The notes under the pieces: model-generated | Told to the model about the DNA's origin: nothing | Database searches by the model: none | What the model saw: only the letters and a program-made list of their open reading frames with translations | NCBI GenBank assembly: GCA_937877565.1 | Contig: CALFJB010000056.1 | Coordinates: 11,151 to 75,150 of the forward strand | Source of the DNA: an uncultured Selenomonadales bacterium | GTDB lineage: Bacteria > Bacillota > Negativicutes > Selenomonadales > Selenomonadaceae | Direction: 5' to 3' | DNA: 64,000 nt | Part shown: piece after piece, positions 1 through 64,000 of the stretch | Numbering within the stretch: the first letter of the stretch is position 1 | Layout of the letters: every line of letters starts with the position of its first letter | Program-made: the position numbers and the translations under genes

Positions 1-308
1 GCGCGGCTTGCAGTAAACTTGCAAAGGCGAACGGTTTTTCTGTCGTTACAGATTTAGGCGGTCACGGTTGCGGCAAAGATTTTCACTTAGAGCCGTTTGT
101 AAGTCACGATTGTAAAGCCGGTACTGGTATGCTTTTAGTTCCAGGTATGTCAATCACGGTTGAGCCAATGATTAACGCCGGTGGCAAAAAAGTTACAGTC
201 GATAACAAAGATCATTGGACTGTCCGCACGAAAGACGGCAGTTTGTCCGCGCAATGGGAGAAAACTATTTTAATTACTGAAACAGGCAATGAAGTTTTAG
301 CGTCGTAA
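1..308 (+). CDS. map: methionine aminopeptidase type I, C-terminal fragment (5' end outside window)
   Basis: Frame ending at TAA 306-308 translates to ...GMSITVEPMINAGGKKVTVDNKDHWTVRTKDGSLSAQWEKTILITETGNEVLAS, a typical MetAP-I C-terminus. Confidence 0.8.
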   Translation, partial: AACSKLAKANGFSVVTDLGGHGCGKDFHLEPFVSHDCKAGTGMLLVPGMSITVEPMINAGGKKVTVDNKDHWTVRTKDGSLSAQWEKTILITETGNEVLAS

Positions 309-322
309 TTTTTTATGTTTAA

Positions 323-517
323 ATGTACTTTTCTGTCAGTCGAAACAGAAAGAGCAAATGTTCGTACTCCTCACATTTGCAACCAAAAGAATTCTTTTTC
401 GCCCGTCCGCCGCTAAGGTGTAGCACGCTCCTAGTAGGTGTGCCGCCAGAGGCGGCGCGTAGTTTACCGCACGCGCCAACTTTACTGTTATCGGCGGCAC
501 AGGACGGGCGTTTTTTT
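323..517 (+). repeat. structured intergenic repeat, copy A: stem-loop HP1 (328-352), stem-loop HP2 (354-380), Rep-X module (400-510) plus T7 run
   Basis: Rep-X aligns over ~110 nt with 63451-63571 (shared GCCGCCAGAGGCGGCGCGTAGTTT..CGCACGC.CCAACTTTA..CGGCGGCACAGGACG). Closing stem GCCCGTCC/GGACGGGC plus T-run could terminate map. ORF 323..532 is only a translation of this repeat. Confidence 0.7.
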
Positions 518-544
518 ATATTTTTTATTTAAAGGTGACATTTA

Positions 545-1699
545 ATGGCAACATTTACAGAATTAAAAGTCAGCGCAGAAGTTTGCGAAATTTTAAAACG
601 GCAAGGAATTATAACGGCAACTTCCGTACAAGAAAGAGTTATCCCGCAAGCCCGCGCGGGCAATGATTTAATCGTTCAATCTAAAACCGGCACAGGAAAA
701 ACTTTGGCGTTCCTATTGCCGACGATTGAACGGCTGAAAAAAATTCCCGCCACGCAAGAATTAATTATTGCGCCGACGCGGGAACTTGCAACCCAAATTT
801 CTAAAGTTGCAGAAAAAATCTGCGCGACGCTTGAAATTGAATCTTTGCTAATTTGTGGCGGACAAGATATTGACAGGCAAAAAGAAAAACTCAAACGAAT
901 ACCGCAATTAGTTATTGGAACGCCGGGCAGACTTTTAGACCATTTGCGGCGCGGTACTATCCAACTTAAAAATATTAATAAAATCGTAATCGACGAAGCG
1001 GACGAACTTTTAAAACTTGGCTTTATTGAAGACGTTGAAAATCTTTTGCGTGAAACTGCCAAAGACAGACAAATAATTTTATGTTCGGCAACAATGCCGC
1101 TTAGAATCAGGCAACTTGCCGCCGAATTTTTAAAAACTCCAAAAGAAATTTTAGTCGAAACTAAAACCGTAACGCTTGAAAATATTAATCAAGTTGTTGT
1201 AAAAGTTTCAGCTGAAAAAAAATTTGCGTGTCTTTGTGAAATTTTGCAAAGTGAAAATCCCTATCTTGCAATGATTTTCTGCGCTACGAAGGAAACAACT
1301 TCAAAACTTGCGTTGGAATTGGCGAAGAAAAATTTTGAAGTTGACGAATTGCACGGCGATTTAACGCAACAGCAGAGAAATTTTGTACTGAAAAAATTTC
1401 GTGAGGCGAAAATTCAAATTCTTGTTTCAACTGACATTGCGGCGCGTGGCTTGGATATTGAAGGCGTGACGCACGTTATCAGCTACGAGGTACCGCGTGA
1501 CGTTGAAACTTACATTCACAGAATCGGCAGGACAGGTCGCGCAGGCGAACACGGCACGGCAATTACTTTGGTTACTGCCGCTGAAGTTGAAAAACTGCGC
1601 CGAATTGAACGCGGTATTAAAAAACAAATTGCGGTTAAACGTCCCGCGCCTAAAACTCCACGCGCCAAACAAATTCAAAAATATAACCGTAAGCGTTGA
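545..1699 (+). CDS. DEAD-box ATP-dependent RNA helicase
   Basis: Motifs AQSKTGTGKT (Walker A), VIDEADELL (DEAD), CSATMP (SAT), HRIGRTGRAG (motif VI); basic C-terminal tail. Confidence 0.95.
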   Translation: MATFTELKVSAEVCEILKRQGIITATSVQERVIPQARAGNDLIVQSKTGTGKTLAFLLPTIERLKKIPATQELIIAPTRELATQISKVAEKICATLEIESLLICGGQDIDRQKEKLKRIPQLVIGTPGRLLDHLRRGTIQLKNINKIVIDEADELLKLGFIEDVENLLRETAKDRQIILCSATMPLRIRQLAAEFLKTPKEILVETKTVTLENINQVVVKVSAEKKFACLCEILQSENPYLAMIFCATKETTSKLALELAKKNFEVDELHGDLTQQQRNFVLKKFREAKIQILVSTDIAARGLDIEGVTHVISYEVPRDVETYIHRIGRTGRAGEHGTAITLVTAAEVEKLRRIERGIKKQIAVKRPAPKTPRAKQIQKYNRKR

Positions 1700-1766
1700 A
1701 GGAATATTTCACTGCGCGGCGAAAATTGAAGTTAGAAATTTGAAATGTATCGAAAGTTTATATGCT

Positions 1767-2498
1767 ATGAAAGTTTTAAAAATTTTTTTATTGGCGGTAA
1801 TGTGTCTAAGTTGCGCCGGTTGTTTTCAAGCCGAATCCAATTTGAAAATTACTGACGACGGCGAAGTTACTATGAAAAATAAATTTATTGGTGCGCCGCT
1901 AATCGCCGGAGTTATCGAAGAATCTAAAAACAATATGCTGAAAAATAATCCCGACGCCAAAGTTAGAAATGTCAGCGAAGGCGGCTACAACGGCTACGAA
2001 ATTGAAATTTTTTATCCTGATATGGACAAATTCGCCGCAAATAATTTTGAAATGTATCAAGCGCGTCCCGGCAAATGTACCGGCGTTCAAATTTCGCACG
2101 GCTTTTTTTATGATACTTGCAATTTCGATTTACTTTTTGAAGGACAGAAAATTGACACTTCAGATTTAAACGCGGCAATGACTCAAGCATTTTTCGCGCA
2201 GATTAAATTTGATTTTGCAGTTGAAATACCTTACGCCGCCGAAAATTCCAACGCTGATTATATGAGCAACGACGGCAAAATTTTAACGTGGAATATCGCT
2301 CCGGCTTTAATCAACGGGCAGGATAAAGCTATGCAATTTAATTTTAAAATTTATCATCCGCTTAGAATTGCGGCAACATTTTTCTTGACACTGTTGGTTA
2401 TTGCGGGCGTAATTTATAATTTAACTCAAGTAAAAAATAGGAAGCTGGAGAAAAAGGAAATTAGGGAAGAAAATGAAAATCAAAACCCTAACCCCTAA
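1767..2498 (+). CDS. putative lipoprotein with C-terminal membrane anchor
   Basis: Internal ATG at 1767 gives signal peptide MKVLKIFLLAVMCLSCAGC (lipobox). The upstream part of ORF 1497.. overlaps the helicase 3' end. There is a C-terminal TM helix, and the last codons (QNPNP stop) lie inside a heptamer array. Confidence 0.6.
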   Translation: MKVLKIFLLAVMCLSCAGCFQAESNLKITDDGEVTMKNKFIGAPLIAGVIEESKNNMLKNNPDAKVRNVSEGGYNGYEIEIFYPDMDKFAANNFEMYQARPGKCTGVQISHGFFYDTCNFDLLFEGQKIDTSDLNAAMTQAFFAQIKFDFAVEIPYAAENSNADYMSNDGKILTWNIAPALINGQDKAMQFNFKIYHPLRIAATFFLTLLVIAGVIYNLTQVKNRKLEKKEIREENENQNPNP

Positions 2499-2519
2499 TT
2501 CCTAATCCCTAGCCCCTAA
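2461..2519. repeat. heptamer array (TTAGGGA ... CCCTAAC/CCCTAAT/TCCTAAT/CCCTAGC)
   Basis: Read directly; followed by the conserved leader CGACCGAAGGGAG (2523-2535) and the pfp start codon. Confidence 0.85.
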
Positions 2520-2543
2520 AAACGACCGAAGGGAGTTTTTTTA

Positions 2544-3809
2544 ATGGTTGGAGTAAGAAATGTAGTGGCTATAGTTTGTGGCGGCGGTCCCGCGCCCGGT
2601 ATTAACGCTGTTATCAGCGCGGTTACAAATACCGCCAATCGTAACGGCTGGGACGTTTTGGGAATGTACGACGGCTTTTCACATTTGGGACGCGGCGAAA
2701 AAAATTATATTCGCCTTGATTCTGCCAACGTCAACCGTATTCATTTAACCGGCGGCTGTATCCTTCGTATGTCTCGTTTCAATCCTACAAAAAAAGAATC
2801 TGATTTACATACCGTTGTTGAAACTTTGACAGAATTGGGCGTTAATTACCTCGTAACAATCGGCGGCGACGATACTGCTTTCAGCTCTTCCGCAGTTTCA
2901 GAATACGCCCGCAAACTTGGACGCACTATTAACGTTGTCCACGTTCCAAAGACGATTGATAACGATTTACCTTTGCCTGAAGGTATTCCTACATTCGGCT
3001 TTGAAACTGCCCGCGCGTTCGGTACTACCGAAATTCAAAATTTAATGGAAGATGCCCGCACTTCAAATAATCGTTGGTACTTTACAATCGCAATGGGACG
3101 CACTGCCGGACATTTGGCGTTGGGTATGGGACGCAGTGCAGGCGCGGCTGTTACGATTATTCCTGAAGAATTTCCGCAACCTAAAATTCGTCTTCAACAG
3201 ATTGTTGATATTATTGTTGGCTCAATCGTCAAACGTTATGTAATTGGTAAAAATTACGGCGTTGCAGTTATCGCTGAAGGCGTCATTGAAAAAATCGCTG
3301 AAGAAGACTTCGCCGAACTCGGCAACGTTGTACTTGATGAACACGGTCATATTCGTTACGCTGAATTGGACTTTGGCGAAATTCTCAAGCAAAAAGTTTT
3401 GGGCGAATTGAAACGCCTCAATATTAAAATGTCAATCGTCGATAAAGAAATTGGCTATGAATTCCGTTGCGCGGCTCCTATTGCTTACGATATTGACTAC
3501 GCACGCAATTTGGGCTATGAGGCTATGCAATTCTTGATGAGAGGCGACAGCGGCGCACTTATCACTATTCAAGACAATGAAGCCGTTCCAATGCGCTTTG
3601 AAAATATTCGTGATCCTGAAACAGGCAAAACATTTGTACGCCGCGTTAATGTAAATTCTGTACATTACAAAATTGCGCGTGGCTTTATGACTCGTTTGGA
3701 AAAAGGCGACCTCGAAGATCGCGGTTTGGCTAACGCTTTCAAAATGGAGCCGGAAGAATTTAAAAACCGCTATCAATATCTCTTTGATAATGAACCTTCA
3801 CTTGACTAA
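2544..3809 (+). CDS. pfp: 6-phosphofructokinase, pyrophosphate-dependent type
   Basis: PFK-family motifs CGGGPAPGINAVI, TIGGDDT, PKTIDNDL, MGRTAGH; the 421-aa length is typical of PPi-PFK. Confidence 0.85.
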   Translation: MVGVRNVVAIVCGGGPAPGINAVISAVTNTANRNGWDVLGMYDGFSHLGRGEKNYIRLDSANVNRIHLTGGCILRMSRFNPTKKESDLHTVVETLTELGVNYLVTIGGDDTAFSSSAVSEYARKLGRTINVVHVPKTIDNDLPLPEGIPTFGFETARAFGTTEIQNLMEDARTSNNRWYFTIAMGRTAGHLALGMGRSAGAAVTIIPEEFPQPKIRLQQIVDIIVGSIVKRYVIGKNYGVAVIAEGVIEKIAEEDFAELGNVVLDEHGHIRYAELDFGEILKQKVLGELKRLNIKMSIVDKEIGYEFRCAAPIAYDIDYARNLGYEAMQFLMRGDSGALITIQDNEAVPMRFENIRDPETGKTFVRRVNVNSVHYKIARGFMTRLEKGDLEDRGLANAFKMEPEEFKNRYQYLFDNEPSLD

Positions 3810-3835
3810 TTAATTTTTCACAATAAAAAAAAATT

Positions 3836-3865
3836 AAGCCGTTCAGAAATGAGCGGCTTTTTAGT
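3836..3865. terminator. bidirectional intrinsic terminator between pfp and the MATE gene
   Basis: Hairpin AAGCCG..CGGCTT flanked by an A-run and a T-run, between convergent genes. Confidence 0.6.
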
Positions 3866-5210
3866 TTTTAATTTCTTTTAAATTTTTAGTGTAAAATCTG
3901 TAGGCAATTATCAAAAATACCATTGTAAAGAACCAACTGACGCCGTAAACTGCCATTAACGCCGCGTAAGTTGGAATTTTTGCAAAGACTGTGAAAACCC
4001 AAGTAATTCTGATACCGCACACGAAAACCAAAGTAATTATCGCAGGAGCTAAAGAAATACCGTAGCCGCGCAATGAACCCGAAACTATTTCCATTACAAC
4101 CGAAATTATTTCCGGCGCAATGATATACCACAATCTTATAACGCCCAATCTTATAACTTCGGAGTCATCGTTGAAAAATCTTACAAGCGGCTCGGCAAAA
4201 TATAAAATTGCCGCAGATAAAATCAACATCAGCACGATATTTATTTGCAGCGAAACTTTTGTAACGTCCTTGCAACGTGGCAAATTTCCCGCGCCGTAAT
4301 TTTGACTTACAAAAGTTGTTGCCGCCTGTCCAAAGCCGTTTGTTAAGCAGAAAACATTTATTTCAATCGTAAAAGCCGCCGCACTTGCCGCCATTGCGTC
4401 CGCGCCCAGTGCGTTTATCGCAGATTGTATCAGCAAATTTGACAGCGAAAATACCATTCCTTGAATACCGGCGGGCAGTCCGATTCTAACCGTTTCTTTC
4501 AAGCAGGATTTATCAATTTTCAATTCTGAAATTTCAAGGTGAATGACACCTTCAGCTTTTCGCAAGCCGTGAAAAAGCATAACCGCGCTAACTGCATTTG
4601 CAATTACCGTAGCCCACGCCACGCCTTCAACGCCCATATCAAATTGCAGGACAAAAATCAAATTCAGTGCAATATTTAAAAAGCTTGCAACCGTCAGGGC
4701 AATTAACGGCGTTTGAGTATCGCCGCGACTTCTGAAAATTGCCGCCTCAAAATTGTAAATTCCCATTACGGGAAGTCCAACGGCGTAAATTCTCAAATAA
4801 GTTTCAGCCATTGGTGCAACTGCCGCCGGTACTTGCAACCATTCAAAAACGGGATTAACTAAAATTTCTGCAATTCCCCAAAGTGCCACGCCGACAATTA
4901 TTGCCAATAAAAAAGCCGTATTAACTGCATTATGCACACGGTCAAATTTTTCTGCGCCGATATTTTGAGCAATTACGACGTTTGCGCCCAAACTCAAGCC
5001 CATAAATAAATTTACAAGCAAGCCGATTAAAGCGGTGTTGTTTCCAACTGCCGCCATTGCGTTTTTGCCGACGTATTGCCCCAAAACTGCCACGTCAGCC
5101 GCGTTTAAAAGTTGTTGCATTACGCCGGTTAAAGCTAACGGCAGAGCGAACAAAATTATTTTGTCCCACAACGTGCCGTGCAACATATCAATATCACGAG
5201 TTTTTAACAT
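3861..5210 (-). CDS. MATE family multidrug efflux transporter
   Basis: 449 aa, about 12 hydrophobic helices, N-terminal LWDKIILFALPLALTGVMQQLLNAADVAVLGQ typical of MATE/NorM proteins. Confidence 0.85.
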   Translation of the reverse strand: MLKTRDIDMLHGTLWDKIILFALPLALTGVMQQLLNAADVAVLGQYVGKNAMAAVGNNTALIGLLVNLFMGLSLGANVVIAQNIGAEKFDRVHNAVNTAFLLAIIVGVALWGIAEILVNPVFEWLQVPAAVAPMAETYLRIYAVGLPVMGIYNFEAAIFRSRGDTQTPLIALTVASFLNIALNLIFVLQFDMGVEGVAWATVIANAVSAVMLFHGLRKAEGVIHLEISELKIDKSCLKETVRIGLPAGIQGMVFSLSNLLIQSAINALGADAMAASAAAFTIEINVFCLTNGFGQAATTFVSQNYGAGNLPRCKDVTKVSLQINIVLMLILSAAILYFAEPLVRFFNDDSEVIRLGVIRLWYIIAPEIISVVMEIVSGSLRGYGISLAPAIITLVFVCGIRITWVFTVFAKIPTYAALMAVYGVSWFFTMVFLIIAYRFYTKNLKEIKN

Positions 5211-5254
5211 TATTTTTCCAAATTTGAAAATTTTTAAATTGATTAAATTTCAAA

Positions 5255-5290
5255 TCCCTAATCCTTAGTCCCTATTTCCTAGCCCCTAAC
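5255..5290. repeat. heptamer array (TCCCTAA TCCTTAG TCCCTAT TTCCTAG CCCCTAA)
   Basis: Read directly; lies between the comM stop and the MATE gene start. Confidence 0.8.
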
Positions 5291-6825
5291 TACTGAACGT
5301 CCATATCTAAATCGTTGCGAAGTTTGACGGCTTCGGCAATATGTTTGGCGGAAATTTCAGCCGCGCCGCCGTCCAAATCTGCGATTGTGCGCCCAACTTT
5401 TATAATTCGGTCGTAGGAACGCGCAGAAAGTTTTTTCGTTTCAAAAACATCCTTCAAAAGTTTTTCGGCGTCTTCAGTCAATTTGCAAAATTCCTGCAAC
5501 ATTGCATGATTCATTTGTGCGTTGCAGAAAAGATTATATTTTTGAAGGCGTTGCAGTTGAATTTCACGTGCGGCGGAAACTCTTTCACGGACTGCGGCGG
5601 AAGTTTCAGCCTTTCTTTTTGAAGTTAAATCCTCGTACTTTACGCGCGGTACTCTAATATGAATGTCAATCCTATCTAAAAGCGGTCCGGAAAGTTTGCG
5701 CGTATAACGTTTAATTTCAAGCGGCGAACAGTTGCAGGTATGATCTTTATCGCCGTACCAACCGCACGGGCAGGGATTCATCGCACAAATTAAAATCATA
5801 CTGGAAGGAAAAGTTAAAGTGCCGTTGACGCGGCTAACTGTAATTTGTCTTTCTTCCAACGGCTCGCGCAGGGATTCAAGCACATTTTTTTTAAATTCAG
5901 GCAATTCGTCCAAAAATAAAACGCCGTGATGTGCAAGCGTAACTTGTCCGGGTTTTGGAATAATTCCGCCGCCAATAATCGCTGCAGTTGAGGCGTCGTG
6001 ATTCGGATTCTGAAACGGGCGTTTAGTAATTAAGCCGCCGTTACGTTTCAATTTTCCTGCCACGCTGTAAATTTTTGTAACTTCAAGAGCCTCTTCGTGC
6101 GTCAATTCCGGCAAAATTGAACTTACGCGCTTTGCAAGCATAGTTTTACCACTGCCGGGAACGCCTACCATTAAAACGTTATGCCCGCCCGCCGCCGCAA
6201 TTTCCAGCGCACGTTTCGCCATAAATTGCCCTTGCACGTCTGAAAAATCGTCAACCAATTCTATAAAGCCGTCAACTTCTTCGACAGGTTGAGGCGTTGC
6301 AGGTTTAATTTCAAATTCGCCTTGAAAAAATTCTACCAATTCAATTAAAGTTTGAGGCGCGTAAACTTCGACGCCTTCAACAAGTAAAGCCTCGTTAATG
6401 TTGTCCTGCGCGACGACAATTTTTTTAAAACCTGCGTCACGGGCTGTAACAGTCATTGGCAAAATTCCATCAACGGCGCGGAGTTTACCTTCAAGCGACA
6501 ATTCAGAAATTAATACAAACTCGTTTAAAATTTCGGTAGGAAATTTACCTTGAGCCGCCAAAAGTCCAACGGCTATTGGCAAATCTAAGCCGGAACTTTC
6601 TTTGCGAACGTCAGCAGGGGCAAGATTGACGGTAACTTTTTCTTGACGAAGACGCAAGCCGGAATTTTTTATGGCGGTGCGGACGCGCTCCTTTGCCTCA
6701 CGAACGGCAGCATTTGCAAGTCCAACAACGTCAAATGACGGCATACCGTTCGCACTGTCAACTTCAACTGAAATTATTAAGCCGTCAACCCCTTGTGTCG
6801 TTGCTCCAAAAGTTCTGGCGTACAA
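5290..6825 (-). CDS. comM: YifB/ComM family Mg-chelatase-like AAA+ ATPase
   Basis: Walker A GVPGSGKTMLAKR, Walker B GVLFLDELPEF, Cys cluster CPCGWYGDKDHTCNC, 511 aa. Confidence 0.9.
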   Translation of the reverse strand: MYARTFGATTQGVDGLIISVEVDSANGMPSFDVVGLANAAVREAKERVRTAIKNSGLRLRQEKVTVNLAPADVRKESSGLDLPIAVGLLAAQGKFPTEILNEFVLISELSLEGKLRAVDGILPMTVTARDAGFKKIVVAQDNINEALLVEGVEVYAPQTLIELVEFFQGEFEIKPATPQPVEEVDGFIELVDDFSDVQGQFMAKRALEIAAAGGHNVLMVGVPGSGKTMLAKRVSSILPELTHEEALEVTKIYSVAGKLKRNGGLITKRPFQNPNHDASTAAIIGGGIIPKPGQVTLAHHGVLFLDELPEFKKNVLESLREPLEERQITVSRVNGTLTFPSSMILICAMNPCPCGWYGDKDHTCNCSPLEIKRYTRKLSGPLLDRIDIHIRVPRVKYEDLTSKRKAETSAAVRERVSAAREIQLQRLQKYNLFCNAQMNHAMLQEFCKLTEDAEKLLKDVFETKKLSARSYDRIIKVGRTIADLDGGAAEISAKHIAEAVKLRNDLDMDVQ

Positions 6826-6850
6826 TGTTTTAACCTCCAGTCATTAAAAT

Positions 6851-7141
6851 TCAAGCGTCTATGTCGATTGTTGAAGAAAATCTTGTGTGTTGCCGCCTGT
6901 AAGTGTCATTATCTTTTTGTCGAAGTTCTTCTTCAATCTGCGCGAGTTGCCGCTCAAATTCGGCGCGTTTTGCAGGATTATTTTGAATTTGCTGTGATAA
7001 TTTTTTCTGATGATTTTTCAAATTTTCAATTTTAGAATCAACTTCATCTGTTGAGGCGGTTGTAATTTCTTCAGGTTGACGCGCTTTTTTTGGCACTTCA
7101 ATCGGCTGATAATTGTTTGAATTTACGCCGCTAATATTCAT
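6851..7141 (-). CDS. hypothetical coiled-coil protein
   Basis: 96-aa ORF in the operon gap, Gln/Glu-rich predicted helix; no family recognised. Confidence 0.4.
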   Translation of the reverse strand: MNISGVNSNNYQPIEVPKKARQPEEITTASTDEVDSKIENLKNHQKKLSQQIQNNPAKRAEFERQLAQIEEELRQKDNDTYRRQHTRFSSTIDIDA

Positions 7142-7183
7142 TTTAAAATCTCCTTCAATCGATTTTAATCAGAAATAATTTCG

Positions 7184-7903
7184 TCAATTTTTGCCCTGTT
7201 CAACGCTTTTAATTTCGTCTTTTGAGGCACCTTTCAGCGCGTAAGTATCAAAGGCGGGGCTGTCAGGTATTCGTATTTCTAAACTTGTAATTCGGCAAAA
7301 AGCCGCCTTGCCTTGATTAATGCTCACGTCAAATACATGCCCGCCGTGCTTTTTATCTTCAGAAATGAAATGCAAATGCCAACCGGCGGCGTTAATTCCG
7401 TCCATATAATCTGGGTAATATACGCAAACTAACGAGCCTTTTAAATTTTCAAAAATAAATGCTTTTTGAGTAACGCTCAAAGCATCTTTCAGCGTCAAAT
7501 GATGCGCCACTGTACCTGATTCAGATCGGGCGTCTACCTTTGAAAAATCGCCGTCAATTCTAACCGCGTACATTGAATTGAGTCCAAAATCTTCCTCAAT
7601 GCAAACTGTCAACCATTCTTTGAGATTTTCGATTGTGTCAATTTTTCCAAATTCTTCGATTCTGTTGGATTGAAAATTGCAGACAGCGGCAAACGGTACG
7701 CCGCGTTTATCTTCAGCCATAACTATATCGCCGTTATTTTTAGCGCGGTAACATTTCCCGTCCAAAACAATCATTTCGCCGTCAACATCTTCAAAAGTTC
7801 CAAGTCCCGTATCGCCATTTTTGAGCAATTCTTCAACTGTTATAACAGACTTTGAAAATCCCAATGCCAACGCCTGCAGCGTGGATACTTGATAAAATTT
7901 CAT
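7184..7903 (-). CDS. alsD: alpha-acetolactate decarboxylase
   Basis: MKFYQVSTLQALALG..GLGTFEDVDGEMIVLDGKCY..GWHLHFISEDKKHGGHV match the family. The start was moved to ATG 7903, preceded by GGGAGGAA. Confidence 0.85.
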   Translation of the reverse strand: MKFYQVSTLQALALGFSKSVITVEELLKNGDTGLGTFEDVDGEMIVLDGKCYRAKNNGDIVMAEDKRGVPFAAVCNFQSNRIEEFGKIDTIENLKEWLTVCIEEDFGLNSMYAVRIDGDFSKVDARSESGTVAHHLTLKDALSVTQKAFIFENLKGSLVCVYYPDYMDGINAAGWHLHFISEDKKHGGHVFDVSINQGKAAFCRITSLEIRIPDSPAFDTYALKGASKDEIKSVEQGKN

Positions 7904-7919
7904 TAAATTTCCTCCCGTT

Positions 7920-8294
7920 TTACATTTCGGAAATAACTTCAAAGGCGTTTTCAATGTGGTTAATTTTAAAATCCTTGCCCGCCGAAATAATTTCTATCAC
8001 GTCGAAACGACAAGCGCAGTTGCAATATTTTTCATCTTGCAAAAAAACGCTTGCCGCCTCGATAATTTTTTTCTGTTTGCGAATATTCACAGCCTCCGCC
8101 GGTAAACCGTGCCGAATATTGGAGCGCGTCTTCACTTCAACAAAAACTACGACGCCGCCGATTTCTGCGATTATGTCAATTTCTGCCGTGCGGATTCGAT
8201 AATTTCTCTCTAAAATTTTGTAGCCGTGATTTTCTAAAAATTTTGCCGCTAAATTTTCGCCGGTATTGCCCAACTTTTTTGTAGCGTCTGACAT
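7920..8294 (-). CDS. yraN: YraN family (UPF0102) endonuclease-like protein
   Basis: GENLAAKFLENHGYKILERNYR..EIDIIA..VVFVEVKTR signature, 124 aa. Confidence 0.8.
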   Translation of the reverse strand: MSDATKKLGNTGENLAAKFLENHGYKILERNYRIRTAEIDIIAEIGGVVVFVEVKTRSNIRHGLPAEAVNIRKQKKIIEAASVFLQDEKYCNCACRFDVIEIISAGKDFKINHIENAFEVISEM

Positions 8295-8807
8295 TTAAAT
8301 TTCTTCGACTGCCTGCGCGATTGTACGGCGTTCATTGTGACGACCGGCGGGAGTTGCACCTTCAGCCGCGTAGCCGACGGGGAAAAGTGCAATTAACTCG
8401 TAGCCTTGCATTTCGGTAAATTCAGATTGAAGTTTGAAGGCGTCGAACATTCCAACCCACGTTGTATCAAGTCCTTCAGCTTTTACCGCCAACATTAAAT
8501 GAGTTGCAACTATTGCGCCGTCAATCTGTGCAAAATTTAAATCATCAAACGGGCGCGTAAACGCTTTATTTTTCTGTACGCCGACAATAAAAACCATTCC
8601 TGCGCCGAATGTAAAATTGGTTGCCTTTTTAACTTTTGCCATTGATTCTTCTGAAGTGATTTTCCAAATTTTATACGGCTGATTATTTTTTGCAGTTGGT
8701 GCCGCTATTGCCGCTTGTAAAATTCGTTCGATTTTTTCCGGCTCAATCGCTTTATCTGTTAATTTTCTGCAAGAATATCTTTCCTGCGCCAATTTCAAAA
8801 AATCCAT
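8295..8807 (-). CDS. nitroreductase family protein
   Basis: MDFLKLAQERYSCRKL N-terminus and ~170-aa size typical of NAD(P)H nitroreductases; start ATG 8807 follows GGAGG. Confidence 0.75.
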   Translation of the reverse strand: MDFLKLAQERYSCRKLTDKAIEPEKIERILQAAIAAPTAKNNQPYKIWKITSEESMAKVKKATNFTFGAGMVFIVGVQKNKAFTRPFDDLNFAQIDGAIVATHLMLAVKAEGLDTTWVGMFDAFKLQSEFTEMQGYELIALFPVGYAAEGATPAGRHNERRTIAQAVEEI

Positions 8808-8886
8808 TAAAATTACCTCCAAAAATTTTTTGTAAAATATTTTTCAACGTGCAAATATTTTTTTCCTGCAAAGAATACGATATTTT

Positions 8887-10407
8887 TTAACCTGCGCTAA
8901 CGTAACTGCGATTGGGAATTTTATCCCATTCAATTTGATTGACGGCGATATTATTTTTCAAGCCGTAAGACGCCGCAATTCCCGCCGCTTCGCCCATACT
9001 CATACAAGTTGGCTGAATCCTTACTGACGCTTGCGCCGAAAAATCCGCACTTATGCAACGTCCCACAACTGCCAAATTTTCAAATTCATTTGTAACAAGT
9101 GCGCGGTAAGGTATTTCGTAAAATTCGTCTTTTTGAAATTTTGGAGAAAAATCTAATTTAGTATCATGAATATCAATCGGATAAGCCGTGCGGCAAACTG
9201 CATCAGGAAATTTTTTCCTGCCAAAATAATCATTAGCCGTCATATAATATTTGCCGTGAATACGCCATGATTCACGCACTCCTAAAATTGACGCCTCATG
9301 GCTGATATACGCTTTTTCAAATCCCGGTAAATTCTTGATAAAAAACTTTGCAAGGCGGCGCATCATTTTTCTGCCAAAAGTAACTGCCTTGCTGTAAGAA
9401 ATTGCATCAGTCGCGCTAAATTTCAATGGCGGCATTTCAGGGCAATTCATTGACATTGTATTTGGCTTGCCTTCAATCGTGAACGCTTGAATATACAAAA
9501 TATCATCCTGCGTAAGTTCGCCGCTTGCCACGCCTTTTTGGAAAAATTCTTCGGTTTTCGTCCATTTCGCAAATTCAAAAATTGGAGGTTTAGATATATT
9601 CCGAATCGGCGGTTTTATTACATTCCAGTCATCTTTTAATTTTTTCACGAAGAAATTACGCGCCTTCGTTTCATCAATTCCGCTCATTTCAAAGCGAAAA
9701 CTCATTGGCTGATTTCTGCCGGTTTTTTCAGAGCCTTTTTCGACAGGAACGCCTGCAAATCTTGCTAAAACTGCATCTCCCGTGCCGTCGATAAAAATTT
9801 TGGCGTCAATTTTATAAATTCCGCTGATTGTTTGAACTATGCAGGAAGTAATTTTTTGATTGTCAGTAACTGCACCAATAATCGACGTGTTGTATAAAAT
9901 TTCTACGCCGTATTCTTCGCACATTTCGTCATAAATTTCTGCAAGCAATTCTGGGATATAAAGACCTCTTCCGCCTCCATAATAAGTTGGCGTTTCAAAA
10001 TTCGGCACAGGTTCTTTAACGCCATGATTTTTCATTCGCAAATTTATTTCATCTATATAAGGCGTGTCGCTGTCAAAGGCAAAAGTCGGCATACAAGGAT
10101 AAACACAGCCCAAAGTTGCAAGCCCGCCCAATGCAATTCCTTTTTCAATCAGAATAACTTTTGCGCCATTTTTAGCCGCGTTAATCGCCGCCGCCGTACC
10201 TGCAGAACCGCCGCCACAAACGCAAACATCAGCACTAATCAAAGTTGGAATATTTGCGCCGTCGAAATTTATTTTTCTTTCAACGGTTGCCGCCTCCGCT
10301 TTTTTAGTTTCAATATTGCCGCTAAGCATAACTCCCGCCGTCGTTAAACCGGCAATTTTAAAAAAGTCACGTCTTGAAATTGGAATGTTAATTGAAGTTT
10401 TATCCAT
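8887..10407 (-). CDS. Tat-exported FAD-dependent oxidoreductase
   Basis: Twin-arginine signal SRRDFFKIAGLTTAG; dinucleotide fold DVCVCGGGSAGTAAA..VILIEKG. Confidence 0.75.
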   Translation of the reverse strand: MDKTSINIPISRRDFFKIAGLTTAGVMLSGNIETKKAEAATVERKINFDGANIPTLISADVCVCGGGSAGTAAAINAAKNGAKVILIEKGIALGGLATLGCVYPCMPTFAFDSDTPYIDEINLRMKNHGVKEPVPNFETPTYYGGGRGLYIPELLAEIYDEMCEEYGVEILYNTSIIGAVTDNQKITSCIVQTISGIYKIDAKIFIDGTGDAVLARFAGVPVEKGSEKTGRNQPMSFRFEMSGIDETKARNFFVKKLKDDWNVIKPPIRNISKPPIFEFAKWTKTEEFFQKGVASGELTQDDILYIQAFTIEGKPNTMSMNCPEMPPLKFSATDAISYSKAVTFGRKMMRRLAKFFIKNLPGFEKAYISHEASILGVRESWRIHGKYYMTANDYFGRKKFPDAVCRTAYPIDIHDTKLDFSPKFQKDEFYEIPYRALVTNEFENLAVVGRCISADFSAQASVRIQPTCMSMGEAAGIAASYGLKNNIAVNQIEWDKIPNRSYVSAG

Positions 10408-10425
10408 TAAAATTTTTCCCTCGTT

Positions 10426-10773
10426 TTATATTAAAATTTCGTGTGCAAGAATTTTTTCAACTTGTCGTTTCAATTCCGGCAATTCGTTTTTTATGGTAAT
10501 GTAAACGTCGCGCATTCTCAAAGTATCGTATTTGTGCGCCGCAATATCTCTAAATCCTGCTATTGCTTTCCATTCAATGTGAGAATTTTTTTCTCGAAAT
10601 TCCGGCGTTAAAGTTTTTACCAATTCGCCAACTCGAATTACGGACATTGCCATTGCAAGTTTTAATGTTTTACTTTGCAGAAAATTTTCTTTGGAAACGT
10701 CTCCAAAAACTTCAAGTGCTTCTTCAATGGCGTTAATAATTTTTTCTAAAGTAATTTTATCTCTATGCTGCAT
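10426..10773 (-). CDS. hepT: HepT (DUF86) toxin of a HepT/MntA module
   Basis: RX4HXY motif FRDIAAHKY; start ATG 10773 overlaps the mntA stop (ATGCAGCATAG). Confidence 0.8.
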   Translation of the reverse strand: MQHRDKITLEKIINAIEEALEVFGDVSKENFLQSKTLKLAMAMSVIRVGELVKTLTPEFREKNSHIEWKAIAGFRDIAAHKYDTLRMRDVYITIKNELPELKRQVEKILAHEILI

Positions 10774-11050
10774 AAATTTCAATTTCCTTTTCAACTTCAA
10801 GAAAATCTTCAGCCTCAAGCGGTCCGTGTATAATGTCAACTTTAACGCCAAGAATTTCTTCCAACTTAATCATCAAACTGGACAATTTAAGCAAAGAAAC
10901 CGCGTCAGTTTCAAATTCAACAATCAAATCAACGTCGCTATTTTCAGTGGCTGTACCGTTAGCGCGGGAGCCAAAAAGCGTAACTTTTTTCAAATTGTAT
11001 TGCGGCGCAATTTCGGCAACAACTTTTTTAATATCGTCAATCGTCAGCAT
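10763..11050 (-). CDS. mntA: MntA nucleotidyltransferase antitoxin
   Basis: Minimal NTase motif GSRANGTATENSDVDL; start at ATG 11050 after GGTGA. Confidence 0.8.
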   Translation of the reverse strand: MLTIDDIKKVVAEIAPQYNLKKVTLFGSRANGTATENSDVDLIVEFETDAVSLLKLSSLMIKLEEILGVKVDIIHGPLEAEDFLEVEKEIEIYAA

Positions 11051-11090
11051 TTTTATCACCTTATTTATCAAATTTGCCGCGAATATCTTA

Positions 11091-11378
11091 CTATGCTGCG
11101 TAAAGTTCAATTTCTTTTTCAATTTCGAGTAAGCTGTTTTTGGTAATTCCGCCGCGACTTATAACGTCAACATTTAAGCCGAAAATATCTTCAAGTTTAT
11201 GCTTTAATGAAATGTGTTTAAGCAAGCCCGTTTCTTCAGGAAAATCAACAATCAAATCAATATCGCTATTATCCGCAGCTGTACCATTTGCACGAGAACC
11301 AAAAAGCGTAACTTTTTTCAAATTGTATTGCGGCGCAATTTCCGCAACAACTTTTTTAATATCGTCAATCGTCAGCAT
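11091..11378 (-). CDS. second MntA-like nucleotidyltransferase (tandem paralog, no own HepT)
   Basis: First ~40 residues MLTIDDIKKVVAEIAPQYNLKKVTLFGSRANGTA are identical to the neighbouring MntA. The upstream leader is also duplicated. Confidence 0.75.
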   Translation of the reverse strand: MLTIDDIKKVVAEIAPQYNLKKVTLFGSRANGTAADNSDIDLIVDFPEETGLLKHISLKHKLEDIFGLNVDVISRGGITKNSLLEIEKEIELYAA

Positions 11379-11388
11379 TTTTATCACC

Positions 11389-12822
11389 TCACTTATCAAA
11401 TTCGCCGCGTATATCTTCAACCGGCGGCGCAATAGGATAATTTCCACTGAAACAGGCATCACAAATTGGCAAGCCGCCCGCCATTTCTTTTAAACATTCA
11501 AGCGGCAAATATCCAAGTGAATCTGCGCCAATGTGTTTGCAAATTTCCTCAACCGTGCGCCCGTGTGCAATAAGTTGATCTTCGCTGGGAATATCAATAC
11601 CGAAATAGCACGGGTGATAAAACGGCGGACTTGAAACGCGCATATGTACTTCCTTTGCGCCCGCGTCTCGTAACATATTTACAATTTGGTTGCTTGTAGT
11701 ACCGCGCACAATCGAATCATCAATCATAACAATTCGCTTGCCTTCAACCACGTCGCGCAGGACGCTTAATTTGACTTTGACACTTTGAACGCGGGTAGAC
11801 TGTTTGGGCTTTATAAAAGTTCTGCCGACGTAAGTATTTTTCGTAAATGCAATTCCATAAGGTATACCTGACGCCATAGAATAGCCGACCGCCGCCATAT
11901 TGCCGGATTCCGGAACACCAACAACTAAATCTGCGTCAACGGGATGAGCCTTCGCCAAAAGTTTACCGGCAGTAATTCGCGCCTTCGTTACGCTCCTGCC
12001 GTCAAAAGTTGTATCAGGGCGGCAAAAATAAATAAACTCAAAAACGCAGCGTGCAGTTTTATCGTGTTCAATCGCCAAAGTCATATCAGATTTAATTTCG
12101 CCGTTGGGCAGAATTGTAACAACTTCGCCGGGCAAAACGTCACGAACAAATTTAGCGTTAATCGTTTCAAGGGCGCAAGTTTCAGAAGTCAAAATATAGG
12201 CGTTGTCCATTTTACCGATAACCAACGGGCGAAAACCAAATGGATCACGTGCGCCAATAAGTTTACGCGGACTTGCGATAACAAGCGAATATGAGCCCTT
12301 AACTTTTTTCAACGCTTTAACGGTTGCATCTTGTACGGACTTTGCATGAACTCTTTCACGCGCAATGTGATAGGCGATAGTTTCAGTGTCGGTGGTAGTC
12401 TGGAAAATTGCGCCGTTCATAGCCAATTCGCGCCGAAGTTGCGGAGTATTAACCAAATTGCCGTTATGTGCAAGCATTAGCGTACCTTTTATATAAGCCA
12501 AAACCAGCGGCTGTGCATTTTCACGGGTAGAGCCGCCCGCCGTCGAATAGCGAACGTGTCCAATTCCCAAATTTCCTTTCAACGCCATTAAATTACTTTC
12601 TCTGAAAACTTGATTGACGCGCCCCAAATCTTTTTGACAAAGTACGCTGTCTTTGCCGTCGAAAGTGTCAGTAACGGCAATACCTGCGCTTTCCTGCCCG
12701 CGATGTTGCAGGGCGTACAAGCCGTAATAAATCGTTGGGGCAACGTCGCCGCCGTCCAAGTCATACATACCGAAAACGCCGCACGCCTCACCAACTGAAA
12801 TTTCCATATCGCCAAAATCCAT
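11389..12822 (-). CDS. purF: amidophosphoribosyltransferase
   Basis: Ntn cysteine CGVFG after a short propeptide, PRPP loop VMIDDSIVRGTT, C-terminal Cys cluster. Confidence 0.95.
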   Translation of the reverse strand: MDFGDMEISVGEACGVFGMYDLDGGDVAPTIYYGLYALQHRGQESAGIAVTDTFDGKDSVLCQKDLGRVNQVFRESNLMALKGNLGIGHVRYSTAGGSTRENAQPLVLAYIKGTLMLAHNGNLVNTPQLRRELAMNGAIFQTTTDTETIAYHIARERVHAKSVQDATVKALKKVKGSYSLVIASPRKLIGARDPFGFRPLVIGKMDNAYILTSETCALETINAKFVRDVLPGEVVTILPNGEIKSDMTLAIEHDKTARCVFEFIYFCRPDTTFDGRSVTKARITAGKLLAKAHPVDADLVVGVPESGNMAAVGYSMASGIPYGIAFTKNTYVGRTFIKPKQSTRVQSVKVKLSVLRDVVEGKRIVMIDDSIVRGTTSNQIVNMLRDAGAKEVHMRVSSPPFYHPCYFGIDIPSEDQLIAHGRTVEEICKHIGADSLGYLPLECLKEMAGGLPICDACFSGNYPIAPPVEDIRGEFDK

Positions 12823-12847
12823 TTAATTCGCTCCCTTCGGTCGCTCA

Positions 12848-12884
12848 TTAGGGGTTAGGGATTAGGGGCTAGGGATTAGGGATT
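12848..12884. repeat. heptamer array (TTAGGGG TTAGGGA TTAGGGG CTAGGGA TTAGGGA)
   Basis: Read directly; between the mnmG stop and the purF start. The adjacent leader 12831-12843 is the complement of CGACCGAAGGGAG. Confidence 0.85.
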
Positions 12885-12935
12885 TGAAAAACTAGCCGCT
12901 ACTACCTTTCCTTTTTAAAAGCTATTATATTTGCT

Positions 12936-14798
12936 TTACCGTAAAGTTTCAAGCCAAACAATCAAAACTGAAATATCAGCGGGCGAAACGCCGGAAATCC
13001 TGCTAGCCTGCCCAATCGAACGCGGGCGAATTTCTGAAAGTTTTTCCCGCGCCTCAACGCGCAAATTTTGCATTGCGTGATAGTCGATATTTTCGGGAAT
13101 AATTTTATTTTCCAGCCTGTCAAGTTTTTCTGCAAGTTCACTTTGTTTTTTAATGTAACCTTCGTAAAACAGAGAAATTTCAACTTGAGTTGCGGCGAAC
13201 GCTGAAATTTTCGGCAAGTCAAAAATCATTGAAAGTTTTTCATAGCTGACATTTGGGCGGCGCATCAATTCAGCAAGCGGCGTTGAAGTTTTAATTTCGC
13301 CAATTTCGACGCTTGCAAGTTTTTGATTTATTTCAGCACTGGGATTTATTTTAGTTTCAGTCAAAAATTTTGTTGCAGAATTTATTTCTGAAAGTTTATT
13401 TTCAAATTTTTTGATACGTTCAGGGCTTGCCAATCCAATTTTAATTGCGTAAGGCGTCAAACGTAAATCAGCGTTATCTTGACGCAGTAACAGGCGGTAT
13501 TCTGCGCGAGAAGTCATCATTCGATAAGGTTCAGCCGTGCCTTTTGTAACCAAATCATCAATCAGCACGCCGATATAACTTTCAGAGCGTTTCAAAATCA
13601 GCGGCTCAAAATTTTTAACAAGTGCCGCCGCGTTAATTCCTGCCATAATTCCTTGAGCCGCCGCCTCTTCGTAGCCGCTGCTACCGTTAGATTGTCCCGC
13701 GCTGAAAAATCCTGCGATATTTTTAAATTCCAACGTCGGCTTAAGTTGCAAAGGATCAATACAATCATATTCAATAGCGTAGCCGTGCCGCATTATTTTA
13801 GCGTTTTCAAGTCCGGGAATTGTATGCAGAAATTCAATCTGCACATCTGCGGGCATTGAAGTTGACATTCCTTGCACGTAATATTCATTCGTGTTTAATC
13901 CTTCCGGCTCCAAAAAAAGTTGGTGGCGTTCCTTGTCTGGGAAACGAATAATTTTTGACTCAATGGACGGGCAATAACGCGGACCAATTCCCTCAATAAT
14001 TCCATTTGCCATTGGGGCGCGGTGTAAATTTTTTCTCAAAATTTCGTGCGTCCGTTCGTTGGTATAAGTCAAGTAGCAACAAATTTGATTATTGGCGGGC
14101 GCGTCAGTCATAAACGAAAAATTTTGCATACCTTCATCGCCGCGTTGAATTTCCATTTTTGAAAAATCTAAAGTGCGGGCGTCAACTCGCGCAGGTGTAC
14201 CCGTTTTAAAGCGCATAAGTTTAACGCCCAAATTTTTCAGCGCGTTTGAAAGTTTCGTCGCGGCGCGTTGTCCGTTCGGTCCGCCGTCAAAAATACTTTC
14301 GCCAATAATAATTCTGCCGCTTAAATAAGTACCGCTTGCCAAAATTACCGCGTCGCTTAAAAAAGTTTCGCCAGTTTCACATTCAACGCCGACGATTTTA
14401 TTTTCTTCAACCAAAATATTTTCAATCAACAGTTGCTTTAAATCCAAATTCGGCGTATTTTCGCAAACTTTTTTCATAGCGGCTTGGTAAATTTTTTTGT
14501 CAGCTTGAGCGCGAAGGGCTTGCACTGCAAAGCCTTTACCTGTGTTCAGCGTGCGAAATTGTATGCAAGTTTCATCAGCGATAATTCCCATTTCGCCGCC
14601 GAGTGCGTCAACTTCCCTAACCAAATGACCTTTTGCACTGCCGCCGATTGACGGGTTGCAAGGCATCATTGCCAAATTTTCCAGCGATAAAGTTGTAAGC
14701 AAAGTTTTACAACCGAGCCGCGCCGCCGCCAACGCCGCCTCTATTCCGGCGTGTCCCGCGCCTATCACTATTACTTCATATTTTCCGGCTACAAACAT
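12936..14798 (-). CDS. mnmG: tRNA uridine 5-carboxymethylaminomethyl modification enzyme MnmG (GidA)
   Basis: 620 aa, [17 protein letters not shown] fold, conserved throughout. Confidence 0.97.
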
Positions 14799-14893
14799 TC
14801 AAATTCTCCTTCATTAAGGCAAAAAAAATTTTTATACCTAGCCAATCATTGCCATACCAAAAACTAAAATTTTGCCAAAAGTTTTACAGTACC

Positions 14894-15325
14894 TTAACTT
14901 TTGCTGTTCAGTAACGGTTGCTTTAATTGTTCCAAAATTACGTCCGTTTCAACGATTGACAGATTATTTTCAATCGCAGAAATTATAACAGCGTCCCAAG
15001 TATCACGCGGGTACAAAATTGCAAAGCCGCCGTACCTCAACAAATACTGCGTTTCGTCTAAATTTAATTCCATTGCCCGCGCTATCGCCAAAAGTTTTTC
15101 ACGTGACGGCTTGGCTTTACCTGAAAAAATATGATAAATATGCTTGTCATCGGGATTTATTTTTTTGACAATATCGCTTTTACGCAAATTTTTATCCTGC
15201 AAAAGTTTCATTAAATATTCGTACAGTGGCGTTTTAAATTCGTTTTCATTTTGCGCCAAAAAATTTTCCACGTCAGGTTGAATTTTCAGCTCCTCAAAAA
15301 GTTTGTCGGTATCTTTTTCAAACAT
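14894..15325 (-). CDS. hypothetical protein with helix-turn-helix-like segment
   Basis: 143-aa ORF divergent from the kinase gene. The segment KSDIVKKINPDDKHIYHIFSGKAKPSREKLLAIARAM looks XRE-like. Confidence 0.45.
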   Translation of the reverse strand: MFEKDTDKLFEELKIQPDVENFLAQNENEFKTPLYEYLMKLLQDKNLRKSDIVKKINPDDKHIYHIFSGKAKPSREKLLAIARAMELNLDETQYLLRYGGFAILYPRDTWDAVIISAIENNLSIVETDVILEQLKQPLLNSKS

Positions 15326-15382
15326 TTTTATTCCTCCTGTGCTAAGATATTACAAGAAATTTTTTGAAAGGTAAAGCGAAAA

Positions 15383-16795
15383 ATGAATCCGCTAAAATTT
15401 TTATATGATGAAGTTGACGTTTTGAAGGACGGCAAGAACGGCAAAGTTTCGCTTGTTTATGACAAGGTCGGCAAGCAAGTTTTTATTATGAAGGAACGCA
15501 CTTTAAAGACCGCCGCAATTTATGAACGTCTGCAAAATATAAAAAGTCTGTACCTGCCGGAAATTTACAGGACAGTTGAATTTGACGGCAAATTTTTTAT
15601 TGTTGAGGAATTTATCAAAGGGCGCACACTTTCAGATTATTTACTGCACAACAACGGGCTTGACGAAGAAAAATCTGTTGAAGTTTTAAAGCAACTCTGC
15701 GAATGTTTAAAAATTCTCCACGCGCAGAAAATTATTCATCGTGATATAAAGCCTTCAAATGTTATGGTTGCGGAAAATAATTTGGTAAAGCTGATTGATT
15801 TTAGCATTTCCAGAATTGAAAAAGATAACGCCGAAACTGACACAGATTTTTTGGGTACGAAAGGTTACGCGCCGCCGGAACAATTCGGCTTTGGGCAAAC
15901 TGATTCACGCAGTGATATTTATTCTTTGGGCGTTACAATTCAAAAACTTTTGGGCGAAAATTATAACGGCTATTTGAAAAAAATTTTGGCGAAGTGTACA
16001 GAATTAGATCCCGCCAAACGTTACCAAAATGTTGATGAAATTTTGGCTGACATTGACAGAAAATATTTTCGCTACAAAATAAAAAAAGCCGCCGTTACGG
16101 TAACTGCAACCTGCGCGATGAGTATTTTAATTTTTTTAGCCGTGAAAAATTTTCCAACTTCTGAAGAAAATCCCGCGCCGCAAATTAAACCTATTGAAGT
16201 TGAAAAGACTGAAAAGCCGCCGCTTGAAAAAGTTAAGCCGCGTGAAACTTCCAAAAAAGTTGAATGGGCAGAAATTAAAATTCCTGAAATTGAAAATTTA
16301 AACGTGTCGATAAATCCAACTGAAAAAAATTTTGAAATTAACGCGGTTGAAGATGCTGAAGACGCTATCGACCCGCGCCTTTATCAAGTTTGCACGTTGA
16401 ATTTGAACGGCGCAATTTATCACAGCGGCGACGGCGATATTTCAGAAAATATTTGGCAAAATTGGAAGAGTGACGGCGAAAATATTTATTTGCCGGAAAA
16501 TTTTTCTGTAAGTTTTAAACTTGAAAATAAAAATCCTGCGCCGCTGAATGTTTCGGTAATTGCGAAGTTGAAGGGTTTGCAAAAATCTGAAAAAATTTTT
16601 ACAGAGACAATCGCCGCCGCTCAATCTAAAAATTTTGAAATTCCTATTGGCGGGCTTGCTTGCAACAACGGCAGTTTTGAAGTTGAAATTTGGCTACGTG
16701 AAAATAACGGCGAGCCGCTTTTTGGTATTTGGAACGGCGAAAATTTCAATAACAAAGGCACAATCAGAATTTATTTGCAAAACTACCGCCGCTAA
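15383..16795 (+). CDS. membrane Ser/Thr protein kinase with extracellular C-terminal domain
   Basis: Hanks motifs HRDIKPSN, DFS, GTKGYAPPE; single TM AAVTVTATCAMSILIFLAV; C-terminal ~200 aa unassigned. Confidence 0.85.
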   Translation: MNPLKFLYDEVDVLKDGKNGKVSLVYDKVGKQVFIMKERTLKTAAIYERLQNIKSLYLPEIYRTVEFDGKFFIVEEFIKGRTLSDYLLHNNGLDEEKSVEVLKQLCECLKILHAQKIIHRDIKPSNVMVAENNLVKLIDFSISRIEKDNAETDTDFLGTKGYAPPEQFGFGQTDSRSDIYSLGVTIQKLLGENYNGYLKKILAKCTELDPAKRYQNVDEILADIDRKYFRYKIKKAAVTVTATCAMSILIFLAVKNFPTSEENPAPQIKPIEVEKTEKPPLEKVKPRETSKKVEWAEIKIPEIENLNVSINPTEKNFEINAVEDAEDAIDPRLYQVCTLNLNGAIYHSGDGDISENIWQNWKSDGENIYLPENFSVSFKLENKNPAPLNVSVIAKLKGLQKSEKIFTETIAAAQSKNFEIPIGGLACNNGSFEVEIWLRENNGEPLFGIWNGENFNNKGTIRIYLQNYRR

Positions 16796-16882
16796 AAATT
16801 TTTTCGCGCAGTGTTGCGGCGCAATACCAAAAATAGAATTGAATATGCTATGCTGAATTAAAAATTCAGGTGGTGACTATTT

Positions 16883-17071
16883 ATGGTGAAACTTATTTTA
16901 ATGGGAATTGGCGTTTGTTTTGTTATTAGTTTAATTAAAGAATTGCCTGATGACAAAGTTGGAGGATTTTTAATTTTAGCTGCGATAGTCGGCGGAATAG
17001 GTCTTATGTTTTCACCTATAGCGGCGTTTGTAGCATTTGCGGTAATAGTTTTTTTGTGCGGCGACGGTTAA
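16883..17071 (+). CDS. small two-helix membrane protein
   Basis: 62-aa ORF with GGTGG upstream, two hydrophobic helices, followed by a terminator. Confidence 0.4.
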   Translation: MVKLILMGIGVCFVISLIKELPDDKVGGFLILAAIVGGIGLMFSPIAAFVAFAVIVFLCGDG

Positions 17072-17093
17072 TTTATTATTTGCAAACAAAAAA

Positions 17094-17124
17094 TCCGAGC
17101 TTTTAACAAGTTCGGACTTTTTTT
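17094..17124. terminator. bidirectional intrinsic terminator
   Basis: Hairpin TCCGA..TCGGA followed by a T-run, between convergent genes. Confidence 0.55.
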
Positions 17125-17392
17125 ATTTGTCGTCGTAGTGACCTTTGCATTGTGTAATTTCTATTGCGTTGTCATCTGTAATGCGGTAAACTAATCGATT
17201 TTTTTCATCAATTTTTCTGCTGAACCAGCCTTGCCAATTACCTTTTAAAGCTTCAGGTTTTCCAATTCCATTTAATTCGCCGTTGCGTTCAATATCTTTT
17301 AGCAAATCATTGATTTTCTTCAAAATTTTTTTATCGTTCGTTTGCCAATAGACATAATCCTCAAAGCCGCGCTCATAAAATATCTTGCGCAT
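17123..17392 (-). CDS. yoeB: YoeB/Txe family toxin
   Basis: 89 aa; FEDYVYWQTNDKKILKKINDLLKDIERN..GKPEALKG..WSRKIDEKNRLVYRI..CKGHY matches the YoeB pattern. Confidence 0.8.
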   Translation of the reverse strand: MRKIFYERGFEDYVYWQTNDKKILKKINDLLKDIERNGELNGIGKPEALKGNWQGWFSRKIDEKNRLVYRITDDNAIEITQCKGHYDDK

Positions 17393-17606
17393 TTATAAAT
17401 TTTTCCCACTCTTCATCAGTAAAAGTTATAGTATTTCTGCCGTGATTCATATCGTCAATGCTTTTTTCTAAATCTTTAACATTTTTTTCACCGTAGTTGG
17501 GTGAGTTCACCTCAAACCAAGCTTTTAAAAAAGGTACAAGTTTTGAAAGGCTCTCTTCAGGAAGTTCTTCCACCAAATTCATTGCCTCCGCTCTAAGGTC
17601 AGACAT
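17373..17606 (-). CDS. putative cognate antitoxin (not Phd/YefM-like by eye)
   Basis: 77-aa acidic ORF overlapping the yoeB start by 20 nt. Confidence 0.5.
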   Translation of the reverse strand: MSDLRAEAMNLVEELPEESLSKLVPFLKAWFEVNSPNYGEKNVKDLEKSIDDMNHGRNTITFTDEEWEKFINAQDIL

Positions 17607-17670
17607 TTTTATTCACCTCCATAAAAATTTTTAAGTTATTTCGACTACGAAAAAAATTTTCCTGTAAAAT

Positions 17671-19056
17671 TTATTTACCAATGCAGAATTTGGAAAAAAT
17701 TTCGTCGATAACGTCTTCAGTAACAGATTCGCCCGTAAGTTCGCTCAAAAATTCCAACGCCGTCCGCAAGTCAATAGAAATAAAATCTACGCCAATATTT
17801 TTTTGCAGGGTAAAACGCGCCTCTTCAAGATTTTTTACTGCGCGTCTAAGTAAATCTGCTTCGCGTTCATCTCTAACAAAATTCATTTCGGCGTTGACGT
17901 TGCCGACCTTTTCAGTAATTGTCGACAAAAATTTTTCTACGCCCAAATTTTTCTTTACCGAAATTGGAATAAAACTTTCAAACTTTGTAACGTCTATAAG
18001 TTGCGGTAAGTCAGACTTTGTAACCAAAATAATTGCGTTGCGGTTTTCGATAATCTTCAAAATTTCAAAGTCTTCAGTTGAAAGTTCCCTTGCGCCGTCG
18101 AATAAAGCCAAAATCAATTCGGCGCGGCTTGCACAATCTTTGGCGCGTTCAATTCCAATTTTTTCAACTGGATTATCAGAATTTCTAATTCCCGCCGTGT
18201 CGATAATTTTCAGCGGTACGCCGCCAATATTTACAAATTCTTCGATACTGTCCCGCGTTGTACCGGGAATATCTGTTACAATGGCGCGATCTGTTTCTGC
18301 CAAAAAATTTAACAAACTGGACTTGCCAACATTCGGCTTGCCGATAATCGCAGTTTCCAGACCTTCGCGCAGGATTCGCCCGCTTTTCTGATTGTCCAGA
18401 AAAATTTTTATCTCCTCAATCTGCGCGGCAATTTTTTTATCAATATCGCCAATAAAAATATCGTCAATGTCATCTTCAGGAAAATCAATTAACGCCTCAA
18501 TGTGCGCCAAAACGTCCAAAATATTTTGGCGTATTTCACGAATTTTTTTTGAAGTCTTGCCCAAAAGTTGATTCTGCGCGACACTTAAAGCCGTTGAAGT
18601 TTTCGCCTGAATAATATCTAAAACTGCCTGCGCTTGCGTTAAATCTAATCTGCCGTTCAAAAAGGCGCGTTTGGTAAATTCGCCGCGTTCTGCAGGACGT
18701 GCGCCCGCCTCAAATGTTCTGCTCAAAACTTCACGAAGTGCCGCCGTGCCGCCGTGACATTGTATCTCTACAACATTTTCTTTGGTGTAAGAATGTGGCG
18801 CACGCATTATCAATATAATTGCCTCGTCAATAATTTCACCCGCCGAATTTTTCACGTGTCCAAAAATTATGCTCCTGTCTTGCACTTTTTTTAAATCCTT
18901 GTCAAAAATTTTGTCGGCAATTTCAATGGAATTTTCGCCGCTCATACGAATAACGCCAATTCCCGCCGTGCCAATCGCCGTTGCTATTGCGCTGATGGTA
19001 TCTTCTTTCAATTTATCACCCCGAACAATTATATAACATTTAAAAAACTTTGCCAC
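17671..19056 (-). CDS. mnmE: tRNA modification GTPase MnmE (TrmE)
   Basis: G1 GKPNVGKSSLLN, G3 DTAGIR, C-terminal CIGK. The true start may be TTG 19011 after GGGGTGA. Confidence 0.95.
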   Translation of the reverse strand: MAKFFKCYIIVRGDKLKEDTISAIATAIGTAGIGVIRMSGENSIEIADKIFDKDLKKVQDRSIIFGHVKNSAGEIIDEAIILIMRAPHSYTKENVVEIQCHGGTAALREVLSRTFEAGARPAERGEFTKRAFLNGRLDLTQAQAVLDIIQAKTSTALSVAQNQLLGKTSKKIREIRQNILDVLAHIEALIDFPEDDIDDIFIGDIDKKIAAQIEEIKIFLDNQKSGRILREGLETAIIGKPNVGKSSLLNFLAETDRAIVTDIPGTTRDSIEEFVNIGGVPLKIIDTAGIRNSDNPVEKIGIERAKDCASRAELILALFDGARELSTEDFEILKIIENRNAIILVTKSDLPQLIDVTKFESFIPISVKKNLGVEKFLSTITEKVGNVNAEMNFVRDEREADLLRRAVKNLEEARFTLQKNIGVDFISIDLRTALEFLSELTGESVTEDVIDEIFSKFCIGK

Positions 19057-19139
19057 GAAAATTTATTTTTACTGCCGTTGCTAAAATCTTTCTTAAGCGT
19101 ATAATTGAAATCAAATTTTTATTAAGGAAGTGATTTAAA

Positions 19140-21260
19140 ATGAACATTCAAAAAGAATTAAAGTATTTGGAATTTGTTAGAAAAGAAATTACACAGCGTA
19201 TGGACTACCTTTCACAAAAATTAAATAATCGTTATGGGGAGCGTTGGGGAATTAGAAATTATATTGGCGAAAATTTTGGCAACATGGATAAGATTGAAAA
19301 AATTATGAGTACAATGGATTTATCGCTACAAGAATTTTTAATATCTGACAATAAAACTGAATTGGAAAAACTGCAAGAATTGTTCCAAAAGCTATGTTTT
19401 GGAAGTATAAATTTTGAATGTGACGATTTCAGATTTGAAGATTTATCAGATAAATTCTACATTGGAAAATATAACTTTAGCACATCAGATGAAGATATTT
19501 TAATTTATGATTGGAGATCGCCAATAGCCGGAATGTTTTACAAGTACGAGACAGGCTATGCTTCATATAAAACACCAATAGGAAAAATAATTAGTGGACG
19601 TATCACCGAAAAGGAAAATTACAGATTCGACACGGACGGCAATTTAATAACCGAACAAGAATTTAGCAACGTCGATATTTTACAAACCGCGCTTGGTAAT
19701 TCCGCCGCTACTCAAATGAAAGATATTGTTGCAACGATTCAGCGCGAACAGTATTCAATTATACACAATGAAAACTATCAAATAATGGTAGTGCAAGGCG
19801 TCGCCGGTTCAGGAAAAACTTCAATAGCACTTCACAGAATCGCTTATCTTTTATACACGTCCAGAGAAAACAAAACAAATATGCAGTCGCAAAATGTAAT
19901 GATTTTGTCCCCGAATAATATTTTTTCTGATTATATTTCAAACGTTTTGCCGGAATTGGGAGAAATTAAAACGCAGGAAATACAATTTTACAATTTCGCC
20001 CAAGACGAATTGGGAAATGAATATGTTATTGAAAGTCCCACCAAAAACAATGAACGAATTATTAACGGCAAAAATTCTGAAGCACTCAAAATTTTAAATT
20101 ACAAATTGAGTGCTGATTTTTTTGAATCGATATTAAAGTTTGTAGAAAATTTTCCTGCAAATTACGTGCAATATAAAGATATTCCTTTAGATTTTATATC
20201 AAACTATGTTAAGTATGAATACGCCTTGAAAGGCAAATTGACCATAACTGCAGATTATATAAAAAATTATTTTGAAAGTAGCAAACTGCCATACTTTAAA
20301 CGCTTTGATGAAATTGGTAGAGCGTTTATTAAAAATGTGGACTGGTCGCCAAATACCACCGCCGAACAAAAACAAAGAGCGCAGCAAAATGTAATTGAAC
20401 GCATAAAAAAAATTTGCTTAATGACTGATGATATTTTGGAATTATATAACGATTTTCTAAGAAATGTTTCAGAAAAGACCGGCTTAGAATTGGGAATTGC
20501 CACGAAGAAATTATTGAAAATTGAAGATGCAATTTCTATTCTTTATTTAAAATTAGTGTTCACAGGACTTTCTGCTAAATTTGATTCGATAAAACACGTT
20601 GTAATTGACGAAATGCAGGACTATTCGTATATACATTTTGAAATTATAAAAAGAATGTTCCCTGAATGTCAAATGACTATACTCGGCGATATAAATCAAG
20701 TGTTAGTGAAACGTGAAAAGAATGTTCTGGACGTTTTGAAAAAAATTTTTCCAAACTCACACATTGAGAAAATCAACAAGGCGTATCGTTCCACGTTTGA
20801 AATAACGACGTTTGCAAGTAAACTGGCTGATATAAAAGATATTGAGCCATTTGACAGACACGGGAAAAATCCGGAAATTATTCCTTGTTTTAGTCAATCA
20901 GCGGAATTTGAACAAATTAAAAAGATTTGCCAACGTCCGGAAAACGCAGATAAAAATATTGCGATTATTTGCAAGACCGTCAAAGCGGCTGAATCAATTT
21001 ACAACAATTTAAAAAATACTATGTACAATTTAAATTTGTGCGTCAAAGAAAATTCTAATCTGAAAAATGGCGTAACGATTATTACTGCTTTTTTGGCAAA
21101 GGGATTAGAATTTGATGCTGTAATTGTTCCTGATGTTGACACTGAAAATTATGCAGACGATATTGACAGACAAATTTTATATATTTCAATCACTCGTGCT
21201 TTACATCGATTGTACATTTTGTACAGCCAAAAACAATCTAATTTATTGGCGCAAGTCTAG
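19140..21260 (+). CDS. helD: HelD-like UvrD/Rep superfamily-1 helicase
   Basis: Walker A GVAGSGKTSIALHR, VIDEMQDYS, C-terminal GLEFDAVIV..ITRALHRLYILY. GC is markedly lower than in the neighbours. Confidence 0.75.
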   Translation: MNIQKELKYLEFVRKEITQRMDYLSQKLNNRYGERWGIRNYIGENFGNMDKIEKIMSTMDLSLQEFLISDNKTELEKLQELFQKLCFGSINFECDDFRFEDLSDKFYIGKYNFSTSDEDILIYDWRSPIAGMFYKYETGYASYKTPIGKIISGRITEKENYRFDTDGNLITEQEFSNVDILQTALGNSAATQMKDIVATIQREQYSIIHNENYQIMVVQGVAGSGKTSIALHRIAYLLYTSRENKTNMQSQNVMILSPNNIFSDYISNVLPELGEIKTQEIQFYNFAQDELGNEYVIESPTKNNERIINGKNSEALKILNYKLSADFFESILKFVENFPANYVQYKDIPLDFISNYVKYEYALKGKLTITADYIKNYFESSKLPYFKRFDEIGRAFIKNVDWSPNTTAEQKQRAQQNVIERIKKICLMTDDILELYNDFLRNVSEKTGLELGIATKKLLKIEDAISILYLKLVFTGLSAKFDSIKHVVIDEMQDYSYIHFEIIKRMFPECQMTILGDINQVLVKREKNVLDVLKKIFPNSHIEKINKAYRSTFEITTFASKLADIKDIEPFDRHGKNPEIIPCFSQSAEFEQIKKICQRPENADKNIAIICKTVKAAESIYNNLKNTMYNLNLCVKENSNLKNGVTIITAFLAKGLEFDAVIVPDVDTENYADDIDRQILYISITRALHRLYILYSQKQSNLLAQV

Positions 21261-21316
21261 TTTCTTTTGTGTATTTCAGTTATTAAAAATTTCTTTAATT
21301 TCTAAAGTCATAGCTA

Positions 21317-21345
21317 TTGCGAAAAAATTTTTGCTATTATATAAT
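21317..21345 (+). promoter_or_regulatory. sigma-70 type promoter of the PTS operon
   Basis: TTGCGA, 17-nt spacer, TATAAT, about 50 nt upstream of the IIB start. Confidence 0.6.
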
Positions 21346-21393
21346 TCAAGCGTCGAATTTTATATTGTTTTCTTTTAGAAAGGTGGTATTTTT

Positions 21394-21885
21394 ATGGAAA
21401 TTGCTTTCTGCCGTATCGACGATCGTTTGATTCACGGACAAGTAGCAACTGTTTGGTCAAAGGTTACGGGTTGCAACCGCATTATGTGCGTTAGTGACGA
21501 AGTTGCAAAAGACGAACTCCGCAAAAAACTCTTATTGCAAATTGTTCCGCCCGGACTCAAAGGCTACGTTATTTCAGTTGACAAAGCTATTGAAGCTTAC
21601 AACAACCCCAAGTATGACAGCTTTAAAACTTTGTTCTTGTTCACCAATCCTACTGACGTTGTTCGCGCAGTGAAGGGCGGTATCCCCTTCAAATCCGTCA
21701 ATCTCGGCGGTAAAACCTTCAAAGACGGCGATACTATGATTTCTTCAGCCGTCGGCGTAAGTCCAAAAGACGTTGAAGCTTTAAAAGAACTTGTCAACAT
21801 GGGCATCGAAGTCGAACTTCGCAAACTTGCGAACGATACAAAAGTTGATGTAGTTGACGCATTGAAGGCTAAAGGTCTTTGGTAA
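21394..21885 (+). CDS. PTS mannose/fructose/sorbose family IIB component
   Basis: N-terminus MEIAFCRIDDRLIHGQV (phospho-His loop of Man-class IIB). Confidence 0.85.
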   Translation: MEIAFCRIDDRLIHGQVATVWSKVTGCNRIMCVSDEVAKDELRKKLLLQIVPPGLKGYVISVDKAIEAYNNPKYDSFKTLFLFTNPTDVVRAVKGGIPFKSVNLGGKTFKDGDTMISSAVGVSPKDVEALKELVNMGIEVELRKLANDTKVDVVDALKAKGLW

Positions 21886-21973
21886 AATTTTCATTATCAT
21901 TAAGGCAGGAGAGTTGGCTGAAATTTTTTCGGCTAAACTCTCTTTCCCTTAAAAGAAAGGAGTGTTCCACGTT

Positions 21974-22774
21974 ATGACAATAGTATTACTCTTTATAGTA
22001 GCAATGATAACCGGTTTTGCATCAGTTTTGGACGAAATGCAATTCCATCGCCCAGTTTTGGCTTGTACAATGACAGGCGCAGTTTTGGGCGATATGACAA
22101 CAGGTATTATTCTTGGCGGTACACTTGAAATGATGGCACTCGGCTGGATGAACGTTGGTGCGGCTATGGCTCCTGACGCGGCGTTGGCGTCCGTCGTTTC
22201 TACTATTTTGGTTATTGTAGGTCATCAAAGCATTGGTGCAGGTATCGCATTGGCTGTTCCGCTTGCGGCGGCTGGTCAAGTTTTAACTATTTTTGTTCGT
22301 ACAATAACGGTTTTCTTCCAACATTTGGCTGATAAATACGCTGAAGAGGGAAATTGTCGCGGAATTGAAATGTGTCACTTTTTAGGCTTACTTTTACAGG
22401 GTCTGCGCGTTGCTCTTCCTTCAGTTGCAATTTATATGGTTGCAGGTACTGATACTGTTAATGACGCCCTCAATTCAATTCCTGAAGTCGTTACACGCGG
22501 CTTGCAAGTCGCCGGTGGATTTATCGTTGTCGTAGGTTACGCAATGGTTATCAACCTTATGAACGCCGGAAAACTTATGGTTTACTTTTTCTTAGGATTT
22601 ATTCTTGCAGTCTTTACAGATGTCAACCTGATAGGTTTCGGTGCTATCGGCGCAATTTGTGCTTACTTCCATATTCAAACATTGCAACAGAATATCAATA
22701 TCGAAGAAGCGGCTAAAACCGGCGGCGGGTCTGCTATCGAAGGCGACGACATCGACGATTCTGATTTAATGTAA
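21974..22774 (+). CDS. PTS mannose family IIC component
   Basis: Polytopic membrane protein next to IIB and IID; start set to ATG 21974 for better spacing from AAAGGAG. Confidence 0.85.
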   Translation: MTIVLLFIVAMITGFASVLDEMQFHRPVLACTMTGAVLGDMTTGIILGGTLEMMALGWMNVGAAMAPDAALASVVSTILVIVGHQSIGAGIALAVPLAAAGQVLTIFVRTITVFFQHLADKYAEEGNCRGIEMCHFLGLLLQGLRVALPSVAIYMVAGTDTVNDALNSIPEVVTRGLQVAGGFIVVVGYAMVINLMNAGKLMVYFFLGFILAVFTDVNLIGFGAIGAICAYFHIQTLQQNINIEEAAKTGGGSAIEGDDIDDSDLM

Positions 22775-22787
22775 GGAGGCGAACGAA

Positions 22788-23609
22788 ATGGCAGAAAAAA
22801 AAGTTACAAAAGACGATCTGTTTTGGGTGTTTGTGAAATCTAACTTCCTGCTCGGCTCGTTCAACTTTGAGCGTATGCAGGCAATGGGCTTTTGCGTTGC
22901 AATGATGCCTATTTTAAAACGCGTTTATACAGGCGACGATTTGAAAAAAGCTTTAAAACGTCACTTGGAATTTTTTAACACTCAACCATTCGTTGCGGCG
23001 GCGATTATGGGTATTATCGGCGCAATGGAAGAAAAGAAAGCTAACGGCGCAGAAATTAGCGAAGCAACATTATCCGGCGTTAAAGTCGGTTTAATTGGAC
23101 CTTTGGCGGGCGTCGGCGATCCTATATTCTGGGGTACATTACGTCCTGTTTTGGCGGCACTAGGCGCGGGTATTGCTCTCACAGGCTCTTTACTTGGTCC
23201 AATTATTTTCTTCGTCGGTTTTAATGCTATTCGTCTTGCAACTCACTGGTATGGCGTTATGTACGGTTATGAACGCGGTACTGCGTTGGTTGAAAACATT
23301 GGCGGTAACCAAATGCGTTTCCTCACTGAAGGTTCATCTGTTCTCGGTTTGTTCGTTATGGGCGCACTCGTTGCGAAATGGACTAGTGTTAATATGCCGC
23401 TCGTCATTTCTGAATACGACAATTCAGCCGGTGAACACGTTGTAACAACTTTGCAATCAATTCTTGATAGTTTGATGCCTAGTATTGTTCCGCTGTTGAT
23501 GACTTTTGCTTGTATGTACCTCCTCAAGAAAGGCGTCAACGCTTTAACAATTATCGTTGGACTTTTCATTATCGGTATTGCAGGTTACGCTTGCGGTCTT
23601 ATGGCGTAA
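22788..23609 (+). CDS. PTS mannose family IID component
   Basis: FNFERMQAMGFCVAMMP..FFNTQPFVAAAIMG typical of ManZ-like IID. Confidence 0.85.
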   Translation: MAEKKVTKDDLFWVFVKSNFLLGSFNFERMQAMGFCVAMMPILKRVYTGDDLKKALKRHLEFFNTQPFVAAAIMGIIGAMEEKKANGAEISEATLSGVKVGLIGPLAGVGDPIFWGTLRPVLAALGAGIALTGSLLGPIIFFVGFNAIRLATHWYGVMYGYERGTALVENIGGNQMRFLTEGSSVLGLFVMGALVAKWTSVNMPLVISEYDNSAGEHVVTTLQSILDSLMPSIVPLLMTFACMYLLKKGVNALTIIVGLFIIGIAGYACGLMA

Positions 23610-23630
23610 TTTCATAAAAATTTTTTCTAC

Positions 23631-23661
23631 GGACTCTGCAAATTTGCGGAGTCTTTTTTTT
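23631..23661 (+). terminator. intrinsic terminator of the PTS operon
   Basis: Hairpin GGACTCTGCAAATTTGCGGAGTC followed by T8. Confidence 0.75.
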
Positions 23662-23713
23662 GCAAATTTTTATGTAATGATATAAAATTATAAAAAACAT
23701 TGGAGAGGATTTA

Positions 23714-24463
23714 ATGACGCTAGCAGTTGTTATTTTAACTAGAAATGAAGAAATTAATATAGTTGAGGTTATAAAAAATGTTCGGCAATGTACTGATGAA
23801 ATTTTAGTGATTGATTCCGGAAGTAATGATAAAACGGTTGAACTTGCCGAAGAAAACGGGGCGCAAGTTTTTTATCGTGCGTGGACGAATGACTTTGCGG
23901 CGCAGAGAAATTTTGCATTAGATAAAACTTTGGCAGATTGGATTTTATATATTGACGCGGACGAAAGATTAACTACAAAAACTGTTGAGCATATAAAAAA
24001 AATCCTCGCGCAGGAGGAATTAAATTTTCAGTATAAAGTGCAACGCAAGACAACTGCCTTTGGAGTAACTTTTAGTCATGGCGTTTTGCAACCTGATTAT
24101 ATTTTGAGAATGTTTCCGCGTGAAAAAGTGCAATGGTCAGGCAAAGTTCATGAGCATCCAAATTGCCCTTGCGAAATTAAAACATTGCGAGGTTATTTGG
24201 AACATTACACTTACAGAAATTGGGAAACGTGGGAAAAGAAAATGCAACTTTACAGCAATATATGGGCGGAAGGAGCATTTCAAAACGGTAAAAAAATTTC
24301 AAAGGCGGGAGCTTTTCTTCATGCTATTGCAGGATTTTTCAAAATGTTTATCTTGAAAGCCGGATTTTTAGATGGTTGGTATGGCTTTTATACTTGTGCG
24401 AATCACTTTTTTTATACGCAGATGAAATATTTGAAACTATTGGAGCTGCAAAATAAAAAATGA
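23714..24463 (+). CDS. family 2 glycosyltransferase
   Basis: VVILTRNEE..IDSGSNDKT..YIDADE (DxD) pattern. Confidence 0.75.
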   Translation: MTLAVVILTRNEEINIVEVIKNVRQCTDEILVIDSGSNDKTVELAEENGAQVFYRAWTNDFAAQRNFALDKTLADWILYIDADERLTTKTVEHIKKILAQEELNFQYKVQRKTTAFGVTFSHGVLQPDYILRMFPREKVQWSGKVHEHPNCPCEIKTLRGYLEHYTYRNWETWEKKMQLYSNIWAEGAFQNGKKISKAGAFLHAIAGFFKMFILKAGFLDGWYGFYTCANHFFYTQMKYLKLLELQNKK

Positions 24464-24615
24464 ATTATTTTAATTGGGAGAAACATTTTGCACAAACTAA
24501 AAAATGGGCTAACGCCCTCACAATTTTTAATTATATAATAAAACACAATCTAACCAAAATTATCAATACAAAAATTAATTCGCTACATATCACAAAAATA
24601 ACGCTTAAATATACT

Positions 24616-24674
24616 TAAACTCCACGACCTTAAACTCTCTCTTACTATCTCTATTCAAGCTGCTCCTCAAATTC
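24616..24674 (+). repeat. left copy of a perfect 59-bp direct repeat (partner 54342-54400)
   Basis: Both copies read TAAACTCCACGACCTTAAACTCTCTCTTACTATCTCTATTCAAGCTGCTCCTCAAATTC. This copy supplies the last 7 codons and stop of the acyl-CoA synthetase gene on the opposite strand. Confidence 0.95.
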
Positions 24675-26285
24675 TAGAGCGACGAGTTTATCTGCGCCGT
24701 AGGTTTTACGCAGGAGCGGTTTTTCAATTTTACCGGTAGCGTTACGGGGGACGCGGGCGAAAATAATTTTACGCGGGCGTTTGTAGCGGGGCAAATCGTT
24801 ACAGAAGTTTAAGACTTCATCGGCGGAAAGGTTGAAACCGTCTTTGAGTTCGATAATCGCGGCGGCAATTTCGCCTAAGCGTTTATCGTGCAGACCAATA
24901 ACGGCGACGTCTTTAATGGCGTCGTTTTTACGTAGGAAGTCCTCAATTTGGACGGGGTAGATATTTTCACCGCCTGAAACTATGACGTCTTTTTTTCTGT
25001 CAACGAGGTAGTAAAAGCCGTCATTATCTTGTTTAGCCATATCGCCGGTAAGAAGCCAACCGTCCTTTAAGACTTCGGCAGTGGCGGTAGGGTCGTTGTA
25101 ATAGCAAGTCATCACGCCGGGACCAAATACGGCAAGTTCGCCGACTTCTCCGCGTTTAACTTCGTTTAAATTGTCGTCAACGATTTTGCATTGCCAACGG
25201 TAACCGGGGATTCCAATTGCGCCGACTTTGTGAATATTGTCTAAGCCTAAGTGAACGCAGCCGGGACCGGTAGATTCAGATAAACCATAATTAGTATCGT
25301 ATTGATGATTGGGAAAATACTTTTTCCAACGTTTAATGAGTGAAGGCGGAACAGGTTGTGCGCCGATGTGCATTAAACGCCATTGATTTAAGTTAAAATC
25401 TTGAAGTTTCAAAATGCCGCTGTCAAGTTCGTCAAGAATATCTTGCGCCCACGGGACAAGAAGCCAAACAATGGTACAATGTTCATTGGAAATGGCGGAA
25501 AGAATATCACGCGGCTTAGTGCCTTTTAAAAGTACAGCCTTAGAGCCTGCGACAAGACTACCCATCCAGTGAAATTTTGCGCCGGTGTGGTAAAGTGGCG
25601 GGATGCACAAGAAGCAGTCGTCACGATTAGTAAGATGGTGGACTTGTTCCATTTGCGCGGCTTGAATCAGCGATTGGTGATTGTGTAGAATAGCCTTAGG
25701 AAAACCGGTAGTACCAGAACTGAAATAAATAGCGGCGTCGTCGTCATCAGTCAATTTAATATTGGGCGAAAGGCTTTTACAGTTGGCGGCTAGGATATGG
25801 TAAGACTCTGCGAATGACGGGCAGTTATTGCCGACAAAAATCAATTTAACGTCATTCAATTTATCCGAAATAGCCTCAATTCTGCCAATAAATTCTTCGC
25901 CGAAGAAAATTACATTGACGTTGGCGAGTTTAGCGCAATAGAGAATTTCATCAGCCGTGTAACGGAAATTGAAGGGAACGGCAACTGCGCCGGTTTTTAA
26001 AATACCGAAGTAAATAGGCAACCAGTCAAGGCAGTTGTACATAATCAAGGCGACTTTATCACCTTTATTAATGCCGTGTTCGATAAGGAAATTGGCGCAA
26101 CGGTTAGCTTTTTCGTCGAAGACGCGCCACGTAATATCTGCGCGAGAATCGGCAAAACGATTAGACTCAATTAAATCGAAATCTTTCCACGTACGTTTAA
26201 CGGTATTAGCGGGATTCAGTTCAATTAGAGCGGTTTCATCGGGATAAAGTTTAGCGTTACGTTCCAGATATTCCGTTACGGGCAC
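24651..26285 (-). CDS. AMP-dependent acyl-CoA synthetase/ligase
   Basis: AMP-binding motif YFSSGTTGFPKA, GWLLTGDMA, PRNATGKI; GTG start after AGGAGG. Confidence 0.85.
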   Translation of the reverse strand: MPVTEYLERNAKLYPDETALIELNPANTVKRTWKDFDLIESNRFADSRADITWRVFDEKANRCANFLIEHGINKGDKVALIMYNCLDWLPIYFGILKTGAVAVPFNFRYTADEILYCAKLANVNVIFFGEEFIGRIEAISDKLNDVKLIFVGNNCPSFAESYHILAANCKSLSPNIKLTDDDDAAIYFSSGTTGFPKAILHNHQSLIQAAQMEQVHHLTNRDDCFLCIPPLYHTGAKFHWMGSLVAGSKAVLLKGTKPRDILSAISNEHCTIVWLLVPWAQDILDELDSGILKLQDFNLNQWRLMHIGAQPVPPSLIKRWKKYFPNHQYDTNYGLSESTGPGCVHLGLDNIHKVGAIGIPGYRWQCKIVDDNLNEVKRGEVGELAVFGPGVMTCYYNDPTATAEVLKDGWLLTGDMAKQDNDGFYYLVDRKKDVIVSGGENIYPVQIEDFLRKNDAIKDVAVIGLHDKRLGEIAAAIIELKDGFNLSADEVLNFCNDLPRYKRPRKIIFARVPRNATGKIEKPLLRKTYGADKLVALEFEEQLE

Positions 26286-26315
26286 TTCAGCACCTCCTTT
26301 TACTTAACTGATTGT

Positions 26316-26343
26316 ATTATACATTGTGTTAAAAATTTGTCAA
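26316..26343 (-). promoter_or_regulatory. sigma-70 promoter of the acyl-CoA synthetase gene
   Basis: Minus strand reads TTGACA, 16 nt, TGTATAAT (extended -10). Confidence 0.6.
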
Positions 26344-26350
26344 TACAGGG

Positions 26351-26379
26351 CAAAAAAAAAGATGGCGGAAATTTCCGCC
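26351..26379 (-). terminator. intrinsic terminator ending the phage late operon
   Basis: Minus strand reads GGCGGAAATTTCCGCC followed by a T9 run. Confidence 0.75.
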
Positions 26380-26388
26380 GGTAAAAAA

Positions 26389-26721
26389 TTATTCTAAGCC
26401 GTATAAATCAAAAAGTGCGTCGTAAATATCTAGAATTGCCGCTTTAACTTCTTCGACGCTGTGAGCCTGCTGAAGATTTTCGCGCAGGACGTTTTGAATT
26501 TGAATGCCGCCGTCGACTTTTTTAATTAAAACTGTCGGCGTATTTTCTATTGGCGGCTTATCTAAGATTGAATTAATTTCGCCGTCGATTGAAATACCTT
26601 CGGCGTCGTCTTCGCTGCAGAAAATCCACGTGCCGTTGTTATTGCGGCGGATGTAGCGCGGTGTTTCCACGTTGAAACTTTCGCCGGTTGTCGTGTTTAT
26701 TATTTTGTACAAATTTTTCAC
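26389..26721 (-). CDS. hypothetical phage protein
   Basis: 110-aa ORF, last gene of the late operon. Confidence 0.5.
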   Translation of the reverse strand: MKNLYKIINTTTGESFNVETPRYIRRNNNGTWIFCSEDDAEGISIDGEINSILDKPPIENTPTVLIKKVDGGIQIQNVLRENLQQAHSVEEVKAAILDIYDALFDLYGLE

Positions 26722-26742
26722 TCCTTCACTGTATCCTAAAAA

Positions 26743-27003
26743 CTACTCCTTCAGCTTTTGTATTTCAAATTTAATCTGATGAAGTTCCTCGCGCAGGATT
26801 GTTTCAAGTGAATTTAATCGACTTTCAAAAATTTCAATGCGCTGTACAAGGAAATTGGTTTGTAATTGAAGTTGAGAAACTGCATTTGACAGCGCACTTA
26901 CGGAATCAGCCAATTCTTTCATTTTATCAATTCCTTTGAAGATTAAAATACAGTTGATAACGCCGAGTGCGCCGAGCTCCAGAAGTTTTGCGTACTCTTC
27001 CAT
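26743..27003 (-). CDS. small membrane-anchored coiled-coil protein (possible holin or lysis accessory)
   Basis: N-terminal hydrophobic helix LGALGVINCILIF followed by a heptad-rich helix; assignment is speculative. Confidence 0.4.
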   Translation of the reverse strand: MEEYAKLLELGALGVINCILIFKGIDKMKELADSVSALSNAVSQLQLQTNFLVQRIEIFESRLNSLETILREELHQIKFEIQKLKE

Positions 27004-27015
27004 AATTTCACCGCC

Positions 27016-28236
27016 TTAAATATCAGCGATGAACAGGTTTTCGTCGTCTGGCATTGCGGAATTTTCATTTTCGGGATTGAGATTTAAAAGTTGGACAGGG
27101 GCGGTTAAATCATAATCAAAACCAGTAGCAGAGACGAACGGAATATAGCGAACAGTGCCGCTTGTTACGCCGTACAAATTCGTTTCAAAGGTGACTCTAC
27201 CTCTTGAATAATAAGTAGTTATTTTTGTTCCGTTTTCAATAGCTGTAACTGTGGGAGTATCCCTTAGAATCAGCAAATCTGAATTTTGATTAAAGCCGTA
27301 AAAATTCAGCGTTGCTTTAGATTTATCAAAAATAGCAATAGTATTATTGCCTTCGGCGGTGCAAAGTGAATAATTGCCACGAGAAGAGTACTCTTTTAAA
27401 CCGATGAACTGATAACCGTGCGCTGTGGTGTCAATCGTTGCATTTTTAGCAAAACTATGAGTACTAAAAAGCGTACAATGTTGCCCTGTGTTTAAGTATA
27501 AATTAGACTCGCGTGCCTTAAGGCTGCAATAATCGCCGGAATTGTTAAAATAATACGCATTGTCTAAAGTGACGTGGTCGCCGCTGTTTGTAACCCTTCC
27601 ATAATTACAATAAACGCTGTCGCCGGTATTTGTACAAAAGGGAGTATAAAAATTAGAACTTTGAATACTCACATTGTTGCCGCTATTTGAAACTGAAGAA
27701 TACGTATATATTTTAGTGTCCGAGTCATAGTCAGTGCAACTATCGTTGACGATTATTGAACAAGACGCGCCGCTGTTTGTAATTGTTTTTGCGCCGCTGT
27801 AATTAAATGTGCCCTTCGCCGAAATAGTTACACTGTCGCCGGTATTTAAAATTGAATCGTGCCCATTGCCGCAGGCAATGCTGACGCTGTCGCCGATATT
27901 TTCTATTGTGTCGTCGCCCGCGCCGGTTACGATTGTTACCGCGTCCAAACTATTTCTTACCACGTCGTTATATTCGCCGGTATGAATTTGCTCAAAATCT
28001 GAATTGATTATACTGACTGCGCGGCTTTCAGCGTATATGACGTTGTCCGGCACTATCACAACGTCGTCAGTTTCTACTTTTTCAATCGCAGTTAAAGTGT
28101 TGTCAGAAAGGCCTGCAACGTGCGCCACGAAAACCGCCACGTCTGAATCTGCCGCCAATGGATTTACGTTGCTGATGTTTTTCGTTACTTCCGCGCCGTT
28201 CGCCTTCCTCGTCGTGTAATTTATCGAATTTGCCAT
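27016..28236 (-). CDS. phage protein: small-paralog N-domain fused to a beta-helix-like repeat domain
   Basis: N-terminal 60 aa are paralogous to the 66-aa protein upstream. They are followed by more than 8 repeats of N(S/T)GD.(V/C)(S/T)(I/L). Confidence 0.6.
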   Translation of the reverse strand: MANSINYTTRKANGAEVTKNISNVNPLAADSDVAVFVAHVAGLSDNTLTAIEKVETDDVVIVPDNVIYAESRAVSIINSDFEQIHTGEYNDVVRNSLDAVTIVTGAGDDTIENIGDSVSIACGNGHDSILNTGDSVTISAKGTFNYSGAKTITNSGASCSIIVNDSCTDYDSDTKIYTYSSVSNSGNNVSIQSSNFYTPFCTNTGDSVYCNYGRVTNSGDHVTLDNAYYFNNSGDYCSLKARESNLYLNTGQHCTLFSTHSFAKNATIDTTAHGYQFIGLKEYSSRGNYSLCTAEGNNTIAIFDKSKATLNFYGFNQNSDLLILRDTPTVTAIENGTKITTYYSRGRVTFETNLYGVTSGTVRYIPFVSATGFDYDLTAPVQLLNLNPENENSAMPDDENLFIADI

Positions 28237-28237
28237 T

Positions 28238-28438
28238 TTAATCCCCCAATTCAGGTATTTCTAAATCACTCTTCGATACTTTTTCAATTTTTTCTACAGA
28301 ATTGTTGCTCAATCCATTCAACGCCACTATAAAACTTGACAGCTCGTTATTCGTCGCGTTCGGATTTACATTGCTGATGTTGCGGGTTACTTCCTTGCCG
28401 TTCCCGCGTTTTGTTGTTACTTTTAATGTTGTTGACAT
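28238..28438 (-). CDS. small phage protein, DUF1659/DUF2922-like paralog
   Basis: MSTTLKVTTKRGNGKEVTRNISNVNPNATNNELSSFIVALNGL aligns with the N-terminus of the 406-aa protein. Confidence 0.6.
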   Translation of the reverse strand: MSTTLKVTTKRGNGKEVTRNISNVNPNATNNELSSFIVALNGLSNNSVEKIEKVSKSDLEIPELGD

Positions 28439-28463
28439 TTTTAATTTCTCCTTTCAGTCGAAA

Positions 28464-28584
28464 TTAGGTGTTAGGAATTAGGTGTTAGGAATTAGGTGTT
28501 AGGAATTAGGTGTTAGGTGTTAGGTGTTAGGTATTAGGGATTAGGGATTAGGGAAGTGTAAAACCTAAAACCTAAAACCTAAAC
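28464..28584. repeat. heptamer array forming an imperfect hairpin (TTAGGTG/TTAGGAA/TTAGGGA arm, CCTAAAA arm)
   Basis: Read directly; about 17 units. It overlaps the stop codon of the fiber gene and is followed by leader 28447-28461. Confidence 0.9.
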
Positions 28585-31500
28585 AGTAAAGCACGGCACA
28601 AATCCATACTGCAAGCACGGATTATCTGCATACATCCTGCCCATATACAATCCTAAATAATTTGTACCGTCCGTCGAACGACTCCAATTTCCAAAATATA
28701 GGTACAAGTGTCCCTCATACGTCATCGTCTGAAATGTATTCCCCGCTGCAAAAAAATCATACCGCTCTTGAAATGAATAATCTTCACTGTAACCCGACGG
28801 CAGCCAACTTGCATGCGTCGTCCCCCGCCATTCGTACCACGACATTCGCCATATCTTCTTTATTTCATATTCCCTGCCATTGTACTTTTTGCACTCCCTT
28901 ATATACGCCGCGGGTCCTCCATCTATCAAACTGTAAAAATTGTCTGGATCGTAATTAAATGTAAACGCCGCGCCATCACTGCCCGTCATTCCTTCACTAA
29001 AATTCAGCGGCGATAATACCTCCCATTGCGTAAGATGAGAGCCGGCCGTCCTAAATACCGCAAAATGTGCCCGCTTATCGCCTTCAATCGTCGCGTTGTG
29101 ATTTATTCCCATCAGTACCGCCACTAATTCTGTACCGCTTCCAAAACTTAAATCGCCCAAACTGCCTTTTACCGTCAGCTTTTTAGTTTCGCCCACGTCA
29201 AAATTTTCCGCCAGCGTTCCATTACGCGCCCACGTCGCTATCTTCGCCCAACTTAAATCATTCAACCTCAACGCTATTTTTAGCGGAACAATTCTAAAAT
29301 GACGCGAACGCTTATAATTGGCAGTCTCACTTAGATATATTTCAATGCTATATTCTATATCCGTTCGGGCTACATAATCCGGCGAATCTAAAAGCGTTTC
29401 TCCTTCTTCCCAAGTTTCTGCAGTAATGTGATATGACCTTATACCCGTCAACGTCAGCTTACCTGCCGTGCTGTCAAATGTCGATTCAAAAAAATAATTC
29501 CACGCTTTATGAAGTGTCTTTGTTATAATGCCGTCGCCGGTTTTACTTGTAACTGTAAAAGTGCGCGTCAGCTTCTTTGGCGTAAAATTTGTACGGTAGT
29601 AAATTGATTCAGCGGGTACGCCGCCAATTACTTCAAAAGTGCTGCCGTCGCTGACTGTAACCGTGAATGACGGTTCAGCTTTTTCAATCGTGAAGGTAAA
29701 AGTTTTTGCGCCGTAACTGCCATCAGCCCACGTGCAACAATTTCGCGGCGTCAATGTTATTTCGTAACTGCCCGCGTTCGTAAATGAAGTTGCCGCGTCT
29801 TTCGTCCCGCCGCCTGTACAGAATAAAAATAAACCATTCGTTGCCAAGTCTGAATCGCCCGCAATCGCTGAAAAGCCTTCAGTCCATTTGTGCGCCGTCC
29901 CGTCGTAAGTTATCGTTACATCCTGCGCGAGCGTGCTGAAATAATCCGGCAGTGCGTACGGCTCCAAATTTACCAAAATACTTTTATCAGCAGTCGTTCC
30001 ATCAGACCACGTGTAATTTGTTTTATCTTTCAAACTGACAGTGCTTGCTTTTATTTTTGACGTGTGAGAATCATCGAACCAAGACGATACTTTTGATTCA
30101 ACGACGGACACGGTAGCACCGAAATAAAAGCCGTTGGCGTTTGCATCTCTCCCGTTGGTAGTGTTTGCCTTCGTCATTAAATTCACGTCGTACCCGTTCA
30201 AAACTACGTACCAAGACATTTTACTTGAAGTTACAACCTGATAAGTTGAGCCGGTGGGAATAGGAATTGCCTGCCCGCCAATTTCCCAATGTATTTCGTA
30301 AGTTGCCGCAGTCAAGCCGTCGAATTGGTAACAAGTTGGTTTTTTCAAAGTGAAAGTTGCCGTATAATTTCCAACGTTCGCCGCCGAATAGACGCCGCCC
30401 AGTGTCATTAAAGTTTCATCGTAATTTTCAAACTCTAAAACTTTTGTACTGCCATCTGAAACAAAGTAAGTTGAAGTCGCCGCCGGGCGTGCAACTGTCG
30501 CCTTCAAAATTTTAAAATCCACGTAAATTGGGTCAGTTGCGCCGTCGTCTTCCCATTCGCAGCTGTCATTGGGCGTAAAATAGCAGGTATAATCGCCGGG
30601 CAAAATCATTCCAACATAGCCCGTGCCTTCAACGTAACCATCGCCGTAACGTTGAAATTCCCTGCCGCTCCAATTCGCAACCGTCGCCGAATGATATTTT
30701 CCGTCGTACGTGTGAACCGTCGTAGTTATAATTGGCTTAGCAATCGGCTTGCGGTTAATCGTCCACGTTACATTTTTAGCAGTTGTGGTTCCATCAGACC
30801 ACGTGTAATTTTCCTTCGGCGTTATTGTTGCCGTATAAGTGCCGGCGTTTATCGCTGAATTGCCGGTTATGTCGTGGTACGTTGAATCAAAGTTTTGAAT
30901 CGTAGGTCTTTGAGTCCTGCCAAGATAGTAAGTCAAAGTCCCAACTTGTTCAAAGCCGCTTGACATTTCCTCCGTCAATTTCGCCCGTGTAATTTGCCAC
31001 GTTAAATCGTGTGGTACGCGTGCATATGCTACTTGCCCGCCGAAATATGTATTTACATTATCTTTCAGCGTCAAAGTTATTGTATAGTTGCCAACATTTG
31101 CAGCTGAAGTGTCGCCGGTTATGGTACACCATTTTTGATAATAAGTTAAATTGTATTCGCTAAGTATTGAGCCGCTCAACTTATAAACAAGCTCCGGCGT
31201 AAATTCCGCGCCGTTGTATTCGTATTCGGTGTACTTCAACGACGGCGATTTTATTTCAAGTGCTTTAATTTTCCAATTCAAAGTTATTGGCGCGGTAGTT
31301 CCATCAGTCCACGTGTAACTTGCATCTTTGAGCGTGAAAGTCAAAGAATAATCGCCGACTGTTGTAGCCTTCCACGTTCCTTCCGCCGTCATTAATTCTT
31401 CATTGTAATTTCTGACAGGCGCGGTTTGTTCTTCGCCGCTGTAATTTAAACTGTAAGAAGCTGTCGTGAAAGGCCATTTCGGCGGGGTAACTTTGTTCAG

Positions 31501-33387
31501 TGAAATGCTCCAGTCCAAATTCACGTTGTCTGTCGTTAAATCTTCCCAAACGTGGTTAGTATCTTTCAGCGCGAAAGTAACGGTATAATCGCCCGCCGCC
31601 TTCGCCGTGATTGTCCCGCTGCGCGTCATATAACTTGAATTGTAGCCGTTAATTACGACAGTTTGATTTGAGCCGGTGTAACTCAAAAGATTATTTTCAA
31701 GCGTTGGCTTAGCAAGTGGCGCGGGGTCGATTTTCCATTCAACGTCTTTTGCAGTTGTCGTCCCGTCGTTCCACTTCATATTAGTTTGCGGCGAAATTTT
31801 TAAAGTATAAGTACCGGCGTTTTTAGCTGAAGTCGTACCGCTCAAAACGTGAATTCTATAATCGTAATGCTGAATTTTTGGAGCCAAATTAGAGCCGGTG
31901 TAAGTCAAAGTTCCAACCTGCGCGAAGCCGCTGGATTGACTTGCCGACAAAACGACTTCTTCCATATGCCATTCAATCGTTTTATTTGAAGTGGTATTGT
32001 CGCTCCACACTGTGTTGTTCGTGTCTTTGAGTGAAATAATTGCCGTGTAAGTGCCAACGTTGGTTGCCTTGTTCCCGCTGATTGTTTCATACGTTGAATC
32101 AAAATCGTGGAGGAGAAATTCTTGTTCCGTGCCGTCGTAATAATAGGACAAAACAACTTCGTAGGGGATATTCAATTTCAACTTTTCCATCGTCCAAGTT
32201 ACGCTTTTTGGCGAATTGTCTTGCGTGTCGCTCCATTTGTAACCGCTTTTCGGCGTAAAAGTTACCGTGTAAGTGCCTGCGTTTTTAGCTGAAGTCGTCC
32301 CGCCAATTTCAAGTTGAGTTGAATCGTACAAATACCATATCGGCGTTTGAGTTTCCCCGTTGTAAATCATTTCTACAAGCGAATATGGTACAAATAGAAT
32401 ATCAATTCTTTCATCAACCGGCGGCGTAAATTCTATAATCTGCCAGCCTTTGGCGGTTAAAACTGCGTCTTCGTAACCTGCGGGCGGCGCGGGGACTAAG
32501 CCGCGTTTGCCGTTCGCTGATGAAGTTGGTGCTGAAAAGTCATTCAACGAATTTGATATTGCATTGAATTTACTGTCCGTGTAACTTTTCGCACTGTTCA
32601 AAGTCGCCGTCGACTTCGTATTGATTAACGAAGTCAACGTGTTTTGCAAATTTGTAATTGCAGTTTGCCGGTCTGTTACTTCGTTTGATATTGCGCTTGA
32701 AAGGTTTGTATCTTCGGTTGTACGGTCTGATATTTCCTGATTCAATCTTTGATTTAACGTCGCTAAGTTTGCACTTTGCGTGCTTGCCTGATTCTGTATC
32801 TGATCGCGCAAATTTGTATTCGTGATACTTTGCGCCGCCTGCAAGTCTCCAAGTGAAACCATTATTGCCGCTTGCGTGTCTGCTATTTCTTGACTGCGCG
32901 CCGTACTTTCTGCGTCAATCGCCGCGTTTAAATTTGTTACCGCGTTGTTTAAATCCTCGCGCAGGTTTGCATCTGCCGCCGTCCGATTCGTTATTTCATT
33001 TTCTAACTTTGAATTTAATAGCGCAGTCGCCGCGCGTTGGGCGTCGTCTTTATTTTGAATTTCGGTTTCTAAATTCTCTACCGCGTCATTTAAATCTTGC
33101 CGGACATTCGATATTGAAGCGTTCAATTCGTCCTTCGCCGTATTTATCGCCAAAGTCCGATTTTCAGTTTCAGCAGTCAACGCCGCCATTATTTCCGCGT
33201 CTGCATTCTCCCGCGTCAATTTCTCTAACGTTAAGTCGCTTCCTATTTCTGAATCTGCGTTTTTCCGGTTTTCAATCTCTTCGCCTATTACCTCTTGCAG
33301 GCGCGTTATCTCTCGTTCAAAATACGCCGTAGTTTCGGTCTCTCGCACCTGTTCTTCCGTTACCGGCGTCTTTATTATCTGCCCCAT
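28579..33387 (-). CDS. giant tail fiber/adhesin
   Basis: 1602 aa. N-terminal coiled coil, then the fibre motif GKRGLVPAPPAG, then at least 11 Ig-like repeats (..GTYT.T.T.K....W.DGTT..K.V.W.I..), then a ~300-aa C-terminal domain. Confidence 0.7.
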   Translation of the reverse strand: MGQIIKTPVTEEQVRETETTAYFEREITRLQEVIGEEIENRKNADSEIGSDLTLEKLTRENADAEIMAALTAETENRTLAINTAKDELNASISNVRQDLNDAVENLETEIQNKDDAQRAATALLNSKLENEITNRTAADANLREDLNNAVTNLNAAIDAESTARSQEIADTQAAIMVSLGDLQAAQSITNTNLRDQIQNQASTQSANLATLNQRLNQEISDRTTEDTNLSSAISNEVTDRQTAITNLQNTLTSLINTKSTATLNSAKSYTDSKFNAISNSLNDFSAPTSSANGKRGLVPAPPAGYEDAVLTAKGWQIIEFTPPVDERIDILFVPYSLVEMIYNGETQTPIWYLYDSTQLEIGGTTSAKNAGTYTVTFTPKSGYKWSDTQDNSPKSVTWTMEKLKLNIPYEVVLSYYYDGTEQEFLLHDFDSTYETISGNKATNVGTYTAIISLKDTNNTVWSDNTTSNKTIEWHMEEVVLSASQSSGFAQVGTLTYTGSNLAPKIQHYDYRIHVLSGTTSAKNAGTYTLKISPQTNMKWNDGTTTAKDVEWKIDPAPLAKPTLENNLLSYTGSNQTVVINGYNSSYMTRSGTITAKAAGDYTVTFALKDTNHVWEDLTTDNVNLDWSISLNKVTPPKWPFTTASYSLNYSGEEQTAPVRNYNEELMTAEGTWKATTVGDYSLTFTLKDASYTWTDGTTAPITLNWKIKALEIKSPSLKYTEYEYNGAEFTPELVYKLSGSILSEYNLTYYQKWCTITGDTSAANVGNYTITLTLKDNVNTYFGGQVAYARVPHDLTWQITRAKLTEEMSSGFEQVGTLTYYLGRTQRPTIQNFDSTYHDITGNSAINAGTYTATITPKENYTWSDGTTTAKNVTWTINRKPIAKPIITTTVHTYDGKYHSATVANWSGREFQRYGDGYVEGTGYVGMILPGDYTCYFTPNDSCEWEDDGATDPIYVDFKILKATVARPAATSTYFVSDGSTKVLEFENYDETLMTLGGVYSAANVGNYTATFTLKKPTCYQFDGLTAATYEIHWEIGGQAIPIPTGSTYQVVTSSKMSWYVVLNGYDVNLMTKANTTNGRDANANGFYFGATVSVVESKVSSWFDDSHTSKIKASTVSLKDKTNYTWSDGTTADKSILVNLEPYALPDYFSTLAQDVTITYDGTAHKWTEGFSAIAGDSDLATNGLFLFCTGGGTKDAATSFTNAGSYEITLTPRNCCTWADGSYGAKTFTFTIEKAEPSFTVTVSDGSTFEVIGGVPAESIYYRTNFTPKKLTRTFTVTSKTGDGIITKTLHKAWNYFFESTFDSTAGKLTLTGIRSYHITAETWEEGETLLDSPDYVARTDIEYSIEIYLSETANYKRSRHFRIVPLKIALRLNDLSWAKIATWARNGTLAENFDVGETKKLTVKGSLGDLSFGSGTELVAVLMGINHNATIEGDKRAHFAVFRTAGSHLTQWEVLSPLNFSEGMTGSDGAAFTFNYDPDNFYSLIDGGPAAYIRECKKYNGREYEIKKIWRMSWYEWRGTTHASWLPSGYSEDYSFQERYDFFAAGNTFQTMTYEGHLYLYFGNWSRSTDGTNYLGLYMGRMYADNPCLQYGFVPCFTV

Positions 33388-33425
33388 TCTTTCACCACCG
33401 TTTTATTTATTTTTATCTTTTTTAT

Positions 33426-33496
33426 GTACTTTCTTTCCATTCGAAAAAAGAAAGTACCATGCGCGGCTTGCAAATGCGAGGAGTACGAGCATTTGC
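33426..33496 (-). repeat. stem-loops HP1 (33426-33457) and HP2 (33470-33496) upstream of the fiber gene
   Basis: In mRNA sense HP2 reads GCAAATGC-TCGTACTCCTC-GCATTTGC. This is the same loop as at 354-380, with a compensatory stem change. Confidence 0.7.
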
Positions 33497-33497
33497 T

Positions 33498-33540
33498 CCT
33501 AACACCTAACACCTAAAACCTAACAGCTAACACCTAAAAC
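33498..33540. repeat. heptamer array (CCTAACA/CCTAAAA/CCTAACAG)
   Basis: Read directly; encodes the last residues (LGVSC stop) of the 392-aa ORF. Confidence 0.85.
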
Positions 33541-34698
33541 ATATCCAAACACTTCCGCCCCGCCTTCTACTTCAATCCTGCCGCTCACTTCACGTAATGT
33601 ATCACCCAGCGTCCTATACTTAAACCGCGTCTTCTCCAATTCAGAAAAATCTAACGTCATCATCTGCCAATTCTCCGCCGCGTAATATTCATAGCTCGCC
33701 ACTATTTCTAACCCCGCCGACGCCGTCAGTTTCAAACTCGAAATTCCTGTATCCAATTCATAGTCAAAAAATGGCAAGCCTCCTATTTCCAAATGTAACG
33801 TGTCCTGCGCCACGTACCTATCCGGCAAATATATCGTCTGCTCAATTCCCGCCGTTTGCCCCAATATCACATTTTCGGCGCGTTTAGTTTCCATATTCAA
33901 ATTTACCCACGCCTTCAACTCTCGACCTTTCAACGGCTCGTGTTTTACTAACAAATAGCAAGTTTTCAAGTCCGCCGAATAGTTTTCTGTCTTCGTGTAA
34001 AACGTCCGAACATTCGCCGCATTTTTATTTGAGTCCTCTACATATTCAATTTTTAAACTGTCGATTGACGCCGCGTCCGTCCCGTCCAACGTCGTTACTA
34101 CAAAGTTTGTACGGAACTGAATCGCTTGCGCCACTTGCCCTTCAAATAAAGTGTAATAGTCCCAGTCGCTCCATTCGCCGCTAATCTTTCTAACCCGCGC
34201 ACTCGTTACCGCCGTTGCATTGTTTTCAGTCGTCTGACGTTCAGTCAATTTTACGATTCTTGCATTTTCCGCCAACTCAAAAATAGGCGAATAACTTAAA
34301 CGCGTGTAAACGTCGTTGTAGCTTGAAACTTTCAACGCCAATTTGATTTTCGGCATCACTTCAAAATCAAACGGCGCACTCAACGCAATTATCGGGTAAA
34401 CTTTTTTATTGACGAACGCCGGAATATTTTCCAGCTCCAACAATTCGCCGACCGTGTTCCCGTATTCCATCACGTCTTCAAATTCCCCACGGTACGGGTA
34501 CGGGTCCAATATCCCGTTCACAAATCTATACAGCGCGTCTTCTATCTTGAATATTATTCGCCGCATTGTTCCCGGCGGTTCTGTCCCGCCTATTTCAAAG
34601 CCTCTACAATTTGTCTCGTACGTTAAATCAAATGGTGCTAGCGATTTTATTAAGCCGCGTTTCAAAAATTTGTAACTGCTGCTCCCGTAATTTTTCAT
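33520..34698 (-). CDS. hypothetical phage structural protein (392 aa)
   Basis: Sits between the small-gene cassette and the fiber gene; ATGA overlap with the upstream gene; no family recognised. Confidence 0.55.
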   Translation of the reverse strand: MKNYGSSSYKFLKRGLIKSLAPFDLTYETNCRGFEIGGTEPPGTMRRIIFKIEDALYRFVNGILDPYPYRGEFEDVMEYGNTVGELLELENIPAFVNKKVYPIIALSAPFDFEVMPKIKLALKVSSYNDVYTRLSYSPIFELAENARIVKLTERQTTENNATAVTSARVRKISGEWSDWDYYTLFEGQVAQAIQFRTNFVVTTLDGTDAASIDSLKIEYVEDSNKNAANVRTFYTKTENYSADLKTCYLLVKHEPLKGRELKAWVNLNMETKRAENVILGQTAGIEQTIYLPDRYVAQDTLHLEIGGLPFFDYELDTGISSLKLTASAGLEIVASYEYYAAENWQMMTLDFSELEKTRFKYRTLGDTLREVSGRIEVEGGAEVFGYVLGVSC

Positions 34699-34889
34699 AA
34701 CTCCTCGCCGTCCATATAGTTTTCTATGTCAAAATTCTTCCAGTCGAACTTGCTATTGTCCGTAAATATCGCCGTCACTGCCTTTAATATTTCCGCAGTT
34801 TCAGCCGCCGTCTTCCCGTCCAATACCTTCAATATTTCGGTTATCGCCTTGCGGCTGCTGTCTTTTTGTAATATTTTTTCCAATTTCAT
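34695..34889 (-). CDS. hypothetical small phage protein (64 aa)
   Basis: Start ATG 34889 lies 8 nt after GGAGG; the stop overlaps the next start (ATGA). Confidence 0.5.
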   Translation of the reverse strand: MKLEKILQKDSSRKAITEILKVLDGKTAAETAEILKAVTAIFTDNSKFDWKNFDIENYMDGEEL

Positions 34890-34922
34890 TTTTATTACCT
34901 CCAACCTAAAACCTAAAAAAGA

Positions 34923-34944
34923 AATGACTGCACACGCCCGCGCC
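34923..34944 (+). repeat. left arm of a perfect 22-bp inverted repeat (AATGACTGCACACGCCCGCGCC)
   Basis: Exact reverse complement of 36053-36074. Confidence 0.95.
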
Positions 34945-34952
34945 CAATTATT

Positions 34953-35195
34953 CTATCTTAAATCTAAATTAGTTGTTGTTTTGCGAATTGTTCGCGCGCC
35001 GGTAAATTGTAAAAAGCCTGCTCCGCCTTTATCGCCGAGTAAAGCTTGTGTAGTTCTCCCAATCGCACTTACCGCGTTAATTTGCGCCGCTGTCAACCCG
35101 GTTTTCGGGCTGTCTACTGTCAAAACGCGCGTGTCGTTATCAGTAAACTTCATATCTATTTTCAATTCGCTTACTTGCGTTACTTTGTCTGCCAT
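34953..35195 (-). CDS. small phage protein, paralog family member (80 aa)
   Basis: Good RBS (AGGAGGAG); shares the pattern beta-strand, D/G-K/R, T, P, A-rich helix with its neighbours. Confidence 0.6.
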   Translation of the reverse strand: MADKVTQVSELKIDMKFTDNDTRVLTVDSPKTGLTAAQINAVSAIGRTTQALLGDKGGAGFLQFTGARTIRKTTTNLDLR

Positions 35196-35207
35196 TTAAA
35201 TCTCCTC

Positions 35208-35414
35208 CTATTCCGCCAATAGTTCATTCACGCTTTGTTCATCCCTAATTACCGTGTCCGAATATGTATTGGTCGTCAAATTGATTAAAGCGCGGGCAAA
35301 TGTGTCTATGTTCGCGGCGGTTGCTGCAGGGTTCGCGTGCGTCATCGTTTTTACCGATTCATTACCCAGCGCGTCTGTACTTTTTAAAATCAACATCCTA
35401 TTCACTGTCGCCAT
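35208..35414 (-). CDS. small phage protein, paralog family member (68 aa)
   Basis: ALGNESVKTMTHANPAATAANIDTFARALINLT resembles the 66-aa protein. Leader and upstream stop context are duplicated from the neighbouring gene. Confidence 0.6.
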   Translation of the reverse strand: MATVNRMLILKSTDALGNESVKTMTHANPAATAANIDTFARALINLTTNTYSDTVIRDEQSVNELLAE

Positions 35415-35426
35415 TTAAATCACCGC

Positions 35427-35672
35427 CTATTCCACGTTCAAATTAATTTCTTCTTCTTCGACGGTTACTACGGTTGCCGCGCTGATACTTGCAAACGGAC
35501 TGCCCGCCTCTGAAATGTACGTGTCTGATATCGCCGACGCGTCGAAGTTTTTAATTTTTGTACGCAATGTTTCGATAACGATTGTATCACTTGCGAATGG
35601 TCCAAATTCCAATTCGCGCTTGTCGTCGTTCGCAAATGCATTTGTTATTTTAAATTTTGTCGTATTCGCCAT
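35427..35672 (-). CDS. small phage protein, paralog family member (81 aa)
   Basis: Preceded by the conserved leader TCGACTGAAAGGAGA; acidic C-terminal tail. Confidence 0.6.
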   Translation of the reverse strand: MANTTKFKITNAFANDDKRELEFGPFASDTIVIETLRTKIKNFDASAISDTYISEAGSPFASISAATVVTVEEEEINLNVE

Positions 35673-35698
35673 TTTTTATTTCTCCTTTCAGTCGAAAT

Positions 35699-35752
35699 AG
35701 GATACAGGATACAGCTTAAAAAAATGTTTCCTGTCTCCTGTTCCCTGTTTCC
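35699..35752. repeat. heptamer hairpin of a second unit type (AGGATAC x2 arm, CCTGTCT/CCTGTTC/CCTGTTT arm)
   Basis: Read directly; intercistronic. Confidence 0.8.
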
Positions 35753-35757
35753 TAAAA

Positions 35758-36033
35758 TCAAGGCTCTTCCTCTTCTACTTCTACTACGCTATATTCTACT
35801 ACCTTTTTGCCGGTTGTATCGTCATAGCGTCCACCGGCTAACCCTGTTACAAACGCGCTGTATACTGTCTTTGCCGCCGCTAAATCCGCGTTCGTCTTGA
35901 TTCCAGGCATTGAAAATGTCTTCTTTCCTGCTGCCGTATCGCCGCTCTGCGCTATGTTCCCGTCCATCGTCAACGCTACGTCAAATTTCACTGTCGCCGC
36001 TTGCGGACTGCTCCACTGCTTTATTGTTGCCAT
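35758..36033 (-). CDS. small phage protein, paralog family member (91 aa)
   Basis: GKKTFSMPGIKTNADLAAAKTVYSAFVTGLAG fits the family pattern; acidic tail EVEEEEP. Confidence 0.6.
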   Translation of the reverse strand: MATIKQWSSPQAATVKFDVALTMDGNIAQSGDTAAGKKTFSMPGIKTNADLAAAKTVYSAFVTGLAGGRYDDTTGKKVVEYSVVEVEEEEP

Positions 36034-36052
36034 TTTTCCTTCCTCCTCAATA

Positions 36053-36074
36053 GGCGCGGGCGTGTGCAGTCATT
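36053..36074 (-). repeat. right arm of the perfect 22-bp inverted repeat
   Basis: GGCGCGGGCGTGTGCAGTCATT on the plus strand, about 10 nt upstream (mRNA sense) of the Shine-Dalgarno sequence (GAGGAGG, 36037-36043) of the 91-aa gene. Confidence 0.95.
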
Positions 36075-36099
36075 CCGCTTCCTTATTAAGGTTTTATAT

Positions 36100-36252
36100 C
36101 TTCTTTTCTTTTTCCAATGCAAAAAAGAAAAGAAGCAAAAGAAAAGTGCATTTAACGGCGCGTCAAGGCTTTGGCGTTCTCGTATCTTCTAATCTGCTGC
36201 CGCCCCTGCCTTACGTAATTCCCACTCTTGCTGACGCAAGCTGATGACGCGC
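36100..36252 (-). promoter_or_regulatory. structured sheath-to-cassette spacer
   Basis: 14-bp hairpin 36100-36135 (CTTCTTTTCTTTTT/AAAAAGAAAAGAAG). A 9-bp stem GGCGCGTCA (36157-65) / TGACGCGCC (36244-52) encloses 78 nt. Confidence 0.6.
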
Positions 36253-36255
36253 CTT

Positions 36256-36285
36256 CCTGTCCCCTGTCTCCTGTCCCCTGTCTCC
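36256..36285. repeat. heptamer array (CCTGTCC/CCTGTCT)
   Basis: Read directly; abuts the sheath stop codon. Confidence 0.8.
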
Positions 36286-37931
36286 TATATAAACAACGTC
36301 TCAAAATAACTCGTGTCTACTTCCATCTCAAATACTATCTCCTGCGCAGGCGGCGGACTCAACCAGTACAATCTAAAGTGTAACGCCCCACTCATCAAAT
36401 TCGCCGTCGTATTCTCATCTTCCGGAAATTCAAGCCTTGCTCCTAATAACGCTCCTCGCGCCGCCAAACTGCTCAAATATATGTTCGCACTCTGCAATAT
36501 CCCTTCTATGTTCCGCCTATTTATCGGATTGTCCAAATTCGTAAAATAAGTTATCGTCAAATACGCCGTCAAAAAATTCAACATCCTACGCGTCGCTATA
36601 AATTCGTCCTTATAGTCTTCGCCGGGTCCTACACTCGTATAATTACCCCAATATTTCCAGCTCCCCCAACTAAATACCGTCCCTACTCCATTTGCATTTA
36701 ACAAATTAGCCTGCTCCTGCAACAATATCATTTCCGTTCCATCTGCTGTCACCGCGCTGTCAATTTGCAATCGCTGATTCGACGGGCTCACATACGGCAA
36801 CCCGTCATTTTGACTGTCTACCTGATTCATCAACGCCGCTAAATGTGTTGACAAGTAATATTGCACGCCGTCCAACGCAACTTTAGGATAACAAACTATT
36901 AAATGCGGGTCGGACAAATTGCTCTGATTCTTAAATTCTATCGCCGCTTGATACGTCGTATTTCGTGCGCTGTCCAAGTCCGCTATCGCCACACCTTTAA
37001 ACACGCCGTCTATCGACTTCGCCTTATTCGTCAACGCCGCCGCCACGCTATTTTGTAAACTGTACTTAGGCGCAATTAACGTTCCAGGTACTATGTTAAA
37101 GCGCGCGTAAATCCCACCCACTTTTTCGATATTGTCTATTATATCCTGCGCCGTCACTGCAGACGGATCCAATTCGTGGTACGTCACTTTCACTTTGTCG
37201 TCAATTATCAAACTTTCATCCAAAATTGTTACCTGCGCGAAACTATCGCCGCTTTGAATATCAAAATCCAAACTGCGCAAATTATTTATACCGCGCGTCG
37301 TCACTTCCACTGATTCTAAAATGGCGTCTTCAGGTAATACGTACTTGCCATTTGTTAAATTAGCGTAAGCAACTTCAACTACTACCGGTTCGCCGCCAAG
37401 TGCCGTTTCAGTTTTACGGTAACTGATTTTCACAGTCCCGCCCAATAAAATTTTGCCGCTTGCATTTGAAATTGTAACGGACTTTTCAGTTATGGCTTCG
37501 TCGCCTTCGCCGGTCGTTACTTCCGCCGTCGTAATGTCATCAGCTAAATCAATATCGCCTTGATTGACGCCGGTCGTAACTGCAACCGTGTCCAAAATGA
37601 CTTCGCCTTCAAGTTTGAAACTTGCCTGCCCTTCAATTTCTTTTTCAATTTCCTTGAAATGTTTGCTGCCGTTCAGCGCGTTAATGCAGATAACCGGCGC
37701 AACGTTGTACAATTTGAAAAAGGTTGCTGCCACTTCCTCAAGCGTGTAATTGTCAAAGTCGCCGACGTAACCGAAATTTTCCACAAATTCCTTGTACGTG
37801 TAGCAGATAACCGGTTTGTCCTGCGCGATTTTCGCAGTGCCTATCGCAACGCAAATGCCGCTGTCAATTTGTACAGGAGCTTGAATTTGCGTCGCCACTT
37901 CACTAATATAAATTCCGTGTCTTATTGCCAT
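36285..37931 (-). CDS. contractile tail sheath protein
   Basis: N-terminus MAIRHGIYISEV..VAIGTA..KPVICYTYKEFVENFGY..YTLEEVA and C-terminal ..LPYVSPSNQ..GNYTS..RRML..DNPINRRN match the remembered Mu/P2-type sheath pattern. Confidence 0.7.
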   Translation of the reverse strand: MAIRHGIYISEVATQIQAPVQIDSGICVAIGTAKIAQDKPVICYTYKEFVENFGYVGDFDNYTLEEVAATFFKLYNVAPVICINALNGSKHFKEIEKEIEGQASFKLEGEVILDTVAVTTGVNQGDIDLADDITTAEVTTGEGDEAITEKSVTISNASGKILLGGTVKISYRKTETALGGEPVVVEVAYANLTNGKYVLPEDAILESVEVTTRGINNLRSLDFDIQSGDSFAQVTILDESLIIDDKVKVTYHELDPSAVTAQDIIDNIEKVGGIYARFNIVPGTLIAPKYSLQNSVAAALTNKAKSIDGVFKGVAIADLDSARNTTYQAAIEFKNQSNLSDPHLIVCYPKVALDGVQYYLSTHLAALMNQVDSQNDGLPYVSPSNQRLQIDSAVTADGTEMILLQEQANLLNANGVGTVFSWGSWKYWGNYTSVGPGEDYKDEFIATRRMLNFLTAYLTITYFTNLDNPINRRNIEGILQSANIYLSSLAARGALLGARLEFPEDENTTANLMSGALHFRLYWLSPPPAQEIVFEMEVDTSYFETLFI

Positions 37932-37955
37932 TAAAATTTCTCCTTTCAGTCGAAA

Positions 37956-38145
37956 TAGGGACTAGGGACTAATCCTTAACCCCTAACACCTAATCCCTAA
38001 CCCCTAATCCCTAATCCTTAACCCCTAACCCCTAATCCTTAACCCCTAATCCTTAACCCCTAACCCCTAATCCTTAACCTCTAATCCTTAACCCCTAACC
38101 CCTAATCCTTAACCCCTAACCCCTAATCCTTAACCCCTATAACCT
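37956..38145. repeat. longest heptamer array (TAGGGAC x2, then about 24 units of CCTTAAC/CCCTAAC/CCCTAAT)
   Basis: Read directly; runs into the last codons (LGYRG stop) of the upstream gene; leader 37939-37953 precedes the sheath start. Confidence 0.9.
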
Positions 38146-38564
38146 AAGGGCGTCTGTATTCGGTACGTTAATAAAAATTGGCTGAAAATGAAATCGCTGT
38201 CATCCTTTTCAACCGTTGCAAATTCAACCGGCAAGTCTAAGGCTGCCGCGCCAACTAATTTGTTACGTAAAATCCATTCTCTAACTTGTTCAGCTAGATT
38301 TAAATTATCCTGCCACGCGGCGGAAGTTTCGGCGTACGTGCCTAAGCTCAATAAAACAAGCGCGGTTGAAATGTCCGCGCCGTCGGTAGTTGCCAAAAGT
38401 TCCACGCAAATTAACGGGTATGACGCCTCAATTTTATCTGCCGGTACTGTTTGTACGAAAGTTTGAACGTGATTCAAGCCCTCGTACTGCGCCGGGAATT
38501 TGAAATGTGCGGAGGCGTCGCGCAGTTTTTCAGCTAAATGTTCAATAAGTTTTAAAGGAGTCAA
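38130..38564 (-). CDS. neck/tail-terminator-like protein (lambda U position)
   Basis: 144 aa, positioned after the Z-like gene; called from position and size only. Confidence 0.4.
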   Translation of the reverse strand: MTPLKLIEHLAEKLRDASAHFKFPAQYEGLNHVQTFVQTVPADKIEASYPLICVELLATTDGADISTALVLLSLGTYAETSAAWQDNLNLAEQVREWILRNKLVGAAALDLPVEFATVEKDDSDFIFSQFLLTYRIQTPLGYRG

Positions 38565-39079
38565 AATATCGCCACGCTTTCAAGGTTAGCCGCCAAATGT
38601 TTATCAAAACGCTGCTGAATTTTCCCTAAAATCAGATTGGAAATAGGCGGCGGTTTTAACATACCGGGCGCGCTAACAGTTTTAAGATGTCGAATTGGTA
38701 GACGCCGCTTGCCAATTCTTTCAAAAACTGCGCCGTTGTAGATGAACGCACGGCTGATGAAACCGCCTTGCCCGCGAACGACTTGAGCGAAGATGCCGCG
38801 TTTAGGCGGACGCTTAAGACGTTTACGGGGATTGATTTTAAACTTTTCGAGGGGATTAGCCGCGCCTTTGGAGGAAAGTTCGCCGGTTAGACCGCTGACT
38901 TTAATTTTTAAAGGACGAGTGCCAACGCCGGGATTGGTATAACGTTGTTTGATGCCGCTGGACGCGTCGGTTTTCGTGTCTTTGAGAGTTTGGCGAATAG
39001 ATTTAGAGATGGCGCGGATAATTGCGTTGGAATTGGCGCGCAAAGTTGGGATTGAACGCGGCGAAATTTTAAGTTGCAT
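38561..39079 (-). CDS. lambda gpZ-like tail completion protein
   Basis: ..KINPRKRLKRPPKRG..VVRGQGGFISRAFI.NG.VFERIGKRRLPI..K parallels lambda Z (..RRRRKKGQRS..VVGNRRIPGAFIQQLKNGRWHVMQRVGKNRYPI). Confidence 0.55.
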   Translation of the reverse strand: MQLKISPRSIPTLRANSNAIIRAISKSIRQTLKDTKTDASSGIKQRYTNPGVGTRPLKIKVSGLTGELSSKGAANPLEKFKINPRKRLKRPPKRGIFAQVVRGQGGFISRAFIYNGAVFERIGKRRLPIRHLKTVSAPGMLKPPPISNLILGKIQQRFDKHLAANLESVAIF

Positions 39080-39101
39080 AAGAATTTCTCCTTCGTCGAA
39101 A

Positions 39102-39176
39102 TTAGCTGTTAGCTGTTAGCTGTTAGCTGTTAGGTATTAGGGATTAGGGAAGTGTAAAACCTAAAACCTAAACCCT
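39102..39176. repeat. heptamer hairpin array (TTAGCTG x4, TTAGGTA, TTAGGGA x2 arm; CCTAAAA arm)
   Basis: Read directly; overlaps the last codons (GFRF stop) of the 116-aa gene. Confidence 0.9.
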
Positions 39177-39511
39177 GAAGCCTGTTCGTCAACGGATAAA
39201 GTAAGCCGCGTAATACCTTGAGCTTCAACAGATTCTGAAATTCGGTATTTTTTGCCGTTGAGAATAACGCTGCCGCCTGCCTTGAAGTTGCCGCAGGATT
39301 TAAAGTAAATAGTTAAAAAATTGCCGTGCAAAATGTTAGCGTGGCGGGTACTGTCAAGTTGTTTTTTGACGGTGTAGCCGGTTTTACTTGCGCCGGTACT
39401 TCGTATTACGACGGCGGGAATATTTTTTTCGTTCAGCTCAACGACTTCAGCGAATTCATCTAAATTAATGAACGTTAAAAAATCTTCCTGTAAAATATCT
39501 TTGAAACTCAT
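39161..39511 (-). CDS. lambda FII-like head-tail joining protein
   Basis: 116 aa versus 117 aa for lambda FII, same gene position, similar hydrophobic pattern. Confidence 0.45.
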   Translation of the reverse strand: MSFKDILQEDFLTFINLDEFAEVVELNEKNIPAVVIRSTGASKTGYTVKKQLDSTRHANILHGNFLTIYFKSCGNFKAGGSVILNGKKYRISESVEAQGITRLTLSVDEQASGFRF

Positions 39512-39696
39512 TTTTTCTTGGTGTTAAGCGGCGGCAGGCTTGCAGGTGTTAATTCTTCTTCGCCACCACCACATAAAATATCGATATTGTTATATTTTTT
39601 AGCGATACCGGCTGATACTTCATCCATTTCAAAATCTGAACCGGCTTCGTAAATTTCGCCTTTGTACAAAATTTTCTTAAGGGCTCGAACTTTCAT
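39508..39696 (-). CDS. hypothetical small head protein (62 aa)
   Basis: Start ATG 39696 after AAAGGAGAATTTATA. The longer ORF-track start runs through a hairpin belonging to the neighbouring cassette. Confidence 0.5.
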   Translation of the reverse strand: MKVRALKKILYKGEIYEAGSDFEMDEVSAGIAKKYNNIDILCGGGEEELTPASLPPLNTKKK

Positions 39697-39825
39697 TATA
39701 AATTCTCCTTTAAAGAACGTGAAAATTCCGCTATAATGTCGGCAGATACATTGACAAAACGCGGAATTTTTACGCATTTATTTTAAGTTAAAATTCCCGC
39801 CTTGTCAAATTAGGAGGAATTTTTT

Positions 39826-40047
39826 ATGGGTAAATTTCAAGATTTAACTGGCAAAATTTTTGGCTTTTTGCTTGTGCTTGAATACGTCAGCAAGTTGGAA
39901 CATTTCGGCGAACAGGGATTTGTGAAAATAATAATGGAAATTATGAACCGGGTAATTTGCGTTGGGCAACTGCAACACAACAACGCCGCAATCAACGTCG
40001 TAATATTTTTGTTGAATACAAACGCGGCGACGATTTATTTAAACCTG
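39826..40047 (+). pseudogene. degenerate homing-endonuclease-like gene, copy 1 (internal deletion, frame disrupted)
   Basis: Starts FQDLTGKIFGFLLVLE like copy 2. Another frame reads NNGNYEPGNLRWAT..QQRRNQR. The Cys-rich middle is missing. It is antisense to the late operon. Confidence 0.5.
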
Positions 40048-41103
40048 TTAAACCGTCTTGATACAATACCAAGACGCCACATCTGCCGGAACTAAAATAT
40101 ATTTTGAATAAACCGTCAACGCAGTAGTTTGAGCCGTGTCATCACTCGTATATAGTGGAACGTAAGCCGCGTTAATTGTATGCCAACCATTTTGGAAAAT
40201 ACTAACCGGCGTGTGTACTTCCCTGCCGCCGCCCGTAATTCCCAAAATTACGTTATCCGGCTCTACAAAATATTTTGTGGTTCCATCTTCAGCTGTGTAA
40301 GTTTGTGAATACGAAACTAAATCCAAATTAAGTGCGCTGATTCTGCCGATATATCTGCATTCCGCGCTTGTCCAATGTGGCGCAAAATTCGCCATAAGCA
40401 AATTCTCTCTTGAAGGCACCATCAGCCAATTTTTTATTTCAGTATTTTGAATAAGATATTTTTCAACATTTTTGCCTAAAATCGCAACTGTCGGAATTTC
40501 GCCAATGTCTCCCTGAATTTGTTCACTCACGGTTTTTAAATCTTCATAAATAGTTGCGTTGGCGTTATTCCACGTAACGGCGGGCGTTATTAAATTGCTG
40601 AAAGAAAAATCTATTTCATCAGTTTCTGCAACTTTTCCATCGTCGGCATAGGCTTTCACTGTGAGTTTTCCAGTCTGCAAAATTTCACTTGCCATTTGAT
40701 TTTTTCTATTGGCGTGAAGGCGCAATAAATCTGTTAAATCTTGTGCCTGAAGACGAGCCGCCCGCTCTTCAGGTGTTGGTGCGCCGTACAAATTCGGCAT
40801 TTCGCCAAATTGCCTTAAAGCCAAATCGCCTGCAGAAATTACACGGCGTGGACCAAAAAGCAACGGCGAATAATATTTTATTTCTGATTTTTCACGTGAT
40901 ACATTTACACCGCGTGTATTCTTCGTGATGAACGGCGCAAGGCGTCTGCCCAATTTCTGTGTTTCGACCGCTACATAATCGGCTTGCGTCTGCATCACGT
41001 TAGGAAAAAATGTATCTGCCAAAAAACTTACAGGGGCTTTGACTTGTTGCACCGCCTGTATCAATTCGTACGTATGTTCAAGAGAAAATATATCTAACGG
41101 CAT
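40048..41103 (-). CDS. major capsid protein, lambda gpE-like
   Basis: 351 aa, follows the decoration gene. N-terminus MPLDIFSLEHTYELIQAV..FLADTFFPN and overall pattern resemble the Phage_cap_E family. Confidence 0.75.
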   Translation of the reverse strand: MPLDIFSLEHTYELIQAVQQVKAPVSFLADTFFPNVMQTQADYVAVETQKLGRRLAPFITKNTRGVNVSREKSEIKYYSPLLFGPRRVISAGDLALRQFGEMPNLYGAPTPEERAARLQAQDLTDLLRLHANRKNQMASEILQTGKLTVKAYADDGKVAETDEIDFSFSNLITPAVTWNNANATIYEDLKTVSEQIQGDIGEIPTVAILGKNVEKYLIQNTEIKNWLMVPSRENLLMANFAPHWTSAECRYIGRISALNLDLVSYSQTYTAEDGTTKYFVEPDNVILGITGGGREVHTPVSIFQNGWHTINAAYVPLYTSDDTAQTTALTVYSKYILVPADVASWYCIKTV

Positions 41104-41106
41104 TGC

Positions 41107-41481
41107 TTACACCTCCCTCAAGCCGGTTAAGAAAATGTTTTGTTGGCGCAATGAAAATTCCAGTGCATCTACTACCGTTGTACCGGTTGAACCGGTTACC
41201 AATCTTTCACGGTTGAAAACGCCCGAAGTATACGCCGTTGTTATTTTACAATCGCTGTCTGCCGTGAAGTTGTCCCGCGCCACTACCAAAAATTTTGCAG
41301 TGTCCGCCGCCGTCGCCGTTTGATATACTCCTGTAGGCGTTGACGCCGCCAACAATTCCCCGCGCTTTACTTCCGCGTTACTTCCTACCTCTATATTTCG
41401 CGTTATTATAGGCTCGTACGTATCGCCTATCAATTCATCCGGATTAAAGCCCTTAAATTCCCCGCAATATTTATCGGACAT
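41107..41481 (-). CDS. head decoration protein, lambda gpD-like
   Basis: 124 aa immediately upstream of the capsid gene; ..VKRGELLA....G.....TA.DTAKFLVVARD pattern. Confidence 0.55.
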   Translation of the reverse strand: MSDKYCGEFKGFNPDELIGDTYEPIITRNIEVGSNAEVKRGELLAASTPTGVYQTATAADTAKFLVVARDNFTADSDCKITTAYTSGVFNRERLVTGSTGTTVVDALEFSLRQQNIFLTGLREV

Positions 41482-42313
41482 TGCCTGCCCCTCCTATCAT
41501 TTCATTTGCATATTTGGCGATTAATTCCGCCTGCGAAATTTTTTCCTCCGGCGTCGAAGTATTTACCTCCTCCGCGCCGCTTTTCATATTGTCTTCCAAC
41601 ATTTTTGAAAAGGCAGTTTCGCCCTTCATAGTTTTATTTTTCTGCGCAGACTTTACCGCGTCAATATATTTTTGAACGGTTGAAAGTTCCGCCCCTTCGG
41701 CTATCGCCACGTCGATTAGCGCGTTCACTTCCAAGCTTTCACTTTTCAACGCCGTTAATTCGCTCACGCGCTTTCTTTCAGCCGCCAATACCGAATTTTT
41801 ATATTTGTTCATTAATTCTTTGCCTTCTGCCGACATTTCTACCTCTCCTAAATTTTCATCAATTTTATCAATAAGTCCAAGCTCCAGCGCGTCTTCCGCC
41901 GTCATCCACGTTTCCGCGTCCATCATTTCTGATATTTCTGCGCGACTCAACTTCAACTTCGTCGAATATATATCTAAAATCGATTCTTTGATTAAGTCCA
42001 GCGAATTTTTCAGCTTGTCCAATTCCTCCGCCGTGTAAAAGTCAAATAAAATTACGCCGGGATTATGGATCATAAAAATTGAACCGGTTGACGCCGTGAC
42101 TTCCCCCGCGCACAAAATTAACGTCGCCGCGCTTGCACATAATCCATCTACCACGATTGACGCGCCTTTATTCTTCAAAAGATTGTACATTGACAGCGCA
42201 GAAAAGATGTTCCCGCCCGCGCTGTTCACGTGTATTTCTAATTCGTCGCCGCTTAGATATTCCGCCAACTGCTGCAACGTCTCATTTGTTATTTCATCAT
42301 ATATGTAAAACAT
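41471..42313 (-). CDS. ClpP/S49-type head maturation protease fused to a scaffold-like C-terminus
   Basis: IHVNSAGGNIFSALSMYNLLK..GLCASAATLI..IHNP protease core, then a coiled-coil tail. Confidence 0.75.
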   Translation of the reverse strand: MFYIYDEITNETLQQLAEYLSGDELEIHVNSAGGNIFSALSMYNLLKNKGASIVVDGLCASAATLILCAGEVTASTGSIFMIHNPGVILFDFYTAEELDKLKNSLDLIKESILDIYSTKLKLSRAEISEMMDAETWMTAEDALELGLIDKIDENLGEVEMSAEGKELMNKYKNSVLAAERKRVSELTALKSESLEVNALIDVAIAEGAELSTVQKYIDAVKSAQKNKTMKGETAFSKMLEDNMKSGAEEVNTSTPEEKISQAELIAKYANEMIGGAGNVR

Positions 42314-42535
42314 ATTTCACCTCAATTTAAAAAGCCCTGCAACTGCAGAGCCGTTATTTTTCTTAGAAAAGTTTTTCGCCTAAAATCTTTTCGGCGTCTT
42401 CATCCATTTCAAACGGCGTTTCAATTTCCGGCTGTCCAAAATAACTGTTTTCAAGTACGCTGAAAACGTCCCACGCCTTCGCGCCGCGCCCTGCAAAGTC
42501 CAAATGTCATATCTTTCAGCATTTTTACCAATTCC

Positions 42536-44002
42536 TTAATCGCTGTAAGGCGGGTTGTCAAACTTTTTTTGAAAAAGTTCATTTTCCATTTTCAACTGCT
42601 CGGCAACTTGCCAAAAGTCGTTGCCAATGCGTGTTGCTTCAATTTCTCGCGTTGAAATTCCCGTTTCAATCCTAAGTTTAGCGGCTGAAATTTCCTTTAA
42701 TGGATCAATCGCAGGGCTTACTTCAACGCGCCAATCTGCCGTGCTCCAACAATTTTTAATGAAAGGATTGTCGAAAAAGCCCGGCGCGTCGATTATTCCG
42801 CGTGCAATATTTTCTAGTAACCAACTTTCGTAAATCGGCTGGCAAAAATCATTTACAAAAGATGTACGACGGTTTTTAAATTCTCTATCGGCTTCGATTA
42901 ACGCCGCTCGCGAAGCGGAAAAACTGCTTTGAAAATTTGCCATTAAAACTTCAAACGGGATTCTCAAGGCACTGCCAATAATTTTAATGAAAAAATCAAC
43001 GTACGGCGCAAAATTACTTTGACTGTTGCCGCTTTCAACGCTTTTAACGTCAACGCCGACCGGCAACCTGTTAAGCGTTCCCGCGCCCAATTTGTATTCC
43101 TTCAAGTCAAATTCTTCCTGCGGTAAAATCTGATTCAAATTAAAATCGGTGTTCGACTGTACAAAGAAAAGTGCGAAGAAACTTTTGATAATCGACGCCG
43201 TCAACTCCGCGTCAGAATAGCGCGCAACCTGTTTCAAACTTTCGATGACGGGAGCTAAAAGCGGCGCGCCTCTGAACATATCCGGGCGCGTGTCGTAGCA
43301 GATGTGCAAGACATTTCTAAATCCATTTTCGCCGAACATTTTCACGCGTTGCCATTTTAATTCCGGCGTTCCCGTAAATGGCTCGTTCCAAATTTTATTT
43401 GAAATGTGAATCGCCGTTAATCTGCCGCTGCCGTCAACTTCAACGCCGTTTACTATTCGCCCGTTGCCTTTTAACATTTCCACCGAATTTATCAACGCGC
43501 CGTTCGTCAAGGGGTTTGAAACTCTCTGCGCCTCAATCAGTTGCAATTTCAACGTATACGCTGAATCTTTTCTACGTTTGAAAAGGCAGAAGCAGTCGCC
43601 GTCCGCCAAATACGATATGAACGCTATTCTCTGCAATTCAAAAAAATTGTTCCGCCGGTTGAAGTCGCAGTCCAAACTATTTGCCCACTGATTGAATAGC
43701 GTTTGAGTCCTGCGCGACCATTCACGCACTGCATCTGCTGACATTTTCAACGCTTTAAAATCCGGCGTCGGAAATATTTTCAAGCCAGTTGAAATTGTAC
43801 CGTTCAGCATCGTATTTATCGCCGCCGCGCCTATCGGTGAATTTATCGCCAAGTCGAAGGAGCGGTTACGTAAAATATTTAAATTCGTGTCAAGGTCTGA
43901 AACTGCCGAATAATGGCGCGGCGTCCATTCCTTCAGCGTATTTTTACTTGGACTTGCCCCGCCGCTGCTGTAACCGCTATTTTTATATTTATGTTTTTTC
44001 AT
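42536..44002 (-). CDS. portal protein, lambda gpB family
   Basis: 488 aa between the W-like and protease genes; conserved portal-like core. Confidence 0.8.
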   Translation of the reverse strand: MKKHKYKNSGYSSGGASPSKNTLKEWTPRHYSAVSDLDTNLNILRNRSFDLAINSPIGAAAINTMLNGTISTGLKIFPTPDFKALKMSADAVREWSRRTQTLFNQWANSLDCDFNRRNNFFELQRIAFISYLADGDCFCLFKRRKDSAYTLKLQLIEAQRVSNPLTNGALINSVEMLKGNGRIVNGVEVDGSGRLTAIHISNKIWNEPFTGTPELKWQRVKMFGENGFRNVLHICYDTRPDMFRGAPLLAPVIESLKQVARYSDAELTASIIKSFFALFFVQSNTDFNLNQILPQEEFDLKEYKLGAGTLNRLPVGVDVKSVESGNSQSNFAPYVDFFIKIIGSALRIPFEVLMANFQSSFSASRAALIEADREFKNRRTSFVNDFCQPIYESWLLENIARGIIDAPGFFDNPFIKNCWSTADWRVEVSPAIDPLKEISAAKLRIETGISTREIEATRIGNDFWQVAEQLKMENELFQKKFDNPPYSD

Positions 44003-44159
44003 TTTTCATCAATTCACTAAAAATTATCAGATTTAAAACCTGCACTGATTGAATTTCAAAAAATATTGCTGAAATTTCGTTCCCGCTAAAATAATTCCAC
44101 CCGTTTAATATCATCGTCAACACATTTAATATGAATATTATCAAAAAAAATTGGTTCAT
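43989..44159 (-). CDS. possible 56-aa hydrophobic protein (below ORF-track cutoff)
   Basis: ATG 44159 overlaps the gpW stop as ATGA, and the stop overlaps the portal start region. Sequence: MNQFFLIIFILNVLTMILNGWNYF... Confidence 0.35.
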   Translation of the reverse strand: MNQFFLIIFILNVLTMILNGWNYFSGNEISAIFFEIQSVQVLNLIIFSELMKNEKT

Positions 44160-44365
44160 TCTATAAATACAACTCTTTTCCTATTGCCATTTGATGGGTC
44201 GTCTGAATTAAGCTGCGCGAGTAAATCACTGATTTCAGCTTGTACTTCTTTTAAATTCGCCCGCGTGAGCTGTCTGTCACCGATGACATAACTTTGGCTC
44301 TGTAAAATGGCGCGTTCTGCCTCAAGATAAGCGGCTAGCCGCGCTTTTAAAATTTCTTTGTTCAT
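44156..44365 (-). CDS. head-tail joining protein, lambda gpW-like
   Basis: 69 aa from ATG 44365 (after AAAGGAGAATT); lies between the terminase and portal genes as in lambda. Confidence 0.5.
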   Translation of the reverse strand: MNKEILKARLAAYLEAERAILQSQSYVIGDRQLTRANLKEVQAEISDLLAQLNSDDPSNGNRKRVVFIE

Positions 44366-44483
44366 AATTCTCCTTTTCAAACGCCGAAAATCCCGTTATA
44401 ATTGCCTTGAGTACGACAATAAGCGGGATTTTTTACTTTATTTATTTTAGTTGAAAATTCCCGCCTAAGGCAGATGAAATTTT

Positions 44484-44970
44484 ATGAGTGTTTGGAATTT
44501 CAAAGATTTAACAGGTATGACTTTCGGACGCCTTACGGTTATTGAACGTGCCAAAAACGCTAATGACGGTCACGCCCGTTGGTTGTGCCGTTGCAGTTGC
44601 GGTAATTTGTGCATTGTTCTTGGCAAACATTTAATAAGTGGTAAAATTCAATCCTGCGGTTGTTTAGGGCGTGAGAAAAGCCAACACAAAACATTCAATG
44701 GCTTATACAAAAGTTTATCGCACTTGTCAAAGGCAGATGCTTTAGTTTTATGATTACGTTTCAACGCTTGAACATTTCGAAGAAAAAGGTTCCGCGAAAA
44801 TAATAACGGCAATTATGAACCGGGTAATTTAAAATGGTCAACGCAAGCTGAACAAAACCGCACTGAACCTCCCAATATCAAAGTAAATTACAACGGCGTT
44901 GAAATGTGTTTAATGGACGCCGCCGAAAAATCCGGCACACTTTACGCCAAAGATACCGCGTAGGCGATAG
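44484..44970 (+). pseudogene. degenerate homing-endonuclease-like gene, copy 2 (frameshifted)
   Basis: FKDLTGMTFGRLTVIERAKNANDGHARWLCRCSCGN..SGKIQSCGCLGREKS. The frame then breaks, and later frames read NNGNYEPGNLKWSTQAEQNR and VNYNGVEMCLMDAAEKSG. Confidence 0.55.
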
Positions 44971-45016
44971 AGGCGAACGTCTTTTCAGACCTGCAAAAAA
45001 ATATAATAAACAATAA

Positions 45017-46894
45017 CTAACCAAAAATATCAATTTCTCGACTAATAATTTTTTTATTGGTCGTTTTTTTATTTTCAACAACGCCTTCGCGCAGGGCTGC
45101 CGCTTGCATTTTCCAAAATTCAGCCGGTTCCAAATTGCCAATACAAGACTTCATCGCCGCTAAATTGTAGTTTCTTATATCCAAACTTTCATTCCGCGAC
45201 TTCGGGTTTATTTTCTCCCACGTCATATTTATCACGCCGCCACTTTTACGCGCCGTCAATCTTTCCGCTATTAATTCCTTAAAATATATTTCATCATAGC
45301 CGCGCTCCAGTTCATCATCTACCGGGAAATGAAAACTTTTCGCCCCGGGCGGCTCTATCGCTAACCTGCTAAATATTTCTGCCTTCCCGGTATCTACGCC
45401 CAATATTACCAAGATAATATTCGCATTCTTCGGCTTGCCAAATTGATATAAAAGCGGCAAACCTGCGCCACCTTTGCCTTTTATCGCAAACACGCCTTTC
45501 ACTTGCCGCGTACTGCAATATTTATATACTTCGTCCGTTGAAAAGCCTGAATCAATAAAAGTCCGCGCAACTTTTAAAGTTTTACCGTTTGAAAAGTGAT
45601 ATTCCCTATCTAAAATTTTATCTAATTCAAGCCACGTACTTTGCTTAGTCGGACTGCCCCAATTTGTCCCGCGTAAAATTCCATAACAACTTTCATCAGA
45701 CGACCAACCGCATATTTCAATTTCAAGGCGATTAGCTTGCACGTCAACGCCCGCCGTCAAAAGTAATACTTCCTCCGGCAATTCCGCCAAATATTTCTCA
45801 CGCCTCTGCAAAAATATATTCTCGTCTTGAAATTCTCCGCGTACTTGATAACTTACGCCAAACCGCGTATTAAATACCACGCGCTCACGTGTCTCGTCGC
45901 CTTTCGCCTCCAAATATTCCTGCATTATCTGCCGCCAACTCAAAAACGTTGAACTAAATCCATTTACCCAAAAACTGCGCACGCCATTTTTTAAAGCGTC
46001 CAAATTCTCCGCCACGTACTTTTGCGCCGCGTTTTTCATAGTTAATTCACTAAATTCAAAGCTACAATCAGGACACCTCCAATTTACTGAATTAACTGTG
46101 ATTGTTCGATTCTTCAACTCATCTACCTTTTCCGTAAAATCTACCTTCATATCCCGATAATCCAGCCAGTGATATTCCCCGCAATTCGGACATTGATGCA
46201 GCCACTTTTCTTGCGTCCCTAGCAAATATTCCTTGTCTATCCTTGAATAACCTTCAACTGTTGGCGTCGAAAATAGCGCAGTCTTCCGATTAAAATACGT
46301 CGTCTGCCGCTTTTCTGCTAGTGAAATTGGGTCACCTTCCTCACTTGCTGACGCCGGGTATCTGTCGCACTCGTCACATAATAATATACGTATTGGCTTT
46401 GACGCTAACCCTGCAGGCGAATTCGCTCCTACTAATACTATTCTGCCGCCGCGATACATTTTTGAAAGTATCGTCTGATTTGAATTGCGCGTCTTGTTTA
46501 AATCGTAAAATAGCGGCGTCAATACCGCGCTGTCTTTTATCATTCGCTCCAACCGGTCTTTGGAAAAATCCTGCGCCGTCTCCAACGTCGGCTGCACTAT
46601 CATCAAGTTGCACGGGTCTAAATGTGCGAACCGTCCAATTATTGCTAACAGTAATTGACTTTTGCCGGACTGTGAACTGGATTTAAACACGATTTTTTGC
46701 ACTTCGTCATCTGTGAACGCGTTCATTATTTCCTTTACATACGGCGTCCTTGAAGTTTTGTACCTGCCCGGTTCCGCCGCCGTACTCGGCAAGTATAAAT
46801 ATTTATCCGCCCATTCTGAAACTGTCATTCGCGGTACCGGGCGTAAACTTTTCGCCAACATATTTTTCAGTGCCGTTATCGTTTTCATTTTCAT
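45017..46894 (-). CDS. terminase large subunit, lambda gpA family
   Basis: 625 aa; N-terminus ..LRPVPRMTVSEWADKYLYLP parallels lambda A (..PQTAVEWADANYYLP); Walker A-like SSSQSGKSQ. Confidence 0.9.
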   Translation of the reverse strand: MKMKTITALKNMLAKSLRPVPRMTVSEWADKYLYLPSTAAEPGRYKTSRTPYVKEIMNAFTDDEVQKIVFKSSSQSGKSQLLLAIIGRFAHLDPCNLMIVQPTLETAQDFSKDRLERMIKDSAVLTPLFYDLNKTRNSNQTILSKMYRGGRIVLVGANSPAGLASKPIRILLCDECDRYPASASEEGDPISLAEKRQTTYFNRKTALFSTPTVEGYSRIDKEYLLGTQEKWLHQCPNCGEYHWLDYRDMKVDFTEKVDELKNRTITVNSVNWRCPDCSFEFSELTMKNAAQKYVAENLDALKNGVRSFWVNGFSSTFLSWRQIMQEYLEAKGDETRERVVFNTRFGVSYQVRGEFQDENIFLQRREKYLAELPEEVLLLTAGVDVQANRLEIEICGWSSDESCYGILRGTNWGSPTKQSTWLELDKILDREYHFSNGKTLKVARTFIDSGFSTDEVYKYCSTRQVKGVFAIKGKGGAGLPLLYQFGKPKNANIILVILGVDTGKAEIFSRLAIEPPGAKSFHFPVDDELERGYDEIYFKELIAERLTARKSGGVINMTWEKINPKSRNESLDIRNYNLAAMKSCIGNLEPAEFWKMQAAALREGVVENKKTTNKKIISREIDIFG

Positions 46895-47393
46895 TTGCCT
46901 CTACAAATTTTGCGCCTTCCATTTCTGATGCAAGCTCATTTAAATTATCTTCAATCTCATTTGCTAAGATTGAATTAATCTGCGCGACGCTTTTGCCTTC
47001 CAACTGCGGACTAAGTTTCGCCGCTATTCCGGTTAATTTGTTTCTGAAATTGACAAGCATTTCAGCCAAAACGCCTTCGACTTCCGCCGCCTCATACAAG
47101 TTGCCGCGTTCCTTTTCCAATTTCAATTCCGCCAATTCACGTTGCTTTTTAGTTAATAGCGCACGTTCCTTCCAATAGTTGATACTTTCCGCGCCGTCTT
47201 TTGCCGCCTGCTTACTCAAATAGTATTCGCGCAGGCTGTCTATCAAAAGTATTGCGCCGCTTTTTGAACCTTCGTCTTTCATTAAAACCTGTTCGTCAAT
47301 CAGCTGGCTCACTCGTTGCTGACTCACTCCGATTATCTGGGCAAATTGTGTTTGTGTTACCGTCCAGATTTTCGGGCTCCCTTGTAATTTCAT
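46803..47393 (-). CDS. terminase small subunit, Nu1-like
   Basis: N-terminal HTH TQTQFAQIIGVSQQRVSQLIDEQVL followed by coiled coil; immediately upstream of the large subunit (92-nt overlap). Confidence 0.6.
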   Translation of the reverse strand: MKLQGSPKIWTVTQTQFAQIIGVSQQRVSQLIDEQVLMKDEGSKSGAILLIDSLREYYLSKQAAKDGAESINYWKERALLTKKQRELAELKLEKERGNLYEAAEVEGVLAEMLVNFRNKLTGIAAKLSPQLEGKSVAQINSILANEIEDNLNELASEMEGAKFVEANENENDNGTEKYVGEKFTPGTANDSFRMGG

Positions 47394-47609
47394 TGCTACT
47401 CCTTGTATTTTTCACTTTTTCGACTATTTATTATAAAAAAACGTTCGCCGACTCCTCAAAATTACAAATACTAGTGTTTTAATTTTTTCGTGCCTGCAAA
47501 AAAATTGGACTTCCGCCGCGCTACCGGCTTTTTTTTCGTTCACAGGACCCATTATAAATCCTGCGCGACCAACTCATTAAAAAGGCGTATAAAATTTTAT
47601 TTGAAACAG

Positions 47610-47638
47610 TTGAAAATTCAACGAGTTTAGATTATGAT
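47610..47638 (+). promoter_or_regulatory. sigma-70 promoter of the plus-strand moron
   Basis: TTGAAA, 17 nt, TATGAT, 28 nt upstream of the ATG. Confidence 0.6.
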
Positions 47639-47665
47639 ATTCAAAACTTTTAAGGAGTGTTTCTA

Positions 47666-48643
47666 ATGGATAAAAAGAATTTGCCCGAATACGCTAATCT
47701 TGAGTCGATTAAGAAAGAATTTTCATTGCCGGAACTTGTTCAGCTTTCCCGTGAGGAAAATTTCGCCGAATGGCTTACTGTAAATCTTTACGCCGGTGAA
47801 GCTCAACAACTTTTGGACATCGTCGAAAATGACGGTACAGATGCCGAAATTGCCGCCGTCCTCTGCAAAATCTTCAAATATAAATTCGACGAATTGAGCG
47901 ACGCCGAAATTTCCCAAATTTCAGCTGTCATCAACCGCGCACGCGCCCGCGTCAATAATAAAGCGGTCGTCGTTGAAAATCAAGCCGACTTAGCGCACGC
48001 TATTTGGGCGACTACAAACGAAATTATTTGCCTCAATGGCGGCGAATTCAAAATTGCGATTGGCGTGCCGAACAAAACTTACAAGGGCTTTAATAACGCC
48101 GTCGTTGATATTTTCTTTGATAAGGATATTGACTTGGACGCTCAAAATATCACGCTTGAAAATCTTCAACTTTGCCTGCGTTCGCCCATCAACGTCAAAA
48201 TGGACAATTCCAAAAACGTTAAAGTTATCAACGCCTTTAAAACTATCCTCAACGAAAATATTTCATCAGAGGAAATTGCAGACGTTTTGCGTGGCAGGAG
48301 TCCTTTTGAATCCGCCGAACAATTCCGCGCACGCGCAGAAAATATCAAAGGTCTTGCCGTTGGTACCGTACTTTTGGAAGATAAAAATTACAAATTCGAC
48401 GAACAGACTTTCAAAATTGCGCCGGAGTGGAACTTTGATTTTATTTCAGTCCTGCGCGACTTCACCGCCAATAAGTCCTTCACTTTGAAAATTGCGCCCG
48501 CCGACGCTGAAAAACTCTACGCCAACGAACGCAAACTTCAAATTTTCGCCGATTTAACTTTTGCCGATAATAAATTGACTATCGCTAGCCTGTACCTTGA
48601 AACTCAAAGCGCAGGTAGAGTTTACCTTGAAAAGTGGAACTAA
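47666..48643 (+). CDS. hypothetical protein (moron, opposite strand to all other phage genes)
   Basis: 325 aa from ATG 47666 (AAGGAG 8 nt upstream); no family recognised. Confidence 0.7.
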   Translation: MDKKNLPEYANLESIKKEFSLPELVQLSREENFAEWLTVNLYAGEAQQLLDIVENDGTDAEIAAVLCKIFKYKFDELSDAEISQISAVINRARARVNNKAVVVENQADLAHAIWATTNEIICLNGGEFKIAIGVPNKTYKGFNNAVVDIFFDKDIDLDAQNITLENLQLCLRSPINVKMDNSKNVKVINAFKTILNENISSEEIADVLRGRSPFESAEQFRARAENIKGLAVGTVLLEDKNYKFDEQTFKIAPEWNFDFISVLRDFTANKSFTLKIAPADAEKLYANERKLQIFADLTFADNKLTIASLYLETQSAGRVYLEKWN

Positions 48644-49089
48644 TCTATATCTATTAAATGAAACCACGCCGCACATAACGCCGCGTAGTTTCTTATCTTT
48701 TCCAACGTTCGATAATACCCGTCTGAACTTATTCCTAGCCTCGCGCAGGTTTTTTTAAAATCTTCGCGGCTGTATCGACCGTGCATCACTTCAAAATATA
48801 TTTCCCCATTCCGGCGGCAATAGCTGCGCGTCTTGCCTATCACTTCCAGCCATTGTTCCGGATTCAGCAATTTCACATTGTCTATCACTACCGACTGTAC
48901 CGGCGTTAAATTCCTTATCGCCGTCATTGCAGTTGGGTCTGAAAGTTGGCTGTCGTTGCGTACTTCGCTTATCGCAGCCTTATTTTTTTTATGATACACT
49001 TCCTCCAGTATCAGTGGCTCGTTGTAAAAGACGTACTCTATCTTTCGTAAATAATTTGTACCGTTGATTCTTTGCATAACTTTTTCCAT
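48640..49089 (-). CDS. putative late-gene transcriptional activator (RinA/ArpU-like)
   Basis: ~150 aa located just before the packaging genes; SQLSDPTAMTAIRNL segment and C-terminal HTH-like region; family call from memory. Confidence 0.45.
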   Translation of the reverse strand: MEKVMQRINGTNYLRKIEYVFYNEPLILEEVYHKKNKAAISEVRNDSQLSDPTAMTAIRNLTPVQSVVIDNVKLLNPEQWLEVIGKTRSYCRRNGEIYFEVMHGRYSREDFKKTCARLGISSDGYYRTLEKIRNYAALCAAWFHLIDID

Positions 49090-49092
49090 ATA

Positions 49093-49120
49093 CCAAAAAA
49101 GCCGCATCACCGGCTGCGGC
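49093..49120 (-). terminator. intrinsic terminator immediately upstream of the late-activator ORF
   Basis: Minus strand reads GCCGCAGCCGGTGATGCGGC followed by T6. Confidence 0.6.
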
Positions 49121-49124
49121 TTCG

Positions 49125-49420
49125 TTGGTTTAACCCGTACAAAAATTTTATAAGGAGGTTTTACCGATTGCCTTAATGGACAACTACGATAACCCGTTAA
49201 AAGTTTAACCCGAAAGGGGGATTCTTAAATGGATAACCCGTTGTTAAATACTGAAAACCTAAAACTTGACTCAAAAAAAACGCCTAGAGAAAAAAAACAA
49301 GAGTAAAGAAAGTAACAAATTAGAAAGGTGTTAATAATTTGGTGTGATACAGAGAAATACCAAGAATAAAGAAAGTAACAAATTAGAAAGGGGGGTGTTA
49401 ACGTTTTGGTGTGATACCAA
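49125..49420. promoter_or_regulatory. phage regulatory spacer with iterated motifs
   Basis: TAACCCG at 49131, 49190, 49206, 49234. Direct repeats of about 50 bp at 49304-49350 and 49367-49417 (TAAAGAAAGTAACAAATTAGAAAGG...TGTTAA..TTTGGTGTGATAC). Confidence 0.7.
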
Positions 49421-49544
49421 TGATTGTAAGTGATTTATCTTGAAGTTGGTTTAAAACTGTAGATTTTCTACTGTAGAAATTATATCAAACTTTTCTGAAT
49501 TTGTCAGCAAAATAAGCAGAATATTTCTTTAAAATAATTTTTCT

Positions 49545-50513
49545 TTACCTGAACATAAAGTTTGTATTTGTTTCCTCCAACGCCGCTTTTTCGGCTTCGT
49601 ACTTCGCCTTCAACTCCTCGTACGTTTTGCCCTGCTCAAGTGCAAGTTTGTAACGTCCGTAACTTAACCCGCACTCCGACGCCTCCAACGCCATTAACTT
49701 TTGATGGTCGCGGTTGCCAAGTTTAAAGCGTTCAAGTTTGCTCATTGGCTCAATAGGTTTGGGATTCGCCGGGCTCCACTCCGATTCTCTGTTTTCAATT
49801 TCCTTGTAGTAATGAAACTTCGACTTTTTAGGTTTTACCGGCTTTTCAGTTTGAGCTGATGAAACGCCTGAAAGGTCTGCGTAACGTTTTTGACGACGCT
49901 TTATAATTTTTTGCTTGAGCCAATAACTTTTTCTACATTCCTCACTGCAAAATTTTTGCTGCCCGCCACCTTCCGCCATAAATTTTTTCCCGCAATTCAC
50001 GCAAATTTTTTCAACCGGCGGTTTTGGCTTATACGCAAATTTCTGATACCCAATGGCTTGACATTTATCGCTGCAGTAAAGGTGATGGTTTTTTTCCGGT
50101 ACAAATTCCTTTCCGCAAATTTCACATTTCCTTGAAAGTTTAGCCGGTTTACTTGTCGCCTTCGCGTAACATTGAACGTTTTTACATTTCTTGCTACAGT
50201 ACTTTTGATTTGGAATGACAGTTTCAAATTCCTCGCCGCAGATTGGACATTTCAATTTGCGCAATGTTCCTTTTACGCCGTTTTTCTTTTTTATATGTCT
50301 AGCCCTGTAATAACAAGTTCTGGAACAGTAAATTTTGCTCGGGTACGCGGTTTTAAATTCTGCGCCGCAAATTACGCACTTTCTCACGTACACCGGCGAA
50401 TTTTGGGTTTTTTTAGCTTTTTGAGCTTTTAGGTAACAAGAAAGCGAACAATATTTCTGGTCGCGTCTTCTTGCCTCATACTCCTTCCCGCAAATTTCAC
50501 ATTTCTTAATCAT
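49545..50513 (-). CDS. phage protein with five tandem zinc-ribbon repeats
   Basis: Five repeats of C.(I/N)CG(K/A/E)(E/K)F....(Q/H)KYCS..C, then a helical C-terminus. Confidence 0.65.
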   Translation of the reverse strand: MIKKCEICGKEYEARRRDQKYCSLSCYLKAQKAKKTQNSPVYVRKCVICGAEFKTAYPSKIYCSRTCYYRARHIKKKNGVKGTLRKLKCPICGEEFETVIPNQKYCSKKCKNVQCYAKATSKPAKLSRKCEICGKEFVPEKNHHLYCSDKCQAIGYQKFAYKPKPPVEKICVNCGKKFMAEGGGQQKFCSEECRKSYWLKQKIIKRRQKRYADLSGVSSAQTEKPVKPKKSKFHYYKEIENRESEWSPANPKPIEPMSKLERFKLGNRDHQKLMALEASECGLSYGRYKLALEQGKTYEELKAKYEAEKAALEETNTNFMFR

Positions 50514-50901
50514 TTACTACCGCCGCCTTAGTATACGCCTTTTTTCCGGCACTGCTCGGCACGCGCCACACTTTCAACTTTACAGGTTTCTTTTTCAAAT
50601 ACTCTACGACTTTGCTTTCATCGCCGCAGAAGTAGTCCACCCAACTTTGCCAAATTTTCCCTAAGTCTCCTGCAACTGCGTAAAAATGTTGGCGCGGATT
50701 CTCCTCAAACGTCAACGCCGGTAAATGCTTGCCTTTAATGTTTACCTGAAACGCGCCGTTTACCGTAACGCCTTCAGGGTACTTCGCTATTAAATCGTCG
50801 ATACTCAAATATTCGCCGTTGCCCACTGCCTCACGGGCGATCTTCGCTAAAATGTTCCCGCCCTCTACTGCTGTCGCCGCTGCTTTCGCCAATTCGTTCA
50901 T
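50506..50901 (-). CDS. hypothetical phage early protein (131 aa)
   Basis: ORF in the early operon; no family recognised. Confidence 0.5.
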   Translation of the reverse strand: MNELAKAAATAVEGGNILAKIAREAVGNGEYLSIDDLIAKYPEGVTVNGAFQVNIKGKHLPALTFEENPRQHFYAVAGDLGKIWQSWVDYFCGDESKVVEYLKKKPVKLKVWRVPSSAGKKAYTKAAVVND

Positions 50902-50911
50902 TTTTTCAACT

Positions 50912-50998
50912 CCTAAAATAAGGGCTAAGGTTTAAGGGTTAAGGGAAAAATCCATAATCCTTAGTCCCTAATCATTAATCCCTAATCCTTAATCCCTG
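50912..50998. repeat. heptamer hairpin array (CTAAGGT/TTAAGGG arm; TCCTTAG/TCCCTAA/TCATTAA/TCCTTAA arm)
   Basis: Read directly; overlaps the stop codon of the DnaC-like gene. Confidence 0.85.
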
Positions 50999-51909
50999 AT
51001 TAAGCGACGGTCTGAACCTTTCAGCGATGCAACTTTGCACATTTGCTTTAAACGGCTTGCGATTCTGTCGCCGGTCTTACCGTCCTTGCCTAAATTCATT
51101 CGCACCGCCAATTCATTCAACGTGTAATTCGACGTTATCAAAGTCTGCCTCTCGTTGTTGTAACGTTCATTTATCACAAGGTACAGTCGTTCTATCGCCC
51201 ACTCCGTCAAATTTTCAGTCCCAATATCATCCAGTATCAGCACGTCTACTTTTTCCAGCAATTCCATTTTACTTTCTATCGTATCTTCCGACCCTTTGGC
51301 GAAACTTGCACGCAGCTGATTTAAAAGTTTCGGTACGTCTATGAAAAGTAACGTCCTGCCCTGCTTGATATATTCCTGCGCGACCAACGCCACTAAAAAT
51401 GTTTTGCCCGTTCCGGGTTCCCCGTACAAAAACAGATTTAATGGATTGTCGATTATGTGACGCGCCCACTTTACCGCGCCTTCATTATTTTCATCTATTT
51501 TATAATCCTCGAACGTCTTGCCATTGTAACGAACAGGCACTTCCGCGCTTTTAAACTTTTTCATCAGCGCAGTTGCCAAACGCTGCTGCTTGCAATATTT
51601 GCATTCGCACCAACGCAATTTCAAACGATTGTCCTCAACTAAAACTTGATAACGAAAACCTACATTTGTTTCCTTCGCGCAGGGATAACCCGTGCAAGTC
51701 GCGCAGACTGCGCATTCACGCTCGGCGCGGCGTTCCTGACTCAAAAAGTACACGTCAATTCCAATACTCGTATCAGGATAAACTTTGCGCCACTTTTCGT
51801 AACCCGCTTCATTGAGCTTGTTGAGTTTCGCGGTATTCGCCGCCATCAATTCCTCAAAACCAATTTCCTTTAAATAAGTTTGAAAATCTACAATTTTAAG
51901 TTCTTCCAT
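50989..51909 (-). CDS. DnaC/IstB-like helicase loader ATPase
   Basis: Walker A GEPGTGKTFLV, Walker B VLILDDIG, ..ERYNNERQTLITSN; N-terminal Cys-rich segment. Confidence 0.8.
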   Translation of the reverse strand: MEELKIVDFQTYLKEIGFEELMAANTAKLNKLNEAGYEKWRKVYPDTSIGIDVYFLSQERRAERECAVCATCTGYPCAKETNVGFRYQVLVEDNRLKLRWCECKYCKQQRLATALMKKFKSAEVPVRYNGKTFEDYKIDENNEGAVKWARHIIDNPLNLFLYGEPGTGKTFLVALVAQEYIKQGRTLLFIDVPKLLNQLRASFAKGSEDTIESKMELLEKVDVLILDDIGTENLTEWAIERLYLVINERYNNERQTLITSNYTLNELAVRMNLGKDGKTGDRIASRLKQMCKVASLKGSDRRLIRD

Positions 51910-51910
51910 C

Positions 51911-52090
51911 TTATTCCTCTTCCTTCATCAATTCGTTTAACTTTTCGCGGACTTCTTCAAGCGTCTTGCAGTACGTTATGAAGTCCCCGCGTTTAGTGAA
52001 AAGCGCGTAACCTTCGCCCGTTATCGAATGCAATTTGTAACCGCCAAAACGCGCCTTGAGATACAATCTCTGCACCTCTTTATCTGCCAT
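51911..52090 (-). CDS. small hypothetical early protein (59 aa, below ORF-track cutoff)
   Basis: MADKEVQRLYLKARFGGYKLHSITGEGYALFTKRGDFITYCKTLEEVREKLNELMKEEE fills the gap; its stop abuts the next start. Confidence 0.45.
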   Translation of the reverse strand: MADKEVQRLYLKARFGGYKLHSITGEGYALFTKRGDFITYCKTLEEVREKLNELMKEEE

Positions 52091-52092
52091 AA

Positions 52093-52437
52093 CTACTCCT
52101 CCTTTTTATATTTTTCAATGAAGTACTTGTAAAATTCTTCCGCCAAATGGTACGCGGCGGTTTGAATGTATTCATCCAGCAAGTCGATAATCAAACGCTC
52201 CAAACTCACGCCGCGCACTACCGCCAAAATCGACAAATCGTTATACATTTCCTCCGGCAAGCTAATCTCAATTTGCTCCGTTGCGCCTTCGCCTTCGCTA
52301 ACTGCCTTTTCGGCAAGTTGGGTAACGTATTCTTCAACGCTCAATTTTTCGGCTTCCGCCATTTCCTCTAAACGCTCGTACTTTTCCGGCGTCATTTCAA
52401 TTTCCAACAACGCTGTATCTTCATCAAATTCAATCAT
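52093..52437 (-). CDS. acidic protein with two ribbon-helix-helix-like repeats
   Basis: Two copies of the pattern ..I.(M/L)(T/P)(P/E)E.Y..L...A......S.E..(V/I)...L. Confidence 0.5.
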   Translation of the reverse strand: MIEFDEDTALLEIEMTPEKYERLEEMAEAEKLSVEEYVTQLAEKAVSEGEGATEQIEISLPEEMYNDLSILAVVRGVSLERLIIDLLDEYIQTAAYHLAEEFYKYFIEKYKKEE

Positions 52438-52450
52438 TTTTTCCGCTCCT

Positions 52451-52786
52451 TTACTTTTTCGGAAAATCTATTTCGGTTGCGCCGTACCAGTCAGCCACGT
52501 AACTTTTTACCGCGTCTTCAATCAAACGCCCAACTTTCACTTTGCTTACCAACTCAATAATTTTTAAATCGTCGCACAGCTCCTCCGGCAATTCAACTTC
52601 AAGCGTCACCGTGTCGCCGTCCTCAAATTCGTTTTTAATTTCGCACCAATCTTCGGTATATTTTTTTACCGCGTCCTCAATCAAGCTTGCTACGTCAACT
52701 TCGCTTACCATCTCAATTACTTCCAAGTCGTCATACAGCACTTCCGGTAATGCTATCGTGACGCTTACCACTTTTGTATCTGCCAT
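52451..52786 (-). CDS. acidic protein with two ribbon-helix-helix-like repeats
   Basis: Internal duplication: V.(I/V).LPE(V/E)L(Y/C)DDL..IE.VS.V.V..LIEDAVK.Y..DW occurs twice. Confidence 0.55.
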   Translation of the reverse strand: MADTKVVSVTIALPEVLYDDLEVIEMVSEVDVASLIEDAVKKYTEDWCEIKNEFEDGDTVTLEVELPEELCDDLKIIELVSKVKVGRLIEDAVKSYVADWYGATEIDFPKK

Positions 52787-52798
52787 TTCTTTCTCTCC

Positions 52799-53578
52799 TT
52801 ATTCCGGCAATTCGTCATCGCCGCCGTAATTGTCGGCAACTTTTTTCACTTTCTGCCCAACGTTGGACAGCACTTTCTCTAAAAGCGGCAATGTCAACGC
52901 GCCTTTTTTGTCGTAACGACCTGCCGCTTCTATCGCCTTCAAAAGTTTTTCCGTCCCGTAAGTGTTTTCAAGTTCAATCAGTGTCAACGCTACGCCGCCG
53001 CTGTACGGTACGCCATTCCATTTCCGCCACATTTCAACGACTGCCGCACTGTTCGTACTTTTGGGCGCATCTTTGACCTCCGCGCGTAGATTTTTTTCCG
53101 GCTCGTCGCCTTCAAAAACCGCCTCGCGCGCGCCCGCTGCAGTAGGAGGAGGAGGAGGAGCTGTCTCCTTCTCCTCTCTCTCTCCGTCTTTATTTTTTTT
53201 AATATTTAATAAGCCCAGGAAATTTTCAACACTTTTTCGCCCAATTTCGGTTTTTCTTTCAAAACTTTTCTCCTCATTTGGGTTTAAAAAAAAGCGGTTT
53301 TTACCGTTCCCTAAGTTATTTTCTGTAAGTTTATAGACGCGCTTTTTACTTTGAATCGCTCCCGCGTTCAGCAGAGCGTTACGCGCGCTATCGAATGATG
53401 CACTGGATTTGATACCGCTCAGGTGTTGCAAGTACTCGTTTGACAGTTTCAATTCCGCCGGATACCTCGCCTCGTTGAATTCGCCCAATATTGCAAAATA
53501 CAAACTGCGGGCATTCGCGCTTAAATTCTCACGTCTGCTCAAGCCCTGAAACCAATTATAGTGGTCTATCAGTGTCAT
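52799..53578 (-). CDS. replisome organiser, DnaD-like
   Basis: N-terminal winged-helix-like region plus a C-terminal DnaD/DnaB-2-like segment; it is the first early gene, followed downstream by the DnaC-like loader at 50989-51909. Confidence 0.5.
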   Translation of the reverse strand: MTLIDHYNWFQGLSRRENLSANARSLYFAILGEFNEARYPAELKLSNEYLQHLSGIKSSASFDSARNALLNAGAIQSKKRVYKLTENNLGNGKNRFFLNPNEEKSFERKTEIGRKSVENFLGLLNIKKNKDGEREEKETAPPPPPTAAGAREAVFEGDEPEKNLRAEVKDAPKSTNSAAVVEMWRKWNGVPYSGGVALTLIELENTYGTEKLLKAIEAAGRYDKKGALTLPLLEKVLSNVGQKVKKVADNYGGDDELPE

Positions 53579-53679
53579 TCCCTACACCTCTATTCCTTTT
53601 TCAATGATCCGTTTTTAAGTTGCCTTTTTTCGCCCCTTAGGTGTATAATACAGTATCTTTTTTACGAAAGGGGCTTTTT

Positions 53680-54813
53680 ATGTCTGAAATTAATCTTGAA
53701 GCGTTAATCGCCAAAAAATCCGCGTCGGCGTCTTCACCAGCCGCCGCCGCGCCTGCTCCTGCGGAGCAGTTGTCGGACGACTTTTCGCCTGACGACTTAG
53801 CTAAAATCGAACAAATTAAAAATTCTATCGATATTACCGATTCTAACGCCGCCTCCTCCTTCGCCAACTCCGCTCAGGCTGACATCGCTAACTTCTCTAA
53901 CTCCATCCTCTCTAACATCCGCAATAAAGACTCCGGCCACGTCGGACTTCTTCTCAATAACCTCATTAACCACGTTAATTCCTTCGACCCTAACCCCTCC
54001 TTCCTCGATAAAATCCCCTTCCTCAACTCCATCCGCTCCCATTCCTCCAGACTACTCAACTCCTTCCAAAAAATCTCCACTCAAATCGATAAAATCTCTT
54101 CCGCTCTCTCCAATTCTAAACTTAAACTCCTCGAGGACATCGCTACTCTCGATATCCTCTACCAAAAAAACCTCGACTACTTCCACCAACTCAAACTCTT
54201 CATTCACGCCGGCGACCTCAAACTCAAAGAACTTCGCGAGGTCTCTCTTCCTTCTCTCCAGGCTCAAGTCAATTCCTCCAACGACCCTCTCGCTCCTCAA
54301 ATCCTCGCCGACTTCTCTAACTCCTTAGACCGCTTCGATCGTAAACTCCACGACCTTAAACTCTCTCTTACTATCTCTATTCAAGCTGCTCCTCAAATTC
54401 GCCTCATCCAAAATAACGACCGCCTTCTCGTTGACAGGCTTGACGCCGCTTTACTCCACACTATCCCTCTCTGGAAAAATCAATTCATTATCGCTATCGG
54501 GCTTGCTAATCAGCAAAACGTCCTTAACCTTCACAACGCCGTCACGGATTCTACTAACTCTCTTCTTCAACAAAACGCCGCTCTTCTCAAACAAAATTCT
54601 ATCGACGCCGCTAAAGCTGCTAACCGCTCCATCGTTGACATCGATACCCTTAACAAGGTTAATCAAGACCTTATCGAAACTATTCAAGAAACCCTCAAAA
54701 TTAATCAAGACGCTCAAGCCGCTCGCCTTGACGCTGAAAATCAAATCGCCAATATTCAATCTAATATCAAAGCCGCTCTTCTTCAGGCTTCTAACCGCCA
54801 TGCAAAATCTTAA
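53680..54813 (+). CDS. telA: TelA/YaaN family toxic-anion-resistance protein
   Basis: ..AAPQIRLIQNNDRLL..IPLWKNQF..TNSLLQQNAALLK..IVDIDTL pattern. Start ATG 53680 follows AAAGGGG (the GTG 53641 in the track lies inside a TATAAT box). Confidence 0.8.
   Translation: MSEINLEALIAKKSASASSPAAAAPAPAEQLSDDFSPDDLAKIEQIKNSIDITDSNAASSFANSAQADIANFSNSILSNIRNKDSGHVGLLLNNLINHVNSFDPNPSFLDKIPFLNSIRSHSSRLLNSFQKISTQIDKISSALSNSKLKLLEDIATLDILYQKNLDYFHQLKLFIHAGDLKLKELREVSLPSLQAQVNSSNDPLAPQILADFSNSLDRFDRKLHDLKLSLTISIQAAPQIRLIQNNDRLLVDRLDAALLHTIPLWKNQFIIAIGLANQQNVLNLHNAVTDSTNSLLQQNAALLKQNSIDAAKAANRSIVDIDTLNKVNQDLIETIQETLKINQDAQAARLDAENQIANIQSNIKAALLQASNRHAKS
54342..54400 (+). repeat. right copy of the perfect 59-bp direct repeat, inside telA
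   Basis: Identical to 24616-24674; here it encodes KLHDLKLSLTISIQAAPQI within an intact telA frame. Confidence 0.95.
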
Positions 54814-56836
54814 ACTTAAACTCCGCGTTAATGTCATTCGCCTTGTCTCTATCTTCCTGCTTGCCATTTTTATCATCATTTGCCGATACGGTTACCTTCA
54901 ACTCGTTCAAGGTGCCGCTCTTGCTGAACGAATGCGTTTCCAAGTCGGGCTTGATTATCTCGTTCAATCTCCGCGCGGCTCCATTATCGATTGTTTCGGC
55001 AGGGAGCTTGCCGCCTCTACCATGACTAAATCCCTTTTCGTCGACCCTCTTCACGTCGGCGACCGTAAACTTAAAATCGCTCACGATATTGCCCCTGTTA
55101 TTCGCGTTTCCGAACAAGATATTATTGATGATATTGACGTTGGCGGCGGTTTCTCTTGGATTAAACGTCGCCTTGACCAATCCGAATATGAAGCCATTCG
55201 TAAAATCATTCGTGATAATAGCTACTCCGATTGTCTCGGTTTCCGCGATGAGGCTAAACGCTTTTACCCCAATGACTTCCTTGCCGCTAACGTCCTCGGC
55301 TTCGTCGGTACTGACGATAAAGGCTTAGACGGTATCGAACAGGCTTTTGACAAATATATTAAGGGCGAAGTCACAGAGTCTTTTCTTTACACTGACTCTA
55401 GACAACGCCCCATTCTCGATTCTATTTTTGATCGCCACGCTTATTCCGGCGACCGTTGCAAGTCTATTCAACTTACCATTGATTCTGCTATTCAATTCAT
55501 CGTTGAACAGGAGCTTGACCGCGCTATGGCTGAAAATAATCCCGTCGCCGTTACTTGCGTTGCGATGAATCCTAAAACCGGCGAAATTTTAGCTATGGCT
55601 AATCGCCCGTCTTACAATCCTAATCGTTTTTGGGATTATGATCCTGAAGTTTGGAAAAATCGCGCCGTTTCTTTCATTTATGAACCCGGTTCAACTTTCA
55701 AAACTGTTACTGCCGGTGCTGCGCTTCAGGAAGGTATTGTTTCTCCTAATGAAATTTTTGTTGATCCCGGCTATGTTATGGTTAGCGGGATGAGAATTCA
55801 AAATTGGAACGGCGCAAGTTTTGGTACTGTTACTTTTGCCGACGTTGTTAAACAATCTTTGAATACAGGTTTTGCACTCATTGGATTGGAACTTGGCGGC
55901 GATAAATTGGTTAAATACGCTCATCTTTTTGGGTTTGGCGATGTTACAGGTATTGAATTGCCCGGCGAAGAATACGGACTTTTATATACACCTGATGAAA
56001 TGGTTGATTCTGATATTGCCACTATGGCGATTGGGCAAAGTATTGCTGTTACGCCCATTCAACTTGTTACGGCTATGAGTGCCGTTGCCAATGACGGCGT
56101 TTTATTGAAGCCGCACATTGTAAAAAAAATAATAAATGCAAATGGCACGGTATACAGTGAAACGGCGGTTGAGCCTGTACGCAAAACTATAGATTCAGCG
56201 GTAGATAAAACATTAGTTGGATTATTGGAGCAGGTTGTAGCGACGGGCGGCGGGCAAAAAGCCAAAGTTAGAGGTTATCGTATTGCGGGTAAAACTGGTA
56301 CGGCTCAAAAAGTAAATGAAGGCGGCTTAGGCTATGGCGAAGGCAGATATATTGCGTCATTTTTAGGTTTTGGTCCCGTTGAAGACCCTCAAATAGCACT
56401 TTTGGTAATGATTGATGAACCTAGCGGCGTTTTTTATGGCGGACAAATTGCCGCGCCGGTTGCAGGTCGTATACTTTCTCAAGTTTTCCGTTATCTGAAA
56501 ATTGAACCAAGTGAAACGCCCAACGATAATGAAGGCGAAATTCCGGAAAATGTTGGAGAAGGCGATAGTTCCGGCGCAGGCGTTCATACTTACACGCCGC
56601 AAAATATTGATACTCCCGCTGATGATAACATTTCTGATTCTGCTCAAGAAATTAGTACAACGGTTACTGTCCCTGACTTTTACGGCAAAAGTATTCGAGA
56701 GGCGGCGCGGCTTGCCAATAACAGCGGCTTAAAATTAGAATCTTCCGGCAGTGGCTTTGCCGTCGAACAAAATATTTTGCCCGGCGAAGTCGTTGACCGT
56801 GATACTACCATTAAAATTACTTTCAGTCCTCACTAA
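54800..56836 (+). CDS. class B penicillin-binding protein (FtsI/SpoVD-like) with C-terminal PASTA domain
   Basis: TM anchor, SxxK GSTFKTV, SxN KQSLNTG, KTG AGKTGTA, PASTA VTVPDFYGKSIREAARLANNSGLKL. Start ATG 54800; the 54431 start in the track is a stop-free alternative frame of telA. Confidence 0.9.
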   Translation: MQNLKLKLRVNVIRLVSIFLLAIFIIICRYGYLQLVQGAALAERMRFQVGLDYLVQSPRGSIIDCFGRELAASTMTKSLFVDPLHVGDRKLKIAHDIAPVIRVSEQDIIDDIDVGGGFSWIKRRLDQSEYEAIRKIIRDNSYSDCLGFRDEAKRFYPNDFLAANVLGFVGTDDKGLDGIEQAFDKYIKGEVTESFLYTDSRQRPILDSIFDRHAYSGDRCKSIQLTIDSAIQFIVEQELDRAMAENNPVAVTCVAMNPKTGEILAMANRPSYNPNRFWDYDPEVWKNRAVSFIYEPGSTFKTVTAGAALQEGIVSPNEIFVDPGYVMVSGMRIQNWNGASFGTVTFADVVKQSLNTGFALIGLELGGDKLVKYAHLFGFGDVTGIELPGEEYGLLYTPDEMVDSDIATMAIGQSIAVTPIQLVTAMSAVANDGVLLKPHIVKKIINANGTVYSETAVEPVRKTIDSAVDKTLVGLLEQVVATGGGQKAKVRGYRIAGKTGTAQKVNEGGLGYGEGRYIASFLGFGPVEDPQIALLVMIDEPSGVFYGGQIAAPVAGRILSQVFRYLKIEPSETPNDNEGEIPENVGEGDSSGAGVHTYTPQNIDTPADDNISDSAQEISTTVTVPDFYGKSIREAARLANNSGLKLESSGSGFAVEQNILPGEVVDRDTTIKITFSPH

Positions 56837-56854
56837 AGGAAAGGAGCACTCACT

Positions 56855-57178
56855 ATGACAATTACAAAGACCCTTGACGGCGAAAAATTGACTGTCGCAC
56901 TTGTCGGCAGACTTGATGCCGTTACCGCTATTCAGTTTGACAAAGACATTTCAAAATCTTTGGACGGCGTCAACAATTTAATTATCGACTTGGCGAATTT
57001 GGAATATATCGCCTCCGCCGGTTTACGTATCCTCTTAAAACTTCAAAAAAATTTTATGGGCGATATGAAAATTAAAAATGTTCGCTCCGAAGTCCGCGAT
57101 GTTCTGGATATGACCGGCTTTTCTCGCCTTTTGACTATCGAAGACGCCGCGTCTAAAAAACTTTCTTTCAATTTTTGA
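56855..57178 (+). CDS. STAS-domain anti-sigma-factor antagonist-like protein
   Basis: SpoIIAA-like pattern ..LTVALVGRLDA......F......L......LIIDLANLEYIASAGLRILL. Confidence 0.75.
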   Translation: MTITKTLDGEKLTVALVGRLDAVTAIQFDKDISKSLDGVNNLIIDLANLEYIASAGLRILLKLQKNFMGDMKIKNVRSEVRDVLDMTGFSRLLTIEDAASKKLSFNF

Positions 57179-57187
57179 GGTGGTACT

Positions 57188-57535
57188 ATGATTAAATCTT
57201 TAGACTTTGAAAATTTGTATTTCCGCGCCAAAGTTCCTATTCCATTTGTTGAAGACAATTTCTACCTTCCTGCCAAAGTTTTCATTGAAGGTTATTTCCC
57301 CGTCGGTACTGTTTTCAAATTTCAAGAAGCCATTTGCAGTAAAAAAATTGACGTTTACAACGACCAAGTTAATGACTACTGCCACGCCGTTTCACTTTTG
57401 TACAGCAACAAGTTTAAAGGCAATGAAGTTCCGGACGAAGATGAAGAATATAAAGTTATCTTTCACGTTGACTTGAGTGCATTATTTTTACTTGTTGAGC
57501 CAATAGATGAAAAAGGCGTTCAAATTGAACTTTAA
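57188..57535 (+). CDS. hypothetical protein (115 aa)
   Basis: ORF with GAGGTGG upstream; no family recognised. Confidence 0.5.
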   Translation: MIKSLDFENLYFRAKVPIPFVEDNFYLPAKVFIEGYFPVGTVFKFQEAICSKKIDVYNDQVNDYCHAVSLLYSNKFKGNEVPDEDEEYKVIFHVDLSALFLLVEPIDEKGVQIEL

Positions 57536-57565
57536 ATTTTTTGCAATAAAAAACCCCCTTCAAAG

Positions 57566-57594
57566 TTGACAGTCAACTTTATACGGAGTATAAT
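57566..57594 (+). promoter_or_regulatory. consensus sigma-70 promoter with no downstream ORF
   Basis: TTGACA (57566-71), exactly 17 nt, TATAAT (57589-94). Confidence 0.75.
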
Positions 57595-57600
57595 ACAATC

Positions 57601-57813
57601 ATTAAAACGAATTATACTCTATATGAAATTTATGTTTAGAATTTAGTTTAGTTAAGTTTCATTCGGTGATAGGGCATAACCTCTTGAAACTTAATCTTAA
57701 GATTTTTGTAAAACATTCAGGTTTTATAAAAACGTTAAACGTTTTACAGTGACAATCATACTTTTAGAAATAAGTTTTGTCAATAAAAAAATCGCCGGTG
57801 TGGCGGTTTTTTT
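57601..57813 (+). ncRNA. candidate ~210-nt small RNA of unknown class
   Basis: Bounded by the consensus promoter and a terminator-like hairpin with T-run (57785-57813). The only ORF is a 7-codon one. Internal 9-bp stem TTAAGTTTC/GAAACTTAA, and the ends can pair. Confidence 0.5.
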
Positions 57814-57821
57814 ATTTTATA

Positions 57822-57873
57822 AATAACGACGTGAACACTCGCGACTTTAGTCGTGAGATGAAACGTCGTTATT
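57822..57873 (+). repeat. twin-hairpin element, copy 1
   Basis: 11-bp stem AATAACGACGT/ACGTCGTTATT encloses the 16-nt hairpin CGCGACTTTAGTCGTG (57840-57855). Confidence 0.7.
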
Positions 57874-58023
57874 GACTGTATTTTAAAAATAGACTAAAAT
57901 ATTTTTAGCGGTTAGACTTCCGCTTTAACAAAAATGTTTTAAGTAAGCTGAAGCCTTCGGGCGACAGTGTAGAGGCGACGTGGACACGCCTGTAAGAATA
58001 AGGGCTTTGCCAAACTTCTTAAC

Positions 58024-58053
58024 GAAGCCCGCGACTTTAGTCGTGGGTGGTTC
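58024..58053 (+). repeat. twin-hairpin element, copy 2
   Basis: The same 16-nt hairpin CGCGACTTTAGTCGTG at 58030-58045, in direct orientation 190 nt from copy 1, in a different outer stem (GAAGCCC../..GGGTGGTTC). Confidence 0.7.
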
Positions 58054-58086
58054 ACAATATAAGTCCGCCGTTCATAAGTGTGCAAC

Positions 58087-58124
58087 AAAAAAGCCCGCCG
58101 ATTTTTCCGACGGGCTTAAATTTT
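58087..58124. terminator. bidirectional intrinsic terminator (ends the atp operon on the minus strand)
   Basis: Hairpin AAGCCCGCCGA / TCCGACGGGCTT flanked by an A-run and a T-run. Confidence 0.75.
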
Positions 58125-58550
58125 TTAATTGAAAGGTACGTTTTTAACAAGAAGTCTAGCCTTAGCGCGGGCAAGTGCCTTATTTGCGCGGGCAATATCA
58201 ATCAATGAATCTTTGGTTGCGCGTTTGTATTCTGCAATTCTTTCTTCGGCGCGTTGCATTGCTCTTTTAGCTCTGTCAACGTCGATATTTTCGGGAAGTT
58301 CAGCAGAATCTGCCAAAATTGTAATTTGCTCCGGCGTAACTTCCATAAAGCCGCCGCCTATCGCTACCAAAGTTTCGCCGCCGTCCATTTTAACTTTCAT
58401 TGCGTGCGGTAAAAGTTCAGTTAATAAATTGGCGTGGCGCGGCAAAATTCCCAATTCACCGGCAGTTGAACGTACAATCAGCATATTTATATCTTTTGAT
58501 AAAACGTCGCCTTTGTCAGGTGTAACCAACTCAAGTCGAATAGTCGCCAT
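58125..58550 (-). CDS. atpC: F1 ATP synthase epsilon subunit
   Basis: 141 aa, LELVTPDK..ML.V.STAGELGILP.H..L pattern, directly downstream of atpD. Confidence 0.9.
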   Translation of the reverse strand: MATIRLELVTPDKGDVLSKDINMLIVRSTAGELGILPRHANLLTELLPHAMKVKMDGGETLVAIGGGFMEVTPEQITILADSAELPENIDVDRAKRAMQRAEERIAEYKRATKDSLIDIARANKALARAKARLLVKNVPFN

Positions 58551-58553
58551 TGC

Positions 58554-59963
<1,410 letters not shown>

Positions 59964-59996
59964 TTAAATTCCTCCTTATTAGGAATTTTAGGGATA

Positions 59997-60434
59997 TTAG
60001 ATACTGTTTTCAATTTTCTCAACGATTAAATTTTGTAACCACTTTGGCGGCTTTGTTTTGCCTTTATCATAATTTTTTATTGTACGATAAGGCGCACGCA
60101 TTAACCTTGCCAGTCGATTTACAGGTATTCCGGCATTTTGACGCGCATGACGAATTGGATTGTCCAGCGAACTTTTCCACTCATCAAAATCAAATTCAAT
60201 AACATTAACTATAGGATTTGGATATTCTGAAGTGTCAATATCTTCAATTTTTGAAGGCGGCGGAAAATCTTTTTTGTCAACATCAAATAAATACGTTCCC
60301 ATAGCGTCTTTAATCCAGTACATTGCCGCCGTTAAATCGTCGCCTTGAGTAAGACAGCCTTGCAAATCAGGTACTATACCAATAAATTTGCCGCTTTCTC
60401 CCTGAAAAAAAATTACCGGATAATAAATTTTCAT
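59997..60434 (-). CDS. hicB: HicB family antitoxin with C-terminal HTH
   Basis: N-terminus MKIYYPVIFFQGESGKFIGIVPDLQGCLTQGDDL.AAM is typical of HicB; it lies downstream of hicA. Confidence 0.8.
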   Translation of the reverse strand: MKIYYPVIFFQGESGKFIGIVPDLQGCLTQGDDLTAAMYWIKDAMGTYLFDVDKKDFPPPSKIEDIDTSEYPNPIVNVIEFDFDEWKSSLDNPIRHARQNAGIPVNRLARLMRAPYRTIKNYDKGKTKPPKWLQNLIVEKIENSI

Positions 60435-60439
60435 AGCGT

Positions 60440-60637
60440 TTACCTTCTTTTTAATCCTGCCTGTTTAAGTATTGTTTGCTCCGTGCCTTTATCAAGATCG
60501 CCGTTGTGCATTGGCACTGTTGTTTTACGATTCGTTATCGGATTATAAAAATGTTGGTGTGAGCCGTCAGGACTTTTGACTTTGATAAAGCCGTTTTTTT
60601 CCAATAGTCGTACCATTTGTTTTGCAGTTAATGGCAT
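60440..60637 (-). CDS. hicA: HicA family mRNA interferase toxin
   Basis: 65 aa; AKQMVRLLEKNGF..V...GSH..F...........VP.H.GDL..GT...ILKQAGL. Confidence 0.8.
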   Translation of the reverse strand: MPLTAKQMVRLLEKNGFIKVKSPDGSHQHFYNPITNRKTTVPMHNGDLDKGTEQTILKQAGLKRR

Positions 60638-60647
60638 TTAAATCTCA

Positions 60648-61733
60648 TCACTCCAAAGCATTAGCACCGCCAACAATTTCGTTAATTTCGTTAGTGATAC
60701 CGGCTTGACGTACTTTGTTATAGTACAGATTGAGTTTGCCAACTAATTCTTGAGCGTTATCAGTTGCGTTACTCATTGCGTTCATACGTGAAGAAAGTTC
60801 AGACGCCGCACTGTGCAACATTGCGCCATAAATTCTTGTAGCAATTCGGCGCGGCAGAAAATCATTTAAAACCGTCACAACGTCCGGCTCGTAAATGTAT
60901 TCTTCCTTTGAATTGGTAGTGCGCTTGTAGTCATCAGTTACCAACGGCAAAAGTGTAACATCTTCCGGCGTACAACTAATCGCAGAATTAAAACGCGTGT
61001 AAACCATTGTAACGTCAATAATTTCGCCGCTCAAAAATCTTTCCATAATTAAATCAGCAATTTCTTTGGCGTGATGATAACTTGGGCGTTCGCTGATACC
61101 GTGATAACTTTTAATAATTTTGTAGCCGCGTTGTTTGAAATGTGAAGTTGCCTTGCGTCCAACCGTTATAATTTCAATGTCATCAACATAATCTGCGTCG
61201 TGAGTGTCCTGCGCGACACTGATATTTTGAGTATTGTTTGCGTGACGATGTGCGCCCGCTCTAGTCAAACTTTTTTGCGCTTTAAGTTGATCGCCGTCAA
61301 TACCTTTTGCCATTTTTACCGCGTCAAAATTTTTTTTATGGAAACTTTCTTCTTTGTCTGCATCAGATTCTTCAGGGGACGTGCCGTCATATTCGATTGT
61401 TGCATGAGCCTCTTTGAAAATATTGCTGGAATACGCGCCCGCCAATCCTTTATCTGCCGCAATTACCAAAAATAAAAATTTGCCGTCAGTTCTAGTTTGC
61501 GCGTCAATCAGTGCTTGCCGTGACATTACAAAAGGACTTTCTTCATCAGTTGACATTTGCGACATAATTCTTTTGATAATATCACGAGTTTTTTCAACGT
61601 ACGGAATATTTGAAAGTAACGTATCTTTAGCGGCGTTGAAACGTGAACGCGCTATCATATCCATTGCGTTGGTAATTTTTTGGATACTTTTAACCGAGCG
61701 AATACGGCGGCGAATATTTTGTAAATTTGCCAA
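60648..61733 (-). CDS. atpG: F1 ATP synthase gamma subunit with an internal ~65-aa insertion
   Basis: (M)ANLQNIRRRIRSVKSIQKITNAMDMIA N-terminus and QAGITNEINEIVGGA C-terminus. Start set to TTG 61733, 9 nt after GGAGG. Confidence 0.9.
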   Translation of the reverse strand: MANLQNIRRRIRSVKSIQKITNAMDMIARSRFNAAKDTLLSNIPYVEKTRDIIKRIMSQMSTDEESPFVMSRQALIDAQTRTDGKFLFLVIAADKGLAGAYSSNIFKEAHATIEYDGTSPEESDADKEESFHKKNFDAVKMAKGIDGDQLKAQKSLTRAGAHRHANNTQNISVAQDTHDADYVDDIEIITVGRKATSHFKQRGYKIIKSYHGISERPSYHHAKEIADLIMERFLSGEIIDVTMVYTRFNSAISCTPEDVTLLPLVTDDYKRTTNSKEEYIYEPDVVTVLNDFLPRRIATRIYGAMLHSAASELSSRMNAMSNATDNAQELVGKLNLYYNKVRQAGITNEINEIVGGANALE

Positions 61734-61757
61734 ATACAAAAACCTCCTTTCTTTTTC

Positions 61758-61823
61758 AGGGATTAGGTGTTAGGTGTTAGGTTTTACACTTTCCTAATAC
61801 CTAACCGCTAAAACCTAAAACCT
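61758..61823. repeat. heptamer hairpin array between atpA and atpG
   Basis: AGGGATTAGGTGTTAGGTGTTAGGTTTT arm, loop, then CTAATACCTAACCGCTAAAACCTAAAACCT arm. Confidence 0.9.
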
Positions 61824-63345
61824 ATTCAGCAGTTTTGTAGTTGATAGTTTCTTTAAATTCTTTAATCGCCGCGCTAATTTCCGCCTCAAGTGCATCATCA
61901 AGTTTCTTTTTCTCAACAATTTTCTTGCCAATTTCGGCGTGGCGGCTGTGCATAAATTTCAAAAAATCTGCGTGGAATTGAACAACTTTATCAACGGGAA
62001 TATCAGTTAAAAATCCTCTAACTGCAGTAAAAATCGTTAAAATCTGATCTTCAACCTGCAACGGCGAATATTGCGCCTGTTTCAAAGTTTCAACCATACG
62101 TGCGCCTCTGTCAAGTTGCGCCTTTGTAGCTTTATCCAAGTCAGAGCCGAATTGTGCGAACGCCGCCAACTCACGGTACTGCGCCAAATCCAAACGCATT
62201 GTACCGGCAACTTGTTTCATAGCTTTAATTTGCGCCGAGCCGCCAACACGTGAAACTGATAAACCGACTGAAATTGCGGGGCGAATACCTGAATAGAATG
62301 AATCTGTTTCAAGCATAATTTGTCCGTCTGTGATTGAAATAACGTTTGTAGGAATGTAAGCTGAAACGTCGCCCGCTTGAGTTTCGATAATTGGCAGGGC
62401 AGTAATTGAACCTGCGCCGAGTCTGTCAGAAAGTTTGGCGGCGCGTTCCAAAAGTCTTGAATGTAAATAGAAAACGTCGCCGGGATATGCTTCACGTCCG
62501 GGCGGGCGTCTCAAAAGTAATGACATTGCACGATAAGCCGCCGCGTGTTTCGTTAAATCGTCGTAAACGCAAAGGCAATGTCCGTGTTTTTCGTACATAA
62601 AATATTCAGCCATTGCAACGCCCGCGTAAGGTGCAAGATACTGCAAAGGCGCAGAATCCGCCGCAGTTGCCGCAACAACTATTGAATATTCCATTGCGCC
62701 ATGATCTTCCAAAGTTTTAACGACACGTGCAACAGTCGAGGCTTTTTGTCCAATAGCCACGTAAACGCAAATACAATTTTGCCCCTTTTGGTTAATAATC
62801 GTGTCAATCGCAATAGCTGATTTACCAATACCTCTATCGCCGATAATCAATTCACGTTGTCCGCGTCCAATAGGTACAAGCGCGTCAATCGCTTTTAAAC
62901 CTGTCTGCAACGGCTCATGAACTGATTTTCTGTCAGCAATACCGGGAGCTTTAAATTCGACAGGGCGGCTTTGAGTTGTTTCAATAGGTCCTTTGCCGTC
63001 GATAGGGCGTCCGAGTGCATCAACTACGCGCCCAATCATATTATCGCCAACCGGAACCTGCATAATTCGCGCAGTGCGTTTTACCGTTGCGCCTTCTTTA
63101 ATTTCGTTGTCGCGTCCGAGTATAACCGCACCAACGTTATCCTGCTCAAGGTTAAGAACCAGCCCAAAAATATCATTGCCGAAATCTAACAATTCGCCGG
63201 ACATTGCTTTATCTAAGCCGTGAATGTGTGCAATACCATCGCCGACCTCTATAACCGTGCCGACTTCATCAACATTTAAATCGACGTTGTAATTTTTTAT
63301 CTGATCCTTAATTATAGCAGTAATTTCATCTGGATTTATTTTCAT
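61822..63345 (-). CDS. atpA: F1 ATP synthase alpha subunit
   Basis: Walker [16 protein letters not shown], 507 aa, conserved throughout. Confidence 0.98.
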
Positions 63346-63394
63346 ATTTTTTGAGTCACCTTCTTTTGGGATTAAGGCTAATTTTTTTTATTTT

Positions 63395-63571
63395 TTGTAT
63401 GTACTTTCTTTGTGTGCGTCAAAGAAAGTACCAAAGAAAGACGCTTTATCGCGCGTCCGCCGCTTGGGTTTACGCACGCTCCAACCGTGTGAGCCGCCAG
63501 AGGCGGCGCGTAGTTTTTCGCACGCTCCAACTTTAACTTTTTACGGCGGCACAGGACGCGCTTTTTTTTTC
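63395..63571 (+). repeat. structured intergenic repeat, copy B: HP1 (63401-63432) and Rep-X (63451-63562) plus T9
   Basis: Same orientation as copy A but antisense to the atp operon. Closing stem GCGCGTCC/GGACGCGC carries a compensatory change relative to copy A. ORF 63395..63757 is an artefact of this repeat. Confidence 0.75.
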
Positions 63572-63581
63572 CATTATTTAA

Positions 63582-64000
63582 CTAGCCTCTATTCGCCGAA
63601 TTTACCGCAAGCGTACCTTTCAAACTGCGTAAACGTCCTGCCGCACTGCCGTCAATTCGTTTATCGCCTATCGTTACAATCAGTCCGCCTAAAATTGATT
63701 TATCTTCGTGTTTACGAATTTGAATTTTTTTGCCGGTTACTGCCGCAAGTTTTTTAGTAAGCTGATTTTCCTGCGTCTTTGTAAGCGGAAACGCCATTAC
63801 TACATCTGCTACCAAAATTCCCTGCTCCTGATTTTTTAAGCCCGTGAAAATTTCGTAAATCTCGTTGAAAATTCCAATTCGATTTTTATCAACCAGCAAC
63901 AGTAAAAAATTCATTACTTCGGCTGAAATTTCATCTTTGAAAGCCTTTGCAAGTAAATCTTTTTTCGCTTGATGCGGGATTAACGGATTCTGAAAAAATT
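63582..64000 (-). CDS. atpH: F1 ATP synthase delta subunit (5' end outside window)
   Basis: The frame stays open upstream of the tracked Met to the window edge (FFQNPLIPHQAKKDLLAKAFKDEISAEVMNFLLLLVDKNR...), typical of delta/OSCP. Confidence 0.85.
   Translation of the reverse strand, partial: FFQNPLIPHQAKKDLLAKAFKDEISAEVMNFLLLLVDKNRIGIFNEIYEIFTGLKNQEQGILVADVVMAFPLTKTQENQLTKKLAAVTGKKIQIRKHEDKSILGGLIVTIGDKRIDGSAAGRLRSLKGTLAVNSANRG

Follow-up and report, generated by a model that had tools for sequence, protein, structure and literature searches.

A strongly over-represented, strand-neutral 8-mer with lineage-specific dialects in Quinella-like rumen Selenomonadaceae and their phages

The 8-nucleotide word CTGCGCGA is present as 39 exact copies, 20 on the plus strand and 19 on the minus strand, in a 64-kb stretch (hereafter the window) of a metagenome contig from an uncultured, Quinella-like rumen Selenomonadaceae. 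This represents a 15- to 17-fold excess over dinucleotide, Markov, and synonymous-codon expectations. The word is sharply bounded, is neutral with regard to strand and reading frame, is conserved at orthologous sites, and is exchanged for other dialects in related lineages, with phages co-varying accordingly. We found no prior description of it in the literature searched, and such a pattern is otherwise known mainly from two settings, the tags for DNA uptake in Neisseria and Haemophilus and the HIP1 word of cyanobacteria. The explanation that we favor, with confidence somewhat short of even, is that CTGCGCGA is a tag of same-species DNA that acts in natural transformation. For this reading we infer a reader protein, a link to transformation, and a drive that maintains the word.

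Abundance and placement of the word

An earlier note on this DNA had listed 34 sites for the word. All are exact matches to CTGCGCGA or to its reverse complement TCGCGCAG, a difference that makes the word non-palindromic, and there are five further copies (6938+, 31918+, 14187−, 26480−, and 51699−). The over-representation is therefore real and stronger than originally claimed. Only 2.52 ± 1.76 copies (maximum 7) are expected from 100 dinucleotide-preserving shuffles of the window, and 0.9–3.0 from Markov models of orders 0–4. Within genes, 34 copies are observed versus 2.08 ± 1.43 when synonymous codons are shuffled and every protein is kept. Likewise, the word occupies 34 of the 94 positions at which the encoded proteins synonymously permit it, whereas the figure for neighbor words is 0–7%. 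Its one-mismatch neighbors each occur 0–7 times in the window, which is the background level. One-mismatch variants are not enriched, and transition neighbors are not specifically depleted. Codon, dipeptide, and dinucleotide usage thus fail to account for the excess, which belongs to the word at the DNA level, as the note had proposed in preference to selection on a peptide.

The extended consensus suggested previously, TCCTGCGCGA(C/G/A), holds only in part. Position −1 is C at 25 of the 39 sites and a pyrimidine in pooled data, positions −2 and −3 are weakly A/T-rich, and position +1 is rarely T. Beyond −3 to +1, the flanks of 167 and 269 pooled sites are random, with no further conserved sequence or structure. 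Spacing in the window is Poisson-like (variance/mean 0.98), and one 9.5-kb stretch (51.7–61.2 kb) has no copy (P about 0.003). The HIP1 octamer, GCGATCGC, has no copies in the window.

On the basis of ENA gene calls and our own ORF set, 17 copies lie in the sense orientation and 20 in the antisense orientation, and 2 fall between genes. All six frames are used, which bears out the view that the word spans several frames and non-coding DNA, and the most frequent frames are Leu-Arg-Glu/Asp and x-Ala-Gln. A DEAD-box helicase gene (545–1699, +) carries a sense copy (820–827, +) and an antisense copy (1537–1544, −), and an ENA-called gene for 243 amino acids (about 1767–2498, +) has an antisense copy (2194–2201, −). 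The YifB/ComM-family gene (5290–6825, −) includes a sense copy read as Leu-Arg-Glu (5864–5871, −) and an antisense copy (6406–6413, +). Antisense copies are also present in a 96-aa ORF (6938–6945, +) and a nitroreductase-like gene (8313–8320, +), and a glutamine amidotransferase/PRTase gene has a sense copy read as Leu-Arg-Asp (11753–11760, −). The mnmG gene carries an antisense copy (13502–13509, +) and a sense copy read within Pro-Ala-Arg-Val (14187–14194, −). A Ser/Thr kinase gene has a sense copy (16111–16118, +), and an intergenic copy lies directly downstream of its stop codon (16804–16811, −). Sense (18365–18372, −) and antisense (18574–18581, +) copies are located in mnmE. Genes for a PTS IIB protein (21663–21670, −), a glycosyltransferase (24006–24013, −), an AMP-binding enzyme (26138–26145, +), and ATP synthase gamma (61209–61216, +) each carry an antisense copy, and the ATP synthase alpha gene a sense copy (63067–63074, −).

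A prophage spans approximately 26300–54300 on the minus strand and encodes a sheath, head protease, capsid E, lambda-type portal, gpA terminase, HNH protein, and DnaC-like loader. Small ORFs at its edge hold two sense copies (26480–26487, −; 26789–26796, −). The gene for a 1602-aa phage protein carries two antisense copies (29923–29930, +; 31918–31925, +) and one sense copy (32957–32964, −), and the tail sheath gene carries two antisense copies (37233–37240, +; 37821–37828, +). ORF 38130–38564 has a sense copy (38518–38525, −), and antisense copies are found in the head maturation protease gene (41938–41945, +), the portal gene (43710–43717, +), and an ENA-called 69-aa DUF6148 ORF (44213–44220, +). 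The terminase large subunit gene has a sense copy (45087–45094, −), and the 196-aa ORF upstream of it (46803–47393, −) has an antisense copy (46980–46987, +) and a sense copy (47227–47234, −). An intergenic copy lies between divergent phage genes (47561–47568, +), followed by sense copies in ORFs 47657–48643 (48452–48459, +) and 48640–49110 (48741–48748, −). Finally, the DnaC-like helicase loader gene carries one antisense copy (51376–51383, +) and two sense copies (51675–51682, −; 51699–51706, −). Depending on the boundary, 18–20 of the 39 copies lie in the prophage, in agreement with the earlier estimate of about half. The prophage carries the word at about 0.7/kb, no less densely than host DNA, and is compositionally distinct from its host (GC3 0.458 versus 0.387).

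Dialects in relatives and phages

The enrichment extends outside the window. The contig carries another 10 copies in 18.8 kb beyond it, and the word is enriched in at least 8 close relatives (0.7–1.05/kb) and reaches 0.73/kb in non-homologous segments. The overall density is 0.6–1.05/kb, with genome-wide abundance judged from contigs and loci rather than from complete genomes. Enrichment does not depend on GC content, which ranges from 37% to 56%.

A large sister clade (clade B) carries CTGCGCGG in place of the CTGCGCGA of the window's own clade (clade A). This dialect change is an A to G at position 8, and we refer to the A and G dialects. The word CTGCGCGG is also enriched at unlinked comEA loci and on two contigs of one MAG. 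At orthologous mnmG codons, the switch occurs via synonymous changes: the site at 14187–14194 corresponds to CTGCGCGG in clade B (Arg CGA/CGG), as does the site at 13502–13509 in some clade-B genomes (Ser TCT/TCC). Conservation at orthologous sites is 38 of 66, whereas in these alignments 8-mers as a whole reach about 26%. Lineage L048 alone carries a palindromic form, CTGCGCAG, with 6 sites per 19.9 kb. Genomes with the A and G dialects share one sequencing run, ERR1278105. The clades avoid different CG-rich palindromes, and therefore their restriction-modification repertoires differ.

An unrelated second word, TACCGGCG, is also enriched in the window (16 copies versus 1.8 expected; 14 versus 2.1 by codon shuffle) and climbs to 0.7–0.8/kb in one subclade. 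Two coexisting words would be unusual for an uptake system with one receptor. The second word includes RCCGGY, which belongs to a class of methyltransferase target tied to 'exceptional HIPs' (PMC4390886).

Phages that are related to the prophage, though distinct from it, have the same dialect as the host. The A dialect is present at 0.66–1.1/kb in three distinct phages, whose terminases are 61–64% identical to each other's relatives. A related phage contig carries a third form, CAGCGCGT, and none of the words was found in the related Selenomonadaceae phage L355/L356. All word-bearing phages look temperate or lie in host-type contigs. The discussion section of one study reports that prophages of Pasteurellaceae gather uptake sequences while co-evolving with their hosts (PMC7371117).

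Candidate functions of the word

If the word is a tag of same-species DNA, CTGCGCGA would be a lineage-specific 'self' word kept up by DNA-level drive or selection and read on duplex DNA, in either orientation, by a protein. A receptor of the type IV pilus/ComEA route might prefer word-bearing fragments, or this preference might be exerted at a post-uptake recognition step of the kind recently suggested for HIP1. The preferred fragments would recombine into the chromosome, and molecular drive could turn word-tolerant codon contexts into copies until there is about 1 per 1–1.6 kb. Prophages that are resident and common to the population would likewise be converted. A change in reader specificity would cause sites to be retuned, with G replacing A at position 8 and with CAGCGCGT arising in a third lineage, and the resulting dialects would restrict exchange among co-resident rumen species.

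The clade holds parts of a DNA-uptake and transformation toolkit: a YifB/ComM-family protein is encoded in the window, and ComEA adjoins a GspE/PilB/ComGA-family ATPase in G-dialect genomes. ComEA is also annotated in a published Quinella MAG. We count these genes in favor of a tag, but ComEA, ComM, and pilus ATPases are also widespread in non-competent bacteria. Type IV pilus-dependent natural competence is established in the same class for Veillonella parvula (PMC5397411), and a preprint describes improved transformation with HIP1 (bioRxiv 2024.09.10.611283).

The DUS of Neisseriaceae (10–12 nt, ComP-dependent) and the USS of Pasteurellaceae resemble CTGCGCGA in many respects. Each is a short non-palindromic word that occurs about once per kb and equally on both strands, lies inside genes in several frames with preferences among them, and is kept at orthologous sites. 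Related lineages have dialects set apart by one or two bases while the core stays the same, and the density of DUS, at one site per 400–1100 bp (PMC7371117), is similar to that observed here. Terminators harbor about half of known DUS/USS, which there often form inverted pairs (bioRxiv 2025.10.24.684340). In contrast, no close inverted pair capable of forming a hairpin and no terminator association was found among 167 + 269 = 436 pooled sites, and with only 2 of 39 window sites intergenic there is no enrichment in intergenic DNA. Other differences from DUS/USS are that the host of CTGCGCGA belongs to the diderm Firmicutes (Negativicutes) rather than to the Proteobacteria, that the 8-mer is exact and its flanks carry hardly any signal, that prophages carry it at full density, and that an unrelated second word coexists. 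Moreover, where uptake signals are graded, one-mismatch variants are usually somewhat over-represented, which is not the case for CTGCGCGA. Thus, the likeness to uptake sequences proposed earlier is strengthened by the dialects, but the few intergenic sites, the missing hairpin pairs and variants, the prophage, and the second word count against a tag. ComP is the receptor in Neisseria; here, only ComEA, PilB/ComGA-family ATPase, and ComM-family genes are seen, and a role in uptake is proposed by analogy.

A serious rival, although we consider it unlikely, is that the word is the target, perhaps extended, of a lineage-specific DNA methyltransferase. As proposed for HIP1, the word could arise from methylation-coupled biased mismatch repair or be selected as a repair or strand mark. 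All DNA replicating in the host, including prophages, would then drift to the word, and dialects would reflect changes in methyltransferase specificity. The full density in prophages of differing GC3 fits this proposal, as do the palindromic CTGCGCAG of lineage L048, the RCCGGY within TACCGGCG, and the differing restriction-modification repertoires. Indeed, the distribution is nearer that of HIP1 and the 'exceptional HIPs' of cyanobacteria than that of DUS. Like these octamers, CTGCGCGA is tens-fold over-represented at about 1/kb, lies mainly in coding DNA and in every frame, and has lineage-specific replacement words, and it shows no association with terminators. Elhai's model predicts a site roughly every 1000 nt as well as such replacement words (PMC4390886). 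However, HIPs embed known methyltransferase sites and are palindromes, as is the end state of the model (PMC4390886), whereas CTGCGCGA and CTGCGCGG are non-palindromic. Transition neighbors are not specifically depleted, no methyltransferase is tied to the word, and we found no listing of it as a methylation motif in the literature searched. We know of no demonstrated repair bias that yields a 15- to 20-fold excess; the effect of VSP repair in E. coli is far smaller. The function of HIP1 is itself still debated between methylation-linked repair and a role in transformation.

It is improbable that the word is a protective self-tag, by which a host nuclease or defense system spares word-bearing DNA in a Chi-like manner but in either orientation, with phages selected to mimic the host word. 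The three phages with the A dialect, another with its own word, and a prophage that is saturated with the word without being compositionally ameliorated are all in keeping with such protection. However, phage L355/L356 lacks the words, the word-bearing phages appear to be temperate or lie in host-type contigs, so the other models account for these data through co-evolution. To our knowledge, no orientation-independent Chi-like system exists.

Slightly more doubtful still is a binding site for a nucleoid-associated or chromosome-organizing protein that takes no part in DNA exchange. A sharp, orientation-neutral word with Poisson-like spacing could serve this purpose, but it is hard to see why a prophage would need such sites or why they would be retuned one by one between dialects. 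Known organizing sites such as parS, matS, and those of Noc/SlmA number tens per genome rather than about 1/kb.

The earlier note had left a Chi site (RecBCD/AddAB) open, and words that orient FtsK/SpoIIIE (KOPS/SRS) are comparable in that all are over-represented, GC-rich 5–8-mers, in those cases read by a DNA-processing machine. These words are strongly co-oriented with replication, whereas CTGCGCGA has no polarity at any locus, as the note had observed for the window: pooled counts are 93:74 in clade A and 129:140 in clade B, and those at unlinked loci are 11:9, 9:9, and 7:7. A skew of at least 70% is excluded (P = 6.5e-5 for clade A and P = 4.9e-10 for clade B), and TGATGCGG in related phages illustrates a true skew (80:13). 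We therefore reject a function of this type as very improbable. Least credible of all is an origin in the usage of codons, dipeptides, or dinucleotides, for which the preferred frames might speak but which is refuted by the codon shuffle, the use of all six frames and intergenic DNA, and the indifference to GC content, or a remnant of mobile REP/MITE repeats, which is refuted by the random flanks.

Implications for rumen Selenomonadaceae

Returning to the tag of same-species DNA, it is possible, though we hold this broader proposal more tentatively than the tag itself, that Quinella-like rumen Selenomonadaceae own the first sequence-specific, uptake-signal-like system for recognizing DNA of the same species outside Proteobacteria. 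At least three dialects (CTGCGCGA, CTGCGCGG, and CAGCGCGT) would partition co-resident species and be copied by temperate phages. If this is true, then the word would also be a barcode with which rumen phages and contigs may be assigned to their hosts.

Abundance and boundaries of the word

An exact search of the window found 39 copies of the 8-base word CTGCGCGA, with 20 on the plus strand and 19 on the minus strand. All 34 sites listed in an earlier note are correct, and its list lacked five others (6938+, 31918+, 14187-, 26480-, 51699-). Dinucleotide-preserving shuffles of the window, whose GC content is 41%, yield 2.52 +/- 1.76 copies (largest value 7), and Markov models of orders 0-4 predict 0.9-3.0, which upholds the excess claimed in that note. 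The HIP1 word, a palindromic octamer of cyanobacteria, has no copy in the window.

CTGCGCGA is sharply bounded. Its 24 one-mismatch neighbors occur 0-7 times each in the window, and they do not exceed expectation in 206 kb from the window's clade (clade A) or in 316 kb from a large sister clade (clade B), with the caveat that the expectations for neighbor words are inflated by the motif itself. Transition neighbors show no specific depletion in the same two sets, so a VSP-like signature is not seen. The base at position -1 is C at 25 of the 39 sites and a pyrimidine in the pooled data; beyond this, the flanks show only that A or T is weakly favored at -2/-3 and that T is avoided at +1. Because signal outside the 8 bases is limited to positions -3 to +1, the copies are not pieces of a longer repeat, and the flank logos rule out an origin from mobile repeats.

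Sites are spaced in a Poisson-like manner along the window (variance/mean 0.98), save for one empty stretch of 9.5 kb at 51707-61208 (P about 0.003 at the window rate). This gap contains small regulatory ORFs of a prophage, a gene for a PASTA-domain penicillin-binding protein, STAS genes, and the genes for the epsilon and beta subunits of ATP synthase. Its GC skew is the most negative in the window.

According to our own ORF set, corrected by ENA gene calls, the word is read in the sense direction at 17 sites and antisense at 20, and the other 2 (16804, 47561) are intergenic. The word occupies all six frames, with Leu-Arg-Glu/Asp (9) and x-Ala-Gln (11) as the favored readings. Synonymous-codon shuffles, which preserve every protein and the codon usage, leave 2.08 +/- 1.43 copies in genes versus 34 observed, and thereby rule out a codon or dipeptide origin. 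This result and the use of all six frames agree with the earlier proposal that selection acts on the word itself rather than on a peptide. Moreover, 34 of the 94 positions at which the proteins permit CTGCGCGA are filled, versus 0-7% for neighbor words.

Pooled strand counts are 93:74 for the A dialect, as we call the use of CTGCGCGA, and 129:140 for the G dialect, in which the last base of the word changes from A to G (CTGCGCGG). A Chi-like skew of at least 70% is rejected for both (P = 6.5e-5 and P = 4.9e-10, respectively). The earlier note had left a Chi-like role open, and these counts rule out both Chi and KOPS, which are polar words. Close pairs of sites are rare, and none is a hairpin or terminator.

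Dialects among relatives and phages

The contig that holds the window (96.4 kb; run ERR1278105, ENA ERZ922531) was placed through its MnmG protein, whose relatives derive from rumen Selenomonadaceae MAGs, several of them labelled Quinella. Enrichment of CTGCGCGA is not confined to the window, as 10 more copies are present in 18.8 kb of the same contig outside it. In eight relatives, whose MnmG proteins are at least 89% identical and whose GC content spans 40% to 53%, the word has a density of 0.7-1.05 per kb. Segments of the relatives' loci without homology to the window's contig still carry 0.73 copies per kb. Outgroup loci (Fusobacterium, Oscillospiraceae, and others) have none.

An unbiased 8-mer screen, conducted locus by locus, revealed that CTGCGCGG is the top 8-mer of the next clade (MnmG 82-87% identical), reaching 26 copies per 21.8 kb. 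A neighbor-joining tree of MnmG groups the A-dialect genomes in one clade, with the G-dialect genomes as its large sister clade; A enrichment is weak or absent in deeper branches. Lineages L017, L029, L052, and L054 are word-free. G-dialect genomes retain an excess of the A form (47 versus 20), which suggests that the A dialect is ancestral. In the mnmG alignment, clade B has the G form at both window sites, and synonymous changes account for the switch (Arg CGA/CGG; Ser TCT/TCC); the remaining sites are gains or losses specific to a clade. Window sites are kept in relatives in 38 of 66 cases, and the corresponding rate for all 8-mers of these alignments is about 26%. Run ERR1278105 yielded both A- and G-dialect genomes.

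We also sought an unlinked host locus of an A-dialect genome via ComEA homologs, and every locus fetched was of the G dialect. These unlinked comEA loci carry 10-20 copies per 14-20 kb, with the two strands in balance, and one belongs to the MAG from which locus L021 was taken but is on a second contig. For the A dialect, unlinked evidence thus comes from the flanks on the window's contig, segments of relatives that lack homology to it, and three phage contigs.

Two observations concern other words of these lineages. In locus L048 (MAG RUI390), which lacks the A and G forms, a palindromic variant, CTGCGCAG, is dispersed over 266-17998 (6 sites per 19.9 kb versus about 0.35 expected); AACCGGTT was rejected as a dispersed word there because it is a 39-base tandem array. 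In pooled loci, clade B avoids GGCGCC (3 versus 121), CGCGCG (44 versus 482), GCGCGC (76 versus 405), and CCGCGG (18 versus 144), and clade A avoids TCGCGA (36 versus 122) and TGCGCA (38 versus 121). Because different palindromes are avoided, these sequence counts suggest that the two clades may differ in their restriction-modification repertoires.

A prophage occupies about 26.3-54.3 kb of the window and encodes sheath, head protease, capsid E, lambda-type portal, gpA terminase, HNH, and DnaC-like loader proteins. Its genes hold 17 copies of CTGCGCGA versus 1.05 expected, and host genes hold 17 versus 1.27. Despite this equal load, GC3 is 0.458 in the prophage and 0.387 in the host. An exact look-up of the capsid protein matched only the source contig. 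A single-protein terminase scan of IMG/VR returned only the same phage (L081, with 6 copies in 8.2 kb) and, apart from it, distant relatives that lack the word; a profile scan yielded more. Two different phages, L357 and L359, with terminases 61-63% identical to that of the window, use the A dialect without skew (12 copies per 18.3 kb, 6:6, and 12 per 10.9 kb, 5:7, respectively). Another contig, L358 (terminase 59% identical; ENA ERZ12302819 NODE_867, 1-13552), has its own sharp word, CAGCGCGT, with 10 copies per 13.5 kb (5:5) and neighbors at 0-4. It appears to be a third dialect, with the form C-W-GCGCG-N. None of the words occurs in L355/L356, from a related Selenomonadaceae phage. Scans of viral collections for two copies within 31 nt gave, among the matches listed, only high-GC chance matches and tandem-repeat arrays.

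By contrast, a strongly polar word, TGATGCGG (80:13 pooled), is carried by more remote members of this terminase family. Its carriers in IMG/VR (L405, L406, L409, L412, L424-L426, L431, L432, and L435; terminases 51-54% identical) have up to 14 copies versus 0.8 per 21.8 kb, co-oriented with the terminase strand, and some sites are orthologous from contig to contig. TGATGCGG is a candidate Chi-like or gene-oriented word of another host group.

A second word and other repeats

A second, unrelated, non-palindromic word, TACCGGCG, is present 16 times in the window (2078, 4466, 4824, 8097, 8258, 25043, 26376, 27621, 27837, 27975, 31812, 33361, 34997, 39391, 48898, and 50716) versus 1.84 expected from shuffles, or 14 versus 2.1 by codon shuffle. 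Host and prophage DNA both contain it, in four frames and in either orientation, and it climbs to 0.7-0.8 per kb in the subclade of loci L008 and L055. It is less sharp than CTGCGCGA and has an RCCGGY core. The 49 window sites of AAAATTTT, mainly at 8-24 kb, reflect a broad enrichment of A(n)T(n) tracts in which neighbors share, and a sharp word is ruled out. AAAATTTT is abundant in most Quinella-clade loci, reaches 70 sites per 21.8 kb in a relative with 51% GC, and is relatively commoner in intergenic DNA.

Short heptamer arrays in tandem (units such as TTAGGGG/TTAGGTG/CCTAACA/TTAGCTG), which resemble the STRR heptamer repeats of filamentous cyanobacteria, lie in intergenic spacers of host and prophage (12847-12884, 28462-28590, 33495-33543, 36255-36288, 37969-38139, 39098-39152, and 50949-50997). 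They recur in many Quinella-clade loci and are absent from outgroup loci. One unrelated outgroup locus, L073 (Fusobacteriaceae MAG Go_Inlet_bin_30; 26% GC), has a HIP-like word of its own, the palindrome ATGTACAT, dispersed 16 times over 12.5 kb (32 counts versus 2.5 expected). Toxin-antitoxin modules (MNT/HepT, YoeB, HicA/HicB; 10426-11462, 17123-17392, and 59997-60634) break conserved operons of the window, with HicA/HicB inside the atp operon, and a HelD-type RNA polymerase recycling helicase is encoded at 19140-21260.

Possible origins and meaning

The behavior of CTGCGCGA requires a process that acts on a DNA word on either strand and in any resident DNA, and that has changed its specificity from one lineage to another. 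The sole demonstrated mechanism known to us for such a picture is uptake bias in natural transformation, as with the DUS and USS words of Neisseriaceae and Pasteurellaceae. CTGCGCGA is like these words in density, strand symmetry, frame behavior, and dialects. A DNA-uptake and transformation toolkit is present in part, as the window carries a YifB/ComM-family gene and ComEA adjoins a GspE/PilB/ComGA-family ATPase in G-dialect genomes. Veillonella parvula, of the same class, is naturally competent by means of type IV pili (PMC5397411).

However, CTGCGCGA has no association with terminators or inverted pairs, it saturates the prophage, its boundaries are very sharp, and a second unrelated word is enriched beside it. 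These features fit DUS/USS less well and instead resemble HIP1 and the 'exceptional HIPs', which have been proposed to arise by methylation-dependent repair (PMC4390886). A preprint reports that HIP1 confers a benefit in transformation, one that depends on methylation and homology (bioRxiv 2024.09.10.611283). Weighing the DUS/USS likenesses against the HIP1-like features, we rank first the possibility that CTGCGCGA tags same-species DNA in transformation, a reading that we favor tentatively and at somewhat less than even odds. A word coupled to methylation-dependent repair ranks second and is distinctly less probable. A protective tag seems improbable, and a site for a nucleoid protein is more doubtful still. 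Chi/KOPS activity, codon bias, and mobile repeats are rejected.

In the collection of papers searched, queries for these words, alone or as methylation motifs, returned primer sequences only, and the Quinella genome paper makes no mention in its main text of competence, repeats, or motifs. A 2025 survey treats uptake-enhancing sequences in two families only, Neisseriaceae and Pasteurellaceae (bioRxiv 2025.10.24.684340). Given these searches and the scope of that survey, we appear to have a genomic feature of a known type, now in a new phylum and with a putative function. We know of unskewed, hyper-abundant short words in only three bacterial groups: Neisseriaceae, Pasteurellaceae, and cyanobacteria. 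The uncultured diderm Firmicutes described here are a fourth case, with clean dialects, retuning of orthologous sites, and co-variation of phages. In practice, the dialect could serve as a simple barcode by which a contig from a metagenome, a prophage, or a viral contig is assigned to a Quinella-clade host; by this rule, L357 and L359 would belong to the A dialect. The clade also provides an independent setting in which to study the origin of such words, by uptake drive or by methylation-linked repair, and their possible role as barriers to gene flow within dense communities like that of the rumen.

Follow-up and report, generated by a model that had tools for sequence, protein, structure and literature searches.

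In a 64,000-nucleotide stretch of DNA from an uncultured Selenomonadales bacterium (the window, meaning the whole of that stretch), a perfect 59-bp direct repeat brackets an acyl-CoA synthetase (ACS) gene, a prophage-like element, and the 5' part of telA. Here, the left copy of this repeat is best explained as the last remnant of an old head-to-tail join between telA and ACS, which was probably overwritten later from telA by ectopic gene conversion. The right copy, in telA, is the donor of the left copy, and the repeat is a product of ordinary genome evolution.

A perfect direct repeat around a prophage, with one copy in an intact gene, mimics a textbook att pair and calls for caution. Comparison with relatives points to a rearrangement scar probably kept identical by gene conversion, with a host gene inside the apparent element. 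Software that calls prophage boundaries from flanking repeats would place the limits of this element wrongly by approximately 2.4 kb, assigning ACS and half of telA to the phage. The relatives compared are related Selenomonadaceae genomes, and all of the evidence comes from short-read metagenome assemblies.

The two copies of the repeat and their host genes

The 59-mer was found exactly twice, at 24616-24674 and 54342-54400 of the window, both on the plus strand and in direct orientation, with a spacing of 29,726 bp. As the earlier note had described, the identity is perfect and the adjoining bases differ on both sides. A search for further copies gave only these two, even with up to 3 mismatches allowed. 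A shuffle control gave 0 matches in 100 shuffles, and the pair is not explained by chance.

The right copy (54342-54400, plus strand) is an in-frame segment of telA that encodes KLHDLKLSLTISIQAAPQI, the most conserved part of TelA. The telA gene (53680-54813, plus strand; 377 amino acids) is a resident host gene and is full-length, matching Pfam PF05816 with an E value of 3.9e-97. Its coding strand is G-poor and C-rich (12.2% G and 34.3% C), and the earlier note's picture of a right copy lying in frame within an intact, C-rich telA was borne out. The G depletion of telA is extreme. Exact look-ups of the window TelA with two alternative starts returned no record, and relatives were obtained by homology search instead. 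Downstream of telA, a penicillin-binding protein (PBP) gene (54800-56836, plus strand) forms part of the conserved host synteny.

The left copy (24616-24674, plus strand) is a telA-derived fragment with 100% identity to telA 54342-54400. On the minus strand, 24651-24674 provides the last 7 codons and the stop of ACS (EFEEQLE, then stop), as the note had stated, and 24616-24650 is ACS 3' untranslated region. The ACS gene (24651-26285, minus strand) encodes an AMP-binding protein of 544 amino acids. It is a resident host gene with host-like codon usage (G3 of 11% and C3 of 35%, versus a G3 of 28 to 32% in the phage-like genes) and a perfect TTGACA-16-TATAAT promoter (26316-26343, minus strand); that the segment holds a host-like metabolic gene with its own consensus promoter was likewise confirmed. 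The window ACS ends in VALEFEEQLE, versus the native VAIEFNS in relatives at 97% identity; more distant relatives end in ENRS. To the left of 24616 lie an AT-rich spacer and the gene for a GT2 glycosyltransferase (23714-24463, plus strand), which is a host gene, and the displaced telA 5' half is indeed missing there.

The phage-like element and the attachment-site reading

An integrase-less phage-like element of approximately 27 kb occupies the ACS/telA intergenic region (approximate limits 26346-53620, minus strand), and relatives keep the element at the same site. Its genes include a replication module with a DnaC-like loader, terS, a gpA-type TerL, a lambda-type portal, a ClpP protease, capsid E, a tail sheath, a 1602-amino-acid repeat protein, and DUF1659 proteins. 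A terminator hairpin (GGCGGAAATTTCCGCC followed by a T run; 26364-26379, minus strand) stands after the element's last gene, beside the ACS promoter. Recognizable integration and lysis functions are missing from the element, as are some tail functions.

In agreement with the earlier note, no integrase or recombinase family was detected with Pfam and/or PHROGs in the twelve open reading frames of at least 250 amino acids between the repeats, nor was a recombinase present among the gene calls for 12788-33609 of the window (L081). The true phage boundaries (26286-26450 versus 53500-53700) share no direct repeat of at least 8 bp, and therefore no alternative att core can be proposed. In IMG/VR, the repeat pattern and the ACS protein each gave 0 matches, and the DnaC-like protein matched one distant phage contig only (L094), which is without ACS or telA. 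JGI metagenome contigs contained no match to the ACS 3' pattern or to the telA-repeat pattern, and searching the literature on the project accession gave only an unrelated jumbo-phage paper.

The earlier note had read the repeats as attL and attR of an element made up of ACS, the prophage, and 5' telA, and had proposed comparing the locus in phage-free relatives. In two such genomes, L017 and L034, ACS (minus strand) lies directly beside telA (plus strand) as a divergent neighbor, with no phage genes between them. The gene order in L017 is g17671, PTS genes, GT2, four genes, ACS, telA, PBP, STAS, and g57188; its ACS/telA intergenic region spans approximately 240 to 300 bp, and amino acid identity to the window is 68 to 96% per gene, with the exception of telA (51%). 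Because ACS and telA are adjacent in these phage-free genomes, ACS and the whole of telA are resident, with the phage-like DNA between them (approximately 26.35 to 53.62 kb). On this comparison, the 59-mers are not the ends of the phage-like element, which sits wholly between ACS and telA. The repeats miss the phage/host boundary, and the attL/attR reading does not stand. Nor is the left copy a fresh product of integration, being inherited in three related assemblies, in one of which it is old and diverged.

ACS as long-term phage cargo, suggested by two contigs (L092 and L093) that place ACS beside the replication module, was rejected as the main view because of its host codon usage and its host synteny beside telA in phage-free genomes. 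Across the clade, heptamer arrays are widespread.

The telA fragment in close relatives and its origin

In three close relatives (L082, L083, and L084; ACS 97% identical), a telA fragment occupies the same place and is fused to the ACS stop codon. The earlier view of telA as the source of the left copy holds. In all three, telA sequence ending in CAATCTGCT passes directly, in direct orientation, into TAGGAG, the complement of the ACS stop. The fragment reads CTATTCAATCTGCT and then TAGGAGTTGAATTCGATGGCGAC in L082 and L083, where its length (at least 63 bp) is taken from the contig end, both contigs stopping inside it. The join recurs in L084 between flanks that are both unique, the one on the GT2 side having 93% identity to that of the window; among the loci fetched, a homologue of the GT2-ACS spacer was found only there. 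With the same junction in three assemblies from three samples, the left copy is inherited by descent. No telA-like fragment occurs elsewhere in L017, L034, L092, or L093. At the nucleotide level, ACS is 96.8% identical between L084 and L082 and 92 to 93% identical between either of them and the window.

The window telA differs from the telA of L087 and L088 at 109 of 1134 nt. Three of these sites fall inside the 59-mer and one more inside the 63-nt fragment of L082, and at all of them each genome's fragment carries the bases of its own telA. The L082 fragment matches L088 telA, from the same sample, at 63/63 nt, and a second sample provides the corresponding pair, L083 and L087. Within a genome, fragment and telA show 0 differences in the window (59 nt) and 0 in the L082/L088 strain (63 nt); between the two strains, the same stretches differ at 3 and 4 sites.

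The L084 fragment carries a 77-bp insertion and matches modern telA at 47 to 48 of 59 nt (approximately 81%). It is a mosaic that agrees with the less G-depleted telA of L091 at AAAATTTCT.AAACTATCGCCATTCAA; because it matches such L091-like states, it is read as an unconverted fossil of an older telA. No telA was recovered for the L084 strain, and a match between its fragment and a divergent telA allele is conceivable instead. As a dated fossil, it would document an unusually fast, directional loss of G from telA.

The history that we consider probable would begin in the common ancestor with the close relatives, where the interior of telA (at about nt 711) would have been joined to the ACS stop codon, either by tandem duplication of the ACS-phage-telA' segment or by Campbell-type re-insertion of a circle carrying that segment. 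The redundant copy would then have been mostly deleted, along with four genes that once followed ACS, an order of events that we infer from a structure visible in the assemblies: in L017, genes for an ACP, a KASIII-like protein, an SDR, and a 247-amino-acid open reading frame lie between GT2 and ACS, and these are absent from the window and L084. About 63 to 72 bp of telA would have been left between the GT2 spacer and ACS. Finally, resident telA would have overwritten the fragment, at least twice independently, through ectopic (non-allelic) gene conversion or templated repair; the pattern is observed, and the enzymology is our proposal. Such overwriting would account for a fragment that equals its own genome's telA in two mutually different strains.

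The tract ends differ between the two strains. The L082 tract stops at the old junction; the window tract reaches 10 nt beyond it on the right, to AATTC, and has a 9-nt replacement on the left. The 59-bp window tract would have overrun the old join by 10 nt into ACS and stopped in the AATTC common to telA and the native ACS 3' end, at a cost of 4 bp and the native ACS stop. Removal of that stop would leave ACS ending in LEFEEQLE rather than IEFNS. On the other side, alignment with L084 places the left edge of the older fragment at 24600-24615 (plus strand). AACGCTT (24600-24606) is common to the window and to AACGCTTCGAACG of L084, and directly after it the 9 nt of AAATATACT (24607-24615) stand in place of CGAACG. 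AAATATACT resembles a scar where the converted tract terminates on the left.

Conversion of a diverged, L084-like fragment would have only 12 to 15 bp of identical flanking sequence to rely on, a short length for a RecA-dependent process, and the postulated full duplication is not unambiguous in any assembly. Four contigs with the ACS 3' end joined to far-side DNA (L089, L090, L092, and L093) are side issues that this history does not explain. Even so, a scar of Campbell-type or illegitimate recombination, which the earlier note had listed as an alternative, fits best with a novel telA/ACS join inherited in L082, L083, and L084. The two 59-bp direct repeats, 29.7 kb apart, could also serve RecA-mediated deletion or duplication of the interval.

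Alternative explanations and known systems

The same four contigs bear on an unlikely competitor, in which the repeats are working sites and ACS, the element, and 5' telA cycle as a 29.7-kb circle or tandem through RecA-dependent Campbell-type recombination. Each cycle would automatically renew the identity of both copies. In its favor, 59 to 63 bp exceeds the minimal length for RecA recombination, and the element has no integrase. In L089 (a Logan assembly of ERR1278104), the start of the phage replication module, telA nt 1-711, and the ACS 3' end form the predicted circle or tandem junction, its two sides being 100% identical, one to L088 and one to L082. Permuted joins of a similar kind occur at the ACS 3' end in more distant relatives: in L090, telA and 780 bp of PBP run into ACS, and in L092 and L093 the replication module directly abuts ACS. 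However, L089 is from a k = 31 assembly with approximately 3 to 4x coverage, and its structure is precisely the one that an assembler misled by a 63-bp repeat would produce. The same run also yielded the MEGAHIT contig L082, which breaks off where the repeat begins on the left, in keeping with the presence of both left neighbors. Cycling is not general, the L084 fragment being unconverted and interrupted by its insertion. Excision would strip the chromosome of ACS and of the telA promoter and 5' half, and both genes belong to the host by synteny and codon usage. If recombination across the repeat did move the element, the locus would illustrate prophage mobility independent of an integrase.

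A little less probable is integrase-free lysogeny with the telA-derived repeat as attachment site, ACS and the telA 5' segment being passengers moved by RecA cycling between the chromosome and a circle or tandem. Homology would be supplied by the cargo of the element itself, the relatives would have evolved equivalent joins through PBP or the replication-module end, and L089, L090, L092, and L093 would be real molecules.

Of similarly low probability is a single step, in which one event of replication template switching or break repair, without a duplication intermediate, removed the four genes following ACS and patched the gap with approximately 70 bp copied from telA, later conversion proceeding as in our preferred history. 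In its favor, the fragment lies exactly at the position that the ACP-KASIII-SDR-ORF block has in L017, the telA piece is short and borders unique sequence at either end in the window and L084, and the joins share short motifs, AATTC(G) at the right one and CGCTT at the left. Such a step leaves unaccounted for the comparable yet distinct joins of L090, L092, and L093, all of which connect the ACS 3' end with DNA from the element's far side. To our knowledge, few templated filler insertions with a source 30 kb distant are documented in bacteria, in contrast to frequent tandem duplications.

An assembly artefact is very improbable. The window is a short-read MEGAHIT metagenome contig (identical, across the 20.8 kb aligned, to the 96.4-kb ENA contig ERZ922531 k127_22714), sister samples of the project contain related strains side by side, and the relatives' contigs break at this spot; chimeric reads or a MEGAHIT graph error might have created the perfect identity over a true left sequence that was L084-like or lacked the fragment. 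Yet the 59-mer is flanked by unique sequence without any long word in common with telA, which leaves no graph path for its insertion; the final k of 127 exceeds 59; and a telA fragment is likewise seen at the homologous position in independent assemblies of other samples, made with other assemblers (SPAdes for L083, k87 for L084, and Logan for L089). A k-mer-sized assembly overlap was rejected, as both copies have unique flanks; 59 is presumably none of the k values of the k127 assembly. Just as improbable is selection for a putative trans antisense regulator coupling the divergent genes, in which the ACS mRNA 3' end, with 59 nt perfectly complementary to telA mRNA, would act on telA: the left copy lies inside the ACS transcript, antisense to telA, and equals its own telA in two strains despite their differences, but L084 tolerates a diverged, split fragment, all other relatives examined lack it, and conversion explains the identity without selection.

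As with attL/attR cores, two identical direct repeats of tens of base pairs enclose phage DNA, one of them in an intact host gene. Here, however, there is no integrase and no displaced gene half, the repeats miss the phage/host boundaries defined by phage-free relatives, resident ACS and resident 5' telA lie inside the bracket, and one relative has an old, diverged version of the left copy. Aberrant excision, as in lambda gal/bio specialized transducing phages, and Campbell-type integration by homologous recombination have a parallel in L089, L090, L092, and L093, where ACS from the near side adjoins either the distal prophage end or host DNA lying past it, as it would in a circle with flanking host genes; here, the joins may instead be tandem duplications or assembly paths through repeats.

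Remnants of tandem-duplication joins are similar in their head-to-tail structure (telA interior against the ACS 3' end, direct, and without extended homology), in later erosion through deletions that reach as far as the edge of a selected gene, and in inheritance by descendants. They differ in that here the full duplication is not observed, the unit would include a 27-kb phage-like element, and the remnant is re-homogenized. In known ectopic conversion systems (tufA/tufB, rRNA operons, and Neisseria pilS-to-pilE), the recipient is not, as here, a non-functional fragment of 60 to 70 bp lying 30 kb from its donor, with one tract end outside the homology at a 5- to 6-nt microhomology that alters the C terminus of a neighbor, and with no dedicated machinery or evident selective purpose found. 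What this locus has in common with them is that the copies are identical within a genome and differ between genomes, and that an unconverted lineage reveals the underlying divergence.

The 59-bp repeat and its host locus

The 59-bp sequence (TAAACTCC...CAAATTC) was present in exactly two copies in the window, at 24616-24674 and 54342-54400. Both lay on the plus strand, with a copy-to-copy spacing of 29,726 bp and different flanking bases on either side. No third copy was found in the window even at three mismatches, and the count in 100 shuffles was 0. The right copy is in frame within a full-length TelA gene (telA; PF05816, E=3.9e-97), placed in this analysis at 53680-54813 on the plus strand. 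On the minus strand, the left copy forms the C-terminal end (EFEEQLE*; seven codons plus stop) of the gene for an AMP-binding acyl-CoA synthetase of 544 aa (ACS; 24651-26285, minus strand). Exact search, flanks, Pfam and composition bore out everything that the earlier note had stated as fact on the repeat, telA and the ACS end. Across the 20.8 kb compared, the window was identical to ERZ922531 k127_22714, a MEGAHIT contig of 96 kb assembled from a bioreactor metagenome. The organism falls within the Selenomonadaceae or close to them. An assembly artefact is an unlikely origin of the repeat, because both window copies are uniquely flanked, the final k (127) is larger than 59, and a fragment is seen at the homologous site in independent assemblies.

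A TelA search of species-representative genomes gave 80 loci, and ACS was also present in two of these, the phage-free Selenomonadaceae loci L017 and L034. The gene order in L017 is g17671, PTS IIB/IIC/IID, a glycosyltransferase gene (GT2), four genes (a 247-aa ORF, SDR, KASIII-like, and ACP), ACS (minus), telA (plus), a penicillin-binding protein gene (PBP), STAS, and g57188. These genes are 68-96% identical to their window counterparts, with telA (51%) as the exception. ACS (minus) and telA (plus) are likewise immediate divergent neighbours in L034, and the ACS/telA intergenic region of L017 (about 240-300 bp) contains no phage genes. Therefore, ACS and the entire telA are resident host genes, and this synteny shows the phage-like DNA (about 26,346-53,620) to be an insert that separates their promoters. 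Both assignments are in line with codon usage: that of ACS is host-like (G3 11%, C3 35%), and the phage-like genes have G3 of 28-32%.

The phage-like element carries a replication module with a DnaC-like loader. It also encodes terS, gpA-type TerL, a lambda-type portal, ClpP protease, capsid E and a head decoration protein, along with neck proteins, a tail sheath, DUF1659 proteins, and a repeat protein of 1602 aa. No integrase, lysis genes, or tape measure were recognisable in it, and no direct repeats of at least 8 bp were found at its true boundaries. Its closest TerL relatives (41-44% identity) belong to 45-54-kb phages of Roseburia, Faecalibacterium, and Paenibacillus. A domesticated or defective prophage is one possible identity for the element. 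Strains with ACS genes 92-97% identical to each other in nucleotides (contigs L082-L088) retain it at the ACS/telA site, as does the L090 lineage, in which ACS is only 85% identical in amino acids. Within the element, a small phage gene (52451-52786) contains a 110-nt internal repeat, 72% identical (52483-52592 and 52642-52751); an acidic motif is duplicated in its protein, which has a weak Arc-like repressor match.

An inherited telA fragment and its probable conversion

ACS homologues P0002 and P0003 (97% identity) end in ...GADNLVAIEFNS*, and more distant homologues end in ...EFNS* or ...ENRS*. Three ACS contigs of close relatives (L082, L083, and L084), from three samples and three assemblers, carry the same phage-like late genes upstream of ACS, and alignment revealed a telA fragment 3' of ACS in all of them. 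The junction in L082 is GACCGCTTCGACCGTAAACTTCACGACCTTAAACTCTCTCTTTCTATCTCTATTCAATCTGCT followed directly by TAGGAGTTGAATTCGATGGCGAC, in which TAG... corresponds to the native ACS stop on the complementary strand; L083 and L084 have the same join. In L084, the fragment agrees with modern telA at no more than 47-48 of 59 nt, and an insertion of 77 bp made up of heptamer repeats interrupts it. The fragment continues into a GT2-side spacer 93% identical to that of the window, and then into GT2. Since the three contigs share the join and L084 also shares the spacer, the GT2-spacer-telA fragment-ACS architecture is real, uniquely flanked, and older than the split of these strains. No telA-like fragment of this kind was present in L017 or L034, or in L092 and L093, relatives' contigs in which the ACS 3' end is joined to other DNA.

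The telA genes of the L082 and L083 samples were recovered as contigs L088 and L087, respectively, and differ from the window telA at 109 of 1134 nt. Three of these sites fall inside the 59-bp repeat and one further site inside the 63-nt fragment of L082. The L082 fragment is identical to L088 telA, and the window 59-mer is identical to window telA. Each fragment thus carries the telA variants of its own genome, with 0 differences in the window and 0 in the L082 strain. At this strain divergence, we estimate that a fragment evolving independently would show several differences per genome. The L084 fragment is mosaic, with modern sequence on the left (CGTAAACTTCACGAC) and, at the centre (AAAATTTCT.AAACTATCGCCATTCAA), a match to telA of another relative, L091, which is less G-depleted. 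ACS nucleotide identity is 96.8% between L084 and L082 and 92-93% between the window and either of them. On the simplest reading of these alignments, L084 would retain an unconverted fossil fragment, conversion in the L082 lineage would postdate its split from L084, and the window lineage would have undergone a separate, independent conversion.

Compared with L082 and L084, window identity to telA begins at 24616. On the 5' side, AACGCTT is shared with L084 and is followed by AAATATACT instead of CGAACG. On the right, telA identity overshoots the old join by 10 nt, with CCTCAAATTC in place of TAGGAGTTGAATTC, and the tract ends in AATTC, common to telA and the native ACS 3' end. Both ends resemble repair scars and would be consistent with telA-templated synthesis resolved by microhomology. 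The native ACS stop was lost, and the C-terminus changed from IEFNS* to LEFEEQLE*. Because the AMP-binding C-terminal domain stops at residue 519 of 544 and the tail is variable among homologues, this change is probably neutral.

telA composition and other repeats

The telA coding strand contains 12.2% G and 34.3% C, with 4.5% G at codon position 2 and 6% G and 46% C at position 3. TelA shares only 51-56% identity with its counterpart in relatives that match at 72-85% in ACS and PBP. Total telA G declines in steps from L017 (21%) through L090 (18%), L020 (16%), and L091 (13%) to the window (12%). This is fast, directional evolution, a progressive G-depletion of telA across the clade in which amino acids were altered too (E, K, V, M, and G to Q, N, L, I, and S). 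The open alternative frame from this depletion lengthens the PBP ORF by 123 codons upstream (54431-56836). In strains with 97% TelA identity, a segment of about 900 bp (L085 11753-12656, L086 8092-8995) stands in place of 287 bp of the PBP gene (window 55432-55718). It contains three small minus-strand ORFs (69, 104, and 84 aa) and leaves the gene as separate PBP_dimer and transpeptidase ORFs; either an insertion or a cassette in an otherwise conserved cell-wall gene could explain it.

Tandem arrays of 3-24 heptamer units (CCCTAAC / TTAGGGN, CCTAACA, TTAGCTG, CCTGTCC, and others) occur in both orientations in host and phage-like intergenic DNA. In the window, they lie at 2486-2519, 5255-5289, 12847-12884, 28462-28590, 33498-33540, 35725-35753, 36255-36286, 37969-38139, 39101-39147, 50919-50997, and 61763-61786. 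In relatives, they lie at about 3790-3866 in L084, 1575-1610 in L088, and 240-340 in L091. Arrays at new positions in relatives, including the 77-bp insertion in L084, imply their rapid gain and loss. A 62-nt direct repeat (423-484 and 63474-63535; 85% identical, 63 kb apart) includes a GC-rich hairpin (GCCGCCAGAGGCGGC), and similar sequence lies near L082 36-131 and 2836-2917. The repeat may be a structured element dispersed among intergenic regions. Upstream of the gene at 11389-12822, in a region where ORFs overlap, lies a direct repeat of 177 nt, 90% identical with a spacing of 328 bp (10913-11089 and 11241-11417).

Origin of the join and relation to known processes

The telA interior joined in direct orientation to the ACS 3' end would be the product of a head-to-tail duplication of ACS-phage-telA', and a circle carrying this segment would, on re-insertion, yield an identical join. 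If the redundant copy was later deleted from its left side, only the join-adjacent telA would have been spared, which would also account for the absence of the four genes found after ACS in L017. Alternatively, one deletion step with templated filler could have produced the fragment. A duplication or circle is preferred as the route, because in other relatives the ACS 3' end meets different DNA from the element's far side. In L090 (ACS 85%; 1826-1900), telA plus 780 bp from the 5' part of PBP is joined about 35 bp beyond the ACS stop. In L092 (1700-1860), the replication module, with an intact phage rep gene, is joined directly to ACS, which ends in ...LVA*. In L093 (1690-1800), the module is again joined directly to ACS, which runs in frame into a 5'-truncated rep gene and is extended by 25 aa. 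The ACS 3' end is a repeated rearrangement break point in the clade, with C-termini changed to match. The clustering of break points less than about 50 bp from the ACS stop may be due to erosion by deletion as far as the last ACS codon under selection, rather than to a mechanistic hot spot.

It is unlikely that the 59-bp pair recombines actively. A Logan k=31 contig, L089 (ERR1278104; about 3-4x coverage), has exactly the circular junction that the earlier note had suggested looking for: it runs from the phage rep start through telA 1-711 and on into ACS at its 3' end. L089 is 100% identical to L088 until the repeat end and to L082 from the repeat start. The MEGAHIT contig L082 ends exactly at the left edge of the repeat, as two left neighbours would predict. 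However, a wrong path through the 63-bp repeat at about 3-4x would give the same contig, so L089 is treated as unproven. Integrase-free cycling of the element via host recombination across the repeat is a slightly more doubtful proposition still.

The attL/attR reading of the earlier note is unsupported, as three of the four defining features of an integrase att pair did not hold; its alternative, a recombination scar, is supported. Unlike an integrase att pair, the 59-bp copies have no recombinase among the ORFs of 250 aa or more between them, lie off the insert boundaries, and are accompanied by no displaced gene half. The practical point is that these copies closely mimic an att pair. The pair shows features of a duplication/illegitimate-recombination scar as well as of ectopic gene conversion, and is a fresh example of already known processes.

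Follow-up and report, generated by a model that had tools for sequence, protein, structure and literature searches.

In the 64,000-nucleotide stretch of Selenomonadales DNA analysed here (the window), positions 26389-53578 are occupied by a 27.2-kb element on the minus strand, a block of phage genes in a bacterial chromosome with host genes on both sides: an AMP-binding gene on the left (24651-26285), and TelA (53641-54813) followed by a PBP gene on the right, where ATP synthase is also found. These borders agree with those given in a preliminary description of the locus. No direct repeat of 10 nucleotides or longer is common to the two ends of the element, and no att repeats were found. All genes named below lie on the minus strand unless stated otherwise, and their identities were assigned from PHROGs and Pfam profile matches. 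The rightmost gene encodes a 259-residue protein (52799-53578) without a match in Pfam or PHROGs, and the host TelA gene starts 62 bp away at 53641. Next to it lie genes for two small ribbon-helix-helix or Arc-like proteins of 111 and 114 residues (52093-52786; Pfam RHH_5, 3.6e-7; phrog_582, Arc-like repressor), which judging from their sequences could be regulators, followed by a DnaC-like helicase loader (50989-51909; IstB_IS21, 1e-21; phrog_50, 2.7e-56) and a 322-residue zinc-ribbon or HNH-endonuclease-like protein (49545-50513; phrog_1271, 3.6e-25).

The head and packaging genes begin with the small terminase subunit TerS (46803-47393; phrog_57, 6e-28) and a gpA-type large subunit TerL (45017-46894; GpA_ATPase, 3e-69; GpA_nuclease, 5e-71), and continue with a W-like head-tail adaptor (44156-44380; phrog_118, 5e-19; DUF6148), a lambda-family portal (42536-44002; Phage_portal_2, 7.6e-77), a ClpP-type head maturation protease (41471-42313; CLP_protease, 1e-23; phrog_94, 1e-45), a D-like decoration protein (41107-41481; phrog_49, 4e-11) and an E-type major capsid protein (40048-41103; Phage_cap_E, 3e-32; phrog_29, 4e-49). 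The neck block of four genes (38130-39777) encodes an 89-residue protein with a weak match to DUF7210 (E 4e-5, under the cut-off of Pfam), an FII-like protein of 116 residues (39161-39511; phrog_2551), a Neck1 or tail-completion protein of 172 residues (38561-39079; phrog_27) and a 144-residue virion protein (38130-38564; phrog_2581). The lambda-like order of head and neck genes read earlier from the sequence is thus borne out by PHROGs and Pfam in both order and identities. Of the two decayed endonuclease pseudogenes proposed at the same time, only one is present as a clear fragment, a truncated HNH homing-endonuclease remnant on the plus strand between TerL and the adaptor (44484-44753; phrog_374, 2.9e-23) that covers only positions 193-274 of the 617-position profile; the 322-codon frame mentioned above is intact.

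The neck genes are followed by a gene for a 548-residue protein (36285-37931) that is a true contractile tail sheath, as had been proposed, matching phrog_23 (4.9e-68) and the pyocin sheath 3j9q (4.9e-12); many of its 258 homologues carry PF04984/PF17482. Some 30 heptamers (TTAGGGG/TTAAGGA, read on the coding strand) form an array just upstream of the sheath start (37934-38160), and comparable arrays border other genes and are present in host DNA too. More generally, heptamer arrays that form hairpins are strewn over the gene boundaries of host genome and prophage, and the only gene-block differences seen between relatives, in sheath and tube or in the presence or absence of the fibre, begin and end in intergenic DNA next to such arrays.

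Downstream of the sheath the open reading frames encode 91, 81, 68, 80, 64, 392, 1602, 66, 406, 86 and 110 residues, in agreement with the list drawn up before, and they look intact, including the longest. The first four (p91, p81, p68 and p80; 34953-36033) make up a quartet of small proteins whose order is conserved in the related loci L006, L069 and L008. Several of the small proteins can be placed in named families: Pfam assigns p80 to DUF2922 and p68, p66 and the N-terminus of p406 to DUF1659. The larger p392 has no Pfam family. It is encoded together with p64, helical by sequence, at 33520-34889 and belongs to a family of proteins of about 400-500 residues with at least 206 representatives of 50%-identity clusters. 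Its AlphaFold2 model (pLDDT 94) predicts an all-beta protein of the tail-fibre module, built from several beta-sandwich domains in a row that resemble peripheral tail proteins and neither tube nor hub, and has BFVD matches to phage tail and VriC-like proteins. The 1602-residue fibre or adhesin (28579-33387; phrog_37900, 7.5e-109, in eight stretches) consists of an N-terminal coiled coil followed by Ig-like repeats of about 90 residues; it has a 1705-residue homologue in L008 with DUF6273 at the C-terminus, and the gene is absent from the sister locus L014. Next come p66 and p406 (27016-28438), the latter with its DUF1659 domain followed by a short-strand beta-helix, modelled at pLDDT 64 with regular short strands in residues 66-260. 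Similarity to beta-helix lyases and tailspikes is weak and non-significant; p406 is likely a receptor-binding protein. The last genes before the host AMP-binding gene encode p86, with a transmembrane helix and a coiled coil, and p110 (26389-27003). The p86 homologue of L008 precedes an Amidase_3 endolysin, which the window lacks.

What is missing from this element is the core of the tail. Hidden Markov models built from 23-52 lineage relatives and run against all six frames of the whole 64 kb found no tube, chaperone, tape measure, X, YQBQ/gpD or baseplate-V-like gene, with best E values of 0.46 for the tube, 0.35 for the chaperone, 0.18 for the tape measure and 0.18 or worse throughout, so that no tube follows the sheath. 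Pfam scans of the element's open reading frames revealed none of the W/gp25, Baseplate_J and gpI baseplate families. The earlier claim that tube, tape measure and baseplate are absent is therefore upheld. It had also been stated that integrase, endolysin and a CI/Cro pair are lacking, and no such family was found by Pfam and PHROG scans among the element's scanned frames, but here the Arc-like pair has to be added as possible regulators. The element accordingly is without excision, virion-assembly and lysis genes that close relatives have.

How does the gene order of relatives compare? Among the loci listed, out of about 50 GTDB genome loci with this sheath family and with downstream DNA present, a tube homologue follows the sheath after 10-20 nucleotides in all, usually succeeded by chaperone, tape measure, X and gpD-like genes, and the metagenomic loci L002, L004, L006 and L068 have the same sheath-then-tube order. 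The order of head, neck and sheath is common to these genomic relatives and to the isolated Paenibacillus larvae phage Lily (Lilyvirus, NC_028841), which belongs with many related prophages of Bacillota and Proteobacteria that combine a lambda-type head with a P2-type contractile tail. Lily and the window share the succession of TerS, TerL, adaptor, lambda portal, ClpP protease, decoration protein, major head protein, minor tail protein, Neck1, virion protein and sheath, the neck corresponding to gp08-gp11 of Lily, and the two sheaths are 31% identical over their full length. After the sheath Lily has tube, chaperone, tape measure, hub, gpD, V, U, W, J, baseplate, fibre, amidase and holin; of this set the window has fibre-type genes alone. 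A lambda-like head joined to a sheath is consequently a common and already isolated phage type.

The odd genes downstream of the sheath are found in relatives as well. On a single contig, L069 encodes chaperone, tape measure, X, V-like, PAAR, gpU, J, gpI, a fibre and a 497-residue protein, then homologues of p91 (52% identity), p81 (62%), p68 (65%), p80 (60%) and p64 (42%) and the start of p392. The quartet has the same order in L008 and in L006, where it is placed between tube and tape measure, and in L009 a gene of about 700 codons from the same 497/700-residue family and p392 come after Baseplate_J, Gp48 and tail fibre. As these homologues coexist with canonical tail genes, the odd genes are parts of a distal fibre module and no substitutes for tube or baseplate.

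Between sheath and quartet, at 36034-36284, lies a joint of deletion or recombination at which homology to the two nearest relatives breaks. Homology to L012, the nearest relative in the sheath (93% nucleotide identity), runs as far as the stop codon of the sheath (36286), and that to the sister lineage L014/L015 starts at 36111, so both breaks fall inside 36111-36286. From 36111 to 33499 the DNA of L015 is 89% identical to the window, and directly upstream of p91 L015 has a gene of the 497/700-residue family, a tail gene that the sister lineage has thus kept in front of the quartet. In L012 the tube is not at its usual place either, and its loss might therefore predate the larger loss in the window. 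The immediate intact ancestor was searched for and not found.

Taken together, the element is most probably a cryptic, defective remnant of a temperate myovirus from which a tail block of about 13 kb was lost, a size estimated by comparison with relatives whose proteins are 42-65% identical and with short contigs of 89-93% identity, and no new particle type is needed to explain it. The parent would have combined a lambda-style head and neck module with a P2/PBSX-style contractile tail, as in Lily. In intact relatives the late operon runs from TerS, TerL, adaptor, portal, ClpP, D, E, neck, sheath, tube, chaperone and tape measure through X, gpD-like protein, baseplate (V, PAAR, U, W, J, I), tail fibre and a protein of 500-700 residues to the quartet (p91-like, p81-like, DUF1659, DUF2922), p64, p392, further fibres or receptor-binding proteins, holin and amidase. 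In the window the block from the tube through the 500-700-residue protein is missing, so that the sheath abuts the distal fibre module, and integrase or lysogeny end, endolysin and att repeats are missing too. Intergenic repeats would have been the sites of the deletion or recombination, and the element presumably can no longer excise, build tails or lyse the cell. This corresponds to one of the two options offered by the preliminary description, a decayed prophage whose remaining frames are intact.

Why, then, are the surviving frames intact? Against sister copies dN/dS is 0.03-0.25 (0.044 for the sheath at a dS of 0.34), and dS is 0.22-0.55, close to the value of 0.32 for the adjacent host gene; moreover, in L014 the related element adjoins the orthologous host gene at the same junction. 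Intact frames, low dN/dS, host-like dS and the common junction could point to a long stay under selection in place of simple decay. It could be imagined that the element is helper-dependent, contributing its own heads, neck, sheath and fibres and borrowing tube and baseplate from a phage resident in the same cell, or that the host keeps it for its fibre or adhesin genes. We consider this unlikely. Low dN/dS is also to be expected if the two copies diverged for the most part as working phages, the sister lineage still has its 497/700-residue tail gene, neither an integrase nor a lysis enzyme nor an obvious control module was found in the element, and no satellite is known to supply a sheath while lacking a tube. 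Nor does a common host junction need to mean long residence, since related temperate phages often use one att site. The stronger proposal that the tube-less state itself is old and maintained by selection, in a helper-dependent or domesticated element that would provide head, neck, sheath and a variable, DUF1659-anchored fibre set and would rely on tube and baseplate parts encoded elsewhere, draws on the window and L012 both lacking the tube, on the low dN/dS of the sheath and on the junction shared with the sister lineage; to us it appears very improbable. On the interpretation as a cryptic remnant, the frames are intact likely because the loss was recent relative to the divergence, which mostly accrued while the phage still worked.

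An assembly artefact, in which the metagenome assembler skipped from one intergenic repeat (heptamer array or REP-like hairpin) to another within a real prophage with a full tail, has to be considered because the source data are short-read metagenome assemblies and repeat arrays are present both at the joint (36255-36286) and in many intergenic places. There is little chance of this, as two assemblies, a 96-kb ENA contig and a 122-kb NCBI/Logan contig, agree in these proteins and in their neighbours and the joint at 36112-36285 is unique DNA without repeat overlap; in addition, the ends at which integrase and lysin are missing are bounded by host genes, which a collapse of repeats would leave unexplained. 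Finally, the undescribed tail architecture suggested earlier, with p392 and the small proteins replacing tube, tape measure and baseplate, has its sole support in the window's own gene content and in p392 and the small proteins being unmatched in isolated phage genomes, and is scarcely credible given that a search for syntenic elements finds homologues of each protein beside a canonical tube, tape measure and baseplate (L006, L069, L009), that the modelled domains of p392 resemble peripheral tail proteins, and that the small proteins have only 64-91 residues.

Among known defective elements, the cryptic prophages Rac, e14 and CP4-57 of E. coli K-12 likewise lie between chromosomal host genes and have lost essential blocks while some frames remain intact. 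The window differs from them in the clean internal loss of the tail core, with head, neck, sheath and fibre intact, and in having neither att sites nor integrase. PBSX-type defective prophages and R-type tailocins, which are kept in chromosomes of Bacillota and other bacteria and also encode a contractile sheath and fibres, retain tube, tape measure, baseplate and lysis cassette and are hence functional, whereas the window has only the sheath and fibre genes of this set. Capsid-forming islands of the cf-PICI type encode packaging and capsid genes, as the window does, but no complete tail; they have integrase, regulatory and replication modules and no sheath or fibres; the window has sheath and fibre genes and no integrase.

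The element thus serves as a corrective, an apparent new particle type being explained by comparison with relatives. Two by-products, the fibre module and the intergenic heptamer arrays, may be of greater value than the element. The quartet of 65-90-residue proteins, the helical 64-residue protein and the all-beta p392-type protein constitute a conserved, uncharacterised distal-tail module defined here, in which DUF1659 is also the N-terminal domain of variable, receptor-binding-like proteins and which has no tblastn-level match in Lily or in 50,697 isolated phage records. In Staphylococcus aureus, proteins with DUF1659 and DUF2922 have been described only as the small regulatory pair SroA/SroB (bioRxiv 10.1101/2022.10.19.512975). 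Their recurrence in phage fibre modules suggests that their role is structural or lies in assembly.

The element comes from a 96-kb contig of an anaerobic bioreactor metagenome (ENA ERZ922531; PRJEB12797) and forms a compact run of same-direction phage genes on the minus strand (53578-26389), bordered on the left by a host gene for an AMP-binding enzyme (24651-26285) and on the right by host genes for TelA and a PASTA-domain penicillin-binding protein (from 53641). By PHROGs and Pfam matches the run contains TerS (46803-47393), a gpA-type TerL (45017-46894), a W-like adaptor (44156-44380), a lambda-family portal (42536-44002), a ClpP-type protease (41471-42313), a D-like decoration protein (41107-41481), an E-type major capsid protein (40048-41103) and, between 39777 and 38130, a small protein, an FII-like protein, a Neck1/tail-completion protein and a 144-aa virion protein, all on the minus strand. 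The 548-aa protein that comes next (36285-37931, minus strand) is a genuine sheath, as it matches phrog_23 over its whole length (E 4.9e-68) and the pyocin sheath structure 3j9q (E 4.9e-12), and many of its 258 homologues carry Pfam sheath domains or sheath names in their sources. After the sheath follow p91, p81, p68 (DUF1659), p80 (DUF2922), p64 and p392 (numbers are lengths in amino acids), a 1602-aa repeat protein, p66 (DUF1659), p406 (a DUF1659 N-terminus plus repeats), p86 and p110. Upstream of the terminase only a DnaC-like loader, a zinc-ribbon/HNH-like protein, two RHH/Arc-like proteins and unknowns are encoded. The PASTA-domain penicillin-binding protein, a STAS protein and the taxa of the closest prophage relatives suggest a Bacillota-like host. 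Gene order, sizes, boundaries and the sheath had been read accurately in the preliminary description. Upstream of TerS the opposite strand carries a 328-aa gene (47657-48643, plus strand) that has no Pfam or PHROG match and may be a conserved unknown of the lineage; the metagenomic relative L002 has a 327-aa gene in the same position and orientation, a likeness of size and place.

The joining of a lambda-type head to a sheath is a common and already isolated phage type, since relatives and the isolated Paenibacillus larvae myovirus Lily share the order. Megablast of 15 kb against isolated phages gave no match and an IMG/VR scan with the sheath alone found no close relatives. Three metagenomic contigs (L002, L004 and L006), with sheaths 42-47% identical to that of the window, carry lambda-type head and neck genes and sheath as in the window, and continue with a PF04985 tube, a chaperone of about 90 aa, a PhageMin_Tail tape measure protein, Phage_tail_X and gpD/YQBQ. 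Scanning the GTDB species with one genome each yielded 51 loci (Bacillota, Negativicutes, Proteobacteria and others); in every listed locus with downstream DNA a tube homologue begins at most about 20 nt past the sheath stop, usually followed in the loci listed by chaperone, tape measure, X and a gpD-like gene. The syntenic elements that the preliminary description had proposed to look for are found widely, and those listed with downstream DNA have a tube after the sheath. Lily corresponds to the window gene by gene from head through sheath and has, beyond it, a full P2-type baseplate, fibre, amidase and holin. The window is odd solely in the genes it lacks after the sheath. Gene order is unusually fluid in this lineage (L002 3513-3962; L017/L042 1078-2121; L011 2060-3436; L004 2958-4770 and 8227-8994; L006 8427-9689 and 11648-12493; L068 4462-5643): homologues of the 144-aa protein and of Neck172 are moved to a place between adaptor and portal, or else between portal and protease; in L011 the protease gene has a p392 homologue directly upstream of it, and the structural operon is interrupted by methyltransferase, HNH_3 endonuclease and IS605 TnpB genes.

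The absences are real for this contig. HMMs were built for six families from copies in 23-52 related loci and run against all six frames of the whole 64-kb window with the HMMER filters off; none of the families was found, the best E-values being 0.46 for the tube, 0.35 for the chaperone, 0.18 for the tape measure, 0.66 for Phage_tail_X, 1.6 for gpD/YQBQ and 0.26 for the baseplate-V-like family. Likewise, integrase, endolysin and CI/Cro families were found in none of the ORFs scanned, and no att direct repeat of at least 10 nt is common to both ends of the element. The early impression of an element lacking tube, tape measure, baseplate, integrase, CI/Cro pair and endolysin is thereby borne out. 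Two candidates for missing parts were rejected, namely the 144-aa protein as tube, homologues of which occur in L004, L006 and Lily together with PF04985 tubes, and the 1602-aa protein as tape measure, which consists of Ig-like repeats, does not match the tape measure HMM and has a homologue adjoining lysis genes in L008.

What, then, are the genes that follow the sheath? Synteny in relatives, most decisively in contig L069, shows that they belong to the distal fibre region of a conventional contractile tail. In one piece, L069 carries chaperone, tape measure, X, V-like, PAAR, gpU, Baseplate_J, gpI, tail fibre and a 497-aa protein, followed by p91 (52% identity to the window), p81 (62%), p68 (65%), p80 (60%), p64 (42%) and the N-terminus of p392. 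In L006, homologues of p91, p81, p68 and p80 (E 8e-7 to 9e-21) stand in window order, with a canonical tube on one side and the tape measure on the other. The IMG/VR contig L009 contains the C-terminus of a tape measure, YQBQ, DUF2577, a sheath initiator, Baseplate_J and Mu Gp48, then a tail-collar fibre, a 721-aa protein and a p392 homologue. In L008 a 723-aa homologue of this 721-aa protein precedes three DUF1659 proteins. Next come p91-like and p81-like proteins, DUF2922, a homologue of p392 and a 1705-aa protein homologous to the window fibre, with DUF6273 at its C-terminus; further fibre-like genes, a homologue of p86 and then an Amidase_3 endolysin follow. The genes after the sheath thus coexist with tube, tape measure and baseplate and are no substitute for them. 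For the small proteins and p392 it had been asked whether they are hidden tube or baseplate components, but they belong to the fibre module; the novel tail, one of two readings offered at the outset, gives way to this module.

The p392 family comprises 206 representatives of 50%-identity clusters (E <=1e-3). Pfam recognised no family in 57 members, giving two weak DUF2460 matches only, and an IMG/VR scan with p392 alone found no close relatives; a 12-sequence alignment was used for the pattern scan, the 57-sequence alignment being too diverse. Sequence and profile searches of the PDB with p392 gave nothing meaningful. Structure prediction, proposed at the outset for this protein, yielded from a deep alignment an AlphaFold model (pLDDT 94) with a chain of beta-sandwich domains, for which a fold search of the PDB found no significant match and a search of BFVD found phage tail and VriC-like predicted structures with a probability of about 1 and low TM-score.

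Two pairs of sister contigs locate the break. L012/L013 are 93% identical in DNA to the window across the neck genes and the sheath (38990-36286) and part from it exactly at the sheath stop codon (36286). L014/L015, 98.7% identical to each other over their overlap, are 89% identical to the window from 36111 through p392. As homology to the first pair stops at 36286 and homology to the second begins at 36111, window 36112-36285 is the seam that joins a head-neck-sheath segment to a fibre-module segment. In relatives the two segments are parted by about 13 kb of tail-core genes, reckoned from the start of the chaperone to the end of the 497-aa gene in L069 (about 12.3 kb) plus a 0.5-kb tube. Directly upstream of p91, L015 has a gene of the 497/700-aa family that is 56% identical to that of L069. 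L014 runs on with p66, a divergent homologue of p406 and genes like p86 and p110 into the orthologous host AMP-binding gene (89.6% identity).

Most probably, then, the element is a cryptic prophage remnant, the decayed prophage with intact ORFs of the preliminary description, with tail core, integrase, att and amidase absent. Such a remnant, lacking integrase and att sites, would be unable to excise; without tube, tape measure, hub and baseplate it could make no tail, and the absence of the amidase found after p86 in L008 would keep it from lysing the cell. In function and ancestry it is a Lily-like temperate myovirus with lambda head and P2 tail; of the parts of a complete member, tube and tape measure, baseplate, and integrase and lysin are missing, and the element falls under the definition of a defective prophage. 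Tailocins and PBSX-type elements keep tail core and lysis genes, which this element does not have, and it is hence not one of them. Satellites of the cf-PICI type carry an integrase and no sheath, whereas here there is a sheath and no integrase, which sets the element apart from these as well.

It is unlikely, yet worth weighing, that the element has been retained for some function. This reading is kept because all surviving ORFs are intact, dN/dS against L012 or L014 is 0.03-0.25 at a dS of 0.22-0.55, comparable to the dS of 0.32 of the adjacent host gene, and L012, the nearest relative by sheath, is also without a tube at the canonical site. The values fit two prophages residing at one locus since the hosts diverged, and they also fit related phages that used one attachment site and diverged mostly while both were functional. 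In L012 the sheath stop is followed by a heptamer hairpin, a minus-strand gene for a 144-aa membrane protein and a tape measure with full N-terminus, and no remnant of tube or chaperone lies between sheath stop and tape measure, so that L012 is tube-less at this site by another rearrangement, which may reflect independent decay or an older, shared loss. The 144-aa protein has an N-terminal TM helix (L012/L013 2559-3110). Both contigs are only 5.5 kb long; a search with the L012 tape measure for an intact sister prophage gave a best match of 59% identity, and a JGI metagenome scan with the sheath gave a 1-kb fragment only. The special case of an old, selected, tube-less and helper-dependent element is quite improbable. 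An assembly artefact that removed the missing block is very doubtful too, as the neighbourhood is the same in two assemblies and the seam consists of unique sequence. That the tail architecture or particle type is truly new, also put forward at the outset, is hardly credible because it is contradicted by synteny with tube, tape measure and baseplate in relatives.

How could a block be lost from a remnant of this kind? The breakpoints of gene-block differences between relatives are all intergenic, and such gaps in the window also contain heptamer arrays, which lie on both sides of the sheath gene and of the 1602-aa fibre gene, these being the two sites at which gene content differs. Block loss by recombination at these arrays is a reasonable inference. 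The arrays are tandem, lie within intergenic gaps and are found in the prophage (37934-38160, 28462-28590, 33498-33540, 34897-34934, 35725-35753, 36255-36286, 39101-39147 and 50919-50997) and in host DNA (2486-2519, 5255-5289, 12847-12884 and 61763-61786) alike. Their units read CCCTAAC, CCTTAAC and ATTAGGT on the plus strand and TTAGGGG/TTAAGGA on the coding strand, where they are G-rich and telomere-like; many arrays are paired with an inverted one, making long hairpins possible, and the largest, of about 30 units, lies directly upstream of the sheath start. The 1602-aa fibre gene (28579-33387) is precisely absent from the 89%-identical L014 (2645-2938), and p406 is 48% identical to a 371-aa protein of L014 at a site where neighbouring genes reach 80-97%, a cassette-like turnover of receptor-binding genes. 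Two further repeats were observed. A conserved leader, ATTTCGACTGAAAGGAGAAAT on the coding strand, directly precedes the start codons of sheath, p81 and p66 (37903-37956, 35645-35698 and 28411-28464) and could serve the late genes in common as a ribosome-binding or regulatory element. A REP-like intergenic repeat of about 90 bp with the core GAAAAATCCGGACGCGC... is present in host DNA and inside the prophage (63371-63459, 33401-33459 and 312-409) and in sister contigs (L014 36-131 and 2836-2917; L015 1421-1510).

The quartet of p91-like, p81-like, DUF1659 and DUF2922 proteins recurs in phage tail modules (window 34953-36033; L006 13167-14174; L008 2620-5305; L069 12414-13412; L010 8231-9016). 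By eye the quartet and other DUF1659 proteins appear to have a beta-beta-alpha-beta pattern, and all of them may be one paralogous family. In the window DUF1659 also occurs at 27016-28438, and it is the N-terminal domain of variable proteins of 175, 212, 305 and 406 aa, a pattern with the look of an anchoring domain for exchangeable receptor-binding proteins. The model of p406 is of low confidence as a whole (pLDDT 64) and shows a moderately confident short-strand beta-helix, the DUF1659 domain being absent from the resolved part; none of its matches to beta-helix lyases and tailspikes reaches significance. The sole published work on these domains concerns SroA/SroB, a pair from S. aureus that it describes as regulating the stability of sigS mRNA (10.1101/2022.10.19.512975). 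At tblastn level the set of DUF1659, DUF2922, p64 and p392 is absent from 50,697 isolated phage genomes, and scientifically this conserved set is more interesting than the element that exposes it.
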